Of a stretch of 64,000 nucleotides of DNA, positions 1 to 64,000 are shown piece by piece (the first letter of the stretch is position 1; every line of letters begins with the position of its first letter). The notes beneath the pieces were generated by a model that did no database searches, was not told the origin of the DNA, and was given only the letters and a program-made list of their open reading frames with translations. Origin of the DNA: Bryobacterales bacterium (GTDB lineage Bacteria; Acidobacteriota; Terriglobia; Bryobacterales; UBA6623); assembly GCA_965222095.1 (NCBI GenBank), contig CBDCTD010000001.1, forward strand, positions 471,390 to 535,389, read 5' to 3'. Both the position numbers and the translations under genes were made by a program.

Positions 1-3000
1 CCGGTCGAGGTACAGGTAGCCCTAGAGCGCCTGGCTCCGCCGCTGACCCGCCCGAAGGCCGGCCTGGAAGGCATTGCGCTCGAATACGGGCTGGTGCGGG
101 AGCAGATTGAAAGCGTGCCGGTACTGATTGGTTCGGAAGGCCGTACAGCGGTGGACAAGCTCCTGCTGCTGGTCCCCGGCATGAGCCCCGTGGATTCGCT
201 GGAAGTCGGACCGCTCTCGGGTCAGGCCGCGGCCGCATCCGCCAACGGCTCCCGACGCTCAGCCATTAATTACGAGCTCGATGGCGCCTCCAACAACGCG
301 CAAAATCGAATCACGGGAGCTCAGGCGGCAACCTTCGGACCGACTCCGGAAGCTATCGATACATTTCGCGTGGTCACACATACCTACTCGGCTCGTGATG
401 GGCGCAACGCGGGCGCAGTGGTTTCGGCCGTCACTCGCAGCGGGGGCCCTGACTGGCATGGGGAGGCGCGGGCATTTTGGCGTCCCCGGGGCGACAACAT
501 TTTCGAGGCTTTCGACGGTTCGACCGACTCGATCAGGGGCACGGTCGGTGGAGGCAATTTCGGCGGCCCAATTTCACTCAAGCACGGCCTCTTCCTCTTC
601 GCCGACGGGGAGATTTGGCGAACCAATGCCCGCCATAGCCAGATTTCGCCGGTGTTGACAGCAGCTGAACGAGCGGGTGACTTCTCTGATCTATCACCCC
701 CACAACGTCCCCTCGATCCGACCGCCCGAACACCGTTTCCCAACGGCATCGTTCCGCTTTCCTCGTTCGACCCGCTCATGGAGAACTATCTCGACACGTT
801 CCTACCCCTGCCGAATGTCGGCGAAGATCTTCACCTGTCGGAAAGCGGCCTCGACAGTGGCGGAGAGATGTGGCTGGGGCGTCTCGATTTTAGGCGCAAG
901 GAGTGGGGAGTACACCTCAGCTATTTCAACTTTCGCGGTAAGGTTCGTAATCCGCTGGGAGGCTTGAATCTGGCGCCCGGCACCACTGCTAGCGTTCGCC
1001 AGTTCTCGCACAACCCGCAGCTCAGTCTCGCGCATACGCCGACGCCTCGGCTGACGCACAATCTCCGCGTAGCCACCCAGCGCCTGTCGACCAACTTCCG
1101 TCAGGGCCACGCCGACTTTCTCGATACCCCGGCCGAAGACTTTGGGTTCGACTTCCTCAGCTTTGGGGCGAATCCCGGCACGATTCCGGACCTGACGCTG
1201 TTGAACGACAACGGAAGCGAGCGGTTGCGCATCGCTCCCTTCCTCGCAGCGGAATCCTCGGCCCAGACGACGTTCCAAGTCGCCGAAGATGTCGTCTACC
1301 GCCGGGGAGGGTGGCTGTTGCGGGGGGGAGCGTTGTTTCAGCGCGGGATCTGGCCCTTTACCAATGTCGAAAACTCTGCCGGCAGTTTTGAATTCTCGCG
1401 TCCGGGGTTCTTCGGGACGCTCAACGGCGCCGCGAACATGCTGGTCGGCGTGCCGAGCACCTACCGGGTACGCACGCCCCGCAGCCTCAACCTCCGCTGG
1501 AATGAGTTCGCTTTCTACGGCGAGACCGAGCTGCGCCCCATGCGGGGCCTACAGGTGACCTTGGGATTGCGGTTCGAATCCCAACCTCCGGCGGTGGACC
1601 GCTTGGATCGAATCGCAGCTTTTCGCGAAGACGTCGAAAGCCAGCGCTTTACCGATACCCTGCCCAATCTGATCTTCCCGGGTGACCCGGACGGCGACTT
1701 CGGCCTGCTGCCCCGCTCCACGATCCGTACCGACGGACGGCACCTCTCACCCCGCCTGGGTGTGACATTTTCGCCGACCTGGGAGAACAAGCTGTCACGA
1801 TGGATTCTCGGGGAATCGGGACGGTCGGTGTTCCGTGCCTCCTACGGTGTGTTCCACGATTTCGGCACCTTCGCCGGTTCCAGCGCGGCCGCTCTGCTTC
1901 AAGCCACCTATCCCCCCTATAGCACCGACGATCGGTACGATTTCTCGCGAATCGCGCAGCAGCCGGGAAGTTTCAGTGCCCCACTTTCCGGTGTGCCGGC
2001 GACAGAACCTGATTCGATCCGCAGTTCCGTAATCAGCTATCCGATCTTGGTTTTCGATCCCGATTTCGAGAACGCTAGGGCTGAGCACTGGACGATCGGC
2101 TGGCAGCGTCTTTTGCCCCAGCGAATTTTCTTCAGTGCCATCTACCTGGGCACACGCACGTCGAACCTGCAGCGTCAGCAAGAGTTGAACACGTTTCTGC
2201 GCAACCCGGCATTCGGATTCACCTTCATTCGGAACATGCGGCGCTTTCCCCGCTATAGTGAGGTCCGGTCGTTCGAAAGCTCCGGCCGCGGCCGCTACGA
2301 TGGTGTCCAACTACGCGCGACACGCTATCTGACCAGCGACCTAGCTTTCGAAGTGGCGTACACGTGGTCTGAGGCGTTCGATGACGGCAGCGACTCTTTG
2401 CGAAATACGTTGGCGACCGAACCGTGGGGTTTTTCCGACTTCGACCGCACCCATTCCGTCACGGCTTCGTGGTTTTATCGCGTCCGATTGCCGCGGAAAC
2501 TTCAGGGCAGGCTAAGCTGGGCGGATGACTGGCGCGTTAGCGGCACTTGGCGGTTGCGATCCGGCCTGCCTCTCGACATCCGCCAGACTCAGGATCCGAC
2601 CTTCAGTTTCGTGCGTGTGGGGCGTCCGGACCAAGTGGGTGCATTCCGGCGGCTGGATCCTAGCGCCGTCCGCAGCTTCACGTTCGCCGACGGGCGCACG
2701 GTGACCGGCCGGTTCGCCTTCGATCCCACGGCGTTCGAGCCCGTCGTGCCGACGAACTTCAACGAGCTTCGGGAGGGCACCACGCCCCGCAACGCCTTCC
2801 GCATGCACGGCTTTCAGCAGTGGGACCTCCGCGTATCCAAGGTCGTCGCCGTCAGCGAAACGACTTCGATCGACGCGGGCTTCGACATGCTCAACGTGTT
2901 CAACAACAAAAACTGGGACGCTCCGTTCTCGAACATCGACCACCCCTATTTCGGAATCGTCCGCACAGAAGGGCTGGATCGCACTTTCCAATTGGCCGTG

Positions 3001-3015
3001 CGGTTTCGGTTTTAA
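1..3015 (+). CDS. TonB-dependent outer-membrane receptor (5' end runs off the window)
   Basis: Frame 1 is open from base 1, with no stop before the first listed Met at 94. The protein is long and beta-rich, with a Gly/Asn/Arg/Phe-rich composition. The C-terminus ...LAVRFRF ends in Phe, as in OM beta-barrels. Confidence 0.75.
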   Translation, partial: PVEVQVALERLAPPLTRPKAGLEGIALEYGLVREQIESVPVLIGSEGRTAVDKLLLLVPGMSPVDSLEVGPLSGQAAAASANGSRRSAINYELDGASNNAQNRITGAQAATFGPTPEAIDTFRVVTHTYSARDGRNAGAVVSAVTRSGGPDWHGEARAFWRPRGDNIFEAFDGSTDSIRGTVGGGNFGGPISLKHGLFLFADGEIWRTNARHSQISPVLTAAERAGDFSDLSPPQRPLDPTARTPFPNGIVPLSSFDPLMENYLDTFLPLPNVGEDLHLSESGLDSGGEMWLGRLDFRRKEWGVHLSYFNFRGKVRNPLGGLNLAPGTTASVRQFSHNPQLSLAHTPTPRLTHNLRVATQRLSTNFRQGHADFLDTPAEDFGFDFLSFGANPGTIPDLTLLNDNGSERLRIAPFLAAESSAQTTFQVAEDVVYRRGGWLLRGGALFQRGIWPFTNVENSAGSFEFSRPGFFGTLNGAANMLVGVPSTYRVRTPRSLNLRWNEFAFYGETELRPMRGLQVTLGLRFESQPPAVDRLDRIAAFREDVESQRFTDTLPNLIFPGDPDGDFGLLPRSTIRTDGRHLSPRLGVTFSPTWENKLSRWILGESGRSVFRASYGVFHDFGTFAGSSAAALLQATYPPYSTDDRYDFSRIAQQPGSFSAPLSGVPATEPDSIRSSVISYPILVFDPDFENARAEHWTIGWQRLLPQRIFFSAIYLGTRTSNLQRQQELNTFLRNPAFGFTFIRNMRRFPRYSEVRSFESSGRGRYDGVQLRATRYLTSDLAFEVAYTWSEAFDDGSDSLRNTLATEPWGFSDFDRTHSVTASWFYRVRLPRKLQGRLSWADDWRVSGTWRLRSGLPLDIRQTQDPTFSFVRVGRPDQVGAFRRLDPSAVRSFTFADGRTVTGRFAFDPTAFEPVVPTNFNELREGTTPRNAFRMHGFQQWDLRVSKVVAVSETTSIDAGFDMLNVFNNKNWDAPFSNIDHPYFGIVRTEGLDRTFQLAVRFRF

Positions 3016-3125
3016 CTTGGAACCCTTCGAGACGAGCCGCTGCGTGCCTTTGGTCAAAAAGTGCTTGTATTCAGGATAAGAGAGGCAGTAGCATATCTAG
3101 CGCAGGTTAAAAGGGGGAGCTTTCC

Positions 3126-4916
3126 ATGGCAGTCCAACCAATAGATTTGCGTCAGACGGCAGTCGGCTTGGTCTTCTTGGCAGCCATTGGGGTTGTTCTA
3201 TATCTCATGGTGGCAGCCCTCATGCAGGGCGCGACCCAAATCGGTAGTCAGCTTTTGGGGTGGGCTTTCACGCCCCCACCGGGATCAGCGCTATCATTGT
3301 CGGCACATTTCGAGCCGGTCGATCCAGCATCAGAACCGCGAGAGGCGCTCAAGGTCATCGGATCCGCTCAACAGTCAGGGAAGGCCATCAAGAGTGGAAC
3401 GGTTCAGCTCTTGGTGCGAAAGCTCAACAGTGGCTTTCGCCAAAGCCATCAGATCGACATTGGCGCGCGGACGCTCCCCGAGAACGAAGGGCAACGCGAA
3501 GGCTCGGGAGAAGCAACGAATCCCGAACAAAACGTACTGTCCGCCGATGAAACACGCAGGACGACGCCAGCTGGGAGGTTCGAAGTATTTGACTTGCCAA
3601 GCTGGCGCACACTCCGCAGGGGCGATTCAATCCACATCGAAGCCACCATGTGGTCTGAAGAGCTCAAGGACAGCGGCATCGTCTCCGCGGAAACCTATCT
3701 AGGTGTTCGCACTCCTGGCGTGCCCCAAGAGACACGCAAGCTCATAATCGTCAGCTTTTGCGTCGCTTTACTGGTAGCAACGGCTGTCTTTCTGTGGACC
3801 TTCACGGGACCCAGCATCCCTCGCAAGCGCCGCTGGGCGGTTGTTCTTTCGTACGTCGGAATTCTCTTTTTCCTGGTCGTCCCTTTTGGGGCGTTGCAGA
3901 TGTTCCCGTATATATTTCCACGAATGAACGAAAGCATGAAGGACGCAGCCGTGGGCGTCCTTGTCGCAGAGATCCAGCTAGAAGATCAGACCACCCTGCC
4001 AGCCCAGTGGGTGCTCAACATTGGCGGTAAACCCAAGACTCAGATACAGGCCGGAACTCCACCGCCATCGGCTGAACGCACTGCCGACGAAGAAACCAGA
4101 TCAAGCGTTGTGACTTCGGTGTCCGGTCCTGACCAGGGCCTGCAGCCAAACGATTCGCAGCCAACATCGAACAGCGGCGATACCACTACCACCGAAAGCG
4201 GCAATCTAGTAATCGAAGGAGGCCTGGTGGTGCCCCTCTACTTCATCTTCCTGGCCTTGATCGGAGGTGTGGTGAACATGACAAGGGAAGTACCGCGGAT
4301 CCAAACCGCAGGTGCGCAGTTAGGAACCAGTCACGTTCTCACACGGCTGGAAAAACTCTACGGGCGGCTCTTCAGCCGCTCCGGGCAAGACCAACACGCA
4401 GCGAACCGAGACGCCAGCGGAAACGATTCTGAGAGCATCGCAGCGATTGATCGCTCCGCCCGACGCTGGCGAACAAGGCTGGTGGAACAGTATATGTTTG
4501 TAATCTCTGCACCCTTCGTTGCTGTCGCGGCATACTACCTAATGTTGTGGCTCGGCCTCACGAAGCTGCCTGCAATGGTACTCGTCGGTTTTTGTGCCGG
4601 TCTCATCTCAGACACGATCCTGGAGAAAATACGAGACGTAGCCAAGACTTTGCTGAACATACAGACCCCCCAAGACCGCACTAAGCAAATAGCTGCCATA
4701 AACATCGAGGCCGAAAAGACGGAAGCGCAGGCTCTCGATGACGAATGGGAGGCAGCCACCAAGACTGTGGAAGCAATGCGCTTGGAGTCTGCGGATGAGG
4801 CGAGCATCAAGAAAGAGGAGGCCAAGATCAGTCAACTAAAGGCTCAAGCAAAGAAGCTAAAGGCGCAAGCAAAGAAACTTGAGGCAGAGGCACTCAGAGA
4901 ATTGGCAATCGAATAA
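3126..4916 (+). CDS. hypothetical multi-pass membrane protein with Lys/Ala/Glu-rich C-terminal coiled coil
   Basis: 596-aa ORF with several hydrophobic helices (VGLVFLAAIGVVLYLMVAALM, LIIVSFCVALLVATAVFLW, VVPLYFIFLALIGGVV, FVAVAAYYLMLWLGL). The tail is repetitive: KAQAKKLKAQAKKLEAEA. No family recognised. Confidence 0.55.
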   Translation: MAVQPIDLRQTAVGLVFLAAIGVVLYLMVAALMQGATQIGSQLLGWAFTPPPGSALSLSAHFEPVDPASEPREALKVIGSAQQSGKAIKSGTVQLLVRKLNSGFRQSHQIDIGARTLPENEGQREGSGEATNPEQNVLSADETRRTTPAGRFEVFDLPSWRTLRRGDSIHIEATMWSEELKDSGIVSAETYLGVRTPGVPQETRKLIIVSFCVALLVATAVFLWTFTGPSIPRKRRWAVVLSYVGILFFLVVPFGALQMFPYIFPRMNESMKDAAVGVLVAEIQLEDQTTLPAQWVLNIGGKPKTQIQAGTPPPSAERTADEETRSSVVTSVSGPDQGLQPNDSQPTSNSGDTTTTESGNLVIEGGLVVPLYFIFLALIGGVVNMTREVPRIQTAGAQLGTSHVLTRLEKLYGRLFSRSGQDQHAANRDASGNDSESIAAIDRSARRWRTRLVEQYMFVISAPFVAVAAYYLMLWLGLTKLPAMVLVGFCAGLISDTILEKIRDVAKTLLNIQTPQDRTKQIAAINIEAEKTEAQALDDEWEAATKTVEAMRLESADEASIKKEEAKISQLKAQAKKLKAQAKKLEAEALRELAIE

Positions 4917-5184
4917 CTCGCGTCCCAGGATAAGACTCAACTGCTGACAGCAGAAGAACGGCACCTGACATGTCGCGGCCCTATTTGGCGACAGTCCACA
5001 AGCCTCAACTGAAGCTGACGGATACCTCTGCGGGAGATTGTCCGCGACACTGAATCGACCTATTGCATCTCCCCGAAGGTAGCGGAGCCTTGGTCTAGCC
5101 GCCGGAACTCCAGATAGCTGCAATCAACTCAGCAGCTCCTCTTCGATAAATCCGATTTTGTAACATGGCATGATCGTCTCAGCG

Positions 5185-5420
5185 CTAAAGGGCCGCGAGA
5201 CCACTCCGCCCATTCGTCAGCTTCAGGTAGATGTGGTAGTTGGGCAGGCTGATGAGATCATTGGCCGAAAGCTCGGGTGGAACTCCTTTTCGAGGATTTC
5301 GGTTAACAACCCTCGACCTCGCTGCCGTCACCGACCCGTCTAAGGTAGAATGCCTTGCTACGGAGTTCGCGCCTAGAGTCGTTGGGACCCTTCTGCGGCC
5401 AATCGACAAACCCCTGGGAG
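5185..5420 (-). pseudogene. possible remnant of a TraD/VirD4-like (T4SS coupling protein) C-terminus
   Basis: Across two minus-strand frames the sequence reads LLTEILEKEFHPSF then SANDLISLPNYHIYLKLTNGRSG-stop. From memory this resembles the C-terminal end of T4SS DNA-binding/coupling proteins. Only about 70 codons remain, they are frameshifted, and no ATPase part is present. Confidence 0.3.
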
Positions 5421-5426
5421 AAGCTC

Positions 5427-6242
5427 ATGATCCGAAAGAAAGTAGTGAATCAGCTCAGTCAGCTCTCATCGCTTCTGTCCCGTTGCTTGCCTGCGTTCGG
5501 TTTGCTGCTGACGGGAGCGCTTGGCCCCTTGTTGGCCGAAGACACTCGCGACCCCAAGGCCGTCGAGATCGCCCACTCCGTCAGGGAAGCCATGGGCGGG
5601 TCGGGCGCTTGGGACGCCGTTCAGTTCCTCCGCTTCGATTTCAAGGTCAACGTCGGTGGCGAGATGCGCGTCGACCGCTCCCATTTGTGGGACAAATGGT
5701 CGGGGCGTTACCGCTACGAGAACAAGACCAAAGAGGGGAAGCAGCAAGTGGCGCTCTTCAACGTGAAGGATCGCCAGGGAGCAGTGTACGAAGATGGTGA
5801 AAAGCTTGCTGACGAGGCGGCTGCCGAGCCATTGAAAAACGCCTATGCCGCGTTCATCAATGACATGTATTGGCTTGCGATGCCCTGGAAATGGCTGAAC
5901 GGCGGAGTCAACCTCGAGTATCTAGGCCCCAAGGAGCACGACGGGAAGACATATGAAGTCGTGCGACTCAGCTTCAACAATGTCGGTTTGACTCCCGGCG
6001 ACCAGTACCGCGCCTTCGTCTCGCCAGAGTCGAACCTCATGACCTACTGGGAGTACACCCTGCAGAGCAACAACGAGGGTGCCTGGAACTGGGAGTACGG
6101 TGACTACTCAGGAGTCAAACTCGCCGCCAATCACACCAACGCGGAAGGTGTGTCGATCAACATGGGCGATGTCGCCGTCCTGGAAGCCGTTGACGATGCG
6201 TTTTTCACGGACGCAGCCCGCATGATAGCCGAGCTTCCATAG
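5427..6242 (+). CDS. secreted hypothetical protein
   Basis: Listed ORF is 5355-6242. The internal Met at 5427 gives MIRKKVVNQLSQLSSLLSRCLPAFGLLLTGALGPLLA, a signal-peptide-like N-terminus. No family recognised. Confidence 0.6.
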   Translation: MIRKKVVNQLSQLSSLLSRCLPAFGLLLTGALGPLLAEDTRDPKAVEIAHSVREAMGGSGAWDAVQFLRFDFKVNVGGEMRVDRSHLWDKWSGRYRYENKTKEGKQQVALFNVKDRQGAVYEDGEKLADEAAAEPLKNAYAAFINDMYWLAMPWKWLNGGVNLEYLGPKEHDGKTYEVVRLSFNNVGLTPGDQYRAFVSPESNLMTYWEYTLQSNNEGAWNWEYGDYSGVKLAANHTNAEGVSINMGDVAVLEAVDDAFFTDAARMIAELP

Positions 6243-6284
6243 GGTTTGGGGAGAATCGCGAACGTCGGACCTCTGGGGCGAGGA

Positions 6285-6404
6285 GCCTGCGGTGAAAGTC
6301 CTTCATTGCAAAAAATGGTACAGTCACCGATTTTCGTCCTCTAGGCCGTACTGGAAACAAAGCAGTTGCAGAAGCGAAAATCGGATGACAGTCCCTATTT
6401 TTGC
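6285..6404. repeat. palindromic intergenic element, copy A (PAL family)
   Basis: Left arm is GCAAAAAATGGTACAGTCACCGATTTTCG and right arm is CGAAAATCGGATGACAGTCCCTATTTTTGC; they are imperfect inverted repeats around a ~38-nt centre. Shares the GGTGAAAGT lead-in with copy D. Confidence 0.8.
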
Positions 6405-6535
6405 CGAACGTAGCTTCTACTACGGGCTGCTAGGAGTTTGCTAGCGCAGACAACCCTGGCTGTGGAACTCGACCCGCAAGTCCCGAACGGATTCATTCCG
6501 CTAGCGGCTGGCCGCCCCCTCAATCCGATGATCCC

Positions 6536-7351
6536 ATGAAGGGCGACCCCGATTCGACTCACCAGGCCCCCTCACTGGTCGATTTCCGCAACGTAACCGT
6601 CATCCGTAACGGGAACAAAGCTCTCGACTCGATTACGCTGTCCATTCCCCTCGGGCAGCACGTTGCCATCCTCGGCCCCAATGGGTCGGGCAAGTCGTCG
6701 CTGATCAAAACCATCACCCGCGAGTGCCATCCGCTCGAGACATCCGACGATTCTCGGCTTACGGTCCTCGGCAAGAGGCAGTGGAACATCTTTGAACTTC
6801 GTCCGCAGCTGGGGATCGTCTCACCGGACTGGACGAAGGTTTGCGACCGCGACATTTCAGCCCGGGAAGCGATTCTTACCGGCTTTTTCGGCAGCGCTGA
6901 GATGTGGCCGAATCTTCGGGCGACCGCTGAAATGGAGAGCAAGACGGAGCAGGTACTCGGGCGGTTGGAAATCGCTCATCTCTCGAAACGCCGGGTGTCC
7001 GAGATGTCTTCCGGGGAGGCCCGCCGCGTTCTCATCGCCCGAGGGTTAGTCCATGACCCACGGGCGCTGATCCTCGACGAGCCCGCCACAAGCCTAGACC
7101 TGAGGGCGAGACGCGAACTACGAGAAACTCTGCGGAAGATCGCCCGGTCCGGCACCGGCGTTATTCTCGTCACTCATGACCCGGCAGATATCTTCCCGGA
7201 GATCAACCGAGTCGTTCTGCTGAAAGACGGGAGGGTCCTCGAAGACGGCCGCAAAGAAGATATCCTCGCGTCCGCTCATCTATCGAGATTGTTTGGCATA
7301 CCGGTCGAGCTCGTGGAGAGAAACGGATACTATCACTTGATCGACAGCTAA
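6536..7351 (+). CDS. ABC transporter ATP-binding protein (no permease gene adjacent)
   Basis: Walker A GPNGSGKSS, ABC signature SSGEARR and Walker B LILDEP are present. Confidence 0.85.
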   Translation: MKGDPDSTHQAPSLVDFRNVTVIRNGNKALDSITLSIPLGQHVAILGPNGSGKSSLIKTITRECHPLETSDDSRLTVLGKRQWNIFELRPQLGIVSPDWTKVCDRDISAREAILTGFFGSAEMWPNLRATAEMESKTEQVLGRLEIAHLSKRRVSEMSSGEARRVLIARGLVHDPRALILDEPATSLDLRARRELRETLRKIARSGTGVILVTHDPADIFPEINRVVLLKDGRVLEDGRKEDILASAHLSRLFGIPVELVERNGYYHLIDS

Positions 7352-7485
7352 CGCGCTTCGCTGTCTTCATCCAGAGACAAAAACGGAGCGGCAAGGATGT
7401 TTGCGTTTGCCGCCGGATCTGGTAGAGTGTTAGGCCTTGCGGGTAGCAAGATAGCAACAGCAATACAGACAGGAGAGGGAGAAAC

Positions 7486-8139
7486 ATGAGCGCAAGAATT
7501 TTCGTCGCAGAGTTGATTGGAACGTTTTCTTTGGTCCTTATTGGTCCGGGGTCAGCAGCGATTGGCGGCAGTTTGATAGCGGTAGCTTTTGCACACGGCC
7601 TGATCGTATTGAGTTTCGCCTATGCTTACGGCTACATCTCGGGAACCCACATCAATCCGGCTGTAAGCATCGGCTTGTGGGTCGGCCGGCAGATCAGTTT
7701 CGGGACCATGGCGGGTTATATCGTCGCCCAGGTCATCGGCGGGATACTGGGGGGGTGCACACTGTTGTTTTTGCTCAGTGGCATGGACAGCGCGAGCGGG
7801 TTGGGGGCGACCGTCCCGGCTGCGGGCGTATCCGACGGACAGGCATTCCTGCTCGAGGTGTTATTAACGTTCCTGCTCGTCAACGTCATCTTCCACACGG
7901 CGGTGAGCGGGAAAGGCGGGAACCTGGCGCCGGTTGCTATCGGCCTTACGCTCGTAGCCTGCATCTGCATGGGAGGCCCCCTGACAGGGGCTTCGTTGAA
8001 TCCTGCCCGCACGCTCGGCCCGGCTCTTTTCAGCAGCCTCCCAACCGCGATGTCGAGCCTCTGGATCTATTGCCTCGCGTGTCCGTTAGGAGGCATCCTG
8101 GCGGCCCTGGTATACGGTTTTTTGCGGGACAAGGAATAA
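7486..8139 (+). CDS. MIP-family channel (aquaporin/glycerol facilitator type)
   Basis: Six hydrophobic segments and two NPA boxes (HINPAVS and SLNPART). Confidence 0.9.
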   Translation: MSARIFVAELIGTFSLVLIGPGSAAIGGSLIAVAFAHGLIVLSFAYAYGYISGTHINPAVSIGLWVGRQISFGTMAGYIVAQVIGGILGGCTLLFLLSGMDSASGLGATVPAAGVSDGQAFLLEVLLTFLLVNVIFHTAVSGKGGNLAPVAIGLTLVACICMGGPLTGASLNPARTLGPALFSSLPTAMSSLWIYCLACPLGGILAALVYGFLRDKE

Positions 8140-8161
8140 CCGCTAAGAGCGACATAAGAAC

Positions 8162-8187
8162 TGCGGCCTGGGTATAGCCAGGCCGCA
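8162..8187. terminator. GC-rich hairpin between convergent genes
   Basis: TGCGGCCTGG (8162-8171) pairs with CCAGGCCGCA (8178-8187) around a 6-nt loop. It lies between the aquaporin stop (8139) and the truA stop (8229). No clear U-tract. Confidence 0.45.
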
Positions 8188-8228
8188 TGACGCGAGCAGG
8201 CGCGTCGCGCGTGTTAGGTTCAGCCTAC

Positions 8229-8978
8229 TCACGTCGCGGCCGGGAACTCCACCTCTACCAGAAACAGCCCCCTCGCAGGCACGGTTGGTCCCGCCTGGGA
8301 ACGTTGTTTCGCCGCCAAGATGCGGTCGATGTCATCGGCTGCTAAGTTGCCGCGTCCCACTTCCAACAGTGTGCCGACGATGTTACGCACCATGCGATAG
8401 AGAAAACCGTTGCCGCGGACGCGATAGGTCAGAAGTTCGCCGTTCTTTTCCAGCACCGACAGAAAGATCGTCCGGACGGTCGACTCTTTCTCTTCTCCAC
8501 TGGCGGCCGCTAGTGAGCGGAAGTCGCGGGTCCCGGCAAACGCGTCTGCTGCTTCCGCCATCGCCTCTTCGTTAAGCGGGTAGGGATGGTGGTAGACGTA
8601 TCGGCTCGAAAATGGCGGACAAACCTCCCCGCGCAGGATTCGATACTCATATGTTTTCGAGACTGCGCGCCGCCGGGGGTGAAAATCCGCGTCAACTTCC
8701 TCAGCCTCGAGCACGCGAATCGCATCCGGAAGCAAACGGTTCATCGCCTTGCGCAGATTATCGGCTGGGATCGCATTTTTGAAGTGGAACGACGCGACCT
8801 GCCCGAGCGCGTGAACACCGGCGTCTGTTCTTCCCGAACCGTGGACCTCGACTGTGGCGCCCTCGATCTCGGCAAGCACCTGCTGAAGCGCTCCCTGGAT
8901 CGTGGCCTGATTGGGTTGCACCTGCCAGCCGCGGAAATCTGTGCCGTCGTAGGCAAGCTTGATTCGGATGTTTCGCAC
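8229..8978 (-). CDS. truA: tRNA pseudouridine(38-40) synthase
   Basis: The N-terminus IKLAYDGTDFRGWQVQ and the catalytic GSGRTDAGVHA motif are characteristic of TruA. Confidence 0.9.
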   Translation of the reverse strand: MRNIRIKLAYDGTDFRGWQVQPNQATIQGALQQVLAEIEGATVEVHGSGRTDAGVHALGQVASFHFKNAIPADNLRKAMNRLLPDAIRVLEAEEVDADFHPRRRAVSKTYEYRILRGEVCPPFSSRYVYHHPYPLNEEAMAEAADAFAGTRDFRSLAAASGEEKESTVRTIFLSVLEKNGELLTYRVRGNGFLYRMVRNIVGTLLEVGRGNLAADDIDRILAAKQRSQAGPTVPARGLFLVEVEFPAAT

Positions 8979-9301
8979 GCGGATCCGGCGCCCTTAACGC
9001 TGTGCCGTTCTCTCGCCCCGTCCTATGCCCAATCGGCCATTGCCCAACTGGCTTGCCGCTCGTTGCCAACCCGAGCCAGTTTCAAACGTCTTACCTACTT
9101 GAAGGGCTCAAACCGCGATTGTTGACCGGTTTAAGGCAATGCTAGGATAACAAAAGACTTCCGCCACTAATGCCCGCACATCGCTGGCGGGACTTCCACC
9201 GACCACCTACCGCAATTTATTGCATGGGGAACCGAAGGTACGGGCGAGTCGTATGTGTCGGCGACTTTCCGGCTTCGGTGCCGCTACCTGGAGAACTGAA
9301 A

Positions 9302-11251
9302 ATGCATGTAAGGAACATACTTTCGCTCATCTTTGCTCTGCTGCTGCTGGTTCACGTCCCACTTGCCGCGCAGACGACCGCCTGGTCAGGCATCGACTAC
9401 AGCAGGGGCGCCGGGTTCCCCAATGTCTATAAGGCGCCCGAGGTGCCCGAGGCCAACATGGCCAATTCCCCGCGCTTGGACGAGCTTACCCGCGACGGCA
9501 AACTCTACTTGTCGCTCAGCGACGCCGTCGCGTTGGCCATCGAGAACAATCTTGACATCGCCTGGGCCCGCTATGGTCCCCAAGTCGCTGATACTGACAT
9601 TCTCCGGACCAAGTCGGGACAGCAACTCCGCGGGGTGCAGACTCAGATCAGTACGCTCTCTACCGGTCAGTCGGCGGCTGGGGGCGGGGGCGGGGCAGGC
9701 GGTGGGGACGTGACCGGCATCACGGGCCGCGCCGGCGGTGTCGGCAGCGGCGCCCAGGGCGTAGGTGACGCCTCGACCTTCTTCGGATCCGCCGTGCCCT
9801 CTCTTGAGCCCACGCTGACCGGCGGCATTGACTGGGGCCACTTCAGTAATCCGCAGACGAGCAGTTTCGTGACGGGAACCAACACGTTTGTCTCTGAAAC
9901 AAGCAACTCCAGCATCGGAGTTCAGAAGGGATTCTTGATGGGCACAAACGTCTCTCTCCGATGGGCCAATACCCGCTTCGACAGCAACTCGTTGCGCGCC
10001 AACTTCGATCCTTCATTGCGGAGCAACCTCACACTTCGTGTCACGCAAAACTTGCTCCAGGGATTCGGGCGCAGCGTCAACTCCCGCAACATTCGCATTG
10101 CCAAGAATAACCGCGAAGTATCGGACCTCGTTTTTAAGGCCCAGGTAATCACAACGGTCACCCAGGTGCAGAATCTCTATTGGGATCTGGTCAGCTTCCA
10201 AGCCGAGGTGCGCAGTCGGGAAGAAGATTTGCGTTTGTCGCAGAAACTCTATGAAGACAACAAACGACGGGTTGAGATCGGAACCTTGGCGCCGATCGAG
10301 ATTGTGAGAGCCGAGGCTGAAGTAGCGTCACGGCAGCAGGACTTGACCATTGCTGTCACCCGCGTTCAGGTTCAGGAAACCACGATCAAGAATGCCCTCA
10401 GCAAGAACGGCCTGGCGAGTCCATACCTACTCGATGTCGAGATCGTTCCCACCGACCGCATCGAAGTACCTGACATCGAGGAGATTCAACCCTTGCAGGA
10501 TCTCATGAGCCAGGCTCTTCGGTCGCGGCCCGAATTGACACAGTCCCGCATTCGATTAAGGAACCAAGACATTTCCCTCAAAGGCGTCCGCAACGCCATG
10601 CTTCCCCAGGTAAGCGTATTTGCCGACCTGACCAACAACGGCCTAGCCGGTCGTCTAAACGAGGATTTCATGGGTTTCCCGGGAATCGACAATCCAGTCT
10701 CGGATTTTTTTCTCGGGGGACTCGGCACGAGTCTTTCTCACTTGCTCCAACGGAACTTTCCTGACTACTCAATCGGAGTGCAAGTCAGCTTCCCTCTGAG
10801 GAACCGTCGGGCGCAGGCTGACATCACGGCTACGCTTCTCGAAAGGCGGCAAGAGGATATTCGGCTTCGGCAGCAGGAGAACGCGATTCGCGCCGAGGTT
10901 CGCAACGCCGTGATCGGCGTACAACAGGCCCGTGCAGTGTTCGCGGCTGCCGAGAAGACACGAATCCTTCAGGAGCAGACTCTTGACGCCGAGCAGAAAA
11001 AATTCAAGCTCGGGGCGTCAACCATCTTTTTCGTGGTGGAAGCGCAGCGTGATTTGGCGCTTGCCCGTTCAGCTGAGATCACCGCCCAGAATAACTACAT
11101 CAAAGCGAAGGTCGAGCTCGACCGCGCTATCGGCGAAACACTGGCCGCGAACAATATCGCCATCGACGAAGCATACGACGGCACGGTTTCAAAATCTCCT
11201 GATCCCATTCCGCCGAACCTCGAGACGGCGCAGCCTTCACCGCAGGGCTAG
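9302..11251 (+). CDS. TolC-family outer-membrane efflux protein
   Basis: Listed ORF starts at 9170, but Met 9302 gives the signal peptide MHVRNILSLIFALLLLVHVPLAAQ. Two long coiled alpha/beta repeats are typical of OMF/TolC proteins (LSLSDAVALAIENNLDI..., ...AQNNYIKAKVELDRAIG). Confidence 0.8.
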   Translation: MHVRNILSLIFALLLLVHVPLAAQTTAWSGIDYSRGAGFPNVYKAPEVPEANMANSPRLDELTRDGKLYLSLSDAVALAIENNLDIAWARYGPQVADTDILRTKSGQQLRGVQTQISTLSTGQSAAGGGGGAGGGDVTGITGRAGGVGSGAQGVGDASTFFGSAVPSLEPTLTGGIDWGHFSNPQTSSFVTGTNTFVSETSNSSIGVQKGFLMGTNVSLRWANTRFDSNSLRANFDPSLRSNLTLRVTQNLLQGFGRSVNSRNIRIAKNNREVSDLVFKAQVITTVTQVQNLYWDLVSFQAEVRSREEDLRLSQKLYEDNKRRVEIGTLAPIEIVRAEAEVASRQQDLTIAVTRVQVQETTIKNALSKNGLASPYLLDVEIVPTDRIEVPDIEEIQPLQDLMSQALRSRPELTQSRIRLRNQDISLKGVRNAMLPQVSVFADLTNNGLAGRLNEDFMGFPGIDNPVSDFFLGGLGTSLSHLLQRNFPDYSIGVQVSFPLRNRRAQADITATLLERRQEDIRLRQQENAIRAEVRNAVIGVQQARAVFAAAEKTRILQEQTLDAEQKKFKLGASTIFFVVEAQRDLALARSAEITAQNNYIKAKVELDRAIGETLAANNIAIDEAYDGTVSKSPDPIPPNLETAQPSPQG

Positions 11252-11382
11252 GGAAACCGCAGGAAAGCACGGCCTGTCGGCCCAGAATCTCCAAGGTCCA
11301 CCCGGCTTCTGATAGGAGGCGTATCGACACAACTGGGCGGGCACTGTGGCCCGCGCCTACGCGCCCCTCGCGACAAGTCCTG

Positions 11383-13080
11383 CTAGACCTCGCCCTTCCT
11401 CGCCTCCTCCAAGAGATAATCCGATAGCCGCCAGGAGAGAGCCTTTATAGCCAGGGTCGGGTTCTTGTCGGGGTTGCTCACGAACGCGGCGCCATCGGCG
11501 ACGAAGAGGTTTTTCACATCGTGAGCCTGGCTGTATTTGTTGACGACCGAGGTTCGCGGGTCGTCTCCCATGCGCGCCCCGCCGACCTCGTGAATGATCG
11601 ACCCCGGCGCGTTGATCTTCGCCCCTCCCCCGGGATGGTCTTCCCTGAGGTTGATTTCCCCTCCGAGTACGTGAATGATCTCCTGGAAGGTCTCCAGCAT
11701 GTGCTGGGCCATCTTGAGTTCCGGCTCAGCCCACTTCCAATGAAAGCGAAGGACAGGGATGCCCCAACGGTCGACCTTCTCGGGGTCGATGTCGCAGTAG
11801 CAGTCGTCGTTGGGAATCATCTCGCCTCGACCCGCGAAGCCGATTTGCGCCCCATAGTGCCGGCGTAGCTCTTGTTTGAGTCGCGGTCCGTAGCCCTCCA
11901 CTTCATCGGCCTTCCCACGAAACGTCCCGGTAACAGGCATGCCGGGCCCACCCCCAAATTCAATGTGGTAGCCGCGAGGAAAATCGGGCTTCCGATCCTT
12001 CTCGTAGAGCCACCACGGGCAATAGAGGTGCAGTCCACTCACTCCATCGTGGTTGTGCGATTTCAATCCTTCCATATAAGGGAAATGCGCGCCAACGTGA
12101 ACCCCGACGGTGTCGGTGAGGTAGCGCCCGAGGACGCCGCTCGAGTTAGCCAGCCCGTTGGGATGGCGGGGCGACTTCGAGTTGAGCAAAAGCCTGACCG
12201 ACTCACAAGAGCTCGCACCAAGGATGAACGTCTTGGCGCGGATCTGCTTCTCCGTGCGCGTCGTCTTGTCGACGTAGGAAACCGCGACAAGCTTGCCCTC
12301 CTGGTCCGTCACCAACTCGCGAGCCATGGCGTTGGTAAGAAGCGTCACATTACCGGTCGCTAGCGCCGGAAAAACCAACACCTGACTGGCGGAAAAGTTC
12401 GACGCGGTGACGCAACCCCGCCCGCATTGACCGCAATAATGACACTCCGGACGTCCGTTGAGAGGACGCGTCAGGACAGCCCTTCGACCGGGAATGCAGG
12501 GAATGCGAAGAGTGTCGCACGCTCGCTTGACAAGATGGTCCACACACCGCGGCTCCGGAGGCGGCAAAAAGATGCCGTCGGGCGCGGTGGGGATGCCCTC
12601 CTTCGTCCCGTAGATGCCGACGAGTCGCTCGACCCTATCGTAGTAGGGAGCAATATCGTCGTAGGTGATGGGCCAGTCGTCGCCGTAGCCGTCGATGCTG
12701 CGACCGCGGAAGTCGTAGTCGGCGAATCGCAGTGAGATGCGGCCGTAGTGGTTCGTCCGCCCGCCGACGATGCGGGACCGAAACCACTGAAACTCGGGCG
12801 ATCCCTCGGCCGTGGTATACGGCTCGTCGTCTCTCCAGCGGAATTGGTTGGGCGCCGCAAAGCGTCCGCGCCTTTCCCGAAAACCGAGTCCGCGGTGTTC
12901 GACCTCATAGGGCCAAAGGTGCTCGAGAAAATCCTTCGACGGATCGACGGGCGGTCCAGCTTCGAGCAAAGCAACCTTGGCTCCGCCCTCGGCCAGGACC
13001 TTGGCCGCCATCCCGCCGGCCGCACCCGAGCCGATGATGGCGACGTCGTAAACTTTCGGACTGCGAATGATTTGAAGCAT
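11383..13080 (-). CDS. GMC-family FAD-dependent oxidoreductase (paralog 1)
   Basis: FAD-binding fingerprint YDVAIIGSGAAGGMAAKVLAEGGAKVALLEAG. Shares long identical blocks with the 13895-15595 product. Start taken at Met 13080; the listed ORF extends to 13110. Confidence 0.85.
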   Translation of the reverse strand: MLQIIRSPKVYDVAIIGSGAAGGMAAKVLAEGGAKVALLEAGPPVDPSKDFLEHLWPYEVEHRGLGFRERRGRFAAPNQFRWRDDEPYTTAEGSPEFQWFRSRIVGGRTNHYGRISLRFADYDFRGRSIDGYGDDWPITYDDIAPYYDRVERLVGIYGTKEGIPTAPDGIFLPPPEPRCVDHLVKRACDTLRIPCIPGRRAVLTRPLNGRPECHYCGQCGRGCVTASNFSASQVLVFPALATGNVTLLTNAMARELVTDQEGKLVAVSYVDKTTRTEKQIRAKTFILGASSCESVRLLLNSKSPRHPNGLANSSGVLGRYLTDTVGVHVGAHFPYMEGLKSHNHDGVSGLHLYCPWWLYEKDRKPDFPRGYHIEFGGGPGMPVTGTFRGKADEVEGYGPRLKQELRRHYGAQIGFAGRGEMIPNDDCYCDIDPEKVDRWGIPVLRFHWKWAEPELKMAQHMLETFQEIIHVLGGEINLREDHPGGGAKINAPGSIIHEVGGARMGDDPRTSVVNKYSQAHDVKNLFVADGAAFVSNPDKNPTLAIKALSWRLSDYLLEEARKGEV

Positions 13081-13164
13081 AGAAAGCCTTAGGACTAGTG
13101 GGCACGGCATGCCGTGCCCCTACGCGTGCTCACCGGGGCGGCACGTCAACTGCCGGCTACACGG

Positions 13165-13262
13165 TAGCCAAAAAATCGGGACAGTCACCGATTTTCGCTG
13201 TCTACTCCAGATTGAAGGCAAGGTAGCTGCAAAGGCGAAAATCGTTGACTGTCCCCATTTTT
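13165..13262. repeat. palindromic intergenic element, copy B (PAL family)
   Basis: CCAAAAAATCGGGACAGTCACCGATTTTCGC ... GCGAAAATCGTTGACTGTCCCCATTTTT. It sits between the Tat-subunit gene and GMC paralog 1. Confidence 0.8.
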
Positions 13263-13263
13263 C

Positions 13264-13893
13264 TTACACCGGCGCCCGATCCAACAACTGTTTCACCACA
13301 TCCTCGCCGCAGCCGTGGTACTCGCTGAGGGCGTCGTTGCCGCCGTAGCCGACGTCTTCGATACCCTCTTTGCTCGTATAGAAAGCGTCTACGGTCCACT
13401 CCCGCATCAGTGAAAAGAACTCGATGCCCGGTCCCAGGTTCGGAGACTCATTCTTGCGATAGGCAATCAGATCGAGCATCTGCTGCTGCTCGCCTTTCGT
13501 CGCCTCGATGAACGACTTCCCGACGCGCCGGCGCATCTGGTTGTCTAACCAGCCCAATCCACCGCTGAAAGCGAGCTGCAGCTTTTCCTTCGCGCCGGCC
13601 ATCAAGTCGATCAGCTCGGCTGTCCCTCCAGCGATACCTCCCTGTGACTTTTCGTCGGGTGGGATGATCCAGTCCGAGAGCACCTGCAGGGTTTTGAACT
13701 CGTGCTCGTTGAAGTATTTTCGCTTGTAAGGTCCGGTGGGCTTCGGTTCACCTTGGGCCTTGTGCCGGTGCTCATGCGGAGGAGCCTGCTGGGCCAGGGC
13801 CGAAGCGGGCACGAATCCGGCGCCCGCGGCCGTCAAGCCGGTCCTCTTGAGCATCTCGCGCCGGGAAAGTTGGTTCTTCTTCCGGTCAGCCAT
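13264..13893 (-). CDS. gluconate 2-dehydrogenase subunit 3-family protein with Tat signal
   Basis: Twin-arginine leader SRREMLKRTGLTAAGAGF. The rest resembles the small subunits that partner GMC dehydrogenases (...FKTLQVLSDWIIPPDEKSQGG...). Confidence 0.75.
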   Translation of the reverse strand: MADRKKNQLSRREMLKRTGLTAAGAGFVPASALAQQAPPHEHRHKAQGEPKPTGPYKRKYFNEHEFKTLQVLSDWIIPPDEKSQGGIAGGTAELIDLMAGAKEKLQLAFSGGLGWLDNQMRRRVGKSFIEATKGEQQQMLDLIAYRKNESPNLGPGIEFFSLMREWTVDAFYTSKEGIEDVGYGGNDALSEYHGCGEDVVKQLLDRAPV

Positions 13894-13894
13894 G

Positions 13895-15595
13895 TTAGAC
13901 GTTTCCTTTCTTGGCTTCGTCGAGCAGGTAATCCGCCATGCGCCATGAGAGCGCGGTAATGGTCAGCGTCGGGTTCTTGTCCGGATTCGTAGTGAACACC
14001 CCACCGTCAGCCACGAAGACGTTCTTCACGTCGTGGGCCTGGCTGTAGCGATTCACAACCGACGTCTTGGGGTCGTTTCCCATACGTGTCGTCCCGACTT
14101 CGTGGATAACACCCCCCGGGGCGTCAATCTCGGGTCCGTGCAGGCCGTCTCCCTCCCGCACCACGACGTCGCCTCCCAGGAGGTCGATCATCTCCCGGAA
14201 GGTCTGCTTCATATGCTCCGCCATCTTGAGTTCCGGTTCCGCCCATTTCCAATGGAAGCGAAGCACGGGAATGCCCCAGTGATCGACCACCTCGGGATCA
14301 ATGTTACAGTAGCAATTGTCGTTCGGAATCATCTCGCCCCGACCGGTAAGAGTAAACTCGGAGCCGTAGTATTGGCGCAAGTGTTGCTTTAGGTCTAAGC
14401 CATATCCCTCTGTGTTATTGAGAGTTCGATCGAAGTCACCTGCCCCCGGCATTTTCGGCCCGCCCCACCACTCAATGTGGTAACCGCGGGGGAAGTTGGG
14501 CTTACGGTCGTTCTCATAGAGCCACCAGGGGCAGTACATATGCGCGCCGCCAGCCCCGTCATTGTTGTGTGGCTTGAGCCCTTCGAGGGAAGGAACGTGG
14601 ACCCGGAAGTGGACCGCCACCGAATCAGTGAGATTGCGCCCGACAGCATTGCTGGAGTTAGCCAGTCCGTTGGGGAAGCGGGTGGATTTCGAGTTGAGCA
14701 ACAGCCGGGCCGACTCGCAGGAGCTGGCGCCCAGCACGAACGTCTTGCCCCGGATCTGCCGCTCGCTGCGATCCGTCTTGTCCACGTAGGAGACGGCAAC
14801 GACCTTGCCTTCTCGGTCGGTGACCAACTCGCGAGCCATCGCGTTTGTAAGCAGGGTTAGGTTGCCGGTCTCGAGCGCAGGGAAAACGAGAACTTGGCTC
14901 GCCGAAAAGTTGGATGCGGAGACGCAGCCGCGTCCGCACTGGCCGCAGTAGTGGCAGGCAGGGCGCCCATTAAGCGGACGAGTCAGAACGGCTCGCCGAC
15001 CCGCAATACAGGGGATCTTGACTTTGTCACAAACTCTTTTGACCAGATGGTCGAGGCACTTCGGCTCGGGAGGAGGCTGGAAAATGCCGTCCGGGGCGCT
15101 GCGGATCCCCTCTTTCGATCCGTAGACGCCGATCAGACGCTCGGCCTTGTCGTAATAGGGCGCCAGGTCTTCGTACGTGATGGGCCAATCGTCGCCGTAG
15201 CCGTCGAGGCTTCGCCCGCGAAAATCGTAGTCGGCGAATCGGAGCGAGATTCGACCGTAGTGGTTCGTGCGTCCACCGACAATGCGCGAACGAGACCAGG
15301 AGAATTCCGGAGATCCCGGAGCGTTGGTGTAGGGTTCCTTGTCGCTCCAGCGGAATCTGTTTGGGGCGCCGAACCCTGCTCGGCCGCCCGGCAGACCGAG
15401 CCCGCGGTGTTTGACCTCGTAGGGCCAAACGTGCTCCAGATAGTCTTTGGAAGGGTCAAGCGGGGGACCGGCCTCGAGCAGAGCGACTTTCGCGCCGGCA
15501 TCGCAAAGAACCTTGGCCGCCATGCCGCCGGCCGCGCCCGAGCCGATTACAACGACATCGTAGACTTCTCTGCTGCCGATGACTTGAGACATCAC
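13895..15595 (-). CDS. GMC-family FAD-dependent oxidoreductase (paralog 2)
   Basis: YDVVVIGSGAAGGMAAKVLCDAGAKVALLEAG. Collinear with paralog 1 along its full length. Confidence 0.85.
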   Translation of the reverse strand: MMSQVIGSREVYDVVVIGSGAAGGMAAKVLCDAGAKVALLEAGPPLDPSKDYLEHVWPYEVKHRGLGLPGGRAGFGAPNRFRWSDKEPYTNAPGSPEFSWSRSRIVGGRTNHYGRISLRFADYDFRGRSLDGYGDDWPITYEDLAPYYDKAERLIGVYGSKEGIRSAPDGIFQPPPEPKCLDHLVKRVCDKVKIPCIAGRRAVLTRPLNGRPACHYCGQCGRGCVSASNFSASQVLVFPALETGNLTLLTNAMARELVTDREGKVVAVSYVDKTDRSERQIRGKTFVLGASSCESARLLLNSKSTRFPNGLANSSNAVGRNLTDSVAVHFRVHVPSLEGLKPHNNDGAGGAHMYCPWWLYENDRKPNFPRGYHIEWWGGPKMPGAGDFDRTLNNTEGYGLDLKQHLRQYYGSEFTLTGRGEMIPNDNCYCNIDPEVVDHWGIPVLRFHWKWAEPELKMAEHMKQTFREMIDLLGGDVVVREGDGLHGPEIDAPGGVIHEVGTTRMGNDPKTSVVNRYSQAHDVKNVFVADGGVFTTNPDKNPTLTITALSWRMADYLLDEAKKGNV

Positions 15596-15632
15596 CTATT
15601 GGGGGGCAGACGCAGAAGGCTGTCGGCGCTTA

Positions 15633-15669
15633 GCGCGCATTTCTCACCACCTGACTGTCGAAGTACGCG
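15633..15669 (-). promoter_or_regulatory. conserved upstream motif, copy 1 (UP motif)
   Basis: GCGCGCATTTCTCACCACCTGACTGTCGAAGTACGCG, 38 nt upstream of the GMC paralog 2 start. Near-identical to 43867-43903. Confidence 0.5.
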
Positions 15670-15873
15670 TCAAATAGGACAAGCGATCCCGGGAGGCGCA
15701 CCCAGGCTAGAGCTGTTGGGCAGGCCCTGTGTCTTCAACAGCATTGTCCTGCGCCCCTGCGGGGCTTGTTCGCTTGTGCATACCGAACCCACGGTTTCGC
15801 CTAGCGGCTCCACCGTGGGCTACTATCCTACGCCCCCTGCGGGGGCTGAAGCACACCAAGTGACGAGTAGGGG

Positions 15874-16656
15874 CTAGCCGGCCACTTGGTTTTTCAGGAT
15901 CCCGATGCCGTCAACCTCAACCTCGACCTCGTCACCGGGCTTCATCGGGCTCGTCGTGCCGGGAGTTCCGGAATAGATCACGTCACCGGGGGTTAGCGTC
16001 ACGTAGTGGCTGATAAAGCTCACCAGTTCCCGAGGGCCGAAGATGAGGTCGCTCGCGAATTGTGACTGCTTGACCTCGCCGTTGAGGCGCAACTGAATCC
16101 GCGACTTCTCGTAATCGAGGCCGCTGGCGATGGCAGGACCGAGGGGCCCAAACGTGTCGCTGCCCTTGGCGCGCCACCATTGTAGGTCTTGGGTGTCCCC
16201 CAGCGAGCCGAGCTGCCAGTTTCGATCGCTGACGTCGTTGCCGCAGGTGTAGCCGAAGATATGGTCATCCGCGTCATCCACGGAGATGCCCTTCGCCGTC
16301 TTCCCGACCACGACTACGAGTTCAGCCTCGTAATGAACATCCCGGGCTCCGGTTGGGAAAACAATATCGTCGCCCGGATCGGTTAGGGCCGTGGGCGGCT
16401 TGTAGAAGATTTCCGGATTCGTCGGCGCCGGATGATCTCCCAGGTGACTGCGATAGTTGAGCCCGACGCAGAGCACTTTGGAAGGCTCGCACGGGTAGCG
16501 CAACTTGACGTCGTCGAGTGGCACGGTTTTTCCGGTCGGGGTCCGCTCTCCGAATAGCCCACCATCGATTTCCTTGATCGTCTCGCCATCAAGAATGCCG
16601 TAGGAAACACGCCCGTCGTGTCCATAGCGGACATAACGGGTTACCGAATCGCTCAT
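15874..16656 (-). CDS. fumarylacetoacetate hydrolase (FAH) family protein
   Basis: The FAH-fold C-terminal domain pattern is present (...VLCVGLNYRSHLG..., ...YEAELVVVVGK..., ...GDVIYSGTPGTTSPMKPGDEVEV...). Confidence 0.8.
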   Translation of the reverse strand: MSDSVTRYVRYGHDGRVSYGILDGETIKEIDGGLFGERTPTGKTVPLDDVKLRYPCEPSKVLCVGLNYRSHLGDHPAPTNPEIFYKPPTALTDPGDDIVFPTGARDVHYEAELVVVVGKTAKGISVDDADDHIFGYTCGNDVSDRNWQLGSLGDTQDLQWWRAKGSDTFGPLGPAIASGLDYEKSRIQLRLNGEVKQSQFASDLIFGPRELVSFISHYVTLTPGDVIYSGTPGTTSPMKPGDEVEVEVDGIGILKNQVAG

Positions 16657-16913
16657 GAACGTGAACCTCCCGGCCGACTGTGCGGCACGATGAAAGATTA
16701 CCTAAACCCCGGCGGGAAACGGTCCCGAGGATTCGACTAGTCTAGCAAAGTGCTTTCGGAGGGGCGTCTAGGCGCACGTTGTGCGCGTTGCGTGGTCGGC
16801 AACGAGAGGTAAGCCATCTTGCGGCGCGCGCATTCGTGCGTGCCGCGCCGCCATCCGTGGCGACGTCAGGCGGCGCCGAACCGGGTTCAAGAGCCCCAGC
16901 GTCTGACCAGCTC

Positions 16914-17768
16914 TTAGCCCTTGACGCCGTTTCGCAGCACCCCGATGCCGTCGATTTCGACCTCGACCACGTCGCCGGCTTTGATGCGACTCGTCTTCCC
17001 GGGCGTGCCCGTATAGATCACATCCCCGGGACCCAAGGTTATGTGTTGGCTGATAAAGCTCACAACAGCGGGTGGCTTGAAAATCAAGTCCGAGAGCATT
17101 TGCTTCTGCTTGACTTCTCCGTTGAGCCGCAACTGCATCTGAGACTTCTCGTAGTCCAGACCGACGGCTATAGCCGGGCCCATGGGCGCGAAAGTGTCGC
17201 TACCTTTAGCCCGCCACCACTGTACGTCCTTCTGGTCGCCGAGCGAGCCGTTCTGCCAGTTGCGCTCGCTGATGTCGTTGCCACAGGTGTAACCAAGAAT
17301 ATGGTCGGCGGCCTGGTCTTCGGGCACGCGCCGGGCCCTCTTGCCGATCACAATCACGAACTCCGCCTCGAAGTGAACATCTTGCGCTCCGGGGGGAAAC
17401 ACGATATTCGCCTCCGGGCTCAGCAGCGCCGTGTTCGCCTTGAAAAAGGGCTCCGGGTTCTTCGGTGCGGGCTGGTCCCCCAGGTGGCTCTGGTAGTTTC
17501 CCGCCAGCGCCAAAACTTTGCGCGGGCGGATGGGATAAAGCAACTTGACCTCCCCGAGGGGGATGGTAGTCCCCGTTTCCGCCCGGCTGCCGAAAAGGTT
17601 GCCTTCAATTTGGCGAACGGTCTCGCCGTCCAGTATCCCAAACGACGTCTTGCGTTGATGCCGGTATCGAACTAACCGAGTTACCCCACTACGCTTCGAT
17701 GGTGCGCAGGTGAGGCTCGCCGCACCGGTGGCTAGGGCCGTGAAGAACGCTCTGCGGGATGATCGCAT
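16914..17768 (-). CDS. FAH-family protein with twin-arginine signal peptide
   Basis: Paralog of 15874-16656, preceded by MRSSRRAFFTALATGAASLTCAPS (an SRRxFF Tat motif). Confidence 0.75.
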   Translation of the reverse strand: MRSSRRAFFTALATGAASLTCAPSKRSGVTRLVRYRHQRKTSFGILDGETVRQIEGNLFGSRAETGTTIPLGEVKLLYPIRPRKVLALAGNYQSHLGDQPAPKNPEPFFKANTALLSPEANIVFPPGAQDVHFEAEFVIVIGKRARRVPEDQAADHILGYTCGNDISERNWQNGSLGDQKDVQWWRAKGSDTFAPMGPAIAVGLDYEKSQMQLRLNGEVKQKQMLSDLIFKPPAVVSFISQHITLGPGDVIYTGTPGKTSRIKAGDVVEVEIDGIGVLRNGVKG

Positions 17769-17871
17769 GATCTCCCTCCTTTTTAGGAATCTGGGCCAGT
17801 CTACCAGAATTCATTGGAGGACCGGGTTGACGAGGGGCTCGGGCTTGTTGCGAAGTGAGAAACTAGGTTCG

Positions 17872-17975
17872 GCAAAAATAGGGACATTTCATCAGCCGGG
17901 AAAAGACACTCTTGCAGCCATCAAAGCGAGTGTAGCAGCGCGAATGCAGCGTCACTCGTACCGGATAGAACTGTC
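17872..17975. repeat. degenerate PAL-family copy C
   Basis: GGCAAAAATAGGGACATTTCATC matches the reverse complement of the copy A right arm (CGGCAAAAATAGGGAC). The partner arm is eroded (..AACTGTCAGAC..). Confidence 0.3.
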
Positions 17976-18082
17976 AGACTTGCCCCGCGCCCCTCAGTCT
18001 TCTGCTACCTTTCTTGCAAGCACCAACTCGATCAACTGCTTCACGCATCGACGCTCGATGTGCCGTGAGGGTCTGATCCGAA

Positions 18083-18562
18083 ATGAAGGGTATACACACT
18101 TCACCCGAAAAACTCGCTCCCGTCTTGTGGTTGCTCCTGGTCGCTTTTGTTGGCCGCGTGCTCGGGCAAGCACTCGTCGCTCTCGCACAGGTTCCTTGGC
18201 TGCCGCCGATGGATGCCTGGATGTCGGGCCTGTTGGCGTACCCTTATCTACTGGTCTCGCAGATCGTCATCATGGCAGCCTGCGTCAAGGTGTGCGTGGA
18301 TTTTTCGCGGGGACGGGGCTGGACGGTGCGGCCTCGTCGTTTTATGGCGCGAGGCGCGCTTTACTTCGGATATCTCTACTTCGCCGGGATGATTCTACGC
18401 TACGTCCTGCAAATGATCCTACTCCCGGAAACGCGCTGGCTGGGAGGAACGATACCGATCTTCTTCCACCTGGTCCTAGCGACTTTTCTTATTCTCGTGA
18501 GTTTGTGGCACCGAGCGCAGTTAGAAACGACCGAGACCGCCGGCTCAGCCTCCAGAAAATGA
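18083..18562 (+). CDS. hypothetical membrane protein
   Basis: 159-aa ORF with about 4 hydrophobic helices. No family recognised. Confidence 0.45.
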   Translation: MKGIHTSPEKLAPVLWLLLVAFVGRVLGQALVALAQVPWLPPMDAWMSGLLAYPYLLVSQIVIMAACVKVCVDFSRGRGWTVRPRRFMARGALYFGYLYFAGMILRYVLQMILLPETRWLGGTIPIFFHLVLATFLILVSLWHRAQLETTETAGSASRK

Positions 18563-18661
18563 GAACCCCTCGATCACGATCGGCCCGCAGTACGGGCTGC
18601 ATCTACTGGTTGTCACTTACGATGGGTTCTCCTAGAATGAAGCAGCCTTCGGGAGAAGAAG

Positions 18662-19100
18662 ATGCAACAACACGTCAAGATCCTGGGTGTCATACACATC
18701 GTAATGGGCAGCCTCGCTGTATTGATGGGCTTGGTGGCTATGATAGTTTTTCTTTTGGGCGGAGCGCTCGTAGGGGCCGCCGCGGCGCATGATCCAGAGG
18801 CGGCTTGCCGCACCCCTGCTGGGATTCATCGGTGGCGTCTTGTTCTTCCTGATAGCAGTATTGGCGGTTCCCGGAATCATCGCCGGGGTCGGACTGTTAA
18901 AGTATCGCCCTTGGGCGCGCATCCTGACCATCGTCCTCTCGGCGCTCCAACTCTTCAGCGTGCCGATAGGAACCGCTGTGGGAATCTATGGCCTCTGGAC
19001 CATGCTTAACAATGAAACAGAACAGCTGTTCACCACGTCAGGCACAGCTTTCGCTACACCCGCCACCCAAAACCCTCCGGGCCGGCCACCCACCAGCTAG
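18662..19100 (+). pseudogene. small 4-TM membrane protein split by a frameshift (or two overlapping ORFs)
   Basis: The 18662 ORF starts MQQHVKILGVIHIVMGSLAVLMGLVAMIVFLLGG...AAAHDPEAA, then loses hydrophobic character. The 18789 ORF in another frame continues with LAAPLLGFIGGVLFFLIAVLAVPGIIAGVGLLKYRPWARILTIVLSALQLF. Confidence 0.4.
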
Positions 19101-19102
19101 CA

Positions 19103-19222
19103 GCCCGCGGTGAAAGTAAAGCTCGCGAAAATCGGGTACAGCCAGCCAATTCGCCTCAGGCCAAGCGCTTTGTTTCGAGGGTCAAGACGGGAGGCGAATA
19201 GGTGGCAGTCACCGTTTTTCGC
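19103..19222. repeat. palindromic intergenic element, copy D (PAL family, divergent)
   Basis: GGTGAAAGT lead-in, then GCGAAAATCGGGTACAGCCAGCCAATTCGCC ... GGCGAATAGGTGGCAGTCACCGTTTTTCGC. Confidence 0.65.
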
Positions 19223-19385
19223 TCCTCACGCAGCGCACGCTGAGATCCGTAAGCTGTCGGTCGACGCGCCCTTATCGGCCAAACCTCCTCCCCACAATGA
19301 GAATATGGATTTCCCCTCCTCAAAAAGGTCTTCCCTCCCCGAAAGTGATTCTAAGTAGTGTGCCCTAGCGCTTCCTTGATGGTTT

Positions 19386-22300
19386 TTGCTGTTTTTTAAG
19401 CCGATGGGTCTATTGAACGATCTCGTGGCCGATGTAATGATTACTTTGGGTTCTCAGATCGAGACTATTCCGATGAGTTTTTACAGTCAATACGAGTTGG
19501 TTCGGCTGGTCTGTCAAGCGAGGACGAAAACGTTTGAGGCCAAACAACTTGCCTCGAACCGACTTGTCTATTTGCACCTCTTCGACGACGACCCGGCTGT
19601 ACGCGATTCACTCCTGGAAAAAATAGGCTTCCTTGTCACAAACCCGCCGGCTTCGGGTCCGCTACCGATTCTTGACGTTGTCCAGTCCGCTGAATCTCCC
19701 TACGCCGTCACCGAAATCCTCGACCCCTTTACCAACCTCGAGGACTGGGTAGAAGCGCAGTACCACAAGATCGATGAAGCCGACAAGTCTCAGTGGCGGG
19801 AACAGATTGATTCCCGGCTTTGGGCGGGCGACCAGGAGGGTGCTCTCGAGGTGGCGCGTGACGCGCTGATTGAGCATCCCGAAGACAACGATCTTCGGAA
19901 AGCTGAACAGGTGCTTGATCGCCTGTGCCGCGGTCGACAGTTGTGCGCCGAAGGTAATGAAGAAGAAGGCCTGGAACTGTTGTCGCAGGCTCACCGGATC
20001 GACGAGCAAAACCAGCATGTCCGCAACGTCCTAACCACTTGCTTGATCGACGCAGCCGAGAAGCTGATCGATTTGCATTGGGAAGCCGGCGACAAGCGGG
20101 TGGAGGAGGCGCTGCAAATAGATCCGAACCACGAAAGAGCACAGCGCCTGCGCGAACGCATTGGACATAAACGCGAGGAATTCATCTGCTGGTGTCTCAC
20201 CCAGGCTCATCGTTTGCAAAGCCAGGGAGACCGCGCAGGCGCCATCGTTGTTGTGGAACAAGGACTGGCTTCCTATCCCCAGGAACAGCGGCTCCTCGAA
20301 CTAAAGGCAAGCCTGCAACGAAAGGCCGAGCCATCGCCGAGCAAGCCTACATCCAAAACCCTTGGGAAAGTCCACAGCCTTCGTGGATACCTCGAGAAAC
20401 TCAAAGACAAACTGCAAGCCAAGCTCCGCAAACTGGCACCCAAGCTCAGCAAACTCGCCGCCTATCTGCGTGACCGCTTGGCGCCGCTTGTCCCCTTGCA
20501 TCTCCAGGCCCGTCAGCGGTGGCTCTTACCGGTGCTTGTGAGCCTCTTGGCGACCCTCACCGTGATCGCGGTAACGCTGAGGATCTGGGGTACGGATTCC
20601 GAGCCGCCGCCCGAGGTCGCGGTTGCTCCGCCGCCGGTCTTTTCCGTGATAGTCAAAGCCGACCCGCCCGATGCGGCCATCTCGATTGACTCGGAGATGT
20701 GTGGAACGTCGACTTGCCGGGTGGAACTGGAGCAGGGTAAATACCGAGCGGACGCGGAATTACTTGGATACGATACTGCGACTCGTTTCTTCGACGTGGA
20801 TGAGCAATCCTCGGGGCAGCAGGATCCGATCGTACTGAGCTTGACTCCGCAAGCGCCTACCCTACAGCTCTCGTCTGACCTTGCCTGCGGGGAGGTCTCG
20901 CTCGACGGTGAACTGCTCGGCGAACTGGAAGACGGGCAACTGGAAGCGGAGCTGAATTCTCTCGAATCCGGCGAACATATCCTCGCTGTGTCGGGAGACG
21001 GATCCCGCGTGGAGATCAGGTTTGAGTCAAGCTCGGGATCCGCGGTCAAGATCCTCAGTCCTCTCGACACTCGAAACCTGAAGGCAATCCTCGTTAGCGG
21101 CCTAGGCCGGGAAGCTCGCCTGCACAGCAGCGAGACGGTAAAGGACGCGCGCCTGAACGGGGAGCCGCTGGAAGAGGTCGGGGCCGAGGGAGCCGCGCTG
21201 AATAATCTTTGGAAGGGAGAACACGAGCTCACGCTGGGCACCGGGCGCCGCGAACGAACCGTCTTGTTTGACCGTGGAGAGCGGCCCTATTTGGCGGCCT
21301 TCCTTAGGTCCCATCGTCCCCTGGGTGCCTTGCGAATCTCGACCGGAGAGGATGGAACCAGTGTTTTCTTGAACGGAAAAAGGTACCGCCGTGAAACTCG
21401 AAACGGTCGGTTGTTCATCTATCTCCATCCGAAACAGTACAAGGTTCGCGTTGAGAAAGAGGGCTTCGTAGCCCCCGCCGAGCGGGTGGTAGACATTCGG
21501 AAGGATGAGCAGGTTCGTTTGAATTTCTCCATGGTCCAAAGGCCCCAAGCCGCTTCGCTGCGGGTCTCCGGTGGGCCACCGGGCACCGAGGTGCTGCTCG
21601 ACGGTCAACGCCTGGGACGCATTTCCCCTAACGGAACTTTCGCAACCTCGGCAATAGGGCTCGGAGGCCATGAGATCATCCTCCGGCACGACCGTTATCT
21701 GGCCAAGGTTGTGGCGCGAGACTTTGCAGCCGGAACGACGGTTGAAATCGACGGTGCGCTAGAGCGAGGGCCGGGAACACTGCGCATTAACATCATTCCA
21801 CCCGATTTGAATGTCGCACTCACTCTCCGTCGCGATGGGGAGACCGCTGCGCGCGCCATTTCTGACAAGACGCTCTCGCTATCGCCCGGAACCTACACCG
21901 TCGGGGGCAAGGCTGCGGGATATCGGGACTACGCCGCCACAGCGCGGCTCGACGCGGGTCAATCCAAGACGTTGAGCCTGATCATGGAGCTCGACCAGTC
22001 GAAAAGGCGTCAGGAACCCGTCTCTGCCCTGGAAGAGTGGGGGAAAGGCCGCGGCTGGATGCGCGAAGGGCCGCTGTTGGTCCGCCGCGGAGGGAAGTTC
22101 GTTTTGGCACCCATCAAACCTGGTCCAGGAACTTACTCGTTCACCGCAATCGTGAAAAAAGGTCGACGGCTGGAGTGGGTCGTCAATTACCGGGACGAGG
22201 GAAACTATCTGCTCTACCAACTCGGAAAGAACTTCTTTCACCGTATAGAGGTTAGGGAAGGACAACGCTCCTCGCCTGTTAGGCTTCGTCACGACCTGCA

Positions 22301-22502
22301 CCCCAACGAGTTCGTCACCGTCCATATCGAGGTCACCGGCGACTCGATCGTTCAGCGAGCGCAACAAAACGGGCAGTCGGTTCTTCTCGACGAGTGGAAG
22401 CACTCCGGCGCCGGATTTACTCGAGGCCGCTTCGGCTTCCACGTCCCGGGCCGAGATCAAATCGCCCTGCGGGAGATAAGTTTCATCCCCCGAAGCGGCT
22501 AA
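19386..22502 (+). CDS. large bitopic protein: cytoplasmic helical/TPR-like region, one TM, PEGA-like repeats, C-terminal jelly-roll-like domain
   Basis: 1038-aa ORF; a more likely start is Met 19473 (MSFYSQYEL). The single TM is WLLPVLVSLLATLTVIAVTL. Repeated about 70-aa units resemble PEGA domains (VKADPPDAAISIDSEMCGTSTCRVELEQGKYRADAELLGYD...). Family assignments are from memory only. Confidence 0.6.
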   Translation: MLFFKPMGLLNDLVADVMITLGSQIETIPMSFYSQYELVRLVCQARTKTFEAKQLASNRLVYLHLFDDDPAVRDSLLEKIGFLVTNPPASGPLPILDVVQSAESPYAVTEILDPFTNLEDWVEAQYHKIDEADKSQWREQIDSRLWAGDQEGALEVARDALIEHPEDNDLRKAEQVLDRLCRGRQLCAEGNEEEGLELLSQAHRIDEQNQHVRNVLTTCLIDAAEKLIDLHWEAGDKRVEEALQIDPNHERAQRLRERIGHKREEFICWCLTQAHRLQSQGDRAGAIVVVEQGLASYPQEQRLLELKASLQRKAEPSPSKPTSKTLGKVHSLRGYLEKLKDKLQAKLRKLAPKLSKLAAYLRDRLAPLVPLHLQARQRWLLPVLVSLLATLTVIAVTLRIWGTDSEPPPEVAVAPPPVFSVIVKADPPDAAISIDSEMCGTSTCRVELEQGKYRADAELLGYDTATRFFDVDEQSSGQQDPIVLSLTPQAPTLQLSSDLACGEVSLDGELLGELEDGQLEAELNSLESGEHILAVSGDGSRVEIRFESSSGSAVKILSPLDTRNLKAILVSGLGREARLHSSETVKDARLNGEPLEEVGAEGAALNNLWKGEHELTLGTGRRERTVLFDRGERPYLAAFLRSHRPLGALRISTGEDGTSVFLNGKRYRRETRNGRLFIYLHPKQYKVRVEKEGFVAPAERVVDIRKDEQVRLNFSMVQRPQAASLRVSGGPPGTEVLLDGQRLGRISPNGTFATSAIGLGGHEIILRHDRYLAKVVARDFAAGTTVEIDGALERGPGTLRINIIPPDLNVALTLRRDGETAARAISDKTLSLSPGTYTVGGKAAGYRDYAATARLDAGQSKTLSLIMELDQSKRRQEPVSALEEWGKGRGWMREGPLLVRRGGKFVLAPIKPGPGTYSFTAIVKKGRRLEWVVNYRDEGNYLLYQLGKNFFHRIEVREGQRSSPVRLRHDLHPNEFVTVHIEVTGDSIVQRAQQNGQSVLLDEWKHSGAGFTRGRFGFHVPGRDQIALREISFIPRSG

Positions 22503-22514
22503 GTCACGCTACGC

Positions 22515-23636
22515 TAGTGCTTACTATCATAAATTAGCGTATGAATGAGAAAGGGGTCGCTGCTGGACGTTAGCCTTGGTCCATTCGAACGGGGCGGCGT
22601 TTTTGTTGTGCGCTTGGACGAAGCGGTCGATGGCCTGGCGTACTTCGTAAGGGGAGGTGAAACTGGCCCCGCGCAACGCTCTACGGCTGAGAATACTGAA
22701 CCAGATCTCGACCTGGTTGAGCCAGGAGGCGTAGGTGGGCGTGTAGTGCAGGTGCACCTTGCGGTGGCGTTTGAGCCAGCGATCACGTTTCGGTTTGTGG
22801 GTGTTGAGGTTGTCCAGTACGACGTGCAACTCAAAACCTTGGTAGAGATCGACCAGTTGATTCATGAAGTCAAGAAACTCACGCCGTCTGCGGCGCCGGT
22901 AATGCCCGGCCGTGACGTGGCCGGTGGCGACCTCCAGGGCCGCGAACAAGGTCGTTGTGCCGTGGCGCTTGTAGCCGTGCGAGAAACCCGTCAAAGCCTT
23001 GCCGTCGGGCAGTCTGAGCCAACCCTGGGCGCGCTCCAGGGCCTGGATGTTGGGCTTCTCGTCGACCGCCAGCACGATGGCGTTGTCAGGCGGGTGCAGA
23101 TAGAGTCCCACGATGTTGGCGGCTTTACGCGAGAATTCGGGATCGGTGGAGAGGCACCAACTACGCCGCCGGCACAACGAGATGCCGCGCCGACGCAACA
23201 CGCGCCAGACCTGTTGGTCGCTGACATCGCCCAGCGCCGCGGCCAGCCGTGGAGCCGTCCAGGTCGCCTGTCCGCAAGGCGGCGTGTCGTCCAGCTTTTG
23301 CAGAATGCGTTTTTCGGTGTCAGCGTCGTATCGCCGCGGCTTGCCGGGTCGCGTTTCATCCGCCAGACCGGCCAGTCGTTGGCCAGCGAAGCGCGTACGC
23401 CACTTCGACACTCGTGCGGCCCGCGTGCCCAACTGGGCGGCGATCTCCCGGTTCGACATCCCTTGCGCCGCCAACAAAATGATCCGGGCTCTGTCCGCCG
23501 CACGGCGCTCGCTCTTGTGCGCGCGTCCCCAGCCCTCCAACGTCCGGCGTTCCCCAGTACTGAGTCTGATACGCGTGGCTATTCTTGCCATGCCGCATTG
23601 TCTCATACATACGGTTATTTATGATAGTAAGCACTA
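22515..23636 (-). mobile_element. IS630-family insertion sequence with TA target duplication
   Basis: TIRs are GTGCTTACTATCATAAAT at 22517 and its reverse complement ending at 23634 (18 of 18 identical, about 30 of 33 when extended). TA flanks both sides (22515-16, 23635-36), and the reconstructed target reads CTAG. Confidence 0.9.
22527..23606 (-). CDS. IS630-family DDE transposase
   Basis: N-terminal HTH region (LSTGERRTLEGW..., MSNREIAAQLG...) and a DDE_3-like core (AVDEKPNIQALER..., LHVVLDNLNTHKPK..., ASWLNQVEIWF). The likely start is Met 23591. Confidence 0.9.
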   Translation of the reverse strand: MRQCGMARIATRIRLSTGERRTLEGWGRAHKSERRAADRARIILLAAQGMSNREIAAQLGTRAARVSKWRTRFAGQRLAGLADETRPGKPRRYDADTEKRILQKLDDTPPCGQATWTAPRLAAALGDVSDQQVWRVLRRRGISLCRRRSWCLSTDPEFSRKAANIVGLYLHPPDNAIVLAVDEKPNIQALERAQGWLRLPDGKALTGFSHGYKRHGTTTLFAALEVATGHVTAGHYRRRRRREFLDFMNQLVDLYQGFELHVVLDNLNTHKPKRDRWLKRHRKVHLHYTPTYASWLNQVEIWFSILSRRALRGASFTSPYEVRQAIDRFVQAHNKNAAPFEWTKANVQQRPLSHSYANL

Positions 23637-23643
23637 GATGCCT

Positions 23644-23753
23644 GGGTGTGTGAAAAAACCCTGGGTACAGTCCCTGCGCCTCTCGCAAGTCATTGATAAA
23701 GCGCCCCGTCCTTGCATGGCGCTTGGGACAGTCCCGGGTTTTTTCACACACCC
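23644..23753. repeat. palindromic intergenic element, copy F (PAL family)
   Basis: GGGTGTGTGAAAAAACCC (23644-23661) has a perfect inverted copy at 23736-23753. Inner GGGTACAGTCCC / GGGACAGTCCC cores are present. Confidence 0.85.
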
Positions 23754-24021
23754 TTCTGCTAGTGGCGGACACATCGCGACGGGCGAATCAGAGCTGCGAC
23801 CGCGAGGATCGGCGAAAAACCCCTGTGTTCAGGAACGAAAAGGAATGAGAATGTTTGAATCGGCGCTGAGCGGGATCGCGTGGCAAGGGAGCAGAAACCG
23901 GTTACATCGATGTGAATCGCGATCAGCTGTAGCGGAGGGCCGTGAACCTGGAAGAGCCGATGGAGCACACGGCGCGGTTGATTTGGGCGCTGCTGGGGAG
24001 GCTTCGGCCTCCGCGGCCCAG

Positions 24022-25386
24022 TTAGGGACCCGGTGCGGAGGCGCGCTCTTCGATGAGGCGCTCGATGAAGTGGGTGTCGTAGTTGCCGAGGGAAAAGTCG
24101 GAATCAGCCATGATGCGGCGGTGCAGGGGGATCGAGGTGTGGATGCCCTCGACGAGGAAGAAGTCGAGCGCCCGCTGCATGCGAGTAATGGCCTCGGTAC
24201 GGTCCCGGCCGTGGCTGATAAGCTTGGCGATCAGCGAGTCGTAGTAGGGCGGTACGAACCAACCCGGGTAGGCCGCGGTGTCAACGCGGATCCCAATGCC
24301 ACCTGGCATTAGTAGATTCGAGATGCGTCCGGCCGAGGGCGCAAAGGTCTCGGGGTTTTCGGCGTTGATGCGGCATTCAATGGCGTGGCCGCGAATGTCG
24401 ATCTTTTCGGGAACAACCGAGGACAGATGCTCACCGTCAGCGAGGAGAATCTGGCTCTTCACCAAGTCGACGCCGGTGATTTGTTCCGTGACGGGATGTT
24501 CGACTTGGATGCGCGCGTTGAGCTCGATGAAGTGGAGATCGCCACTGCCGTCCATTAGAAACTCGACGGTTCCTGCGTTCGAGTATCCGACCTTGGACAA
24601 TGCTTGGGCGATCTGGGTACCGAGACGATCGCGTGTTTCCTGGTCGAGACGAGGAGAGGGCGCTTCTTCGAGCAGTTTTTGGTGCCGGCGCTGGACAGAG
24701 CACTCTCGTTCGCCGAGCGTGATCACTCGACCATGGTTGTCGCCCAGCACCTGAAACTCGATGTGACGGGGCCGGTCAATGAACTTCTCAAGGTAGACTT
24801 CGGAGGACTGAAAGCTGACGGCGGCCTCATGTTGCGCCTGGTGGAAAAGCTCGGGCAGTTGACGGGAGTTGTGGACGACCCTCATCCCCCGGCCGCCACC
24901 GCCGGCAGCGGCCTTTATCATTACTGGAAAGCCAATGTCATTGGCCCACCGGTGGGCGTCTTCGACTGATTCCAGCGGTTCGTCGGTTCCCGGCAGGACG
25001 GGTAGTCCCGCTTCTTTCACCGCGCGGCGTGCTTGGGCCTTATCGCCCATCAGCCGAATCTGTTCCGGTTTCGGCCCGACGAAGGTGATGCCCGAAACCT
25101 CGCAGACCTCGGCGAAACTGGCGTCTTCGGCGAGGAAGCCGTAGCCGGGGTGAATGGCATCGACATCGGTGATCTCGGCGGCGCTGATCATCCGTGACAC
25201 ATTCAGGTAGCTCTCGGTGCTGCGCGGTGGACCGATGCAGAGGGCCTCGTCGGCATAGCGCACATGCAGCGAGCCGCGGTCGGCTTCCGAGTACACGGCT
25301 ACCGTGCGGATCCCGAGATCCTTGCACGCTGCGATGACGCGGAGGGCGATTTCACCCCGGTTGGCGATCAAGAGTTTCCTGAACAT
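24022..25386 (-). CDS. accC: acetyl-CoA carboxylase, biotin carboxylase subunit
   Basis: [26 protein letters not shown]... and the ATP-grasp core are highly characteristic. Start taken at Met 25386; the listed ORF extends to 25434. Confidence 0.95.
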
Positions 25387-25407
25387 AGGAGCCTGAGGCT
25401 TTATGGG

Positions 25408-25508
25408 GCTGTGAAAAAATCGGGGACAGCCCACTTCGCGCCGATTTTAGCCATTGATTCCAAGAAGCTTATGCGGGTGGCGCTCGGTACAGCCCCCATT
25501 TTTTCACC
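25408..25508. repeat. palindromic intergenic element, copy E (PAL family)
   Basis: GTGAAAAAATCGGGGACAGCCCACTTCGCGCC ... GGCGCTCGGTACAGCCCCCATTTTTTCACC. It occupies most of the accB-accC spacer. Confidence 0.8.
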
Positions 25509-25512
25509 GTCC

Positions 25513-26040
25513 TTACGCGTTGGGCTTAAGAGCGAAAAGCGCGGCGCCGTAATCGACCGGCTGGGCGTTAGAGACGAATCGTTTGACGACCACGCCGCCG
25601 GTTTCAGCTTCAATCTCGTTCATCAGTTTCATGGCCTCGATGATGCAGAGCACCTGGCCGGTTTCGACTTTGTCGCCCACTTCGACGAACGGGGGTGCGT
25701 CGGGAGACGACGCCTCGTAAAAAGTCCCCACGATGGGGGCCGTTACCATGACCAAATCCTCCTCCTTGTCCGCGGACTCGTCGGTGGACGGCGCCGGGGG
25801 AGGGGTTTCTGTGGAAACAGGGTTGCTCGGCCGCGCTACGGGCGGCGGTTGAGCGGCTTCGGCAATCGAGGGAGGGGTGGCAGCCACAACTACGTAGGGC
25901 GGCGAGTTGGGGTTGTCTGACGGTCCGCTGCGCGGAAAACGGCGGATGCGCAGCTTCTCGTCTCCCTTTTCGAATTCGAGCTCGGCTATGTCCTTTTCGA
26001 TGGCGGTGTCGATCAGGGCTTTGATCTGTCTTAGGTTCAT
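25513..26040 (-). CDS. accB: acetyl-CoA carboxylase biotin carboxyl carrier protein
   Basis: Pro/Ala-rich linker and the biotinylation motif CIIEAMKLMNEIEAE. Confidence 0.9.
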   Translation of the reverse strand: MNLRQIKALIDTAIEKDIAELEFEKGDEKLRIRRFPRSGPSDNPNSPPYVVVAATPPSIAEAAQPPPVARPSNPVSTETPPPAPSTDESADKEEDLVMVTAPIVGTFYEASSPDAPPFVEVGDKVETGQVLCIIEAMKLMNEIEAETGGVVVKRFVSNAQPVDYGAALFALKPNA

Positions 26041-26086
26041 GGAATGGCCGAGTTCTGCTTCACTTTGAAGTGAGGCAACGTTGGGA

Positions 26087-27199
26087 TCAAAACTGCCGAA
26101 GTTCGCGGGATGTCGGGGTCAGGATCTCGCAACCGTTTCGCTTGACGAGGACGACGTCTTCAAGACGCGCGCCGCCGACGCCTTCCAAGTAAGCACCCGG
26201 TTCGATTGTCACGACCATACCGGCGGCTAGTCTCGTATCCTGCTTGGGCCCGAGGCGTGGTCCTTCGTGAATCTCAAGACCGAGTCCATGTCCCGTCGAG
26301 TGGGTAAAGGCCTTGTCGAGCTTGAACTGGCGCAACACCTGGCGGGCTTTGCGGTCCACGGTTTTGGCTCTGATACCGGACCGAACTGCGGCCAGAGCCG
26401 CGGAGTGAGCCTCTCGGACAGCTTTGAAAATCGTCCTGGCTCGTGCATCCAGGCGCCCGAGGCACAACATACGAGTCATGTCACTCGTATAGCCATCGAG
26501 TATAGCACCCTGATCGACGACGATGAGGGCCTGCGGGGCGAGTCGGTGGCGGGTCGGTTGGGCGTGTGGCAGCGAGGAGCGCTCCCCGCCGGCAACGATG
26601 GTGTCAAACGCCGCCCTGTCGGCGCCGAGGCGTCGCATTTGGTATTCGATCTCAGCCGCGAGGCGCGCTTCTGTCCATGGGGGTCGGAGTTGCCGGCAAG
26701 CTCGCTCAAAGGCTTCGGAGTTCAACTTGACGGCCCGACGAATCAGCTCGACCTCCGTCGGGCTTTTGATCAGTCGCAGCTCTTCAACGATGCCACTGAG
26801 CGGCTCGAGGCGTCTGCCGCGAAGGCTTTCCCGCAGGCAGCGATACGTCTCAAACGAGACGCGGTTTTGCTCGAAGGCCAGGCGCCGGATGCGGCGCTTG
26901 CGGATATCGTCGGTAACCGCGGATAGCGGCCCGTCGGCGGCCACTACGATCTCGACGTCTGTGGTCTGTTGCTTTGCTTGTGTAGCGTAGCGCCCGTCCA
27001 CGTAGAGGAACGCGCTTTCGGGATCTACTACCAAATAACCGAGGCCTCCCGTGAACCCCGTGAGGTAACGGATATTCGCGAGTCCGGCGACCAGAAAATG
27101 CTCGTGCCCGCCCCGGGCCATGGCGGTACGCAACGCACTCAGGCGGGATCGCCCTTCCGTTTCGGGTTGCCGATGCTTGGTTTCGGTGGCAGGTGTCAT
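26087..27199 (-). CDS. M24-family Xaa-Pro aminopeptidase
   Basis: Pita-bread fold motifs are present (DGYTSDMTR, HSTGHGLGLEIHEGP, VVTIEPG). Confidence 0.85.
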   Translation of the reverse strand: MTPATETKHRQPETEGRSRLSALRTAMARGGHEHFLVAGLANIRYLTGFTGGLGYLVVDPESAFLYVDGRYATQAKQQTTDVEIVVAADGPLSAVTDDIRKRRIRRLAFEQNRVSFETYRCLRESLRGRRLEPLSGIVEELRLIKSPTEVELIRRAVKLNSEAFERACRQLRPPWTEARLAAEIEYQMRRLGADRAAFDTIVAGGERSSLPHAQPTRHRLAPQALIVVDQGAILDGYTSDMTRMLCLGRLDARARTIFKAVREAHSAALAAVRSGIRAKTVDRKARQVLRQFKLDKAFTHSTGHGLGLEIHEGPRLGPKQDTRLAAGMVVTIEPGAYLEGVGGARLEDVVLVKRNGCEILTPTSRELRQF

Positions 27200-27972
27200 T
27201 CGACGGCCGGTGAAAGCCGAATCCTCAAGCTGCCGGTTTGGGAGGAGATGTCCACCTTGGGGAAGGAAACCACATCGAAGACGACTCGGGCTAGCGGCGG
27301 ATTCACTTGATGTTGTCCGACGCGGACACGTTTTATGGAAGGGTCGGAGATGGCCTGCGATCTCTGGCCGAGGGGAATCGCGACCCGGAAGGCAGGGATG
27401 TCTATCACTACTCTGTTTGGGTTGCCGATTCGAAATGTGGTGTAGGTTGGTCTGCCATTACCAAGGAGAACGACCTGCACAATGTCACCCTGGGTCACCT
27501 GCCGGAGCTGCAATAGCTCGCCACCAGAGGGGGAGGCGAGAGGCTCTTCTGGGGGCGGTTCAGGGTCTGGCGAACCCAGCTGTGAGCTTGCAGGCTCGGA
27601 AGGCGAGCCGGCTACGGTTTCGAGAGATGATGGCCCAGGAGCCGGTTCCGTGGGAAGTGGGTCCGCGGCAGGATCGACGGGTGTTCCGGCTTCCCCTGCA
27701 AGAGTTACGGGTTCGCCCAGGGGTTCGGTGTCCGCGCCAAGATCCCCTGACGGCGAGGGGCTGGCGAGCACGCTCGACGCTTGGTCGTCTATCACGCCTG
27801 TTTCGAGCTCGAAGAGCCCGAACCCGAGGCGCAGGACCGAGAAGCCTAGCGCCAAGAATACGACAGCTAGGACAAGCTCGCGTTTAGAAACAAAGGCTGA
27901 CCAGCCGCGTGGCTCGAGCGTTGCTTGCCAGCCGGGCTTGATCCGAGGACGCAGCAGGTCAATCTCTATCAT
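27196..27972 (-). CDS. PilN-like bitopic protein with Pro/Ser-rich linker and C-terminal AMIN domain
   Basis: The N-terminus MIEIDLLRPR is like the PilN INLLP motif, followed by the TM LVLAVVFLALGFSVL. The C-terminal about 100 aa match the AMIN pattern (VVLLGNGRPTYTTFRIGNPNRVVIDIP...VRVGQHQVNPPLARVVFDV). The start overlaps the pilM stop by 4 nt. Confidence 0.6.
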   Translation of the reverse strand: MIEIDLLRPRIKPGWQATLEPRGWSAFVSKRELVLAVVFLALGFSVLRLGFGLFELETGVIDDQASSVLASPSPSGDLGADTEPLGEPVTLAGEAGTPVDPAADPLPTEPAPGPSSLETVAGSPSEPASSQLGSPDPEPPPEEPLASPSGGELLQLRQVTQGDIVQVVLLGNGRPTYTTFRIGNPNRVVIDIPAFRVAIPLGQRSQAISDPSIKRVRVGQHQVNPPLARVVFDVVSFPKVDISSQTGSLRIRLSPAVE

Positions 27973-29030
27973 GGGTCCGGGAAACCGCGGAGGGCCAATC
28001 CTATGGCGAGTGTCATCTCGTCCTTGTGCTCAACTACTAGCTTACCGGCGTCGCTGCTCGGGGAATAAGAGATATTCCGCATCGGATCGAGCTGGTGCAC
28101 TGAAAGGCCCATTCGTGCTCGAACGGCTTCTTCGAGCCAGTTGCTACCAGCCGCGCCGCCGGAAAGATAGATGGCTTGCAGGGGACTGGGAGCGGCAATC
28201 TTCGTAAGTTTCTCCCAGAACCTGTCTGCGTGGGCAATAACGCGCTCGGACAAGCTACTCGGTTCAATGGTCATCTGACGCTGGGCGATGGAAACGTGCC
28301 GGGCAAACCGAAGTGTCCGTCCAAGCATCAGGCAGACGATCATGTGCGAGGCGCCGACGTGCAGCAGAACGCAGGGTGAGTTGGGGTCTGGCTCGTGGCC
28401 GTGCGCGAAAGCGTTGGCCAAAGCACAAGCTTGGACGTCGACCAGAGCAGGGTTTTTACCGGCCAGCACCACAGTCTCGCGTAGCCATTGCACTTGCTCC
28501 GCCGCAGCACCGACCCAGAAGACCTCCGATGGAGCGCTGTCCGGATCGGCTCCCATGGGCTGATAGTCGAGCAGCGCGTTTTCGACAGGGTAGGGAAGGG
28601 CCTTTGCAGCGGCCCTCCGGACCATCTCGTCGAGCCCCAAACCATCTTTGTCAGACACGGAATCACATTGGCAATAGCTTTTGTCGCCTCCGACCGCAAC
28701 TGCGACCTGGCGCGCCCGGATCCGGAACGCTGTGAGGAGGCGTTGAATGTGCGAGGCGACCTCAATTCCACCGGTTAGGGTTCCGTTTGTAACAGCTTCG
28801 GGGGGCGTGGGAACGATGCCCGCCTCCTTGAGTGTGATTTGCCCGTAGGGGCGATGGAGCAACACTGCCTTGATCGTAGCCGAGCCGATGTCCAGTCCCA
28901 ATAGGGCGGGTTTCCACCGGGTGGCTCTCGCGAGGAGCGGTAGCGTCGAGCCTTCCGTCGTAGGTTGGGTCGCCGGAAACTGTGATGAGGATTCCTCGGC
29001 GCCGGTCGTCTTGTTCTTTGATTCCAACAT
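27969..29030 (-). CDS. pilM: type IV pilus assembly protein PilM (actin-like ATPase)
   Basis: LLGLDIGSATIKAVLL... and ...IYLSGGAAGSNWLEEAV... fit PilM/FtsA-like actin-fold motifs. Confidence 0.75.
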   Translation of the reverse strand: MLESKNKTTGAEESSSQFPATQPTTEGSTLPLLARATRWKPALLGLDIGSATIKAVLLHRPYGQITLKEAGIVPTPPEAVTNGTLTGGIEVASHIQRLLTAFRIRARQVAVAVGGDKSYCQCDSVSDKDGLGLDEMVRRAAAKALPYPVENALLDYQPMGADPDSAPSEVFWVGAAAEQVQWLRETVVLAGKNPALVDVQACALANAFAHGHEPDPNSPCVLLHVGASHMIVCLMLGRTLRFARHVSIAQRQMTIEPSSLSERVIAHADRFWEKLTKIAAPSPLQAIYLSGGAAGSNWLEEAVRARMGLSVHQLDPMRNISYSPSSDAGKLVVEHKDEMTLAIGLALRGFPDP

Positions 29031-29095
29031 GAAGCTTCTGGGTGGCTTGGCTTGATTCCTCGAGGGCCGCTTGGCCGAGTCAAACTTGAGTGTCG

Positions 29096-29827
29096 CTACC
29101 TCAAGAACTGAGCGAGGTCCTGAGCTAGCAACTGAGCCCGGTCTGCCAGACTCTTGGCGATCGCAGGGTCTCGTTTACGGGCGGCTTCTGCTTGGCTAAC
29201 GAAACCACGAATTCGTCGTATAGTGTTGGTCTGGTCGGGCGTTAGGTTTTGATCGACAATGCGAGCGAGAGTTTGCCGCACACTTTGGATGCTCTGCTCG
29301 ATAGCGCGGTCGTAGGCTCGCCGTTGGTCGGCCGACAGGATCTTTCCGAGCTGCGGAAATGCGCGGGGAGGCTTGCTGCCCGATGAAGCCGCGGCCCCGT
29401 CAGTCGGCATTGGTTCGGTGACGTCCCCCGCTTCCGTGGATAAACTGGGATCTTGTCGTCTTGGATCATCGGCCAGCGCCAGAGGATCCCCTTGTCGAGG
29501 CATTGCCCCAGCGGGGATCTCCTGCGGAGGCGCCAGCTGATCTTGTGTCTGAGGCTCCGACACTGGTTCCGCCGGTACCGGCGGAGCCTCCGCTACTGTG
29601 GGTCCCGGTGGGAGTGGTGAAGCAGGCAGCTTCCCGACGTCAGCCTTCTTTTGGCAGGATGCTCCCAGAATCAACAGGACAGAAATGAGAAACGGAAGCG
29701 CCGGGCGGATTCCCACACGTTGCGGTCGACTGATATTTCGAACAACGATCTCCTCTCTTTTGACCGCTCGGTCGGTGACCCTGGCTGGTCCTAGCCGAAA
29801 GCCGTGGGCTCTTGTTCGAGGACTCAT
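29096..29827 (-). CDS. hypothetical Pro-rich exported/anchored protein
   Basis: One hydrophobic helix (ALPFLISVLLILGASC, possibly a lipobox-like GASC), a Pro-rich middle and a helical C-terminus. No family recognised. Confidence 0.5.
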   Translation of the reverse strand: MSPRTRAHGFRLGPARVTDRAVKREEIVVRNISRPQRVGIRPALPFLISVLLILGASCQKKADVGKLPASPLPPGPTVAEAPPVPAEPVSEPQTQDQLAPPQEIPAGAMPRQGDPLALADDPRRQDPSLSTEAGDVTEPMPTDGAAASSGSKPPRAFPQLGKILSADQRRAYDRAIEQSIQSVRQTLARIVDQNLTPDQTNTIRRIRGFVSQAEAARKRDPAIAKSLADRAQLLAQDLAQFLR

Positions 29828-29853
29828 GATGATCGCGCAGCCTTTTTTTCAAT

Positions 29854-30870
29854 CTACGGAGCGTCAGTAGCAGGTGTGGTGCGGTTGTTAACGCGGCTCG
29901 ATTCCGCCTCCGCGAAACGGTTGGAACCTGAGGGAAGCAACTGACCTTCGGGCTCCTTAGAAGCTGCGAGCCGTAGACGAAATTCCGTCCCTCTGCCGAG
30001 ATCGCTGGTGAAATCGATTGTGCCGCCGTGTAGCTGGACGACCCGAAACGTCATGGCTAGTCCTATGCCGGAGCCGCGCCCTTTGGTAGTGAAATACAGG
30101 TTATAGATCTTGTCGCGTATCTCGTTTGGTATTCCGCCTCCCTCGTCTCTAACGGTCACCAACCACTCCGAACCGCCCCTAAGAACGCCGATTTCCAGCG
30201 GTCCGCCTTCCGGCATAGCGTCAATGCCGTTCACGACAACGTTGAGAATCCCTTGCATGAGGAGATCACGGTCACCCTTGACCGGGGCGTAGTCGACTTC
30301 ATTTCGGATAACGATCTCGACGTTTCGCCGTTTGGCGTCTGGAGCAACGAGGGTGCCGACTTCTTCCACCAGTTTCACCAGATCAAGATGCTGGAAATCA
30401 AGGTCCACGGGACGGGTGAAATCCAAAAAGCTCTTCACGACGCGGTCGAGCCGAGTGATCTCGCGGGCGATGACTTGAATCTCGCCCTGGACCGCTTCCG
30501 AGGAACCATCCAACTTGGACTTCAATACCTCCAAATGCAAAGCGATGGAATTCAGGGGATTCTTGATCTCGTGGGCTGCGCCGCCGGTGAGTCGGCTTAT
30601 GGACGCGAGCCGGTTCGAGATATCCAATTGCGATTCGAGTTCACGTCTGGGATCTGCGTCGCGCAGCGTTACGAGTGTGCCGACTCGTTCGTGGGTGGGA
30701 AACTGCTCGAGAACCTCAACACTGACCAACAGATGCAGGGGGGGATCTCCGTCTCGATCGAGTGTGACCGGAGAGTCTGCCACCGCTCGCCGGAGGTGCA
30801 CGGCGCTCTGAACCAGTGCTCCGAGGTCGGTTGAATCAGGGAACACCTCTTCGATCGGCGCTCCCATCAT
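29854..30870 (-). CDS. sensor histidine kinase, catalytic half (partial PAS, HisKA, HATPase_c)
   Basis: H-box GGAAHEIKNPLNSI, N-box NVVVNGIDAM, G-boxes DEGGGIP and GSGIGLAM. The start overlaps the stop of the upstream ORF (ATGA). Confidence 0.85.
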   Translation of the reverse strand: MMGAPIEEVFPDSTDLGALVQSAVHLRRAVADSPVTLDRDGDPPLHLLVSVEVLEQFPTHERVGTLVTLRDADPRRELESQLDISNRLASISRLTGGAAHEIKNPLNSIALHLEVLKSKLDGSSEAVQGEIQVIAREITRLDRVVKSFLDFTRPVDLDFQHLDLVKLVEEVGTLVAPDAKRRNVEIVIRNEVDYAPVKGDRDLLMQGILNVVVNGIDAMPEGGPLEIGVLRGGSEWLVTVRDEGGGIPNEIRDKIYNLYFTTKGRGSGIGLAMTFRVVQLHGGTIDFTSDLGRGTEFRLRLAASKEPEGQLLPSGSNRFAEAESSRVNNRTTPATDAP

Positions 30871-31757
30871 CTCCCAGCGGCCCCCGAGAATAACAGGACG
30901 GCGTCCTCCATCCTCGCGAGCAACTGGTCGACATTGGCCTGCAATTGCGTGCGGTCGGCCTGGACGTCCCTCATTTGCTCACCGAGCAGGCTGAGCTTGG
31001 ACTCGACAACGGCTACCTCCCTGGCGGGACTTCGTGAGGAGCCGCGGTCTGCCAGGACCTCGCCGCGGCTGATGCGATCGATTAAGTCGCTGATTCTGGC
31101 CAGCGGCCGGGAAGCGATCCTGGAGGCGAGGAAAGCCAGGAGGATCGACAGGAGCAGAGACACAGCGGAGACGACCGCGAGATCCCGCATCTGTGGCATG
31201 ACCTGACTTCGAAGCAGGACCGACGATAAGATCACGCGAACGGTGAACAGCGGTGATTGCTGCTCGAGCATGCCGAGATTCCGCGTCACTTCATAGTCTT
31301 GATTGCTGGCCAAGACTTCCTCGAGTTTGACCCACAAAGGCTTTCCCTCGAAGTCTTCGAAACGGGGCAGGGGATCGATCTTCTGGCCCCCTTTGGACGG
31401 AAAAGAACCGACCAAGACGCGATCGTTCTTCCCGCTGACGACGGCTTCGACAATAACAGGGGAACTGCCGACGAGTTTTTGAAGCAACGTAGACAACCCG
31501 GCGTCCTGTTCGACGATCTCCGTCCAGATTTGCTCGACTTCTTGGTCGCTTCTCGGGGGAGGCTGCCAGCTAGGAGTCTGCTCGTTGACGATCTGGAGAA
31601 TGAAGCTCTCGACCTGCGTAGCATTCATGTTCGCGAGCTCCAAGGCGTCTCGAAAGCGAGATTCGACCACGCCATGGATGTGGAGCAGGGAAAGAGCCAG
31701 CACAACCGTCACCACCAGGGCGACGATCGATAGCTGAAGACGCGTTCTCAGCGACAT
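30867..31757 (-). CDS. sensor histidine kinase, sensing half (TM, periplasmic domain, TM, HAMP, start of PAS)
   Basis: Two TM helices (LQLSIVALVVTVVLALSLL and AVVSAVSLLLSILLAFLA) and a HAMP-like segment. It ends ...LLARMEDAVLLFSGAAGR-stop, inside what looks like a PAS N-terminus. Confidence 0.75.
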   Translation of the reverse strand: MSLRTRLQLSIVALVVTVVLALSLLHIHGVVESRFRDALELANMNATQVESFILQIVNEQTPSWQPPPRSDQEVEQIWTEIVEQDAGLSTLLQKLVGSSPVIVEAVVSGKNDRVLVGSFPSKGGQKIDPLPRFEDFEGKPLWVKLEEVLASNQDYEVTRNLGMLEQQSPLFTVRVILSSVLLRSQVMPQMRDLAVVSAVSLLLSILLAFLASRIASRPLARISDLIDRISRGEVLADRGSSRSPAREVAVVESKLSLLGEQMRDVQADRTQLQANVDQLLARMEDAVLLFSGAAGR

Positions 31758-31835
31758 GATTGCTTGGTCGTCGAGAAGAGTGTGGAAGCTGCACGGTGAA
31801 AACGAGCGCTACAGCCGCTGCGCCACGCCCGATAG

Positions 31836-33233
31836 TCAGTGTGTCCCATACTCTTTCAACTTGTTGTGCAGGGTTTTGAGGCTAATATCAAGAATCTTGG
31901 CAGCGCGGGTCTTGTTGTTGCCTGTGTGCTCGAGGGTCCGCAAGAGCAGTGCCTTTTCGGCTTCCCGCACCTTGGTGCCGACGGGCAGCCGGACCACATT
32001 CGGATCGGCCGTTTCGACGGAGGCAGCCTTTTCACCCGGGGCAGACAGGCTGCCCAGCAAGTGCGAGGGTAGGATCGTGCCTTCGCCCGCCAAGATCACG
32101 GCGCGCTCCAGAACGTTACGAAGTTCGCGGACGTTGCCCGGCCAATGGTAATCTCGGAATCTCTCAATCACATCGGGGTGAAAGTCGACCACCCGGCATT
32201 CGTGCTTCTTGTTGAGACCCTCAACGAGAGCCTCGGCCGTCGGCAACAAATCTTCCATGCGCTCGCGCAACGGAGGCAAGTGGATACGGAAAACGTTGAG
32301 TCGATAGTAAAGATCTTCTCGGATCTGACCTTTGGCGACGGCGTCGTCAACGGGTTTGTTGGTCGCCGCGATGACTCGGGTGTCGACCTCGATTTCTTTA
32401 TCTCCGCCCAGGCGACGCACCCGGGAGTCTTCCAGGACTCTCAGAAGCTTAGCTTGGGTGCCAACCGGCATATCTCCGATTTCGTCGAGCAGGAGCGTGC
32501 CGCCATTCGCCAGCTCGAAACACCCGGCACGACGCTGAACGGCACCTGTGAAAGCCCCTTTTTCATGACCGAACAGTTCGCTTTCCATCAGGGATTCCGG
32601 CAACGCGGCACAGTTGATGGCCACAAAGGGATTGCCCTTGCGGGGGCTGAGGTCATGCGCAGCGCGGGCGACTAGCTCCTTGCCCGTGCCGCTCTCGCCC
32701 GTGACAAGAATGGCAGCCTTGCTGGGTGCGACCTGCCGAATGGTCGAAAAGACTTCCTGCATGGCCGGCGACGGCCCGACCAGTCCTCCAAGCAACCCTC
32801 GATAGCTCAACTGGCGCTGGAGGCGGTCGGTCTCTTCGGTCAGACGTCCTTGGGCAGCGGCGCGGTTGATCAGGACCCTAAGCGCGTTCGCGTCGATTGG
32901 TTTCTCCAGAAACCAAAACGCGCCGAGGTCGCGGACGGTCTTGAGGGCATTCTCGATGCTGCCGAAAGCGGTTAGGACGATGGCGGACGGCCGGGGACCG
33001 TCAACCGCAAGGCGCCGCAGCAACTCGAAACCGTCCATGCGCGGCATGCTGAGGTCGGTCAATATGACGTGAGCACGGAAGGATCCCAGCTTTTCGAGGG
33101 CTTCCTGCCCGTCCGAGGCGGTTTCAACAGCGAAACCCCAGGAAGAGACGAGGGTGGCCAAACCGTTTCGTTGGTCCTGCTCGTCATCCACGATCAGAAC
33201 GCGCGCCGGCGCGGGCGTTTGCGCTTCACCCAT
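31836..33233 (-). CDS. sigma-54-dependent response regulator (NtrC/PilR type)
   Basis: REC domain (VLIVDDEQ...TDLSMPRMDG), AAA+ Walker A GESGTGKE, GAFTGA motif (EKGAFTGA) and a C-terminal Fis-type HTH (NKTRAAKILDISLKTLHNKLKEYG). Confidence 0.9.
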   Translation of the reverse strand: MGEAQTPAPARVLIVDDEQDQRNGLATLVSSWGFAVETASDGQEALEKLGSFRAHVILTDLSMPRMDGFELLRRLAVDGPRPSAIVLTAFGSIENALKTVRDLGAFWFLEKPIDANALRVLINRAAAQGRLTEETDRLQRQLSYRGLLGGLVGPSPAMQEVFSTIRQVAPSKAAILVTGESGTGKELVARAAHDLSPRKGNPFVAINCAALPESLMESELFGHEKGAFTGAVQRRAGCFELANGGTLLLDEIGDMPVGTQAKLLRVLEDSRVRRLGGDKEIEVDTRVIAATNKPVDDAVAKGQIREDLYYRLNVFRIHLPPLRERMEDLLPTAEALVEGLNKKHECRVVDFHPDVIERFRDYHWPGNVRELRNVLERAVILAGEGTILPSHLLGSLSAPGEKAASVETADPNVVRLPVGTKVREAEKALLLRTLEHTGNNKTRAAKILDISLKTLHNKLKEYGTH

Positions 33234-33403
33234 CGCCCTTATTTTACTGGAGTGGGTTGGGGTAATTTCGACACAGTTCGCAGTGAAACCGAGATATAGG
33301 ACTGAATCGAGGCGGCAGGACGCAATTGTGGAGGATTCGACCTAGGACACCTTTTCGTCAGTACCGACGCACACCCTAAGGTCTGCCGCGGTTCGCGCTC
33401 AGC

Positions 33404-36109
33404 TCATTTGCTGATCGGCAGATCGAAAGGGTACTCCAGTCGATCCTGCTCTAGGGCGAAGACGATCTCGAGGGAGTGGGGCTTTCCGTAGACGGTCAGC
33501 TGGCATTTCCATCTGTCCGCTTCGTCTTTGACCGCGGTGAGATTGGGGGCCATCACGCGCAGACGTTTACCGTCAGCATCCCTCGGTACAAACTGAACGA
33601 GGCGGTCCCTTGCCCCCGTCAAATCTAGGTGGATCGAAGACCCGGATATCTCGACCAGCTGGGCCTCCAGTCCACTGGGATGGTTTGCGCTCATACCTAG
33701 TTCAGTAACGTCGAGGGTGACCCGCGCGAGGCGTTTCGGCAAGCGAGCAATGAGCTTCCCTCGCATACCGCTAAGCTCGTCAGGACTGAGTCCATCCGGA
33801 GATTCGCCGGAAAGAGCGTGGTCCGCCCGCAGATGATTCCGCCCGGAGGATCCTGCCAGCGTCGCATACTCGCTCATGTCAACGGGAAAGCTTCGCATCC
33901 CGTCTTCCGTTTCAACGTAAACGGATTCGACCACGATCTCGAGTGCGGACGGGTTGTCTTCCAGCACTTCGGACTGCGGAGCGAGCACGCGTAGGCGATT
34001 GTAAAGTTGGCTTCCCCAGAGACGCCTGAACTGAAGGGTGCAGACTACAAACGGGCCCGCCTTTGCCTCCGGTTTGTTTTCTTCGCAGGGAGCGTCGTAC
34101 GTGGACGACGCAAATTTGGCGGCGAACTGCGCGCCGTCCATGGGCGGCACAGCCGGGGATTCGGAAAGGATCGTGTGGCTAGCAGCCATGTCGAGTGACT
34201 GGAGTGTAAACGGGTAGTCTCGCTCGGCTTCTTCCACGGCGATGATGATTTCCGCCGCTTTGGGTTGACCTTTGAAACTCTTCGTCACTGACTTTCCACG
34301 GCCCAGCAAGCGGGGCGACGCGGAGCTGCCCGCCGATTGCAAGTACTCCCCCTTGCCGTTAAGAGCGCGAACGGCGAGCACACGATCGGCTTGCCCGCTG
34401 AGTTCGTACTTCACGTCATCCGCCCTACCTGGGACCAGTTTCAGTCGCACATCGTCCGTTTCAACGACCTTGCCTTCAAACGGGGCTTCGACGCGCCTGA
34501 CTTCGGTTCGCGTCGGCAGGCGAAGCCGGACGTGGCCTTCCAGACTCTGAACATCTTTGAGGCGAGCGCCTTCCTTCAAACGAACGGTCTTCTTGCCGTG
34601 AACTTCGGGCACTTGAAACCATTTGCCGTCGACATATCTCATGCCGTCGCGGGGCGCCAGCTCGGCACCTAAATGATTGCGGTCTTTCCCGCAGGTTTCT
34701 TCCCGCATCAGGTTCGCGCCTTCCGCTCCTTGAATCTGTGTAACAACGAGTTGGGATCGCGGCTGTCCCTTAACGTCGTGCATGCTGTCGATGCCCATGT
34801 TCTGGATCTCGCCGCTCGAAGCTTCGATCTCGATTTCCCGGACGCTCGCGTCCGTTTTCCACAAACGCACCGCCCGAATCGAGACGGAGAAGGGGCCCGA
34901 AAACTCGCTTTGCTCGCGGGCGAAGCTCTTCGTTTGGTCAAAATCTGCAAGGTCGTCATGAGATAGGCTGGGAACGAACTTCGTGACCTTTTCCGGCTGC
35001 AGGATCTTCTCTTCTTCTTGCGCCTCATGCTGCTGGGTCGTCTTCAGACCGCTACCGGAAAATGCTAGCCGGATCCCCTCGGCAACGACTTCTCCCAAGT
35101 TTTCCGCGAAGTTGCGGCCCAGCGAGAGGCTCGCCAAGAGGCGGTTGCCGTCGGCTTGGACGGTCAAATGCCCGACAAGTCGCGCTAGTGTGGGGAGATC
35201 TTCGGCAAAGTCTTGCTCAAACTTGCCCTCCCAATCTCGGTACGCCTTCTCCGTGACGCTAGGCCATTCGGGCGTGCTCGCGTGCATCTCGCTAGTGAGG
35301 TTGACACTTGGGGGCAACACGGCGGCCCCCGCAGCCAGATAGAAGCTTTCGACTTGGCCCAGCGCTTCTTGAATTTTCTTGGCACCCGCTTTCGCGAACG
35401 GGTTTTCGATGTCGTCGCTTGCTTCCGGCGGGACGCCGAGCAACGTCAGACTTGCGACTCTATCCTGTCGAAAGGACCTCCACGTACCTAGGTCCTGCGC
35501 GGAGGGCGCCGTCTGACTCAGCCGTGCGACAACCTGCTCGACCACGGACGGGGTACCGAAAACGATGCGATTCTCCGTGAGGTGCAGCGCCGCGGGGCCC
35601 TTGATTTCACAGGTATCTGAGTCTTTCCAGGTGACCAAATAGCCGGGCTCGCCGCTCAGGGTGGTTGGTTCCGAAGAGTACTGCTCCCGGAGAACGCGAG
35701 TGGCGAGGTCTACCGGGAAATCACCCAACATGACAGCCGCGGCGCCCACACCTTCGTTAGTAAGATGGACTGCCGCTATGATGTGATCCAGCGCCTCGTG
35801 TGGGTCGAACCCCTCGCTTCGGAGTGCGTTCCATCCTGAATCGTCTTCGAATGCCGGCGTAAGGAGTGCTCCCAGATCGGGCGGGCCAAGCATGGCTTCC
35901 TGGAGGCTGGCTGCATATTCGACATTGACGTGGGCCAGTCCAAACATCCCTGGCAGGGCGAGAGCGTCTTCCGCTACCGAGACCGTCGGTGGCACTGGGG
36001 GTGGATCGAACTGTTGGGCAAACAGCCAAATGCCCAGGCCGCCTGCAACAACTATCACAGGGACCACCAGCAGGAGTTTTTTCATCGCTATTTTCGATAT
36101 TACGCGCAA
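33404..36109 (-). CDS. large secreted/anchored hypothetical protein (about 900 aa)
   Basis: The likely start is Met 36085 (MKKLLLVVPVIVVAGGLGIWLFA). No recognisable domain. Confidence 0.6.
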   Translation of the reverse strand: MRVISKIAMKKLLLVVPVIVVAGGLGIWLFAQQFDPPPVPPTVSVAEDALALPGMFGLAHVNVEYAASLQEAMLGPPDLGALLTPAFEDDSGWNALRSEGFDPHEALDHIIAAVHLTNEGVGAAAVMLGDFPVDLATRVLREQYSSEPTTLSGEPGYLVTWKDSDTCEIKGPAALHLTENRIVFGTPSVVEQVVARLSQTAPSAQDLGTWRSFRQDRVASLTLLGVPPEASDDIENPFAKAGAKKIQEALGQVESFYLAAGAAVLPPSVNLTSEMHASTPEWPSVTEKAYRDWEGKFEQDFAEDLPTLARLVGHLTVQADGNRLLASLSLGRNFAENLGEVVAEGIRLAFSGSGLKTTQQHEAQEEEKILQPEKVTKFVPSLSHDDLADFDQTKSFAREQSEFSGPFSVSIRAVRLWKTDASVREIEIEASSGEIQNMGIDSMHDVKGQPRSQLVVTQIQGAEGANLMREETCGKDRNHLGAELAPRDGMRYVDGKWFQVPEVHGKKTVRLKEGARLKDVQSLEGHVRLRLPTRTEVRRVEAPFEGKVVETDDVRLKLVPGRADDVKYELSGQADRVLAVRALNGKGEYLQSAGSSASPRLLGRGKSVTKSFKGQPKAAEIIIAVEEAERDYPFTLQSLDMAASHTILSESPAVPPMDGAQFAAKFASSTYDAPCEENKPEAKAGPFVVCTLQFRRLWGSQLYNRLRVLAPQSEVLEDNPSALEIVVESVYVETEDGMRSFPVDMSEYATLAGSSGRNHLRADHALSGESPDGLSPDELSGMRGKLIARLPKRLARVTLDVTELGMSANHPSGLEAQLVEISGSSIHLDLTGARDRLVQFVPRDADGKRLRVMAPNLTAVKDEADRWKCQLTVYGKPHSLEIVFALEQDRLEYPFDLPISK

Positions 36110-36215
36110 GTCAGCCGTCCCGTCTGTCGGGTAAATGGGTTAGTGAGGCGAGAGTTCGATCTTGCCAGGGCGAGCAGAAGGTGGTGGTGGTTCAGACCAG
36201 CGGGATTGCAGGACC

Positions 36216-36410
36216 CTAGGCCGCATTTCTCACCAGGGGTCGGGAGGGGTGGAAGCAAATGCTCGCCATCAGAGATGTAGGGGCGCGATTCATCGCGCCC
36301 GCTTGCGGACGGACTGTACGTTGGGCGGTGTGCGCGAAGTGTTGCCGCGCGCCAAGGCCGCCGGGCCTTTCGCCTCGTCCACCGCGGTCGTGGTGAGAAA
36401 TGCGGGCTAG
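36216..36410. repeat. 195-bp unit bounded by inverted UP-motif cores, with internal REP-like palindrome
   Basis: CTAGGCCGCATTTCTCACCA (36216-36235) is inverted as TGGTGAGAAATGCGGGCTAG (36391-36410). The internal palindrome is GGGCGCGATTCATCGCGCCC (36281-36300). Confidence 0.7.
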
Positions 36411-36503
36411 AGTTTCTTCATTCTCTCTCAGGACCGGCAGGATTGCCGGTCGAACTCGAAACTAGGACCGCCAAGAGTGGCGGTCGCCACTGATTGACCT
36501 TCG

Positions 36504-37976
36504 CTAGAGCTTCATCGCCACATCGACAAAAGTGCGAACCGGAAAACCAGTGGGACCTTTCGGCAGGTAAGGTTTAGATTCTTCCAGCCAGGCTGTGCCG
36601 GCGATATCGAGGTGTACCCAGGGGGTGGGATCGGCGAATTGCTTGAGGAACATCGCTGCCGTAACCGCGCCGCCCCAGCGGGGCCCGATGTTCGGGAGGT
36701 CGGCGATCACGCTTTTCAGTTTCTCCTTGTATTCCTCATCGAGCGGCATCGGCCATATCTTTTCGCCGGCGACCTCGGCCGAAGCCAGGACTTTATCCCG
36801 CCAAGAATCATCGTTCGCAAAGGCACCGGCCCTAACGTCTCCTAGCGCAACGACGATTGCGCCCGTGAGGGTTGCCGCGTCGATGAGATGGGTACAGCCT
36901 TGTTGCTGCGCGTAGGTGAGAGCGTCGGCCAGGATGAGGCGTCCTTCCGCGTCGGTATTGAGCACCTCGACGGTCTTGCCTGACATGGTGGTGACCACGT
37001 CCCCGGGACGCTGGGCTTGGGATCCCGGCATGTTTTCGACGGAAGGAATCAGGGCGGTGACAGGGATTGGGGGCTTACGATAAGCGATGGCCTGCATGGC
37101 GCCAAGCATGGCGGCGCCGCCCGCCATGTCATACTTCATCTGGTCCATATCGGGGGACGGCTTTAATGAAATGCCCCCTGTGTCAAACGTGACGGCTTTG
37201 CCGACGAGTCCTAGGTGAGAATCGCCAGACGACGGCTCTTCGGGACGGTATCGAACGACGATAAGTACCGGCGGCTGCGCGCTGCCCTGGGCCACCCCAA
37301 GCAGCGCGCCCATCTTAAGCTCCGTCAGCCGCTTCGTGTCTAGGACTTCCACTTCCAGGCCGGCGGCGTCAGCCATCTCAACGGCCTTTTCCGCCAGAAC
37401 GGTTGGAGGCAAATGGTTGCCTGGTTCATTGGCGAGGAATCTGGCGAAGTTCTGCGCGTCCGCGATCGCCGATCCGAGGTCAAGTTGATCTTGGTGCTCG
37501 GAGGGGGCCAGAACGATAAGCTCGTCGACGCGCTTTTCGTCGTCCTTGTCCTCTGTTTTGTAAGCATCGGGCTCGTAGTCGCCAAGGAGTGCACCCTCGA
37601 CGAGCATCTGGACCTGGTCCGCATCCGCAAAGTCCCCGGCGGGAGCCATCGCCAACCGGCGCACCCCTTTGGGCTTGAGAAATCTCAGCGCGGTTCCGGC
37701 AGCTTGGCGCAGTTTCGGTGGTGTGAACTCGGCCGGCTTGCCGCCTCCGACCAGTAGCAAACGCGAGGCCTTGAATCCGGCCGGGCGATGGATCAGAACG
37801 GTATCAAGAGCTTTCCCGGTGAACTCTTTGGATTCGTAGAGTTCCGTAATCAGGCCGCCGGTCAGTGAGTGATAGTCTCCCCCGGGGGGAGTATCATCGG
37901 ATGCCTCAAAGAGGACGACGGCGACAGCGTCGGCCTCGACGCTTTCGATTGAGGTGTGGAGCAGGTGTGTCTTCAT
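36504..37976 (-). CDS. pepA: leucyl aminopeptidase (M17)
   Basis: NTDAEGRLILADAL signature, GKAVTFDTGGISLKP and the VHLDIAG motif. Confidence 0.9.
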   Translation of the reverse strand: MKTHLLHTSIESVEADAVAVVLFEASDDTPPGGDYHSLTGGLITELYESKEFTGKALDTVLIHRPAGFKASRLLLVGGGKPAEFTPPKLRQAAGTALRFLKPKGVRRLAMAPAGDFADADQVQMLVEGALLGDYEPDAYKTEDKDDEKRVDELIVLAPSEHQDQLDLGSAIADAQNFARFLANEPGNHLPPTVLAEKAVEMADAAGLEVEVLDTKRLTELKMGALLGVAQGSAQPPVLIVVRYRPEEPSSGDSHLGLVGKAVTFDTGGISLKPSPDMDQMKYDMAGGAAMLGAMQAIAYRKPPIPVTALIPSVENMPGSQAQRPGDVVTTMSGKTVEVLNTDAEGRLILADALTYAQQQGCTHLIDAATLTGAIVVALGDVRAGAFANDDSWRDKVLASAEVAGEKIWPMPLDEEYKEKLKSVIADLPNIGPRWGGAVTAAMFLKQFADPTPWVHLDIAGTAWLEESKPYLPKGPTGFPVRTFVDVAMKL

Positions 37977-38211
37977 AAGGAATAGACATTGTAAACTGTC
38001 GAGCCGGGGGAAAACATCACATAGCTCCCCAGGGCAGAGGCAACGCGCATCATGGCTGACAGTTGTTCACCTAGAAGTGTGGATTGCAACGGCCGTCGGA
38101 TTTCAGCGAGTGGGTTTCGTAAGCAAATACCTTAGATGGAGTATCTCAGCAAAGCCGATCCCGTGTTAGCATGGATTTACCCCATTCTCGATCGACAAAG
38201 GGGAGAATGCC

Positions 38212-38433
38212 TTGGAAGCCCGCAAGCGCAGCATTGCGAAAGCTGCCAGTTACCGGTTTTTCGGATCCCTGATCACCGCTGGGATCGCCTTTCTACTGAC
38301 CGATCAGTGGGACATTGCCCTCGGGGTTGGTGCGTTGGACGGCGTCGCCAAGATGGCCGCCTATTTCCTGCACGAACGTGTCTGGGCCCGCATTCCCTGG
38401 GGCATGCCGAAGCGGCCCGATTACGAGATTTGA
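38212..38433 (+). CDS. small membrane protein (DUF2061-like)
   Basis: The 73-aa protein RSIAKAASYRFFGSLITAGIAFLLTDQWDIALGVGALDGVAKMAAYFLHERVW fits the DUF2061 pattern as remembered. It has a TTG start with AAGGGGAG upstream. Confidence 0.55.
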   Translation: MEARKRSIAKAASYRFFGSLITAGIAFLLTDQWDIALGVGALDGVAKMAAYFLHERVWARIPWGMPKRPDYEI

Positions 38434-38903
38434 GGGGGATCTCTCGACCATTTTTGAATTGTGCTCCTCCGGTTACTGGAGGTCGGCCGCTGCGGGGCCG
38501 GAGGCCCACGCCACAACGGGCCTGCTGGCGCGGCAGCCGGTCACCTTTCGTAACCGCTTGCGAAATGATGCGCCTAATCCGAAACCGTAAACAGCCCCCG
38601 GGGTGAGCCGTGGATGCCGGGGAACCGGATGTTCCGAACGCCCCGCGGGGTCGCCGGAAAGCATTCCCCTTCAGGCGGGAGTGTCGTTGGCGCCGTGAAA
38701 CCGCCTCGGATCGGCAAGCCCATCCTCGAACGGCGGATTTCCGATGCTACGACAATGAGAATGGAGTTCCCCCCGGTTGATTGGGGCAAAGGCACCAATC
38801 CCTCGCCTTTCATCCACGACTCACCCCGGAGGCCGCACGGTTGGCCACAGTTCGACGTCTCGACAATCGCATCTTGCGTGGTAACAGCCCAATCGTGGGC
38901 TTC

Positions 38904-38941
38904 GGGGTTCCGACAGTAACGGCGCAGAATCGCACGCTAAG
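38904..38941 (+). repeat. Tn3-family terminal inverted repeat (tnpA side)
   Basis: GGGGTTCCGACAGTAACGGCGCAGAATCGCACGCTAAG. Confidence 0.9.
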
Positions 38942-41912
38942 CGTCGTTTCCCGGACTCCTTAGGGGTCGGAGGCCTGGCGCTCGAGCCTCGATCTCGAAT
39001 CGGTACTTGCCATAGGGATTGACGTGCCCGTAGAGGGCAGGCGACAGATGGCCGAGATCGATGTCGCGGCCGATCCTCCCCTCGGCCCGCAGCCGTTCAA
39101 TGGCGGCGTTCATGTAGACGGTGTTCCAGGTGACGATGGCATTCGTGACCAAGTTTAGGCAGAGGATCTGATTCGTCTGCTGATCTGCTTGACGGCGCTG
39201 TAGCTTCCCTTCGTGAGCGAAGAATAGGAAGCGGCGCAGTGCGTGGAGGGCTTCTCCCTTGTTCAGCTGGCGGTGGATTCGACGACGATAATCCTGGTTC
39301 TCAATCCACCTTAGGATGAACTGGGTCTTGACGAGGCGCCCGAGATCGCGGAGGGCTCGGGACAAGACGTTCTCTCTTGCGCCGGCCTGGAGCTTAGAAA
39401 TCAGGAGCGATGCGGTCACCCAACCCAACTTGAGTGAGCCGGCCACCCGGAGGAGTTCGTCCCAGTTGTCGAGTAGGGTCTTGCTCCGAACCAATCCCTT
39501 CAGCAGAACCGCGACCCCTTCTTTCCGCGGAGGAGCATCGAGACGATACAAGCGCTGAGCGCCCAAGTCCCGGATGCGCGGGGCGAACTGCAGCCCCAGA
39601 AGATGAAACAGGGCGAAGACGATCTCGGTGTAGCCGGCGGTGTCGGTCGTGTGCTCGAGGATCGGAAGATCGGTCTGGTTATCGAGGATCTCGTCGAGGA
39701 CATAGGTCGCGTCACGAACCGTAGACGAGATGACCTTCGACCCGTACTGCGAGTACTGGTCCGAGGTCCAGGTGTAGAAAGTGAGGCCCCTTCCGAGGCC
39801 GAAATATTTCGGGAGCGCGGTCGCGTTCTCCGCCGAGCCTCGAACGGGGAATCGCTGGCCATCGGAGGAGGAGAGGGTTCCACCGCCCCAGGCCTCGGCA
39901 AGAGGCAGCTGGTGCTGGAAGTCCACGAGAGCCGAGAAGGCAGCTTTGAGCGTCTCCTCGCGCAGGTACCAGTCCGTGGTCCATGCGAGCTGGCGGTAGG
40001 TCAAATCGGCGATGTCGGCCATCGTCGTGAGGCCGAAGTTGCAGGCCTGGGCCAGGATCGCCGCGTACACGTGGCGCACCAGATCCGGATTTCGAGATCG
40101 AGCCCCACCGGCGTGCCGGAAGAACTGCGTGAACCCGGTCCAGGAGTCGACCTCGATCAGTACTTCCGCCAGCTCCACCCTCGGCAGGCGTTCGGCAACG
40201 AGGGCGTTCAGCTGAACGACCTCGTCGGGCAACTCCTCCATTGAAGCGGGCGAGAGCACGATCCGACCCTCCTCCAGGCGCAGGGTCTCCGACTCGGCGA
40301 TCTCGGTCTCACCGAGATGTTGGATGACTGCCTCCGTCGAGTTGGCGAGTGCTTCGAGGTGCTCTCTGGGTTCCTGCTCGAGACCGAGGATCCGGAGAGC
40401 CTCGGATCGCCGAGAAGTCCACTGAGAGCTGGGGATGAGGTACGTGGCGGGATCTGCGAATCGACGACTTCCTTGGAGCCAGATGGCGCCGGAGCGAAGG
40501 CCGTCACGGAGTTGGTAGAGAACACAGAGCTCGAAGAACCGGCGGTTGGCTCGCCCGTCGGATCCCAACAATTGGCCGCGCCACTTGGCGGAGGCGAACT
40601 CGAGTCCCGCGTCCTCGGGAACCCGCCGTCGTCGCTTGCGATTCAGCTCTCTCAGAATCTCGACTGCATCGATTAGGGGGTCGTCGGTCTTCAGGCTCTT
40701 GAAGTCCAGCACCCTCAGGACCAGTGGAGCGAATTTCCTGAGATGGCCATAGCGGTTCTCGACGAAGTCGAGATAGGAGCCGTCTCGCGGACGGAGAAGC
40801 TGCTCGGTTTCCTCGACCGCGGCCGCGAAGAGTTCGCGGGAAGCGACCTCCTCGAAGATGCGTCGACGCAGCTGCTCGTCCGGGATGTCCGGGTCGAGAA
40901 CGAGACATCCCAGACGTGAGAACAAGCGGACCTTCTCGTTGGTGGCCTGAGCGGTCGAGACTCGCCAGGCCTCGAGCTCCCGTCGCGAGCGGGAGTCGGT
41001 CTTCTTCAGCGCTCGATTAAAGAGATCGACGATCTCGTCAACGAGGTCAATCGTGGTCTCGTGAAGCAAGGCCACGAGGATGGGATAACGCCGGCGATCG
41101 GGCATCCGCTGGAGGGTCTGACTCGTGGAACGACGACCAACTTGGGCCAAGAACTTTCGGCGATTCGGATTCAAATCGCTGAGGTCCCACTCATGGGCCC
41201 CCAGCTGGCGGAGAAACGCCAGTTTGGCCACCTCGCTCTTGATGGAGCCCGGGCTCTCGCCAGAAGCACCCTGCCCGAGCCACTTGAGGGTCGACCAGCT
41301 GTTCGAGGCCTTGGCCTCGAGCAGACCATCGAGCTGGGCTCGCCTCTCGGCGCTCAGCAAGGGCTCGACCAGGGTGTACGTTCTCTCCTGTGCGCGACCG
41401 CGCGCCGAACTGACAAGTCGTACGATTCGGTCGGGTGCTGGAAAGACGAGCCTCGCGGTGCGCAACCGCTCACGAGCGAGGCGAAAGAGAACCTTCGGAG
41501 CATCGTGCTCAAGGGCCCGTTCGACAAGCCAAGCTTCGAGTTCTTCCAAGTCCCGTGACCGGAGCATCGAGAAGCCGAGGGGTTCCCGAACCTCGGTGAA
41601 GTGCTGTCGGCGCGTCTGCTCGCGTCGAGCGTAGGATTGAATCTCGTCCGGGCTGACCTCGAGCTGGTCCGCGACAAAGCAGGCGGCGGATCGCGGAGCT
41701 GCGCTCAAATTGCGCGGAACGAAGCCGAGGTAGCGAAGTGCACAAAGCTGAAGCGCGAGCCCCAAGCGGTTTGCTGCCCCCCGCCGGATGACGACGAGGT
41801 CCCGGTCGGCACCCGTCAGCGTGAATGCTCTGATCAGGTCATCGCTCGGAATTTCCTCGGGAAAGCCGGCCAACCTAGCCAACTCAGTCTCTGAGAAAAT
41901 AGATGCCGACAC
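38937..41912 (-). CDS. tnpA: Tn3-family transposase
   Basis: 991 aa with an N-terminal DUF4158-like region (FSETELARLAGFPEEIPSDDLIRAFTL...NRLGLALQLCALRYLGF). The C-terminal DDE domain includes ...HTTDTAGYTEIVFALFHLLGLQFAPRIRD.... Confidence 0.95.
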   Translation of the reverse strand: MSASIFSETELARLAGFPEEIPSDDLIRAFTLTGADRDLVVIRRGAANRLGLALQLCALRYLGFVPRNLSAAPRSAACFVADQLEVSPDEIQSYARREQTRRQHFTEVREPLGFSMLRSRDLEELEAWLVERALEHDAPKVLFRLARERLRTARLVFPAPDRIVRLVSSARGRAQERTYTLVEPLLSAERRAQLDGLLEAKASNSWSTLKWLGQGASGESPGSIKSEVAKLAFLRQLGAHEWDLSDLNPNRRKFLAQVGRRSTSQTLQRMPDRRRYPILVALLHETTIDLVDEIVDLFNRALKKTDSRSRRELEAWRVSTAQATNEKVRLFSRLGCLVLDPDIPDEQLRRRIFEEVASRELFAAAVEETEQLLRPRDGSYLDFVENRYGHLRKFAPLVLRVLDFKSLKTDDPLIDAVEILRELNRKRRRRVPEDAGLEFASAKWRGQLLGSDGRANRRFFELCVLYQLRDGLRSGAIWLQGSRRFADPATYLIPSSQWTSRRSEALRILGLEQEPREHLEALANSTEAVIQHLGETEIAESETLRLEEGRIVLSPASMEELPDEVVQLNALVAERLPRVELAEVLIEVDSWTGFTQFFRHAGGARSRNPDLVRHVYAAILAQACNFGLTTMADIADLTYRQLAWTTDWYLREETLKAAFSALVDFQHQLPLAEAWGGGTLSSSDGQRFPVRGSAENATALPKYFGLGRGLTFYTWTSDQYSQYGSKVISSTVRDATYVLDEILDNQTDLPILEHTTDTAGYTEIVFALFHLLGLQFAPRIRDLGAQRLYRLDAPPRKEGVAVLLKGLVRSKTLLDNWDELLRVAGSLKLGWVTASLLISKLQAGARENVLSRALRDLGRLVKTQFILRWIENQDYRRRIHRQLNKGEALHALRRFLFFAHEGKLQRRQADQQTNQILCLNLVTNAIVTWNTVYMNAAIERLRAEGRIGRDIDLGHLSPALYGHVNPYGKYRFEIEARAPGLRPLRSPGNDA

Positions 41913-42028
41913 TGATGTCTCTTCCGATTGGAGCCGAAGGTTTCCGACTCGTAGTTTAAGATACCGATTGTGAGACCGCCCAAGGCACGGATTTCGCTCC
42001 CTTCTCAGGCGTCACAGAAACGGTCGTT

Positions 42029-42652
42029 TTGGAGACGCCAGTGCTGATCGGCTACGCGCGGATCTCGAAGGCGGACGGTTCCCAGAGCCTCGACCTGCAG
42101 AGGGATGCTCTGCGCGAGGCCGGCGTCAGCGACGACGCGATCTACGAGGACCAAGCATCCGGACAGCGTGAGGACCGCCCGGGGCTCGCCGCCTTCCTCA
42201 AGGCGGCGCGGCAGGGAGACGTGATCGTCGTCTGGAGGCTCGATCGCCTCGGTCGCAATCTCCGCCATCTCGTCAACCTGGTGCAGGACCTCAACGACAG
42301 GGACATCGGGATCCGGGTGCTCGCCGGCCAAGGGGCCAGCATCGACACGACGACGGCCAGCGGAAAGTTGGTCTTCGCGCTCTTCGCGGCTTTGGCGGAA
42401 TTCGAACGAGAGCTGATCCGGGAACGGACCCTCGCTGGATTGGCCTCTGCACGAGCCAGGGGCAGGAAGGGAGGGCGCCCTCACGCGCTGAGCAAAGCGC
42501 AGGTGCGGCTAGCTCAGGCAGCGATGGCGCAGCGCGACACGAAGGTCAGCGAGCTATGCCTGGAGCTAGGCGTAACCAAGGCGACCATCTACCGCTACGT
42601 AGCGCCGGATGGTTCCTTGAGAAACCGAGGGCGACAGGTCCTGGCTCGCTAG
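42029..42652 (+). CDS. tnpR: serine recombinase / resolvase
   Basis: LIGYARISKADGSQSLDLQRDAL (catalytic Ser region), ...VVWRLDRLGR..., and a C-terminal HTH (VSELCLELGVTKATIYRY). The true start may be GTG 42041. Confidence 0.9.
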   Translation: METPVLIGYARISKADGSQSLDLQRDALREAGVSDDAIYEDQASGQREDRPGLAAFLKAARQGDVIVVWRLDRLGRNLRHLVNLVQDLNDRDIGIRVLAGQGASIDTTTASGKLVFALFAALAEFERELIRERTLAGLASARARGRKGGRPHALSKAQVRLAQAAMAQRDTKVSELCLELGVTKATIYRYVAPDGSLRNRGRQVLAR

Positions 42653-42670
42653 GCGGTCCCAACAGCGGCC

Positions 42671-42708
42671 CTTAACGTGCGATTTTGCTCCGTTACTGTC
42701 GGAACCCC
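42671..42708 (-). repeat. Tn3-family terminal inverted repeat (tnpR side)
   Basis: CTTAACGTGCGATTTTGCTCCGTTACTGTCGGAACCCC. Its reverse complement differs from the left IR at 3 positions. Confidence 0.9.
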
Positions 42709-42869
42709 TACACTCAGCAAGGATCTCAATCACCGCATTCTCAAAACAGCTCCCCGAAGCACCCTCGACGAGATCGGAGAAGCCATCGGCATACATCAAT
42801 TCCGCGAGGCTTGGGGTGGGTATCTGTGCGCTATCACAGGCCAGGCGCTCGGACACCGGCGTTCTTTTT

Positions 42870-43874
42870 TCAATCCGCAACTTGAATGTGACCGCGGTGG
42901 GTTACGTTCACTTTCGGTCCGGCTTCCACGCGCAGCGGGACTCGTCCTCGGATATCTTTGGGATTAGCAATGGTTAGTACATACGAGTGAGCTATCCGCT
43001 CCACCTGCTGCTTGAGGAATGCGGGAATCTCGGAAACACTGCTACAGAAAAGCGCCTCCCCGCCTGTTGTTTGGGCGAACTGTCGCAAACCATCTTGGTA
43101 GGCGAGGTCGAGGCGGTTTGTACGCCTCTCCAAATGCAGGAAGAACATGGGCGCCCAGGATTGGTGCAGCGAATTCGTGATTGTCGTGATTCTCTCCCGG
43201 ATGACTCTGTCGCGGAAACGGCGGCTGAGATCCGTACGGTCACTGGGGTTGATGACTGGATTCGAGTAGTCGCCGCGATACTGACGAATGCTCCCGTCGG
43301 TAATCGAAAGCACCGCGACCCGTACTTCGGATTCACGCAGCATTCGGTCGGCGATGGTGGAAGCCCGCTCGACGGACTCGAGCAAGCTTGGGAAACGAGA
43401 GACCTGAAGATTCGAGATGAGTTCCTCAAGCTTTTCGTGGTCCCTTGTCGGGTCTGCCAGTACCTGTAAGCCGTCCCCTGCCTGGAGGAGTGCGACATAC
43501 GGGGGTGGCCCCAGGTTGTCGATTGCTTCGATGAGTGCGCGGCGCGCGACATCCACGCGGTTAAGATCTCCCGCCAAGTCCAGAAGCACTAACAGGATCA
43601 AGTTGTCGCTCGCGGTTAGGACGTTTGCAACCTCCACTTTTTGGTTGTCCAACCGGACGCGGAAGTTTTCCGCCTGCAAGTCGCTTTGGAAACTCCCTTG
43701 ACTGTCTTGGACTCGCACCGAAACTTTGAGCGCAGCTTGGAGGGGAATACACAGACTCAGAGTCAGCAACAGTAGATAGCAGCGAGAGCAGGGAGGAGCC
43801 CGCATATTTATCGCCGAATCGTCGCCGCGCGTCGTTGCGTTCGCCCGGCCGCCGCGCACGAAGCTAGCCCGCAT
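42870..43874 (-). CDS. secreted VWA-domain protein (VWFA-related acidobacterial type)
   Basis: The likely start is Met 43805 (MRAPPCSRCYLLLLTLSLCIPLQA signal). The beta-sandwich-like N-terminus (FRVRLDNQKVEVANV) followed by a VWA-like core (LILLVLLDLAGD..., VAVLSITDGS..., TTGGEALF) fits that family as remembered. Confidence 0.6.
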   Translation of the reverse strand: MRASFVRGGRANATTRGDDSAINMRAPPCSRCYLLLLTLSLCIPLQAALKVSVRVQDSQGSFQSDLQAENFRVRLDNQKVEVANVLTASDNLILLVLLDLAGDLNRVDVARRALIEAIDNLGPPPYVALLQAGDGLQVLADPTRDHEKLEELISNLQVSRFPSLLESVERASTIADRMLRESEVRVAVLSITDGSIRQYRGDYSNPVINPSDRTDLSRRFRDRVIRERITTITNSLHQSWAPMFFLHLERRTNRLDLAYQDGLRQFAQTTGGEALFCSSVSEIPAFLKQQVERIAHSYVLTIANPKDIRGRVPLRVEAGPKVNVTHRGHIQVAD

Positions 43875-43903
43875 TTCTCACCACCTGACGGTCGAAGCAC
43901 GCG
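43867..43903 (-). promoter_or_regulatory. conserved upstream motif, copy 2 (UP motif)
   Basis: GCCCGCATTTCTCACCACCTGACGGTCGAAGCACGCG, about 60-100 nt upstream of the probable VWA gene start at 43805. Confidence 0.5.
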
Positions 43904-44070
43904 ATAGACCCGCCATTACTTCGTTGCGCTTGCTTCGCCGTGCTCAACTGATGCCGCCTGTTGCAGGGACAACGGGCCCGCGGGGTCTGCCGCTACACAG
44001 TTCGATTTCCGCATGCCTCCGAAAAACGTCGAAGAATGACGGCTACCGCGCCGGCGTACCGCGATCGGTC

Positions 44071-47000
44071 TCAGAAATTGAACTGCAGACCGAGCTGGAC
44101 GACGCGGCCTCCCCGCGACCCGATGATCTTGCCCGCATTGGCATTCGGCGCCTCTGCCGACCCGATATAAGCGTCCGGGTCGTTCCAGTTTGCGTGGTTG
44201 AGGAAGTTAAATCCTTCGAAGAGGATATCGAGACTCCGCTCACTCGGCAGCGGTAGACGCTTGCTCACGGAGAGATCGTGATTATGGAAGCCTGGATTCC
44301 TGAGCGAAGGATGGGATCGTGGTACGTTGCCGATCGAAAAATCGCTGGGGTTGACAAAGGCTGCCGGGTTGAACCAGAGTTCGGGACCCGGGTCATTGAC
44401 GTGGGCGTCGGCACCGGGCACTGCCTGGGCACGCAGGTACGGCACGACGCCGCCGGTGTTGTTGAATTCGGGCCGCAAGGCGATCGGATCACCGCTTCCC
44501 CAGCGCGTGAACCCGCGGACGGACCAATTCCCGAGAATTCCGCTCAGCAAGCCCCGACTGCGCAGGAACGCTTTTCCCTGTCCAAAGGGAATCTCGTAGG
44601 AATACGAAAGGGACATGCGTTGAGGACGTACCCACGGTGTCAACGCCCACTCGCCGTCACGGTCGAAATAGTCTTGTACTCCCGGCCCCGAGTAGTCGTC
44701 GTACTGCCTTCGCAGCCGGTAGGAGAAATCAAAAGCCAAGCCCTGTGAGGCCTGTTTCTCGATTTCGATCGATCCGGACTGGGACTGATAGCGGCCCAGG
44801 GGGTAAAGGCGGCCTGTGTCGACGGTTTGAAACTGAGGATAGGGCCGGAGCGATCTCCGGAAGCTCTCATCGTTCAGCTGATCGCGAAAAGCCAGCGCAT
44901 CAAGGGGAACCGCATTGATTCCCGCGACGTTCCCGTTGACCAGCAAGTTATCAGCTCGCCTTACCCTGCCTTCGAGCCGAAGCATGATTCCCAACGGCAT
45001 TCGACGTTCGAAGTCCAGGGTGAGATAGCGGTAACGGGGCAAGCGGTCGGTGTTGGCAACGTAATCGGCGTCGGTATCATTGGCAGCGGCTGGTGACAAG
45101 TGCGGCAAGGGGGTGCCTAGCGGCGCCAGGCCCTGACCAAGCACCACAGCCGGTTGGAGCTGCTCGTTAGCAGAGAAGAAAGTGCGCCTAGCACTGAAAC
45201 CCTGCGTGGCAAACGGGCCGGGTCTTAGAGGAATCGAGCCGTACCGCTGCGCGACGCTCATTCGGACGACCGTGCCGCGTTTACGAGAGGGGCTCCACGA
45301 GAACCCAGCCTGGGGTTCAAGTCGCGCTTGTGAGGGCTGAAAGGCTCTTCCCGCACCGTCGCGGCCTGCGAAAACGAGCGCGCCCGGGCGTCCGTTCTCC
45401 GGGTTGATCGAGTCGACGTCGATCGTTGACTGGCGGTTGAACTTTTCAACCCTTGGTGTACTGACTTCGAGACGCACTGACAGGGTCGCGGTTAAGTTCG
45501 GGGTCAGCTCGTATTCGTCCTGAACTTGGCTGCGCCAAAACTTGCGACGCAAGTAGGAAGGCTGCAGCAGATCGGTCGCCTCCGCCCGAGAAGAGTGGCC
45601 CAACAGGAAGTTCGCGAAAGAATTCCCCGTGTTAATGACGCCGGGCAGACCCGTGAGATCATCGTTGAACCGCAGCGACCCGGACGGCGAATCGGGCTCG
45701 AAGGTGTTGAGCTGATAAAACCTCAGCGAGGAAGACAGGGTCCACGCGTGCTTGCCGCGCCGCAACGCTAGAGCATGTCCGGTGCCATAGGTCGTCCAGA
45801 AATTGCGGAGATACGCACCCTGCGGCCCTCCCAACCCCAAGTATTCGTTGAACCGTACAGTGGGAAAGACGCCACCACTGACGCCGTCGAGACCAAGCTC
45901 CTGCGGGATGTTCAGGTCTTCGTTGCCCAATCCCGGCGTCCGAACACCGGACGAGTTGACGCTAAAGGAAGCCGTGTAGACGGACCGCGGTGAAATGGAA
46001 AAACTATCGGACAGCTCCGCTCGTCGGTTGGAAAAAAGACGGTCGGGCCTCCCGGGGTTGCCAATCGTCGGGTAAAGGTCGGCGGTGCCATGGAAGCCTT
46101 TCGAATAGGCTACGTCCAAGGCAAGTTTGTGCTTCCGAGAAACGTTCCGGTCGACTCGAAGAATAAAGCCTTCCGGCGTGCTGACTTGCGGCGAGTTGAC
46201 CCAGTAGTTGTTTTGCAAAAAGGGGCCCACGTTCGCGTTAGGAAACGGATAGTGCGGGAGAGTCGCCTGAGCTACCCGGTCTGAGCGAGTGGGCGGGATT
46301 ACATTGTTCGGGAAAGGCGTGCGTACATACTCCAGGTTGTCGCGCGAGACCGGCTGCGACCGGTCGTAGACGGAGTTCAACTGGGTGGTCGCCGGGTCGT
46401 AAACCGTGACTGGCTGCCCAGCTTTGTCGACCAAGTCCGAAAAGTCGCTGCTGCGCTGCAACGCGGTAGGCAGGGTTGCCAGCTTCGACCTCCCAACCCT
46501 CTCGCGAGTGGCTTCAAAAGACAAGGTAAAGAAAGTCGAACGCTGCCCGCGGTAAACCGTAGGGATATAGACTGGGCCGTTAACGCTGAATCCGAACTGG
46601 TTACGGCGCAGAACGTTCCGATCTCCTCCCCGCTGTACGACCTGATGGGGCACAGCGTCGAGACGGTCATTCCTGAGGAGCTCGTAGATTCGGCCGTGCC
46701 AAAGCTTCCCAGGCTGAACCAGCGTGTTTCCCCGACCGTTCCCAACCCGAGCGCCAAGCCGCTCCGTCTCGCGTTGGAACACTCTGATTGCGTCTCCGAT
46801 TTCCTTACCAACGGCTTGGAATTGGTCCGGGCCGGGGGAGAGGGCTTTCACTGCGTCCAAACCATCGGTCGAATCCGCCGAAAACGCGGGTTCCGGCAGC
46901 AAGTGATCGCCAGCTTCAGTGAGCTGTTGAGCCGAGTCGGAGCCCTCCGACGCCGGTTCGCCGCTGCCATTTGAAGCATCGGCATGCTCTGGTGATTCGG

Positions 47001-47217
47001 CAAGCTGGGAGGCGCTCTCTGAATCTGTAGCCGGGTCGGCTACAGGAGCTAGCGAGTGGACGGGCGACTCATCCGCCACCATCGACGGGGCCGCGTAGAG
47101 CCAAATCCACAGCCCGAGTGGAGCTACGCGGTGTAGAAGCCGCAAACCAAATCTTCCTAGTTTATATCCTACGCTCCTCTGGGCCATCTTGCAACCGGTC
47201 AGTCGCATCAACGGCAA
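44071..47217 (-). CDS. TonB-dependent outer-membrane receptor
   Basis: 1048-aa beta-rich protein ending ...VVQLGLQFNF (terminal Phe). It has an N-terminal signal-like hydrophobic stretch; the start may be Met 47187. Confidence 0.75.
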   Translation of the reverse strand: MPLMRLTGCKMAQRSVGYKLGRFGLRLLHRVAPLGLWIWLYAAPSMVADESPVHSLAPVADPATDSESASQLAESPEHADASNGSGEPASEGSDSAQQLTEAGDHLLPEPAFSADSTDGLDAVKALSPGPDQFQAVGKEIGDAIRVFQRETERLGARVGNGRGNTLVQPGKLWHGRIYELLRNDRLDAVPHQVVQRGGDRNVLRRNQFGFSVNGPVYIPTVYRGQRSTFFTLSFEATRERVGRSKLATLPTALQRSSDFSDLVDKAGQPVTVYDPATTQLNSVYDRSQPVSRDNLEYVRTPFPNNVIPPTRSDRVAQATLPHYPFPNANVGPFLQNNYWVNSPQVSTPEGFILRVDRNVSRKHKLALDVAYSKGFHGTADLYPTIGNPGRPDRLFSNRRAELSDSFSISPRSVYTASFSVNSSGVRTPGLGNEDLNIPQELGLDGVSGGVFPTVRFNEYLGLGGPQGAYLRNFWTTYGTGHALALRRGKHAWTLSSSLRFYQLNTFEPDSPSGSLRFNDDLTGLPGVINTGNSFANFLLGHSSRAEATDLLQPSYLRRKFWRSQVQDEYELTPNLTATLSVRLEVSTPRVEKFNRQSTIDVDSINPENGRPGALVFAGRDGAGRAFQPSQARLEPQAGFSWSPSRKRGTVVRMSVAQRYGSIPLRPGPFATQGFSARRTFFSANEQLQPAVVLGQGLAPLGTPLPHLSPAAANDTDADYVANTDRLPRYRYLTLDFERRMPLGIMLRLEGRVRRADNLLVNGNVAGINAVPLDALAFRDQLNDESFRRSLRPYPQFQTVDTGRLYPLGRYQSQSGSIEIEKQASQGLAFDFSYRLRRQYDDYSGPGVQDYFDRDGEWALTPWVRPQRMSLSYSYEIPFGQGKAFLRSRGLLSGILGNWSVRGFTRWGSGDPIALRPEFNNTGGVVPYLRAQAVPGADAHVNDPGPELWFNPAAFVNPSDFSIGNVPRSHPSLRNPGFHNHDLSVSKRLPLPSERSLDILFEGFNFLNHANWNDPDAYIGSAEAPNANAGKIIGSRGGRVVQLGLQFNF

Positions 47218-47245
47218 GGGGTATTTTTACCTAACGGAGAAAAAA

Positions 47246-47500
47246 CTCGAGTGCCTCCTCAACAACCTGGGGGAACCTAGCAAGCTGTCCCGGACAAGAC
47301 TACTTTCTGATCGTCCCGGCGACGTGGCGCAAGACCGCTACGGCCGGCCGTTGCCCTACATCTATGCCGGCGGCGAGAATTTCAACTCCCCGCTTATCCG
47401 CGAGGGCTATGCTCACGCTTAGCGCCGCTTTCCTTTCTCTAAACGGCAGGAGTTCATTGACCTTGAGGAACAGGCGCGGAAGCGAGGACTCGGCTTGTGA
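47246..47500 (+). pseudogene. thermonuclease (SNase-like) gene remnant, 5'-truncated with in-frame stop
   Basis: Reads ...DRYGRPLPYIYAGGENFNSPLIREGYAHA-stop-RRFPFSKRQEFIDLEEQARKRGLGL-stop. This matches the C-terminal half of SNase-fold nucleases. The catalytic N-terminal half is absent. Confidence 0.55.
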
Positions 47501-47867
47501 AACCGCCGCTAAAAAATCCGCGAGAAAGAACGGACTCGGGGGAGCTTCCTGCTGAACTTTCGCGTCAACACCGTTCACTTTGGCCAGGAGCCGTTTGCAC
47601 CCTTCGCGCTGCGATCCATTCACCGGCGCTGGCGCTCAGCTTCTAGGTAGCCGGGCTGCGGACGCTGCGCTAATCTGTGGCCTATCGCGTCCGACCGGAA
47701 GACGGGTAAGGGGTGCGCCATTGCGCGCTGGCCGCAGCCGGACCCGGTTTGGCCCGACGCAAGACTCGCGCCAGAACGGCTCCCTCGCCTGCGGCGTCTG
47801 GCACTCTCTCTTGCCCTTGTCGGTCCCGCCCCGTCACCGGCTTCGGCGGCGCTGTTCCTCCTTCGTC

Positions 47868-47920
47868 AGGGTTTGGCCGTTTCCGCCTTGCTCGGGTGAG
47901 CGGAAACGCTCACAAACCCT
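47868..47920 (+). ncRNA. leader hairpin A (nested stems, 13-nt loop) upstream of orf83
   Basis: Outer stem AGGGTTTG/CAAACCCT, inner stem CGTTTCCGC/GCGGAAACG, loop CTTGCTCGGGTGA. An AGGAGGAA RBS follows and the ATG is 24 nt after the hairpin. Confidence 0.55.
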
Positions 47921-47944
47921 TAACTTCACAGGAGGAAACACATC

Positions 47945-48196
47945 ATGGCTAACCAAAAACCCGTCGCTGAAGTCCGCATCGGTTACGTCAAGGCCACGAT
48001 CTGGCTGAACGGAACCGAAGAGCAACCGCGGCACAACGTCACCTTCTCTCGTCTCTACAAAGACGACGCTGGTGAATGGAAGAGTACACAGAGCTTTGGG
48101 CGCAACGACCTGTTGGTGCTTGCCAAAGTGGCCGATCTGGCCCACACGCGCCTCTTCGAGCTTCCGCGGGAAGAAGAGCAGCAGGCCGAGTCCTAG
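47945..48196 (+). CDS. small hypothetical protein (orf83)
   Basis: Strong RBS (AGGAGGAAACACATC-ATG). The 83-aa product has an alternating beta-like N-terminal two thirds and a C-terminal helix. No family recognised with confidence. Confidence 0.6.
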   Translation: MANQKPVAEVRIGYVKATIWLNGTEEQPRHNVTFSRLYKDDAGEWKSTQSFGRNDLLVLAKVADLAHTRLFELPREEEQQAES

Positions 48197-48402
48197 GGGA
48201 CGCGGATTTAGAGGGCGGCGGGGCCCGTCCTCGCCGCTCTCCGATCCTTCCCGGTTCGCTCCTAATACAGCTTCACGGCCGGCAAACTGACCGCCCGGAA
48301 TGCGGTGTTCGGTGTCTTCTGGGGCTTTCGGCGTCCGTCACTCGCGTTGACTCGTCTGGTTCCCGCGCCCGCCGCGCCTGGTTCGCTCTTCCCCCCTTCT
48401 CA

Positions 48403-48451
48403 GGTTTGTGGTTTTCCCTCTGTCCTTTGTGAAGGGAAAACACAGCAAACC
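48403..48451 (+). ncRNA. leader hairpin B (paralog of A) upstream of orf98
   Basis: Outer stem GGTTTG/CAAACC, inner stem GTTTTCCCT/AGGGAAAAC, loop CTGTCCTTTGTGA. An AGGAGGAAGAAC-ATG follows 17 nt later. Confidence 0.55.
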
Positions 48452-48468
48452 ATCAAAGGAGGAAGAAC

Positions 48469-48765
48469 ATGCCCCGAAGGCCCACACTCAAAGAAACAAT
48501 CCAAGCCGCGCTTGCGGGCTACGCTCATGAGCTTGTAGTGCTTCCGGGCTGGCCGCAATACTGTGTCACGCGGGCCGTGTTGCATTGCCTGGTGGACGAC
48601 GCGGAGACTTTCTCGTGGATGACCCGGCGAGAAAAGCAATGGCTCATTGCCTATGTTCAGGTTGCCGGGCCGGAACCGGTCGAAGTCGCCTACGATGAAG
48701 CCGTCGAGTTGTACGAGCAAGCCGATGCCTTGGACCGACAGGGGTCGACGTCGTCGCCATTCTGA
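48469..48765 (+). CDS. small hypothetical protein (orf98)
   Basis: Strong RBS. 98-aa product with no recognisable family. Confidence 0.55.
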   Translation: MPRRPTLKETIQAALAGYAHELVVLPGWPQYCVTRAVLHCLVDDAETFSWMTRREKQWLIAYVQVAGPEPVEVAYDEAVELYEQADALDRQGSTSSPF

Positions 48766-48998
48766 ATCAGCTCGTGCGCGAGACTGCGCTACCCCTGTAA
48801 GGTGCGCTCGACGCGGCTGTAGATCTGCTTGCGCTCAGCGCCGGTAAAGCCGAGACCACCGCTGGAGGCCACTAATTCGCGCATCTTAATTAAGTCCCGG
48901 AAACTCGATCCCAACGCTTCACAGCCGCGGTCTCGGGATCATTGCCCTTTGAAGAATATTTTTACAACAATCTGGGCGGTACCCCTATACTGAAAGAA

Positions 48999-49214
48999 AT
49001 GACGAAAGCGGACATACAAAAGCAGGCGATGGCGCTTCCAGAAGCCGACCAAATTGAGTTGGCTCATACCCTGCTCGACAACACCACTCCCTCTCTGACC
49101 GAAGCGCAGGAGATGGAAGTCACTAGGCGAATTAAGGCCTACCGGGCCGACCCGAGTATTTTGGTCTCCGAAGAAGATGCCCTTGTCAGGTTAAAGCAAC
49201 TCGCGACCGGATGA
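48999..49214 (+). CDS. putative addiction-module antitoxin
   Basis: MTKADIQKQAMALPEADQIELAHTLLDN...EVTRRIKAYRADP resembles the small 'addiction module component' antitoxins that precede ParE/RelE toxins. Its stop overlaps the toxin start (ATGA). Confidence 0.6.
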   Translation: MTKADIQKQAMALPEADQIELAHTLLDNTTPSLTEAQEMEVTRRIKAYRADPSILVSEEDALVRLKQLATG

Positions 49215-49495
49215 GGCTGTTCTATACCCAAGAAGCGCTCGACGAGAGGGACTCCGCTTTCCACTGGTATCAGGAACAGAGAGACGGCCTTGGCCTTTCC
49301 TTCCTTGCCCATCTCGAGTATCTGGTCAACAACATCGTCGACTTCCCTTCTTCCGCTCGGGAGCATGCTGATGGCTCTCGCCGTGCAGTAATGCGGAAGT
49401 TCCCCTTCGTCGTGGTTTACACGGTCGAGGACGATGCTGTTGTCATCACGGCAGTTTTTCACACCTCAAGGAATCCTGTAGATCTCGAGCGATAG
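49211..49495 (+). CDS. RelE/ParE-family toxin
   Basis: The 94-aa MRLFYTQEALDERDSAFHWY...MRKFPFVVVYTVEDDAVVITAVFHTSRNP fits the typical ParE/RelE fold pattern. Confidence 0.7.
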   Translation: MRLFYTQEALDERDSAFHWYQEQRDGLGLSFLAHLEYLVNNIVDFPSSAREHADGSRRAVMRKFPFVVVYTVEDDAVVITAVFHTSRNPVDLER

Positions 49496-49512
49496 ATCCC
49501 CACACAGATAGG

Positions 49513-49524
49513 CTTATCGTCTTA
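49513..49524. promoter_or_regulatory. 12-mer CTTATCGTCTTA upstream of parA (candidate operator/centromere half)
   Basis: The exact reverse complement, TAAGACGATAAG, occurs at 50514-50525 just after the operon. CTTAT-type short repeats follow (CTTATTATCTTATT). Confidence 0.4.
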
Positions 49525-49615
49525 TTATCTTATTGCATGCTAGTCTCCACCCGTTGGCTTGACTCTTCTCTGGAATGTTTCTAGAATAAGATCATACGAT
49601 TAAGCTTACATTCTT

Positions 49616-50278
49616 ATGTCACACATTTTCGCAATCGCCAATACCAAGGGAGGGGTAGGGAAGTCCACCCTGGCTGTGAATCTGGCCGTCTTGGCTGCCT
49701 CACAAGGCCAGAAGGTGCTTTTGGTCGACGCTGACCCTCAGGCCAGCAGCCTGCAGTTCCTCAACGCTAGAGACGATTCTCTGCCTGCGTTCACCGGTAT
49801 TCAGATCTCCCAGCCGATCATCCATAAACAACTCCCGGAACTCGCGACGCACTACGAGTACGTCTTCATTGATGTTGGAGGTCGTGATGCACCTGTGTTC
49901 AGAAGCGCCCTGGTCGCTGCTGATACCATCCTCATTCCGATGGTGCCATCAGTCTTCGACGCCTGGGCGGCGGAGGACATCTTCAGCGTCATTGACGAAT
50001 TGACGACCGGCCGGCCTGTCGATACGCGTGTCGTGCTGAACCAAGCCACCCCGACGATCATCGCTAAGGAGGCTCTACAGAGCCTTCAAGTGGAACTCAA
50101 GGAACGTGGCATCGTCCTGATGGTCGCCGTACTCCAGAATCGCACCGCTTGGCCTCGATCCATCGGCGAGGGCATGGGAGTAGGGGAGTGGGAACCGGCA
50201 GGCAAGGCCGCCCAAGAACTTTGTCAACTAGCACGTGAACTTGAACTCTATATCGATGAAAACACCACAGAAGTCTAA
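49616..50278 (+). CDS. parA: ParA-family partition ATPase (small, plasmid type)
   Basis: Deviant Walker [14 protein letters not shown], with VDADPQ and IDVGG motifs. Confidence 0.9.
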
Positions 50279-50516
50279 ATTTGATGAGAACTCGTTTATC
50301 GGAGGTGCCGTGACGGCGAAAGGGGCCGACAGCGCCCTGGCAACCAGACGGAAGAAGGGGATTCCGCCTGAAGGCACAATCCGAGCCACCTACAACTTCC
50401 CGAAGTCCATTCATAAAGCCTTGAAGGCCCGGTCGGTTGAGGAAGATAAAACGATGCTGAAGATGGTGCTCGATGCCATCGAGCAAGCTTACGGCATCAA
50501 GAGCAAGAGTGAGTAA
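50256..50516 (+). CDS. small partition/centromere-binding protein candidate (RHH-like C-terminus)
   Basis: Overlaps the parA stop. 86 aa, whose C-terminus [38 protein letters not shown] has a ribbon-helix-helix-like pattern. Confidence 0.55.
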
Positions 50517-50525
50517 GACGATAAG
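50514..50525. promoter_or_regulatory. 12-mer TAAGACGATAAG downstream of the par operon (inverted partner of 49513-49524)
   Basis: Exact inverted copy. ATACGATT also recurs at about 49597 and about 50530. Confidence 0.4.
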
Positions 50526-50966
50526 TAGATACGATTGTGCATATAGGCGTATTTATGCTATCCACGAGGGTGTAGTGCGCCCAACAAGCGTGCAGCCGCC
50601 AGCGATGATCCACAACGGCATCGCCCGATGATCGCGCAGAACTTCCAGCCGGAGCCGAAACATGATGCCATGATCGGCCCCGTCACTGCCCTCTCGGCGC
50701 GTTGCGTCGATGTTCAGAACGAGCGCCACGCCGATCTCGAAGCACACGCCCGTGGGACGGTTGCCCGAGCCCTCGCCATAGACGGATAAGCCCCAACACC
50801 AGCTAAGAACAATAAGCCATGGAGTTGGCCTAGATCAGGTCAACATCAGTCCGCTGCCGCGGAGCTTAGCGGGAGCGGGCAAGGTCAACGTGGTCGTCAC
50901 CCCCACCGGGGACCACCTCGAATCCCGTCAGGGTCGCATTCCGGGGCTTCGCTCTTACCCCCCTTT

Positions 50967-50995
50967 TTGTAGTGAATGATAATATCCTTTATCAT
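50967..50995 (+). promoter_or_regulatory. candidate sigma-70-like promoter with embedded inverted repeat
   Basis: TTGTAG-N17-TATCAT lies in an AT-rich patch 43 nt upstream of ATG 51038. The inverted repeat TGATAA (50977-82) / TTATCA (50989-94) overlaps it. Confidence 0.3.
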
Positions 50996-51037
50996 GCGTG
51001 ATATGCTCCCCCTCCCGCCGCTCCCCGGCAGGCCATA

Positions 51038-51445
51038 ATGCCGGATCGCTCCCTAACATGTAGTAGAGCAGGAGCTCCCCCCGTGCCCGCCCAACCCGCC
51101 TGGTTTCATCGACTTGACGAAATCTTTAACGCCCTGCGGGCTATGACATCCACCCGCCTCGACCGCCTAGCGGTCGAGAAACTCTTCCGTGTGCCCCAGC
51201 GCCGCGCACGGCAGATCATGGCGGGCCTCAAGGGCCTGCGGGTCGGAAACGCCGCGGCGGTGTCACGGGAGGCTCTCATCGCGCGCCTGGAGCGGCCGGC
51301 GGCGACGAATGTTCGCGAGCGCCTCCTTGAGGATCTTTCCGCCGGCATTGCGGTGCGGCCCGGAGAACTGCGGATCGCATTTTGCGGCGCCGAGGATCTG
51401 GCGGCCAAGCTGCTCGAAATCTCGCAGGCGATGGCCAACGACTAG
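51038..51445 (+). CDS. hypothetical protein (orf135)
   Basis: 135-aa ORF that is Arg/Ala-rich and helical-looking. No family recognised. Confidence 0.4.
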   Translation: MPDRSLTCSRAGAPPVPAQPAWFHRLDEIFNALRAMTSTRLDRLAVEKLFRVPQRRARQIMAGLKGLRVGNAAAVSREALIARLERPAATNVRERLLEDLSAGIAVRPGELRIAFCGAEDLAAKLLEISQAMAND

Positions 51446-51538
51446 CCCGCCTTCCGCGGACCGTTGAAGCCCCCCCCCGTCCGCGCCCACGGTGGTAAAG
51501 CGGAACAGCGCAAAGGTTAGTACAAATAGTATTCACGC

Positions 51539-51772
51539 ATGGGAAGCGCTCCCTACATTCGGCAACTCGCTTGGGCGTCGTCCTGCCGAAGGATGTCATC
51601 AACCGGCTACGCACGAAAGACGGGGAACCACCTGTTGCTGATCAAAGCGCCCCACGGTACGCCCGCCGACTTCGACGTGGTGCGAGCGGGAGCGCTGATC
51701 GCTCTCGCTGCAATTCCTGTTCCTGGAGCAGATCCTCCGGATCCACGTGGCGGTTTCAACCGTCTTGGGTGA
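51539..51772 (+). pseudogene. AbrB/MazE-type antitoxin gene disrupted by frameshifts
   Basis: Across three frames it reads (M)EALPTFGNSL / GVVLPKDVINRLRTKDG / NHLLLIKAPHGT. Together these recreate the SpoVT/AbrB swapped-hairpin motif. The shifts sit at ATGGG, CTTGGG and GGGG. Confidence 0.5.
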
Positions 51773-51787
51773 TCTTCGCTTCGCCAT

Positions 51788-52150
51788 CTATATGGGATCC
51801 TTGCTTGTCGTATCCAATAGGTCTCGCAACGCGGGCAGAAGCTTCGGAACGTCGTTCTGGATGATGTCCCAGATGAGATCGTCATCCACACTCAGATAGC
51901 CATGAGTCAACCGGTTTCGTGCGCCGATGATCGTGCGCCAAGAGATTTCCGGGTTCCGTTCACGGACCGCGCTCGGGACGTGGGTGGCCGCCTCGCCGAC
52001 GAGTTCCAGATTGCGCAGAGAGGCATCGTAGGTAAGCCCATCGGCGACGAACGCGGCTTGATCCATCCCGTCGGTATGCTTCGTCAAAGCTTCGCAGCGC
52101 GAGAACGAGCCGCGATCGACAAGCGCGACCGCAACATCATTAACGCGCAC
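51788..52150 (-). CDS. hepT: HepT-like HEPN toxin (DUF86), no cognate MntA gene present
   Basis: RNLELVGEAATHVP and the Rx4-6H motif ARNRLTHGYLSVD are present. It has a GTG start, with an in-frame stop 11 codons upstream. Confidence 0.75.
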   Translation of the reverse strand: MRVNDVAVALVDRGSFSRCEALTKHTDGMDQAAFVADGLTYDASLRNLELVGEAATHVPSAVRERNPEISWRTIIGARNRLTHGYLSVDDDLIWDIIQNDVPKLLPALRDLLDTTSKDPI

Positions 52151-52254
52151 GCCGATGAACTTAACGAAGAAGCGGTCGATGTCCTAGGTTATCAGGTGGA
52201 AACTTGAGGCGAGGCGAGCTTTACCGGGTCGCGAAGCCTCACGCGCGCGATCCG

Positions 52255-52345
52255 AAGCGCTTTCGCGTGAAAGGTCGGATCGGCCGACACCCGCGCGGCG
52301 TCGTTGAGGTCCCACACGGAAGAACTCTGTATTCGGAAGTTCTTA
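52255..52345 (-). pseudogene. short IS1380-family transposase fragment
   Basis: The minus strand reads ...FRIQSSSVWDLNDAARVSADPTFHAKAL. Compare LAGYEDVNDAVRVSADPTFRLIGS in the intact IS1380-type transposase at 55798-57129. Confidence 0.35.
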
Positions 52346-52830
52346 ACATTCCTCTAGTTGTAAAGCTGCCATCCTCGTTGGGCCTGAAGGGGGAAAGGCG
52401 GCGACAGCTGACGCAACACATAGACGTTCTTCCCACAATCTTGGACTACCTGGGGATCGAGCAGCCCAAGCACCTAGAGGGTGTTAGTCTTCTCCCTGCC
52501 ATCTTCCTAAACCAGCAGAACCACCGGGACCGAACAATCTTCTCCTACGCGATTGACGGTTTCGAGGCCGGGGCAAGTGTCATCGACTTTCCCTGGAAGT
52601 TTATTTGGAATTCCGTCTCCGGCTCGAACGAGCAACTCTTCAATATGGAAACGGATCCAAGGGGCAAGACCGACTTGTCCAGTGAATATCCGCTGCGAGC
52701 AAAATATTTGAAAGCGATGATTGATGATTAAAGATCACGGCTCTAGCACCCTCGACCATGCCGGATCCAGAGGAAGCTGTCTTGGATCAGGAGTTGCTGC
52801 GCAAACTCAAGAGCATGGGCTACGTCCAGT
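52321..52830 (+). pseudogene. sulfatase C-terminal fragment (5'-truncated, frameshift near 3' end)
   Basis: SEVLNIPLVVKLP...QHIDVLPTILDYLGIEQPKHLEGVSLLP... is typical of the sulfatase C-terminal half. The last part (PDPEEAVLDQELLRKLKSMGYVQ) is in another frame. Confidence 0.6.
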
Positions 52831-53142
52831 GAGGGTTGGTCTTGCACTCGCGCATCTCCCGCTCGACGTCGTGCGCCGAGCGGGCGGACCGGACGGGCGC
52901 ACCGTTTTGTGAGACTCCGTCCTCCGCTCCGCCCTCCGGGCTCCGCTACGGCCGGAGCCCACAAAACAAGGGGAAACCCCCAGAAAGAACTAGATTCCCA
53001 CAGGGTGAGCCAAAACAAAATGCCGAAGTCGACCAAAAGAAGTTGCCAAAGGCAAACGAAGGAGGAACAGCGCTACCGTCGGTGGTGCGGGGCTAATTGG
53101 GACCACAGGCGGGCAAATAGCGGAGGAAAAACCATACGGGAG

Positions 53143-54458
53143 CACTACTGTCCCAACGTTGCATCACGAAATCCGTATAAGTTTCTATTTTACAACGTGA
53201 TAGGGGCTGTTTCGGGAGAAATCGATTTGCACGGCCCCGACGATCCGGCAGCCGGGCGGCGGTACGATGCTGGGCATGCTTGCCGGACGCAGCGTTTTCT
53301 CCCAGTTGATCGATCTGTTCCCCTTGGCCGAGTTCCGCCGTTCGGTCGAGCGCTACGGCGGAAACTACAAAATCCAGCGCTTTAGCTGTCTCGACCAGTT
53401 CCTGTGTCTCGCCTTCGCCCAACTCACCCCCCGCGAGAGCCTGCGCGATATCGAAGTCTGTCTGCGCGCCGTCCAACCACGGCTCTACCACATGGGTTTT
53501 CGCAGCCCCATCTCCCGTAACACGCTGGCCAAGGCCAACGCCAAACGCGACTGGCGCATCTACGCCCACGTCGCGCAGGTCCTGATCCGCCAAGCCCGGC
53601 AACTCTACGCCCACGAAGATCTCGGGCTGGAACTCGACCAAACGGTTTATGCGCTGGATTCCACCACCATCGATCTGTGCTTGTCGTTGTTCCCCTGGGC
53701 CCCGTTCCAACGCCGCAAAGCCGCCCTGAAGATTCACGCCATGTTGGACCTGCGGGGCAGTATTCCCAGTTTTATTCGCGTGACTTCGGCACACCTCAGC
53801 GATGTCAGCGTGTTGGATGATTTCCTGCCCCAGCCGGGCGCCTGCTATGTCATGGATCGCGGATACATTCATTTCGCCCGCCTGTATCGGCTGACGACGG
53901 CGGCCGCCTTCTTTGTCGTCCGCACTCGAAAGAACATGCAGTACCGTCGACGCTATTCGCATCGCGTGGACAAAGCGACCGGACTGCGCTCGGATCAGAC
54001 GATCGTATTAACCGGTCAGGATTCCGCCCACGACTATCCCGCCCCCGCTCGGTTGATCCGCTTCTGGGACAGGCAACACAACCTCCGTCTACGCTTTCTG
54101 ACCAATAATTTTCAATTGCCCGCGCTCACCATCGCCCAGCTATACAAGCGCCGCTGGGACGTGGAGTTGTTCTTTAAGTGGATCAAGCAACACCTCCGCA
54201 TCAAGAAGTTCTACGGCACCTCGGCCAACGCGGTGAAGACGCAGATCTGGGTCGCTATGATCGTCTATTTGCTCGTGGCGATCCTCAGCAAACAGCACGG
54301 CATCGAGGTCGGACTCTACAGAATTCTACAGATTCTCAGCGTCACCGTTTTCGAGAAAACCCCCATGCTACAGGTGTTACAGGGTCTCGACTTCCAACTT
54401 CCGCGACCCACCCTTTCTACCCAACTGACTCTATTTGACTTATGATGGGACAGTAGTG
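53143..54458 (+). mobile_element. IS4-family insertion sequence, copy 1 (intact)
   Basis: The 13-bp TIR CACTACTGTCCCA has its reverse complement at 54446-54458. Flanking direct repeat: ATACGGGAG (53134-42) / CTACGGGAG (54459-67). Confidence 0.85.
53267..54445 (+). CDS. IS4-family DDE transposase (DUF4372 N-terminus type)
   Basis: FSCLDQFLCLAFAQLTPRESLRDIE..., YALDSTTIDLCLSLFPWA..., YVMDRGYIHF..., LYKRRWDVELFFKWIKQHLRIKKFYGTS.... Confidence 0.9.
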   Translation: MLGMLAGRSVFSQLIDLFPLAEFRRSVERYGGNYKIQRFSCLDQFLCLAFAQLTPRESLRDIEVCLRAVQPRLYHMGFRSPISRNTLAKANAKRDWRIYAHVAQVLIRQARQLYAHEDLGLELDQTVYALDSTTIDLCLSLFPWAPFQRRKAALKIHAMLDLRGSIPSFIRVTSAHLSDVSVLDDFLPQPGACYVMDRGYIHFARLYRLTTAAAFFVVRTRKNMQYRRRYSHRVDKATGLRSDQTIVLTGQDSAHDYPAPARLIRFWDRQHNLRLRFLTNNFQLPALTIAQLYKRRWDVELFFKWIKQHLRIKKFYGTSANAVKTQIWVAMIVYLLVAILSKQHGIEVGLYRILQILSVTVFEKTPMLQVLQGLDFQLPRPTLSTQLTLFDL

Positions 54459-55309
54459 CTACGGGAGGGCATTCGCGCAACGAAGAGTATCTGCTCTCCA
54501 CCCAGATAGCCGAATTGCCGAGACCAGAACAACATCGCGTAGGCATCGAAGAACCCCGCAACCTTGACCTCGGAGAGCATTTCCCACCCGAAGTGGGTAA
54601 AGCAGAGGCAGCCCGCTTGGCTTATTGGGTCTTCGTGATACTCGGGCTCCATCAGGTGTTCGATCGCCCCGTCGTCTTTGACCCGAGCGCGGATCAGATT
54701 TTGTTCCTCGTCACGGTTGAAAGGGACCGTCCAGAGCATCGTGCCGCCGGGTTTTAGAATCCGATAGGCCTCCCGGAAGGCAGCGTTGAAGTCTGCGAAG
54801 TGCTCGAAGCAGTCCAGGGAGATCACGTAATCGAAACTCTCGTCGGGAAAGGTCAGGTGAGTCAGATCCTCGTTTCGAAGACCGCGATGATCGGTCTTGC
54901 CAAATTCCGTGGCCTTTCCCAGATACTCGCTTCCGGTTACGTTCGGGAACTTCGAAGTAAGAAACGTGTAGAAGGGCGTTACCTGCTCGGAAATATAGAT
55001 CGCGTCATCGGGATGGATCCCCAATTCCATGTCTAGCATGTGAGCGGTGGCCCTCATCCGGTTGTTCAGGCCCGTTACGGGGCAGATGAGCACTTCGCGC
55101 CAGTTAACGCGACTGCCGACCGCGTAAAGATAGCTTGCGGCGAAGTTGACGACCTTTCCCGCCGGGTATGAGTACCCCGGAACCAGGAAATCTCGCGGTG
55201 GGTCCGGCGGAAGTGCATTCTCCACTTGTTTGTACCGGGAAAACTCCTCACCCATCCGGGTTACGTGGGACCGGTATTCGGTGTGGCTCCGCAGTCTGAA
55301 CACTCGCAC
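54440..55309 (-). CDS. class I SAM-dependent methyltransferase, 3' end replaced by IS4 copy 1
   Basis: Methyltransferase core (FDYVISLDCFEHFADFNAAFREAYRILKPGGTMLW). The last 6 codons (STTVPS) and the stop come from the IS end. The pre-insertion reading continues into 53134-53078 as ...SRMVFPPLFARLWSQLAPHHRR-stop. Confidence 0.75.
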   Translation of the reverse strand: MRVFRLRSHTEYRSHVTRMGEEFSRYKQVENALPPDPPRDFLVPGYSYPAGKVVNFAASYLYAVGSRVNWREVLICPVTGLNNRMRATAHMLDMELGIHPDDAIYISEQVTPFYTFLTSKFPNVTGSEYLGKATEFGKTDHRGLRNEDLTHLTFPDESFDYVISLDCFEHFADFNAAFREAYRILKPGGTMLWTVPFNRDEEQNLIRARVKDDGAIEHLMEPEYHEDPISQAGCLCFTHFGWEMLSEVKVAGFFDAYAMLFWSRQFGYLGGEQILFVARMPSRSTTVPS

Positions 55310-55688
55310 GATAGATCTCTTCGATGAGGTTGACCTTCAGCCTACAGCAGAATGCCAGTGATTGACGCCTAGCATTGGATGCGCATGTCCCGGATCCTCT
55401 CGCAGTCCAAGATCTGCTGTTGCGGCTTGCGAACTTCCTCATAAAGGCCCAGGGAGACCCAAAGGCCATGAAGAAGCAAGGACGTTATCACCACTTTGGC
55501 GTGGACTGGCCGGGAGAGTCGTTCAGCAAGTCAGCACGCTGTGTGGCGTCGAGGGTGAAGACGCTGGAACGGGACAGACACTCTGCCCCGACTGTGCCCA
55601 GGGCGCCATCACCTTGAATTTTTGTGGGTTGGGACCGGAGAGCCTCCGGCAGTTCTTTTCCGCGCTCAGGGCGATAGACCCTTGTACT

Positions 55689-57355
55689 GAACCCGCATTT
55701 CCAATTTGATTCAGACCTCTCGACCTTCCGGCGGCCTTGAGCGTCTTTATTCATAGGGGCTAGAGCCCGATGAGGACGCCATGGAGGCCAACACCCAATG
55801 GGTGAAAAACAAACCAAGCCATTCCAGCTAAGTTTCAACGGCTCGTTGAAAGTCGATTTCCAGGGATCGCACGTCACTTCCGACGGTGGCTTGATCCTGG
55901 TTCGGGAGTTGGACGAGCGACTCGGACTCGGGAAACTGATCGGCGAGCATCTCACCGACTCCCGGCAAGGCACAAACAAGCAGTTCACGTTCGCTGATCT
56001 GTTGCGGCAGTCGGTCTACAGCCGCTTGGCAGGCTACGAGGACGTCAACGACGCCGTCCGAGTGTCGGCTGACCCGACGTTTCGCTTGATCGGCTCGCAG
56101 AAGATCTGGGATCGCGGTGCGGCCTTGACCTCGACGCTGCACGGCTTCGAGACGGAGATGCTGGCGAGCGAAGAGAACCTGCTGGGGCTGATGGCGCTGA
56201 ACCGAGAGCTGGTCGGGCAAGCGGAGGCGTTCGACGACTCCGAGCGGGTCGTTCTGGACATGGACTCCACCGAGAGTCCGGTCCATGGCCAACAGGAAGG
56301 CAGTGCCTACAACGGACACTTCGAGTCGGTCTGCTACCACCCGTTGCTTTTGTTCAACGGTCATGGTGATTGCCTCGCTGCCAAGCTGCGTCCCGGCAAC
56401 GTGCACAGCGCCGAGGACTGGGATGAGCTATTGTTGCCGGAGATCGAGCGCCAACTGGCCGAAGGCAAACAGGTCACCTTTCGCGCCGATGCCGCCTTCG
56501 CCAAGCCCGAGATCTACGAAGCACTGGAGGAGCGCGGCGCGGACTACGCGATCCGCATTCCGGCCAATAAGAGCCTGGAGCTGGAGATCGAAGACATCCT
56601 GTTTCGTCCGCCGGGGAGGCCCGGCCGCAAGCCGCTAGTGCGCTACAAGAGCTTTCGCTATCAGGCGGAGAGCTGGAAGGGGCCCAGACGAGTTGTCGCC
56701 AAGGTCGAGCACCACCAGGGCGAGCTATTCGCGCGCGTCGGTTTTATCGTGACGAACATGAGCTTGCCAAGCCGGTCGGTGGTGCGTTTCTACAACAAGC
56801 GCGGCACGGCGGAGCAGTGGATCAAAGAAGGTAAGCAAGCGACGCACTGGACGCGGCTGTCGTGCCATCGCTTCCGGGCGAACGAGGTGCGCTTGCAGCT
56901 CAGCGTGCTGGCCTATAACCTGGGCAACTTGTGGCGGCGGCTGGGGCTGCCGCAACGGATCAAGAGCTGGTCGCTGACGAGCTTGCAGCACCGGCTGATG
57001 AAGACGGGCGGACGGCTAATTAAACACGCGCGGTATTACTGGCTCTTGTTCGCGGAGGGACATCTGAACCGGCGCCTGTTTGGCGACATGCTGCGGAGGA
57101 TCTGGGCGCTGCCTGTGCCGGGCGGGTAGCACGCGACTTGCCGAATGCGAAACCTGAGTACTGAGGACGGAAGCTCGGAAGGGTGTCTGCGAAATTGACT
57201 TCGCAGCGGCGGATCAGCCCCCATGAGGGGCAAGAAGGGGGCTCGATCGGTTCCGCCTCAGCCGCCGCCTCTTTCGGGTGGAGAAATAGTTGCGCTTCGC
57301 CGGGTGAGGGTGTAGACTCGTGCCGTCAGAGGAGCCAAATCGGAAATTCTCGTTT
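55689..57355 (+). mobile_element. IS1380-family insertion sequence (ends approximate)
   Basis: Imperfect terminal inverted repeats lie around ATTTCCAATTTGATTC (55697-55712) and GAGCCAAATCGGAAAT (57332-57347). No clear target duplication. Confidence 0.55.
55798..57129 (+). CDS. IS1380-family transposase
   Basis: 443 aa containing FQLSFNGSLKVDFQGSHVTSDGGLILVRELDERLGL, LAGYEDVNDAVRVSADPTF, VLDMDSTESPVHGQQEGSAYNGHF and YNKRGTAEQWIKEGK. Confidence 0.85.
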   Translation: MGEKQTKPFQLSFNGSLKVDFQGSHVTSDGGLILVRELDERLGLGKLIGEHLTDSRQGTNKQFTFADLLRQSVYSRLAGYEDVNDAVRVSADPTFRLIGSQKIWDRGAALTSTLHGFETEMLASEENLLGLMALNRELVGQAEAFDDSERVVLDMDSTESPVHGQQEGSAYNGHFESVCYHPLLLFNGHGDCLAAKLRPGNVHSAEDWDELLLPEIERQLAEGKQVTFRADAAFAKPEIYEALEERGADYAIRIPANKSLELEIEDILFRPPGRPGRKPLVRYKSFRYQAESWKGPRRVVAKVEHHQGELFARVGFIVTNMSLPSRSVVRFYNKRGTAEQWIKEGKQATHWTRLSCHRFRANEVRLQLSVLAYNLGNLWRRLGLPQRIKSWSLTSLQHRLMKTGGRLIKHARYYWLLFAEGHLNRRLFGDMLRRIWALPVPGG

Positions 57356-57459
57356 AAGAGGAACTTGCCGCGCAATGGCTTGCTGGAGGTGAAGGGAGGA
57401 GAAGCGGTTTCGGACATCCAGGCTGAACCAATGTCGTCGGCGGCACCGGCCCCGAGAGT

Positions 57460-57560
57460 ATCTGGGCTTCCTGCGGCGAATCGACAAAACCGTTCCTGCG
57501 AGTTTGGACATCCACATCATCGTGGACAACTATGCCAGCCATAAGCATGCTGAGGGCGGC
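57460..57560 (+). pseudogene. IS630-family transposase fragment
   Basis: Reads EYLGFLRRIDKTVPASLDIHIIVDNYASHKH. Compare EFLDFMNQLVDLYQGFELHVVLDNLNTHKP in the intact IS630 transposase at 22527-23606. Confidence 0.55.
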
Positions 57561-57606
57561 CCCATCCAGGGGGCGGATCCCCGCCCGCCGACAGGCTGGA
57601 GGGATC

Positions 57607-57990
57607 TCAGCCGGCGGCAGCGCGGCGAGTCATCCGGTAGAGAACCCGCCCGCTATCCGGGATGGCCGCGCTCTCCCGGATATCGAAAAGACCGCTGAAC
57701 TTTTGCTCAAAGGTCTCCCGCGTGTAGTCCGGAAAAACATCCTTTCGTGAGGAGAGGAGTCGCTGCACCTGGGAGTCTTCCTTGGGGATGAATTCAATGA
57801 TCAGCGTGTGACAGATGGCGCCGAAGAAATCGGCTAGCCGGGCCAGGGGTAGGTTGTTGGAGATGGCCAGGTGGTGGATGAGGGCCAGGGCCAGAACCGT
57901 CTGAGCCGGGCCGCGCTCCAGCAGTGATTGGTGGTCGGATCGGGGGAATCGACCTACACCTCCACGGCCCCATAGGCCAGGACCTCCTTC
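57607..57990 (-). pseudogene. SAM-dependent methyltransferase C-terminal fragment
   Basis: SLLERGPAQTVLALALIHHLAISNNLPLARLADFFGAICHTLIIEFIPKEDSQVQRLLSSRKDVFPDYTRETFEQKF. The N-terminal Rossmann part is missing, and the upstream part of the listed ORF looks like non-coding read-through. Confidence 0.55.
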
Positions 57991-58115
57991 CACCGTTTCG
58001 CGACATCGATTGACGCCTAAACCCAATTCGCGATAAAGGTAATCTGAGCCATAGTTCAGTTGCTCCTTTCGTTGGAGAATAAGTCCTTCAACCCTAGGAT
58101 GCGGCCAGACTATGA

Positions 58116-58243
58116 CGGTTGGGAATGTATTACGGACCAGAGTGCAACACCGAGGCAGTTCGCAACGGGTTGGGCCGGCTCGACAGCGGCACATGGTTCA
58201 TCGAGCCGGGGGCGCCGTGGGAGAGCGGCTATGTGGAGAGATT
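58116..58243 (+). pseudogene. IS3-type (rve integrase) transposase fragment, left part, interrupted by IS4 copy 2
   Basis: ...YYGPECNTEAVRNGLGRLDSGTWFIEPGAPWESGYVERF up to the IS4 end. Confidence 0.65.
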
Positions 58244-59562
58244 CACTACTGTCCGGTTAAAAGTAGAATAGAATCAGCTGGTTGGGGTCATGGAGTAAGT
58301 TTTCTTGGGAAGCGGACGGCTGCAAGGCCCGTAAAATGGGCGTTTTCTCGAATAGGGTGACGCTGAGAATTTGTAGGATTTGGTAGAGACTCGCCTCCAG
58401 GCCCAACCTCTTACGCACGATCGCGACCAGCACGTAAACCGAGACGGCGATCCAGATCTGGGTCTTCACGGCGTTCTCGCTGGTGCCGTAGAACTTCTTG
58501 ACCCGCAAGTGCTGCTTGATCCACCTGAAGAACAGCTCCACCTGCCAGCGCGAACGGTAGACCTCGGCGATGGTCAGCGCCGGGAGCGCGAAGTTGTTGG
58601 TCAGGAACTTCAGCCGCTTGTTCGTCGCGGCGTCGAAGTAGCTGACCCGGCACAACGAGTCAGGATAGGCTTGGGCCGATTCGATGGCAGTCAGTATGAC
58701 GGTCTGATCCGAGCTCAAGCCCGTAGACTTGTCGACGGGATGCGAGTAGCGCCGTTGGAGCAAGATGTTCTTCTTGGTTCGCACGACGAAGAACGACGAG
58801 CAGAGGGTGAACACTGAAGAGGCGTTCGAAATCGACGTAGGCCCGATCCATGACGTAGAAGGCGCCGGGCTCGGGGAGGAACTCGTCGAGGATGTTGACG
58901 TCGTGCGTTTTGCCATCGCTAATGCGGATAAACGTGGGGATGTTGCCCCGCAGGTCCAACAGCGTGTGCATCTTCACGGCGGCCTTGCGCCGGCGGAACC
59001 TGGCCCACGGGAACAGCGAGAGGCACAGGTCGATGGTGGTCGAGTCCAGAGCGTAGAGACTTTGATCGAGATCCACGCCGATCGGATCGCGGGCGTACAA
59101 GGGCCGCGCGATGCGAATCAAGACCTGGGCGAAATCGGCATAGATCCGCCAGTCGCCGTGACTCGTTGGCGTCGGCCAGTGTGGAGCGCATCACCTGGGA
59201 GCGGAATCCCATGTGGTAGAGCTTGGCGCCGAGCGAACGCAGGCACGCTTCGATGTCGCGCAGGCTTTCGCGGTAGGTCAGCTGGGCAAACGCCATGCAT
59301 AGGAACTGATCCCAGCAGGAGAAGCCGCACCATCGGCGATCCCCGTCGTAGCGGCTTACGCAGCGGCGGAATTCGCGATCCGGAAGAAAACTGATCAACT
59401 GCGCGAACACGGTGCGTCCGAGGTTCATGAACCATTGTCGCCGCCTCGGAAGTCGTTCTAGCCATCCTTCGCCGTTCAAATCGCGGTAAGGGAAAAACAG
59501 CCCTAAGCCATGCTGGAACAGTCAGTTGCCGCCCGCCCCCGAGTCGTCAACCGGACAGTAGT
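58244..59562 (-). mobile_element. IS4-family insertion sequence, copy 2 (transposase frameshifted twice)
   Basis: The 15-bp TIR CACTACTGTCCGGTT has its reverse complement at 59548-59562. Flanking 9-bp repeat: GGAGAGATT (58235-43) / GGAGAGCTT (59563-71). The transposase is homologous to copy 1 but is spread over ORFs 58919-59479, 58660-59121 and 58257-58916. Confidence 0.85.
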
Positions 59563-59563
59563 G

Positions 59564-59675
59564 GGAGAGCTTCAACGGCAAGGTCCAGGATGCGTGTCTG
59601 AATGAACACTGGTTCATCCATCTCTCCAATGCCCAGCGTAACATCGAAACCTGGAGAATCCACTACAACACCGGT
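59564..59675 (+). pseudogene. IS3-type transposase fragment, right part
   Basis: ESFNGKVQDACLNEHWFIHLSNAQRNIETWRIHYNT continues the left fragment exactly (…GYVE|SFNGK…). Confidence 0.65.
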
Positions 59676-61791
59676 AAACTCGGAGACCGGGAAAGTGGAC
59701 TGGCAGGTCTTAGCTATCGTCTCAGCTTTGGTGTTGCCCATTCTTCTGCTGATACCTCTCCAGGTATTCTTCAACAACATTACGGAACTCTCCGCAGAAT
59801 TATCTTCCTTGCTTCCCTTCTTTCTGCTCACGTCCCTTACGCTTAGCACCCTGGTCTATCTCGCGACAATCAAGGTTTCCAGTCCCTTGGTTCTCGCTTG
59901 CATCACTCTGCTCAGCGTTGTTTGTTTCCTCGAATCCAGGGTCTTCTTCCCTCTTGCAGATCACAGACCGTTCGATGGCCAACCGATTGACTGGACCGCA
60001 CTCCGTGTTCTTTCTATCCTCGAGTGGTCAGCGCTGGTGGTGTTGGCTATCTTGGCCTTCGTGCTGCGGAAACGAAAAGAATTGCTCTTTTCCATTTCAG
60101 CATTCGTTCTGCTTTTTTACGGGACATTGTTGCTTTACACCACATTTTCCAAGTGGGATGCGATCCAGCGAGGAGGTCAGAATTATCTGAGTCAATTCTA
60201 CCGAGTGTCAAAACAGCGAAACATCGTTCAAATCGTTGTCGACCATACCCAGAGCTCTCTAGTGTACGAGATCCTGGCTTCGGACTTAGAGAGATACTCT
60301 GAGGTGTTTGACGGTTTTACGCTTTTCACTCAGGCGGCGGGGAAATATCCGAACACTTATCCGGCAGTGCCCTTCTATATGACGGGGCGGGCACCATCCG
60401 TTGGCGTTAACGTGATCCCCTCCCTACCCTACACTCACGATTACATCCGCAGCCTTCTCAGAGATTACTCCTTTGTGAAGACTCTGGCCGAGAATGGATT
60501 CCACACTTTCGCTTTCCAACTCTCCCCACTGTACTGCCAAGGGGAGTACACTGCCTGCACCAGCGGTCCGATTTTCGAGGGACGATCCGTCACTTCTACC
60601 AGAATGGTGGAAACGATGAGAAACGCCTATAGATTGCTGGATGTCACTCTCTTTCAGATCACACCTGTCACCCTTCGACGCCACATCCACAACGATGATC
60701 AATGGTTCTTGAGTCAACTGACGAAGAAGCAACATACCCCATCCGGTATCCTGGATTTGTTCATCGATAGCCTCGAGGCCAACGACTTTCCTGGTTCCTA
60801 CAACTACTTTCATCACGCTGGGGGACATCCCCCCATCCAGTTTGACGAGCACTGCCAGTTTATCGGCACCAAGAAATGGAACTACGAAAACACGCGCGCG
60901 CAGATCGTCTGCTTCCTGCTACAGCTGGAACGTCTGGTGAGAAAGCTGAAGGAACAGGACATCTACGATCAGTCTTTCATACTCGTAAACGGAGATCACG
61001 GCAGCCAGTGGGTCACGCCCTTGGTGAAATCTCGCACAGGGAGCATCGTGCAGACGCGAATCATCACCTCCGCGAATCCTCTTCTCTTTGTTAAGCCAAG
61101 GGGGACTCGTGGATCTTTGAGATTCTCGAACGCTCCGGTGAGTATTGGAGACATCCCAGCGACGGTGAATCACGCCTTTGGGTTGAACGGAGATTTCCCA
61201 GGCATTCCCATATTCGATATTAGTGAGAGCGATGAACGAGAACGGATCTACCTCTGGTACAAACCGAGACCCGAGGTGTTTATGGAACAGAAACTGCCCC
61301 GGACGATGCCCTACCGAATCCGCGGAAATTTATTCAACCAATACAACTGGATTCCACCTTACCTTTCTGATCTGGAGAATGCTCCCTTCGTCCTTCCCAT
61401 GGATCATGAAAATTTTCATGAGTTTGCCCAGGGCTTCAGCGAATTGGAAGAGGGAAGTGACCGTCCGGCCCGTTGGGTTGAGGGCCGACTAGCCCGCGCC
61501 TACCTTTCCCTTCCTGAAAAGGGAAAGGCTCAGTTGGTTTTGGAATGCTCCTTGCCGCCTGGCGTGAAAGAACAGTCGGTGAAAGTTTCGCTCAATGGGA
61601 ATCCCGTCACTCAACTGGAAGACGCTGACTTGCGTTCCCGCTCCAGACACGTGATTCTCCTACCCGGCAATTTGCCGGGCCAGAAGGTCCATATCATTGA
61701 GTTCAACTTGGCGCAGACAGCGCAAAGGGAAGGAGACCCTCGTGAACTCTCCCTCCTTGTCCGGTATCTCGGACTGGAAAGGGTTTTCTGA
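59602..61791 (+). CDS. membrane-anchored sulfatase-like (alkaline phosphatase superfamily; LtaS/EptA-like) protein
   Basis: About 5 N-terminal TM helices, then a soluble domain with VQIVVDHTQSS (candidate Thr nucleophile region), HHAGGHPP and VNGDHGSQW. The 5' end overlaps the IS3 fragment; a GTG at 59695 preceded by GGAG is a more plausible start. GC is visibly lower than in the backbone. Confidence 0.65.
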   Translation: MNTGSSISPMPSVTSKPGESTTTPVNSETGKVDWQVLAIVSALVLPILLLIPLQVFFNNITELSAELSSLLPFFLLTSLTLSTLVYLATIKVSSPLVLACITLLSVVCFLESRVFFPLADHRPFDGQPIDWTALRVLSILEWSALVVLAILAFVLRKRKELLFSISAFVLLFYGTLLLYTTFSKWDAIQRGGQNYLSQFYRVSKQRNIVQIVVDHTQSSLVYEILASDLERYSEVFDGFTLFTQAAGKYPNTYPAVPFYMTGRAPSVGVNVIPSLPYTHDYIRSLLRDYSFVKTLAENGFHTFAFQLSPLYCQGEYTACTSGPIFEGRSVTSTRMVETMRNAYRLLDVTLFQITPVTLRRHIHNDDQWFLSQLTKKQHTPSGILDLFIDSLEANDFPGSYNYFHHAGGHPPIQFDEHCQFIGTKKWNYENTRAQIVCFLLQLERLVRKLKEQDIYDQSFILVNGDHGSQWVTPLVKSRTGSIVQTRIITSANPLLFVKPRGTRGSLRFSNAPVSIGDIPATVNHAFGLNGDFPGIPIFDISESDERERIYLWYKPRPEVFMEQKLPRTMPYRIRGNLFNQYNWIPPYLSDLENAPFVLPMDHENFHEFAQGFSELEEGSDRPARWVEGRLARAYLSLPEKGKAQLVLECSLPPGVKEQSVKVSLNGNPVTQLEDADLRSRSRHVILLPGNLPGQKVHIIEFNLAQTAQREGDPRELSLLVRYLGLERVF

Positions 61792-62044
61792 GGCGACGGG
61801 TACAGCTAGACGCTTCCGGTGACCACCCAGATAGTGTGCTTTCCAGACAGGTTCTCTCCCCCCACAGCGTCCGATAAAGCTGCTACTGCCTATCCGTTTG
61901 ACGGATGTGTTGCAACGTTGGGAGGAGGCCTGCTGTAGTCCTCTGCCAAGAGCTCGACTTGCTCCTTCAAATCCTCGGCCAGCGACCCGGTCCGCCCGAG
62001 CTGCAGCTTCAAGTCCTTGACCGCTCCTTCGAGCCGCTGCATCT

Positions 62045-62082
62045 GGGGTCATCGCAAGGTTTGTTCGTAGAATTACTCTAAG
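62045..62082 (+). repeat. terminal inverted repeat of a second Tn3-family element
   Basis: GGGGTCATCGCAAGGTTTGTTCGTAGAATTACTCTAAG has the canonical GGGG start and CTAAG end. It lies 25 bp from the 3' end of a resolvase gene. Confidence 0.7.
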
Positions 62083-62107
62083 GGACCGAAGGGCCTCGGT
62101 TTCGACT

Positions 62108-62737
62108 TCAACGCAGCGCCTTTGCGATTCTGTAAGCCGTTGCCCTGCCAATACCAAGCTGTTTTGCGGCTCGAGCGGGTGACAATCCGGCCGCGATGAG
62201 TTTCTGGGCGGCGGAAACCGTCTCCGGGTCGAGCGGCGGTCGGCCCGGTGTTCGCCCGCGTTTCCTGGCGGCGGCGATGCCGTCGCGGGTACGCTCGGAG
62301 ATGAGCCGGCGTTCGAAGTGCGCGATGGAGCCGAAGACGTGGAACACGAGTTCACCGGCCGCGGACGAGGTGTCGAGGCGCTCCTCGAGGCTGATCAGGT
62401 GGATGCCGCGGGCCTTGAGGCCGTCGACGGTTTCGAGCAGCTCCCTGAGTGAGCGTCCGAGCCGGTCGAGGCGAATGATGCAGAGACGGTCACCGGGTCG
62501 GGCGTGATCGATGAGCTCGGCCAGGGCAGGGCGGTCGAAGCGCTTACCCGAGACGATGTCGGTGAAGACGCGAATGGCGCCAGCCTCAATGAGCCGGTCG
62601 CTCTGGGCGTCGGGGTTCTGGTCGTGGGTCGAGACGCGAGCGTAGCCCAGGGTGTCGCCCACGCGGGCCGGCGCCACCGTCTCAATATCGTTCGATTCCA
62701 GGACGGTTTCCGTGGGCATACTTTGAGTTCCGTTCAA
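62108..62737 (-). CDS. tnpR: serine recombinase / resolvase (second Tn3-family element)
   Basis: LGYARVSTHDQNPDAQ..., CIIRLDRLGRS..., and a C-terminal HTH (AAKQLGIGRATAYRI). The true start is probably GTG 62662. Confidence 0.85.
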   Translation of the reverse strand: MNGTQSMPTETVLESNDIETVAPARVGDTLGYARVSTHDQNPDAQSDRLIEAGAIRVFTDIVSGKRFDRPALAELIDHARPGDRLCIIRLDRLGRSLRELLETVDGLKARGIHLISLEERLDTSSAAGELVFHVFGSIAHFERRLISERTRDGIAAARKRGRTPGRPPLDPETVSAAQKLIAAGLSPARAAKQLGIGRATAYRIAKALR

Positions 62738-62750
62738 GGGGTTCGAGGCC

Positions 62751-62790
62751 GTCTCTTTATTTGTCTCTTTATTCTAAACCGTCTCGAAAC
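62751..62790. promoter_or_regulatory. candidate res-site repeats between divergent tnpR and tnpA
   Basis: Tandem GTCTCTTTATT (62751-61 and 62763-73) plus the related GTCTCGAAAC (62781-90). Confidence 0.4.
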
Positions 62791-62817
62791 CGGAACCATC
62801 GTTTTTGGGACGCGCCA

Positions 62818-63243
62818 ATGGCTTCACGACGTCTTGTACCGCCATCGGTGCGCGAAGCGCTACTCGGGATTCCCTCCGCCATCGCTTCGCTGGAGCGCAA
62901 CTATCTTCTGGCCGCTGATGATCTTGGTTTGATCGGTACGCGCCGGCGCCCGGAGAACCGCCTCGGGCTGGCGCTCCACATCGCACTGCTGCGCCATCCG
63001 GGCCAAGGCTGGCACGACGACACCGAACCGCCCGCTCCCCTGGTCGCCTGGCTGGCCGAGCAGATCGAGGTGCCCTTTGCATCTCTGGCCCGCTACGGCT
63101 CCAGGGAGGCAACGCGCTCCAACCACAGGCGGCTGGCCGTCCGGCATCTCGGCCTGCGTGCGTTCGTGCCTGCGCACGACATGCGAACAGCGATGGACCT
63201 GGCTGCCCGGGCGGCGTTCGACACCGACGACAGTCATTGCTAA
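62818..63243 (+). pseudogene. tnpA: Tn3-family transposase, N-terminal about 140 codons only
   Basis: ...ERNYLLAADDLGLIGTRRRPENRLGLALHIALLRHPGQGW...ARYGSREATRSNHRRLAVRHLGL matches the DUF4158 N-terminus. Compare NRLGLALQLCALRYLGF in the intact tnpA. A stop follows DTDDSHC and no continuation is visible in any frame. Confidence 0.75.
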
Positions 63244-63395
63244 CCAGCGCTGTAGCTGCAGTATGCGAAGATTTGACATAAATAGCGGGGCCTTTCTTGT
63301 CCATCGTCATCAGCCGCTCGCGTCCACTACGCGGGCGGGCAGCTCCAAACCGCTTCCTCTTCTACTATCCAGCGTGCACTTCCGGTACTGGCTCC

Positions 63396-63734
63396 TCAAC
63401 TCAACTTCACCAAGACATCGAGCGTCGTGCCAAACGCGTCGGCGATCCGGGACAGCGACGCAGTAGAGCCGGGTTTGATGCCGCGCTCGATCTCGGAAAG
63501 ATAGCTCGCGGCGATTCCCGTCCTGACAGCAAGATCACGCAGCGTGACGCCGAGGTGGTTCCGGAACGCGACAAAGGGGCTCTCGCCACGCATAATGGCA
63601 AGAGCCACCTCATGCGGGATGCGGCTACCATCATCCGCATCGACGGCAGCCAGTCGATCTTCAAGCTCTTCCTTGCGGGTGATCAGAGCATCGTACTCCG
63701 TCCGCGGTAGCGTAACGGTTTCGGTCTTAGTCAT
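63396..63734 (-). CDS. XRE-family HTH antitoxin
   Basis: C-terminal HTH (LGVTLRDLAVRTGIAASYLSEIERGIKPGS). It overlaps the upstream toxin gene by 8 nt. Confidence 0.7.
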   Translation of the reverse strand: MTKTETVTLPRTEYDALITRKEELEDRLAAVDADDGSRIPHEVALAIMRGESPFVAFRNHLGVTLRDLAVRTGIAASYLSEIERGIKPGSTASLSRIADAFGTTLDVLVKLS

Positions 63735-63984
63735 AGGCTTCCCTCCGGTGCCGAACTCTCAGCACAACCATAACCGCGATCTTGTCGCTTTCAACAGTGA
63801 AGATGACACGATAGTTTCCAACCCTCATCCTCCGGTGCGCGCTACCAGTCAGCATGCTCACTTGATTGGCAAGCGATGCTGGGTGTGCGGCGTACCGTTC
63901 GATCTTGGCGACGACCCGCTCGCGGTCCCGTGTAGGGAGGCGTCGCATATCCTTTACCGCCTTGGTCGTCCACGCGATTCGCAT
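63727..63984 (-). CDS. RelE/ParE-superfamily toxin (toxin-first, HigB-like order)
   Basis: The 85-aa MRIAWTTKAVKDMRRLPTRDRERVVAKIERYA...RRMRVGNYRVIFTVESDKIAVMVVLRVRHRREAY fits the typical RelE/ParE pattern. Confidence 0.7.
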   Translation of the reverse strand: MRIAWTTKAVKDMRRLPTRDRERVVAKIERYAAHPASLANQVSMLTGSAHRRMRVGNYRVIFTVESDKIAVMVVLRVRHRREAYD

Positions 63985-64000
63985 GCTCGCTTCAACTAGA

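Follow-up and report, generated by a model that had tools for sequence, protein, structure and literature searches.

Nested palindromic MITE-like elements sharing a GGGGAC-W-GTCC module in intergenic DNA of a Bryobacterales genome

The IS5-family MITEs and the PIF/Harbinger 'Tourist' MITEs are small, non-coding elements with terminal inverted repeats that duplicate 3 bp of a short palindromic target (TWA for Tourist), with E. coli IS5 itself making 4-bp duplications. REPINs and BIMEs are intergenic doublets of short palindromes, about 100 bp long, that form a long hairpin and display strand asymmetry. The Correia elements of Neisseria, RUP and Nezha, as IS630/Tc1-type MITEs, are hairpins of 100-170 bp at TA or CTAG target sites, with possible side effects as terminators or in RNA processing, and the full-length IS3-family elements IS1397 and ISKpn1 insert in the loops of REP palindromic units with a 3-4-bp duplication. 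The elements from a Bryobacterales genome that we describe here share traits with each of these. Like IS5 and Tourist MITEs they duplicate a short palindromic triplet (here TNA or CNG), like REPINs they are intergenic, asymmetric doublets, like the Correia group they are hairpins, with C-TA-G ends in the outer arms of types A and C, and like IS1397 they target the apex of a repeated palindrome. These are probably new repeats of an already known class, MITEs, and not a new kind of system.

The window, i.e., the whole 64-kb stretch of DNA analysed, carries five hairpin elements (A to E) and one half-element remnant (F). All lie where the original prediction had placed five copies and a degenerate sixth, except that the sixth turned out to be the remnant of a left end only. 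The features considered are:

6280-6433, plus strand: copy A, a type A/B doublet within outer arms
6280-6299, plus strand: outer left arm of copy A, degenerate, GAGGAGCCTGCGGTGAAAGT
6308-6404, plus strand: module doublet of copy A, with A at each core centre (6322 and 6390)
6420-6433, plus strand: outer right arm of copy A, CTACGGGCTGCTAG
13168-13264, plus strand: copy B, a type A/B doublet without outer arms
16722-16733 (~16727), no strand: empty site where the related species L079 (~406-517) has a type-2 element
17858-17890, plus strand: copy F, remnant of one (left) end of a type A element
19097-19229, plus strand: copy C, a type C doublet
22514-23637, minus strand: IS630-family insertion sequence with a DDE_3 transposase and 37-bp inverted repeats
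23645-23756, plus strand: copy D, a type-2-like element
25404-25512, plus strand: copy E, an E-type element in the accB-accC spacer

The repetition in the window is far beyond chance. A two-arm IUPAC pattern built from the copies matches four of the five and gave no match in 100 dinucleotide shuffles, an nhmmer arm model locates arms at only six places in the 64 kb, those of A to F, and a half-module regular expression has 301 matches in about 1 Mb of related DNA vs. 0-5 in shuffles. Folding z-scores were -3.8 for A, -6.0 for B, -1.9 for C, -8.3 for D, -2.2 for E and -0.3 for F. Copy A is also carried by the same-strain contigs L001 and L002; in L002 a 50-aa gene, a spurious small ORF, has been called within it. 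Copy B, which is 74% identical to copy A over 74 nt, is the only perfect-palindrome (A,T) copy of the window, with 28-nt arms that are 93% complementary. Copy F is 93% complementary to the right end of copy A plus its flank (6391-6418) and sits at a deletion junction, the window being without a 1.45-kb segment that the sister strain L202 has.

The elements are near-palindromes of 90-170 bp without coding capacity, and common to all subfamilies is a subterminal module, G-AAAAAA-T-(N)-GGGGAC-W-GTCC, in which an A-run is followed by GGGGAC-W-GTCC, with a T-run mirroring it at the opposite end. The predicted inverted arms are present, but in four of the five copies ACAG stands on the same strand in the two arms, so that strict complementarity is lost at the core centre. 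What had been taken for a single family comprises instead several related, distinct and partly nested subfamilies of putative MITEs, at least three in number (A/B, C and D/E-like), that differ in their inner arms and centres. Types A and C are enclosed by outer arms, CAGCCCGTGGTGAAAG. The GGTGAAAGT lead-in is part of this second, outer inverted repeat, CTAGCAGCCCGTGGTGAAAG...GCCACGGGCTGCTAG, which brings the full element to about 154 bp; it had been ascribed to copies A and D, but is found in the first and third copies, those at 6285 and 19103. In copy C the outer left arm is intact (CTAGCAGCCCGCGGTGAAAG from 19097) and the outer right arm has decayed, its centre and that of type A are homologous but oppositely oriented, and sister strains hold a different 52-bp sequence at its CTAG site. 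Type-2 copies, of which there are 22, have GGAAGGTGTGAAAAAAT at both ends, and the terminal inverted repeat of the E-type is GGGGCTGTGAAAAAAT. The inner-part motifs of the doublets, considered for their occurrence outside modules, are short and GC-rich.

Orthologous regions of relatives are polymorphic for the presence of elements, as found for D, for E and for the site at ~16727, and strains that are 97-98% identical differ in which copies are present. Copy D is flanked by CTG at 23642-23644 and 23757-23759 (CAG on the minus strand), a 3-bp duplication, and is missing from the sister strains L202 and L205 and from L206, where the empty site reads CTAGCAG followed directly by GAATCTAG, with a single CAG vs. 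CAG-element-CAG in the window. Copy E lies between two TTA triplets, at 25401-25403 and 25513-25515, of which the latter is the accB stop codon (minus strand); its duplication is TAA (or TA) at that stop codon, and L213 has a single TAA. This copy is present in every relative whose AccB is at least 80% identical (six lineages) and absent at 76% and 60% identity, where the accB-accC spacers measure 13 and 4 bp. The L085/L116 pair was rejected as an empty site, as the site holds a different insert. Given these target-site duplications and empty sites, we favor the reading that the elements are probably non-autonomous transposable elements (MITEs) of the Bryobacterales genome, moved by DDE transposases from elsewhere.

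The retention of E in accB-accC since before the split of lineages 80% identical in AccB could also speak for structural signals selected by the host, with the elements acting as bidirectional intrinsic terminators, mRNA-stabilizing hairpins or a small RNA, and the repetition arising from function. The A-run, GC-rich stem and T-run do have the shape of a bidirectional terminator, a simple terminator scan picks out the module hairpins in copies C and D, and type C centres are 82-99% identical between species. Nevertheless, we regard this explanation as unlikely, as judged by: 1) the differences in presence between strains that close; 2) copies inside operons ahead of essential genes (E before accC, B in the dehydrogenase operon); 3) the state of E in L212, where the A-run is lost and the copy has diverged widely, and in L208/L211, where E is split by a type-2 element, yet retained; 4) centres that are wholly different between subfamilies; 5) the number of terminator-like sites in the region, 21 vs. 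a shuffle mean of 20.4; and 6) no match in Rfam.

Type-2 copies sit exactly in the C-W-G centre of the modules of other elements, and about 9 of the 22 are placed within a GGGGAC-W-GTCCCC module, at its centre. Their host modules belong to type C arms (L005, L030, L057 and L067), to an E-type arm in L043 as well as the orthologous E of L208/L211, or stand alone (L046, L090 and L111); E-type copies, for their part, are often found in the centres of other palindromes. IS1397 and ISKpn1, in contrast, are full-length IS3-family elements with an unrelated target repeat, whereas the inserting elements here are putative MITEs and the target is the palindromic core of their own relatives. The core had been proposed to be a dimer-binding site, a proposal for which we found no support; its centre is instead a preferred insertion point of other copies. 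In the same vein, the core could be an operator recognized by a dimeric DNA-binding regulator or by a nucleoid protein, with the elements as arrays of binding sites, and it is indeed a 13-bp palindrome (GGGGACWGTCCCC) that is conserved between phyla and often comes in twos or threes (L044, L077). However, the sites have no conserved neighboring gene family, number in the hundreds in unrelated contexts and lie downstream of genes or inside operons more often than in promoter regions, and the core has been split repeatedly by insertions with the host element still persisting, all of which renders this possibility very improbable. Sigma-54 promoters, matS, and LexA-type and other operators were dropped, as neither their sequence nor their spacing fits.

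Around type-2 copies, roughly half of the flanking triplet pairs are direct repeats (CAG/CAG, CTG/CTG, CCG/CCG); the remainder are complementary (CAG/CTG, CCG/CGG). The complementary triplets are not what a plain 3-bp duplication would give, which counts against the MITE explanation; they are attributed to a putative later symmetrization of the palindrome.

As for the transposases, the type-2 consensus matches both ends of E. coli IS5, GGAAGGTGCGAA(T/C)AAG, at 13 of 16 positions (IS5A ends taken from NC_000913.3). Types A and C have outer arms of IS630-like appearance, with C-TA-G...C-TA-G ends as in the IS630 copy of the window. In contrast to Correia and other IS630-type MITEs, the resemblance to IS630 is confined to the outer layer, different ends and 3-bp duplications are found in the inner doublets, E and type 2, and the sequences are not the same. 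Drawn from 16-17 nt of end similarity and the length of the duplications, the assignment to transposase families is a putative one. The IS630 copy of the window, inserted at CTAG 6 bp from copy D and missing in sister strains, was rejected as the partner, since its ends do not match those of the elements. Two IS4-like transposases and one DDE_Tnp_1_4 transposase in the window were likewise rejected, having other ends, and the DDE_Tnp_1 elements (53.3-54.5, 55.7-57.1 and 58.2-59.6 kb) have ends unlike those of the candidate MITEs. Searching between lone modules, distant outer-arm motifs and distant IS5-like ends, and in plasmids, we found no autonomous insertion sequence with matching ends in ~1.6 Mb of related loci or in the plasmids, nor an InsH-like gene in the sampled loci by tblastn with E. 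coli InsH; the elements thus differ from the IS5 family in that no IS5-type partner was found in these loci or plasmids. To our knowledge, neither a strong preference for palindrome apices nor the shared GGGGACWGTCC module has been described for IS5 MITEs.

A pattern scan with one genome per species matched at least 118 stretches. Among the matches listed, at least 87 stretches come from at least 26 Bryobacterales assemblies, module doublets also occur in at least six phyla besides Acidobacteriota, and 127 doublets lie in ~1 Mb of sampled DNA from 49 assemblies. With further copies at 0.08, 1.2, 2.4 and 4.75 Mb of a same-species 6.8-Mb contig, the elements are not confined to the window; they are common in Bryobacterales soil Acidobacteria, and the copy number per genome is likely in the hundreds. 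The presence of the same module within elements having three kinds of ends, in seven phyla, is not explained by a simple transposase binding site. The predicted intergenic location holds for called genes, with E abutting the accB stop codon and B, which lies between two genes of the minus-strand operon, ending 1 nt from the stop codon (13264-13266) of the gene at 13264-13893. Of the element centres, 26% fall inside a stop-to-stop ORF, compared with 75% of random positions. The neighboring genes point toward each other at 31 sites, away from each other at 15 and the same way at 50, and this twofold excess of convergent over divergent pairs is a further point that would suit the terminator explanation. 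The original prediction had also recognized no named family, in agreement with our searches: Rfam had no match at gathering score in the 64 kb, with only chance-level matches (E > 4) at a permissive threshold, PLSDB plasmids had no match to the elements, and the literature on the core sequence and on acidobacterial repeats returned unrelated primer matches or nothing specific. Viral contigs had only 2 matches, hence no sign of a phage vector.

Strand and orientation are asymmetric. Among the matches listed, 103 of 127 doublets (81%) have the same centre base on the same strand, and the perfect-palindrome class (A,T) occurs in at least 18 assemblies, with its mirror (T,A) in 1; orientation agrees with local GC skew in 70 cases and disagrees in 26 (p = 8e-6), a trend seen in every subfamily. 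Such asymmetries are more typical of single-strand (HUH) transposition. They would fit, as would the doublets of individually palindromic modules, a REPIN/BIME-like origin, in which the module is a REP hairpin and doublets are copied as single-stranded DNA at the replication fork by a Y1 (HUH) transposase of the RAYT/TIRYT type. In addition, a GGGGWSAS motif has been reported for the repeats on either side of RAYT-like genes (PMC3733652), and the outer-reading core GGGGACAG agrees with it. However, Y1 transposases make no target-site duplications, whereas D and E carry them and the empty sites have a single triplet, and no GTAG or CGTC tag is present in the alignments. The suggested RAYT association was not borne out either, with no RAYT adjoining the modules in the sampled loci. 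Using four TIRYT proteins rebuilt from the supplement of PMC3733652 as queries, we found no counterpart in the sampled loci except two Y1_Tnp genes in Bryobacterales loci (L020, L117), both flanked by yet another repeat. We rejected the TIRYT gene group as partner because, in 80 metagenomic loci with an acidobacterial RAYT-like (TIRYT) gene, the flanks carry a different repeat, GGGTGCCCCAGGTCTCGC..., with 2 module matches in 341 kb, which is the chance level. We therefore consider a REPIN/BIME-like origin improbable, while the MITE explanation leaves the strand-orientation bias and the cross-phylum module as unexplained extras.

A more speculative and rather doubtful idea, which we nonetheless entertain as possible, would account for these extras. 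The module (A-run, GGGGAC-W-GTCCCC and T-run) might serve as a structure-forming 'landing pad and passport' shared by a number of mutually unrelated MITE lineages from at least seven phyla, forming a hairpin or cruciform by extrusion at replication forks and being recognized as a structure. The apex insertions, the same-strand centre base, the near absence of (T,A) and the GC-skew orientation bias might then reflect a replication-coupled, strand-specific transposition not yet described for these elements.

Returning to the MITE explanation, we surmise that DDE transposases encoded elsewhere in the genome would act on the elements in trans, with the module perhaps forming part of their binding target. 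Type-2 and D-like copies would be moved by way of their IS5-like ends, making 3-bp CNG duplications, and E-type copies would make TNA (or TA) duplications, while the outer arms around types A and C would be used as in IS630-family elements. Insertion prefers palindrome centres, chiefly C-W-G at the module apex, which results in Russian-doll nesting and local clusters, and is followed by vertical inheritance and slow decay. The hairpin with its flanking A/T runs may serve as a transcript hairpin or weak terminator, as a side effect rather than as the reason for the family.

The prediction of dispersed palindromic intergenic elements of the REP/MITE kind is thereby supported, and an abundant class of repeats is described for the first time in Bryobacterales, which are dominant and mostly uncultured soil Acidobacteria. 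Such repeats break assemblies, yield spurious small ORFs and mark sites of deletion and of insertion-sequence entry. The nesting series (module, type 2 inside the module, decay), together with the dated accB-accC insertion, provides a strain and lineage marker, and the family lends itself naturally to testing how palindromic targets are chosen by transposases. Should complete chromosomes confirm the strand bias, a MITE family would thereby be tied to the replication fork.

The six places in the window at which the original prediction had put palindromic elements do hold them, and gene calls place every copy between genes, bearing out its view of the family as strictly intergenic.

Palindromic elements in the window, with inner arms from the arm alignment and context from gene calls
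6280-6433: A, hairpin element between a DUF6503-like gene and an ABC ATPase gene; inner arm CACCGATTTTCG
13168-13264: B, hairpin element within a GMC-oxidoreductase / gluconate-dehydrogenase operon; inner arm CACCGATTTTCG
17858-17890: F, remnant consisting of half an arm plus flank
19097-19229: C, hairpin element upstream of a PEGA-domain gene; inner arm CAGCCAATTCGCC
23645-23756: D, hairpin element between the convergent ends of the same PEGA-domain gene and accC; inner arm ...GCGCC
25404-25512: E, hairpin element in the accB-accC spacer; inner arm ...GCGCC

In all five clear copies, a centre of 35-45 nt is bracketed by two arms, each about 30 nt long. Read from the outside, the aligned arms share the consensus G-AAAAAA-T-(N)-GGG(G/T)AC-W-G(T/C)C and then split into three inner-arm types; we call G-AAAAAA-T-(N)-GGGGAC-W-GTCC the module, its palindrome with the C-W-G centre the core, and two mirrored modules a doublet. 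A pattern derived from both arms matched 4 of the 5 copies vs. 0 of 100 shuffles, and an nhmmer model of 254 arms placed arms within the window at the six places only, with none in the 26-64 kb part. As single strands, A (z = -3.8), B (z = -6.0) and D (z = -8.3) fold much better than shuffles, C and E modestly better, while F shows no folding (z = -0.3). A 50-residue protein predicted wholly within copy A by the public assembly's gene caller (same strain, L002 8807-8959, corresponding to window 6292-6444) and a 68-residue one predicted within L211's nested E element (3543-3749) are annotation artefacts produced by the elements. The window also encodes OMP_b-brl_4 and PEGA proteins, which pointed to Acidobacteria, and contains tandem duplications at 11383-15595 and 15874-17768; two GMC oxidoreductase genes (DNA 71-81% identical, 2512 bp apart) flank a gluconate-dehydrogenase subunit-3 gene, with B situated inside this duplication, and two fumarylacetoacetase-family genes lie 1040 bp apart at 15874-17768.

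Confinement of the copies to the window would have counted against the original prediction, and they are not so confined: the MAG contig CBDFIS010000006.1 (6.8 Mb), whose AccB is 99% identical to that of the window, bears copies at 0.08, 1.2, 2.4 and 4.75 Mb. A search with the two-arm pattern, covering one genome of each species, returned at least 118 stretches, with about three chance matches expected in the whole collection, and 87 of the 118 matches listed fall in 26 assemblies labelled Bryobacterales, Solibacteraceae or Bryobacteraceae. Among the matches listed, doublets of the same module also form small families in Nitrospirales, Planctomycetota, Hydrogenedentota, Aminicenantes, Caldisericota and sphingomonads.

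The Bryobacterales loci comprise at least five subfamilies: type A/B, type C, E-type, type 2 (with ends GGAAGGTGTGAAAAAAT) and one with GGGGACTGCCTACTCTGTCC arms. A second palindrome, CTAG-CAGCCCGTGGTGAAAG...CTTTTGCCACGGGCTG-CTAG, usually encloses types A and C, for a total of about 154 bp; the predicted GGTGAAAGT lead-in of the copies at 6285 and 19103 (A and C) exists, and is in fact a remnant of this outer arm, of which A has kept the right one and C the left one. The type C centre is homologous to the type A centre in reversed orientation. Of 127 doublets, 103 have identical core centre bases when both are read on one strand (A,A or T,T), so that the long hairpin is left with a mismatch, A·A or T·T; perfect palindromes reading GGGGAC-A-G from each outside account for 23 of the 127, in 18 assemblies, and the mirror kind for only 1. 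In L212 (3520-3620), the most diverged ortholog of E, both core centres are C on the same strand (GGGGACCGCGCC ... GGCGGACCGTCCCC), as opposed to T and T in E of the window's lineage; both centres have therefore changed together, staying identical rather than complementary.

Comparison with related loci revealed empty and filled sites. In the sister strains L202 and L205 (97-98% identical to the window) and the sister species L206, the D site is empty, reading CTAGCAG|GAATCTAG, whereas in the window it reads CTAG-CAG-(112-bp element)-CAG-GCATCTAG; an IS630-family element, missing from the sister strains, afterwards entered the next CTAG, 6 bp from D. The accB-accC spacer measures 4 bp in L214 (AccB identity 60%) and 13 bp in L213 (76%), both without the element, vs. 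about 126 bp, consisting of E, in six lineages with AccB identity of 80-99%. A TAA lies on each side of E, one of them being the stop codon of accB, vs. a single TAA at the empty site; a TA duplication would account for these flanks equally well. E is therefore a single old insertion that was vertically inherited, since decayed in L212 and carrying a further type-2 element within its right core in L208 and L211. The window has an empty site at about 16727, downstream of a fumarylacetoacetase-family gene, where the L079 ortholog (flanks 90% identical) is occupied by a type-2 copy, and at the CTAG of the C site the sister strains have another sequence, 52 bp long. F marks a 1.45-kb deletion relative to L202 (window 17836-17887 vs. 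L202 16718-18173). The L202 segment missing from the window contains an F420-oxidoreductase-like gene and a MazE-like antitoxin pair; F, at the deletion junction, corresponds to A's right end together with 15 nt of its flank, a match that suggests recombination between element copies.

About 9 of 22 type-2 copies occupy the precise C-W-G centre of a GGGGAC-W-GTCCCC module, the sites including type C arms (L005, L030, L057, L067), an E-type arm (L043) and modules that are otherwise lone (L046, L090, L111). Since modules make up only about 0.3% of the sampled DNA, type 2 strongly prefers module centres; for E-type copies, too, the insertion site is the middle of other palindromes, unrelated ones in their case. 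Type-2 copies have C-N-G on each side, about half as direct repeats and the other half complementary, and the T-N-A flanks of E-type copies show the same two patterns. We read the direct triplets as 3-bp target duplications, and infer that the complementary ones arose by later symmetrisation of a long quasi-palindrome, e.g. through template switching.

Parts of the IS5 family, and the PIF/Harbinger elements related to it, typically duplicate three bases of a short palindromic target. The 17-nt type-2 consensus end agrees with both E. coli IS5A ends (NC_000913.3) at 13 of 16 positions, the likeness to the left end extending through CGGGGA. In types A and C the outer arms terminate in C-TA-G...C-TA-G, a feature shared with the IS630 copies of these genomes, and one IS630-like element (L206) has 13 nt (AGTGGACTGTCCT) in common with an E arm. 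Searches of related loci and plasmids, and one with E. coli InsH, turned up no autonomous element bearing such ends, so the transposase assignment is an inference. The core motif also occurs within the ends of insertion sequences from different families, namely IS630-like (TAGTGGACTGTCCTAG and TAGTGTCCTGTCCG; L206 16740-17880, L202 1525-2680) and IS4-like (CACTACTGTCC; window 54440-54458 and 58244-58258), which may be coincidence or may reflect a shared host factor or target structure. The two IS4-like copies (DUF4372 + DDE_Tnp_1; 53267-54458 and 58244-59563), with ends CACTACTGTCC, are in inverted orientation, one being frameshifted. A DDE_Tnp_1_4 insertion sequence at window 55686-57137 is 82-88% identical to copies in three Bryobacterales MAGs (L013, L025, L116) and also occurs in L203. 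A short repeat family, TAGCCCGCATTTCTCACCACCTGAC..., lies at window 15622-15669, 36208-36235 and 43856-43903, with two copies 92% identical over 39 nt; 250 bp including the first copy (15625-15876) are missing from sister strain L202. Its motif CCCGCATTTC resembles the end of the DDE_Tnp_1_4 element, so these repeats may be solo ends or MITEs of that element.

That the elements instead constitute a REP/RAYT system seems to us improbable. One survey (PMC3733652) reports RAYT-like tyrosine transposases with inverted repeats on either side, an acidobacterial group among them; some of these repeats have a GGGGWSAS motif, which GGGGACAG of the elements fits. However, in 80 metagenomic loci fetched with acidobacterial-group proteins rebuilt from the supplement of that study, the RAYT-like genes are flanked by a different repeat, GGGTGCCCCAGGTCTCGC(N)GAGACCTGGG; module matches in 341 kb of RAYT-like loci numbered only two, the chance level; and two Y1_Tnp genes in Bryobacterales loci have yet another repeat in their flanks. 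These other repeats, together with the duplications flanking D and E, speak against a REP/RAYT system, and no association with a REP-associated transposase showed at the RAYT-like and Y1_Tnp genes examined, although a module-flanked HUH gene may exist elsewhere in Bryobacterales genomes. RAYT-like genes of Terriglobia-type Acidobacteria (metagenomic loci L122-L201) are flanked by a hairpin repeat, GGGTGCCCCA(G/T)GTCTCGC(N4-5)GAGAC(C/A)TGGG, often in several tandem copies, apparently a separate and abundant repeat system. IS200-like Y1_Tnp genes of Bryobacterales MAGs (L020 4700-5420, L117 1-720) are flanked by inverted CCTAGGGTGGAGCCGGAACGGCGGAACCCTAGG copies and GCCCCTGCGGGGC hairpins, both unrelated to the module.

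Among 96 doublets with same-base centres, 70 carry CAG/CAG on the strand that is locally G-rich (p = 8e-6; counts based on 8-kb tiles and including some orthologous copies), in the same direction in every subfamily. Coding-strand skew is near zero in these genomes, so the local skew probably reports replication direction; doublet orientation is opposite to the gene-majority strand by 45:21, and all four same-base doublets in the window point one way. Among IS5-family members, IS903 is reported to insert in a replication-coupled manner, as HUH elements do as a rule, and the apparent strand bias fits such insertion.

Stop-to-stop ORFs contain 26% of element centres vs. 75% of random positions. 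Flanking genes are convergent in 31 cases, divergent in 15 and co-directional in 50, convergent ends thus occurring twice as often as divergent ones. The module has the shape of a bidirectional terminator and was flagged by a simple scan in C and D, with no excess of terminator-like sites in the region as a whole. At E and B, strong termination is improbable given their position within operons; attenuation may occur between accB and accC. The MITE/REP-like family sensed in the original prediction is real and, just as that prediction recognised no named family, none of the resources we searched names it; the most fitting description is a group of palindromic, nested Bryobacterales MITEs whose ends are IS5-like and IS630-like.
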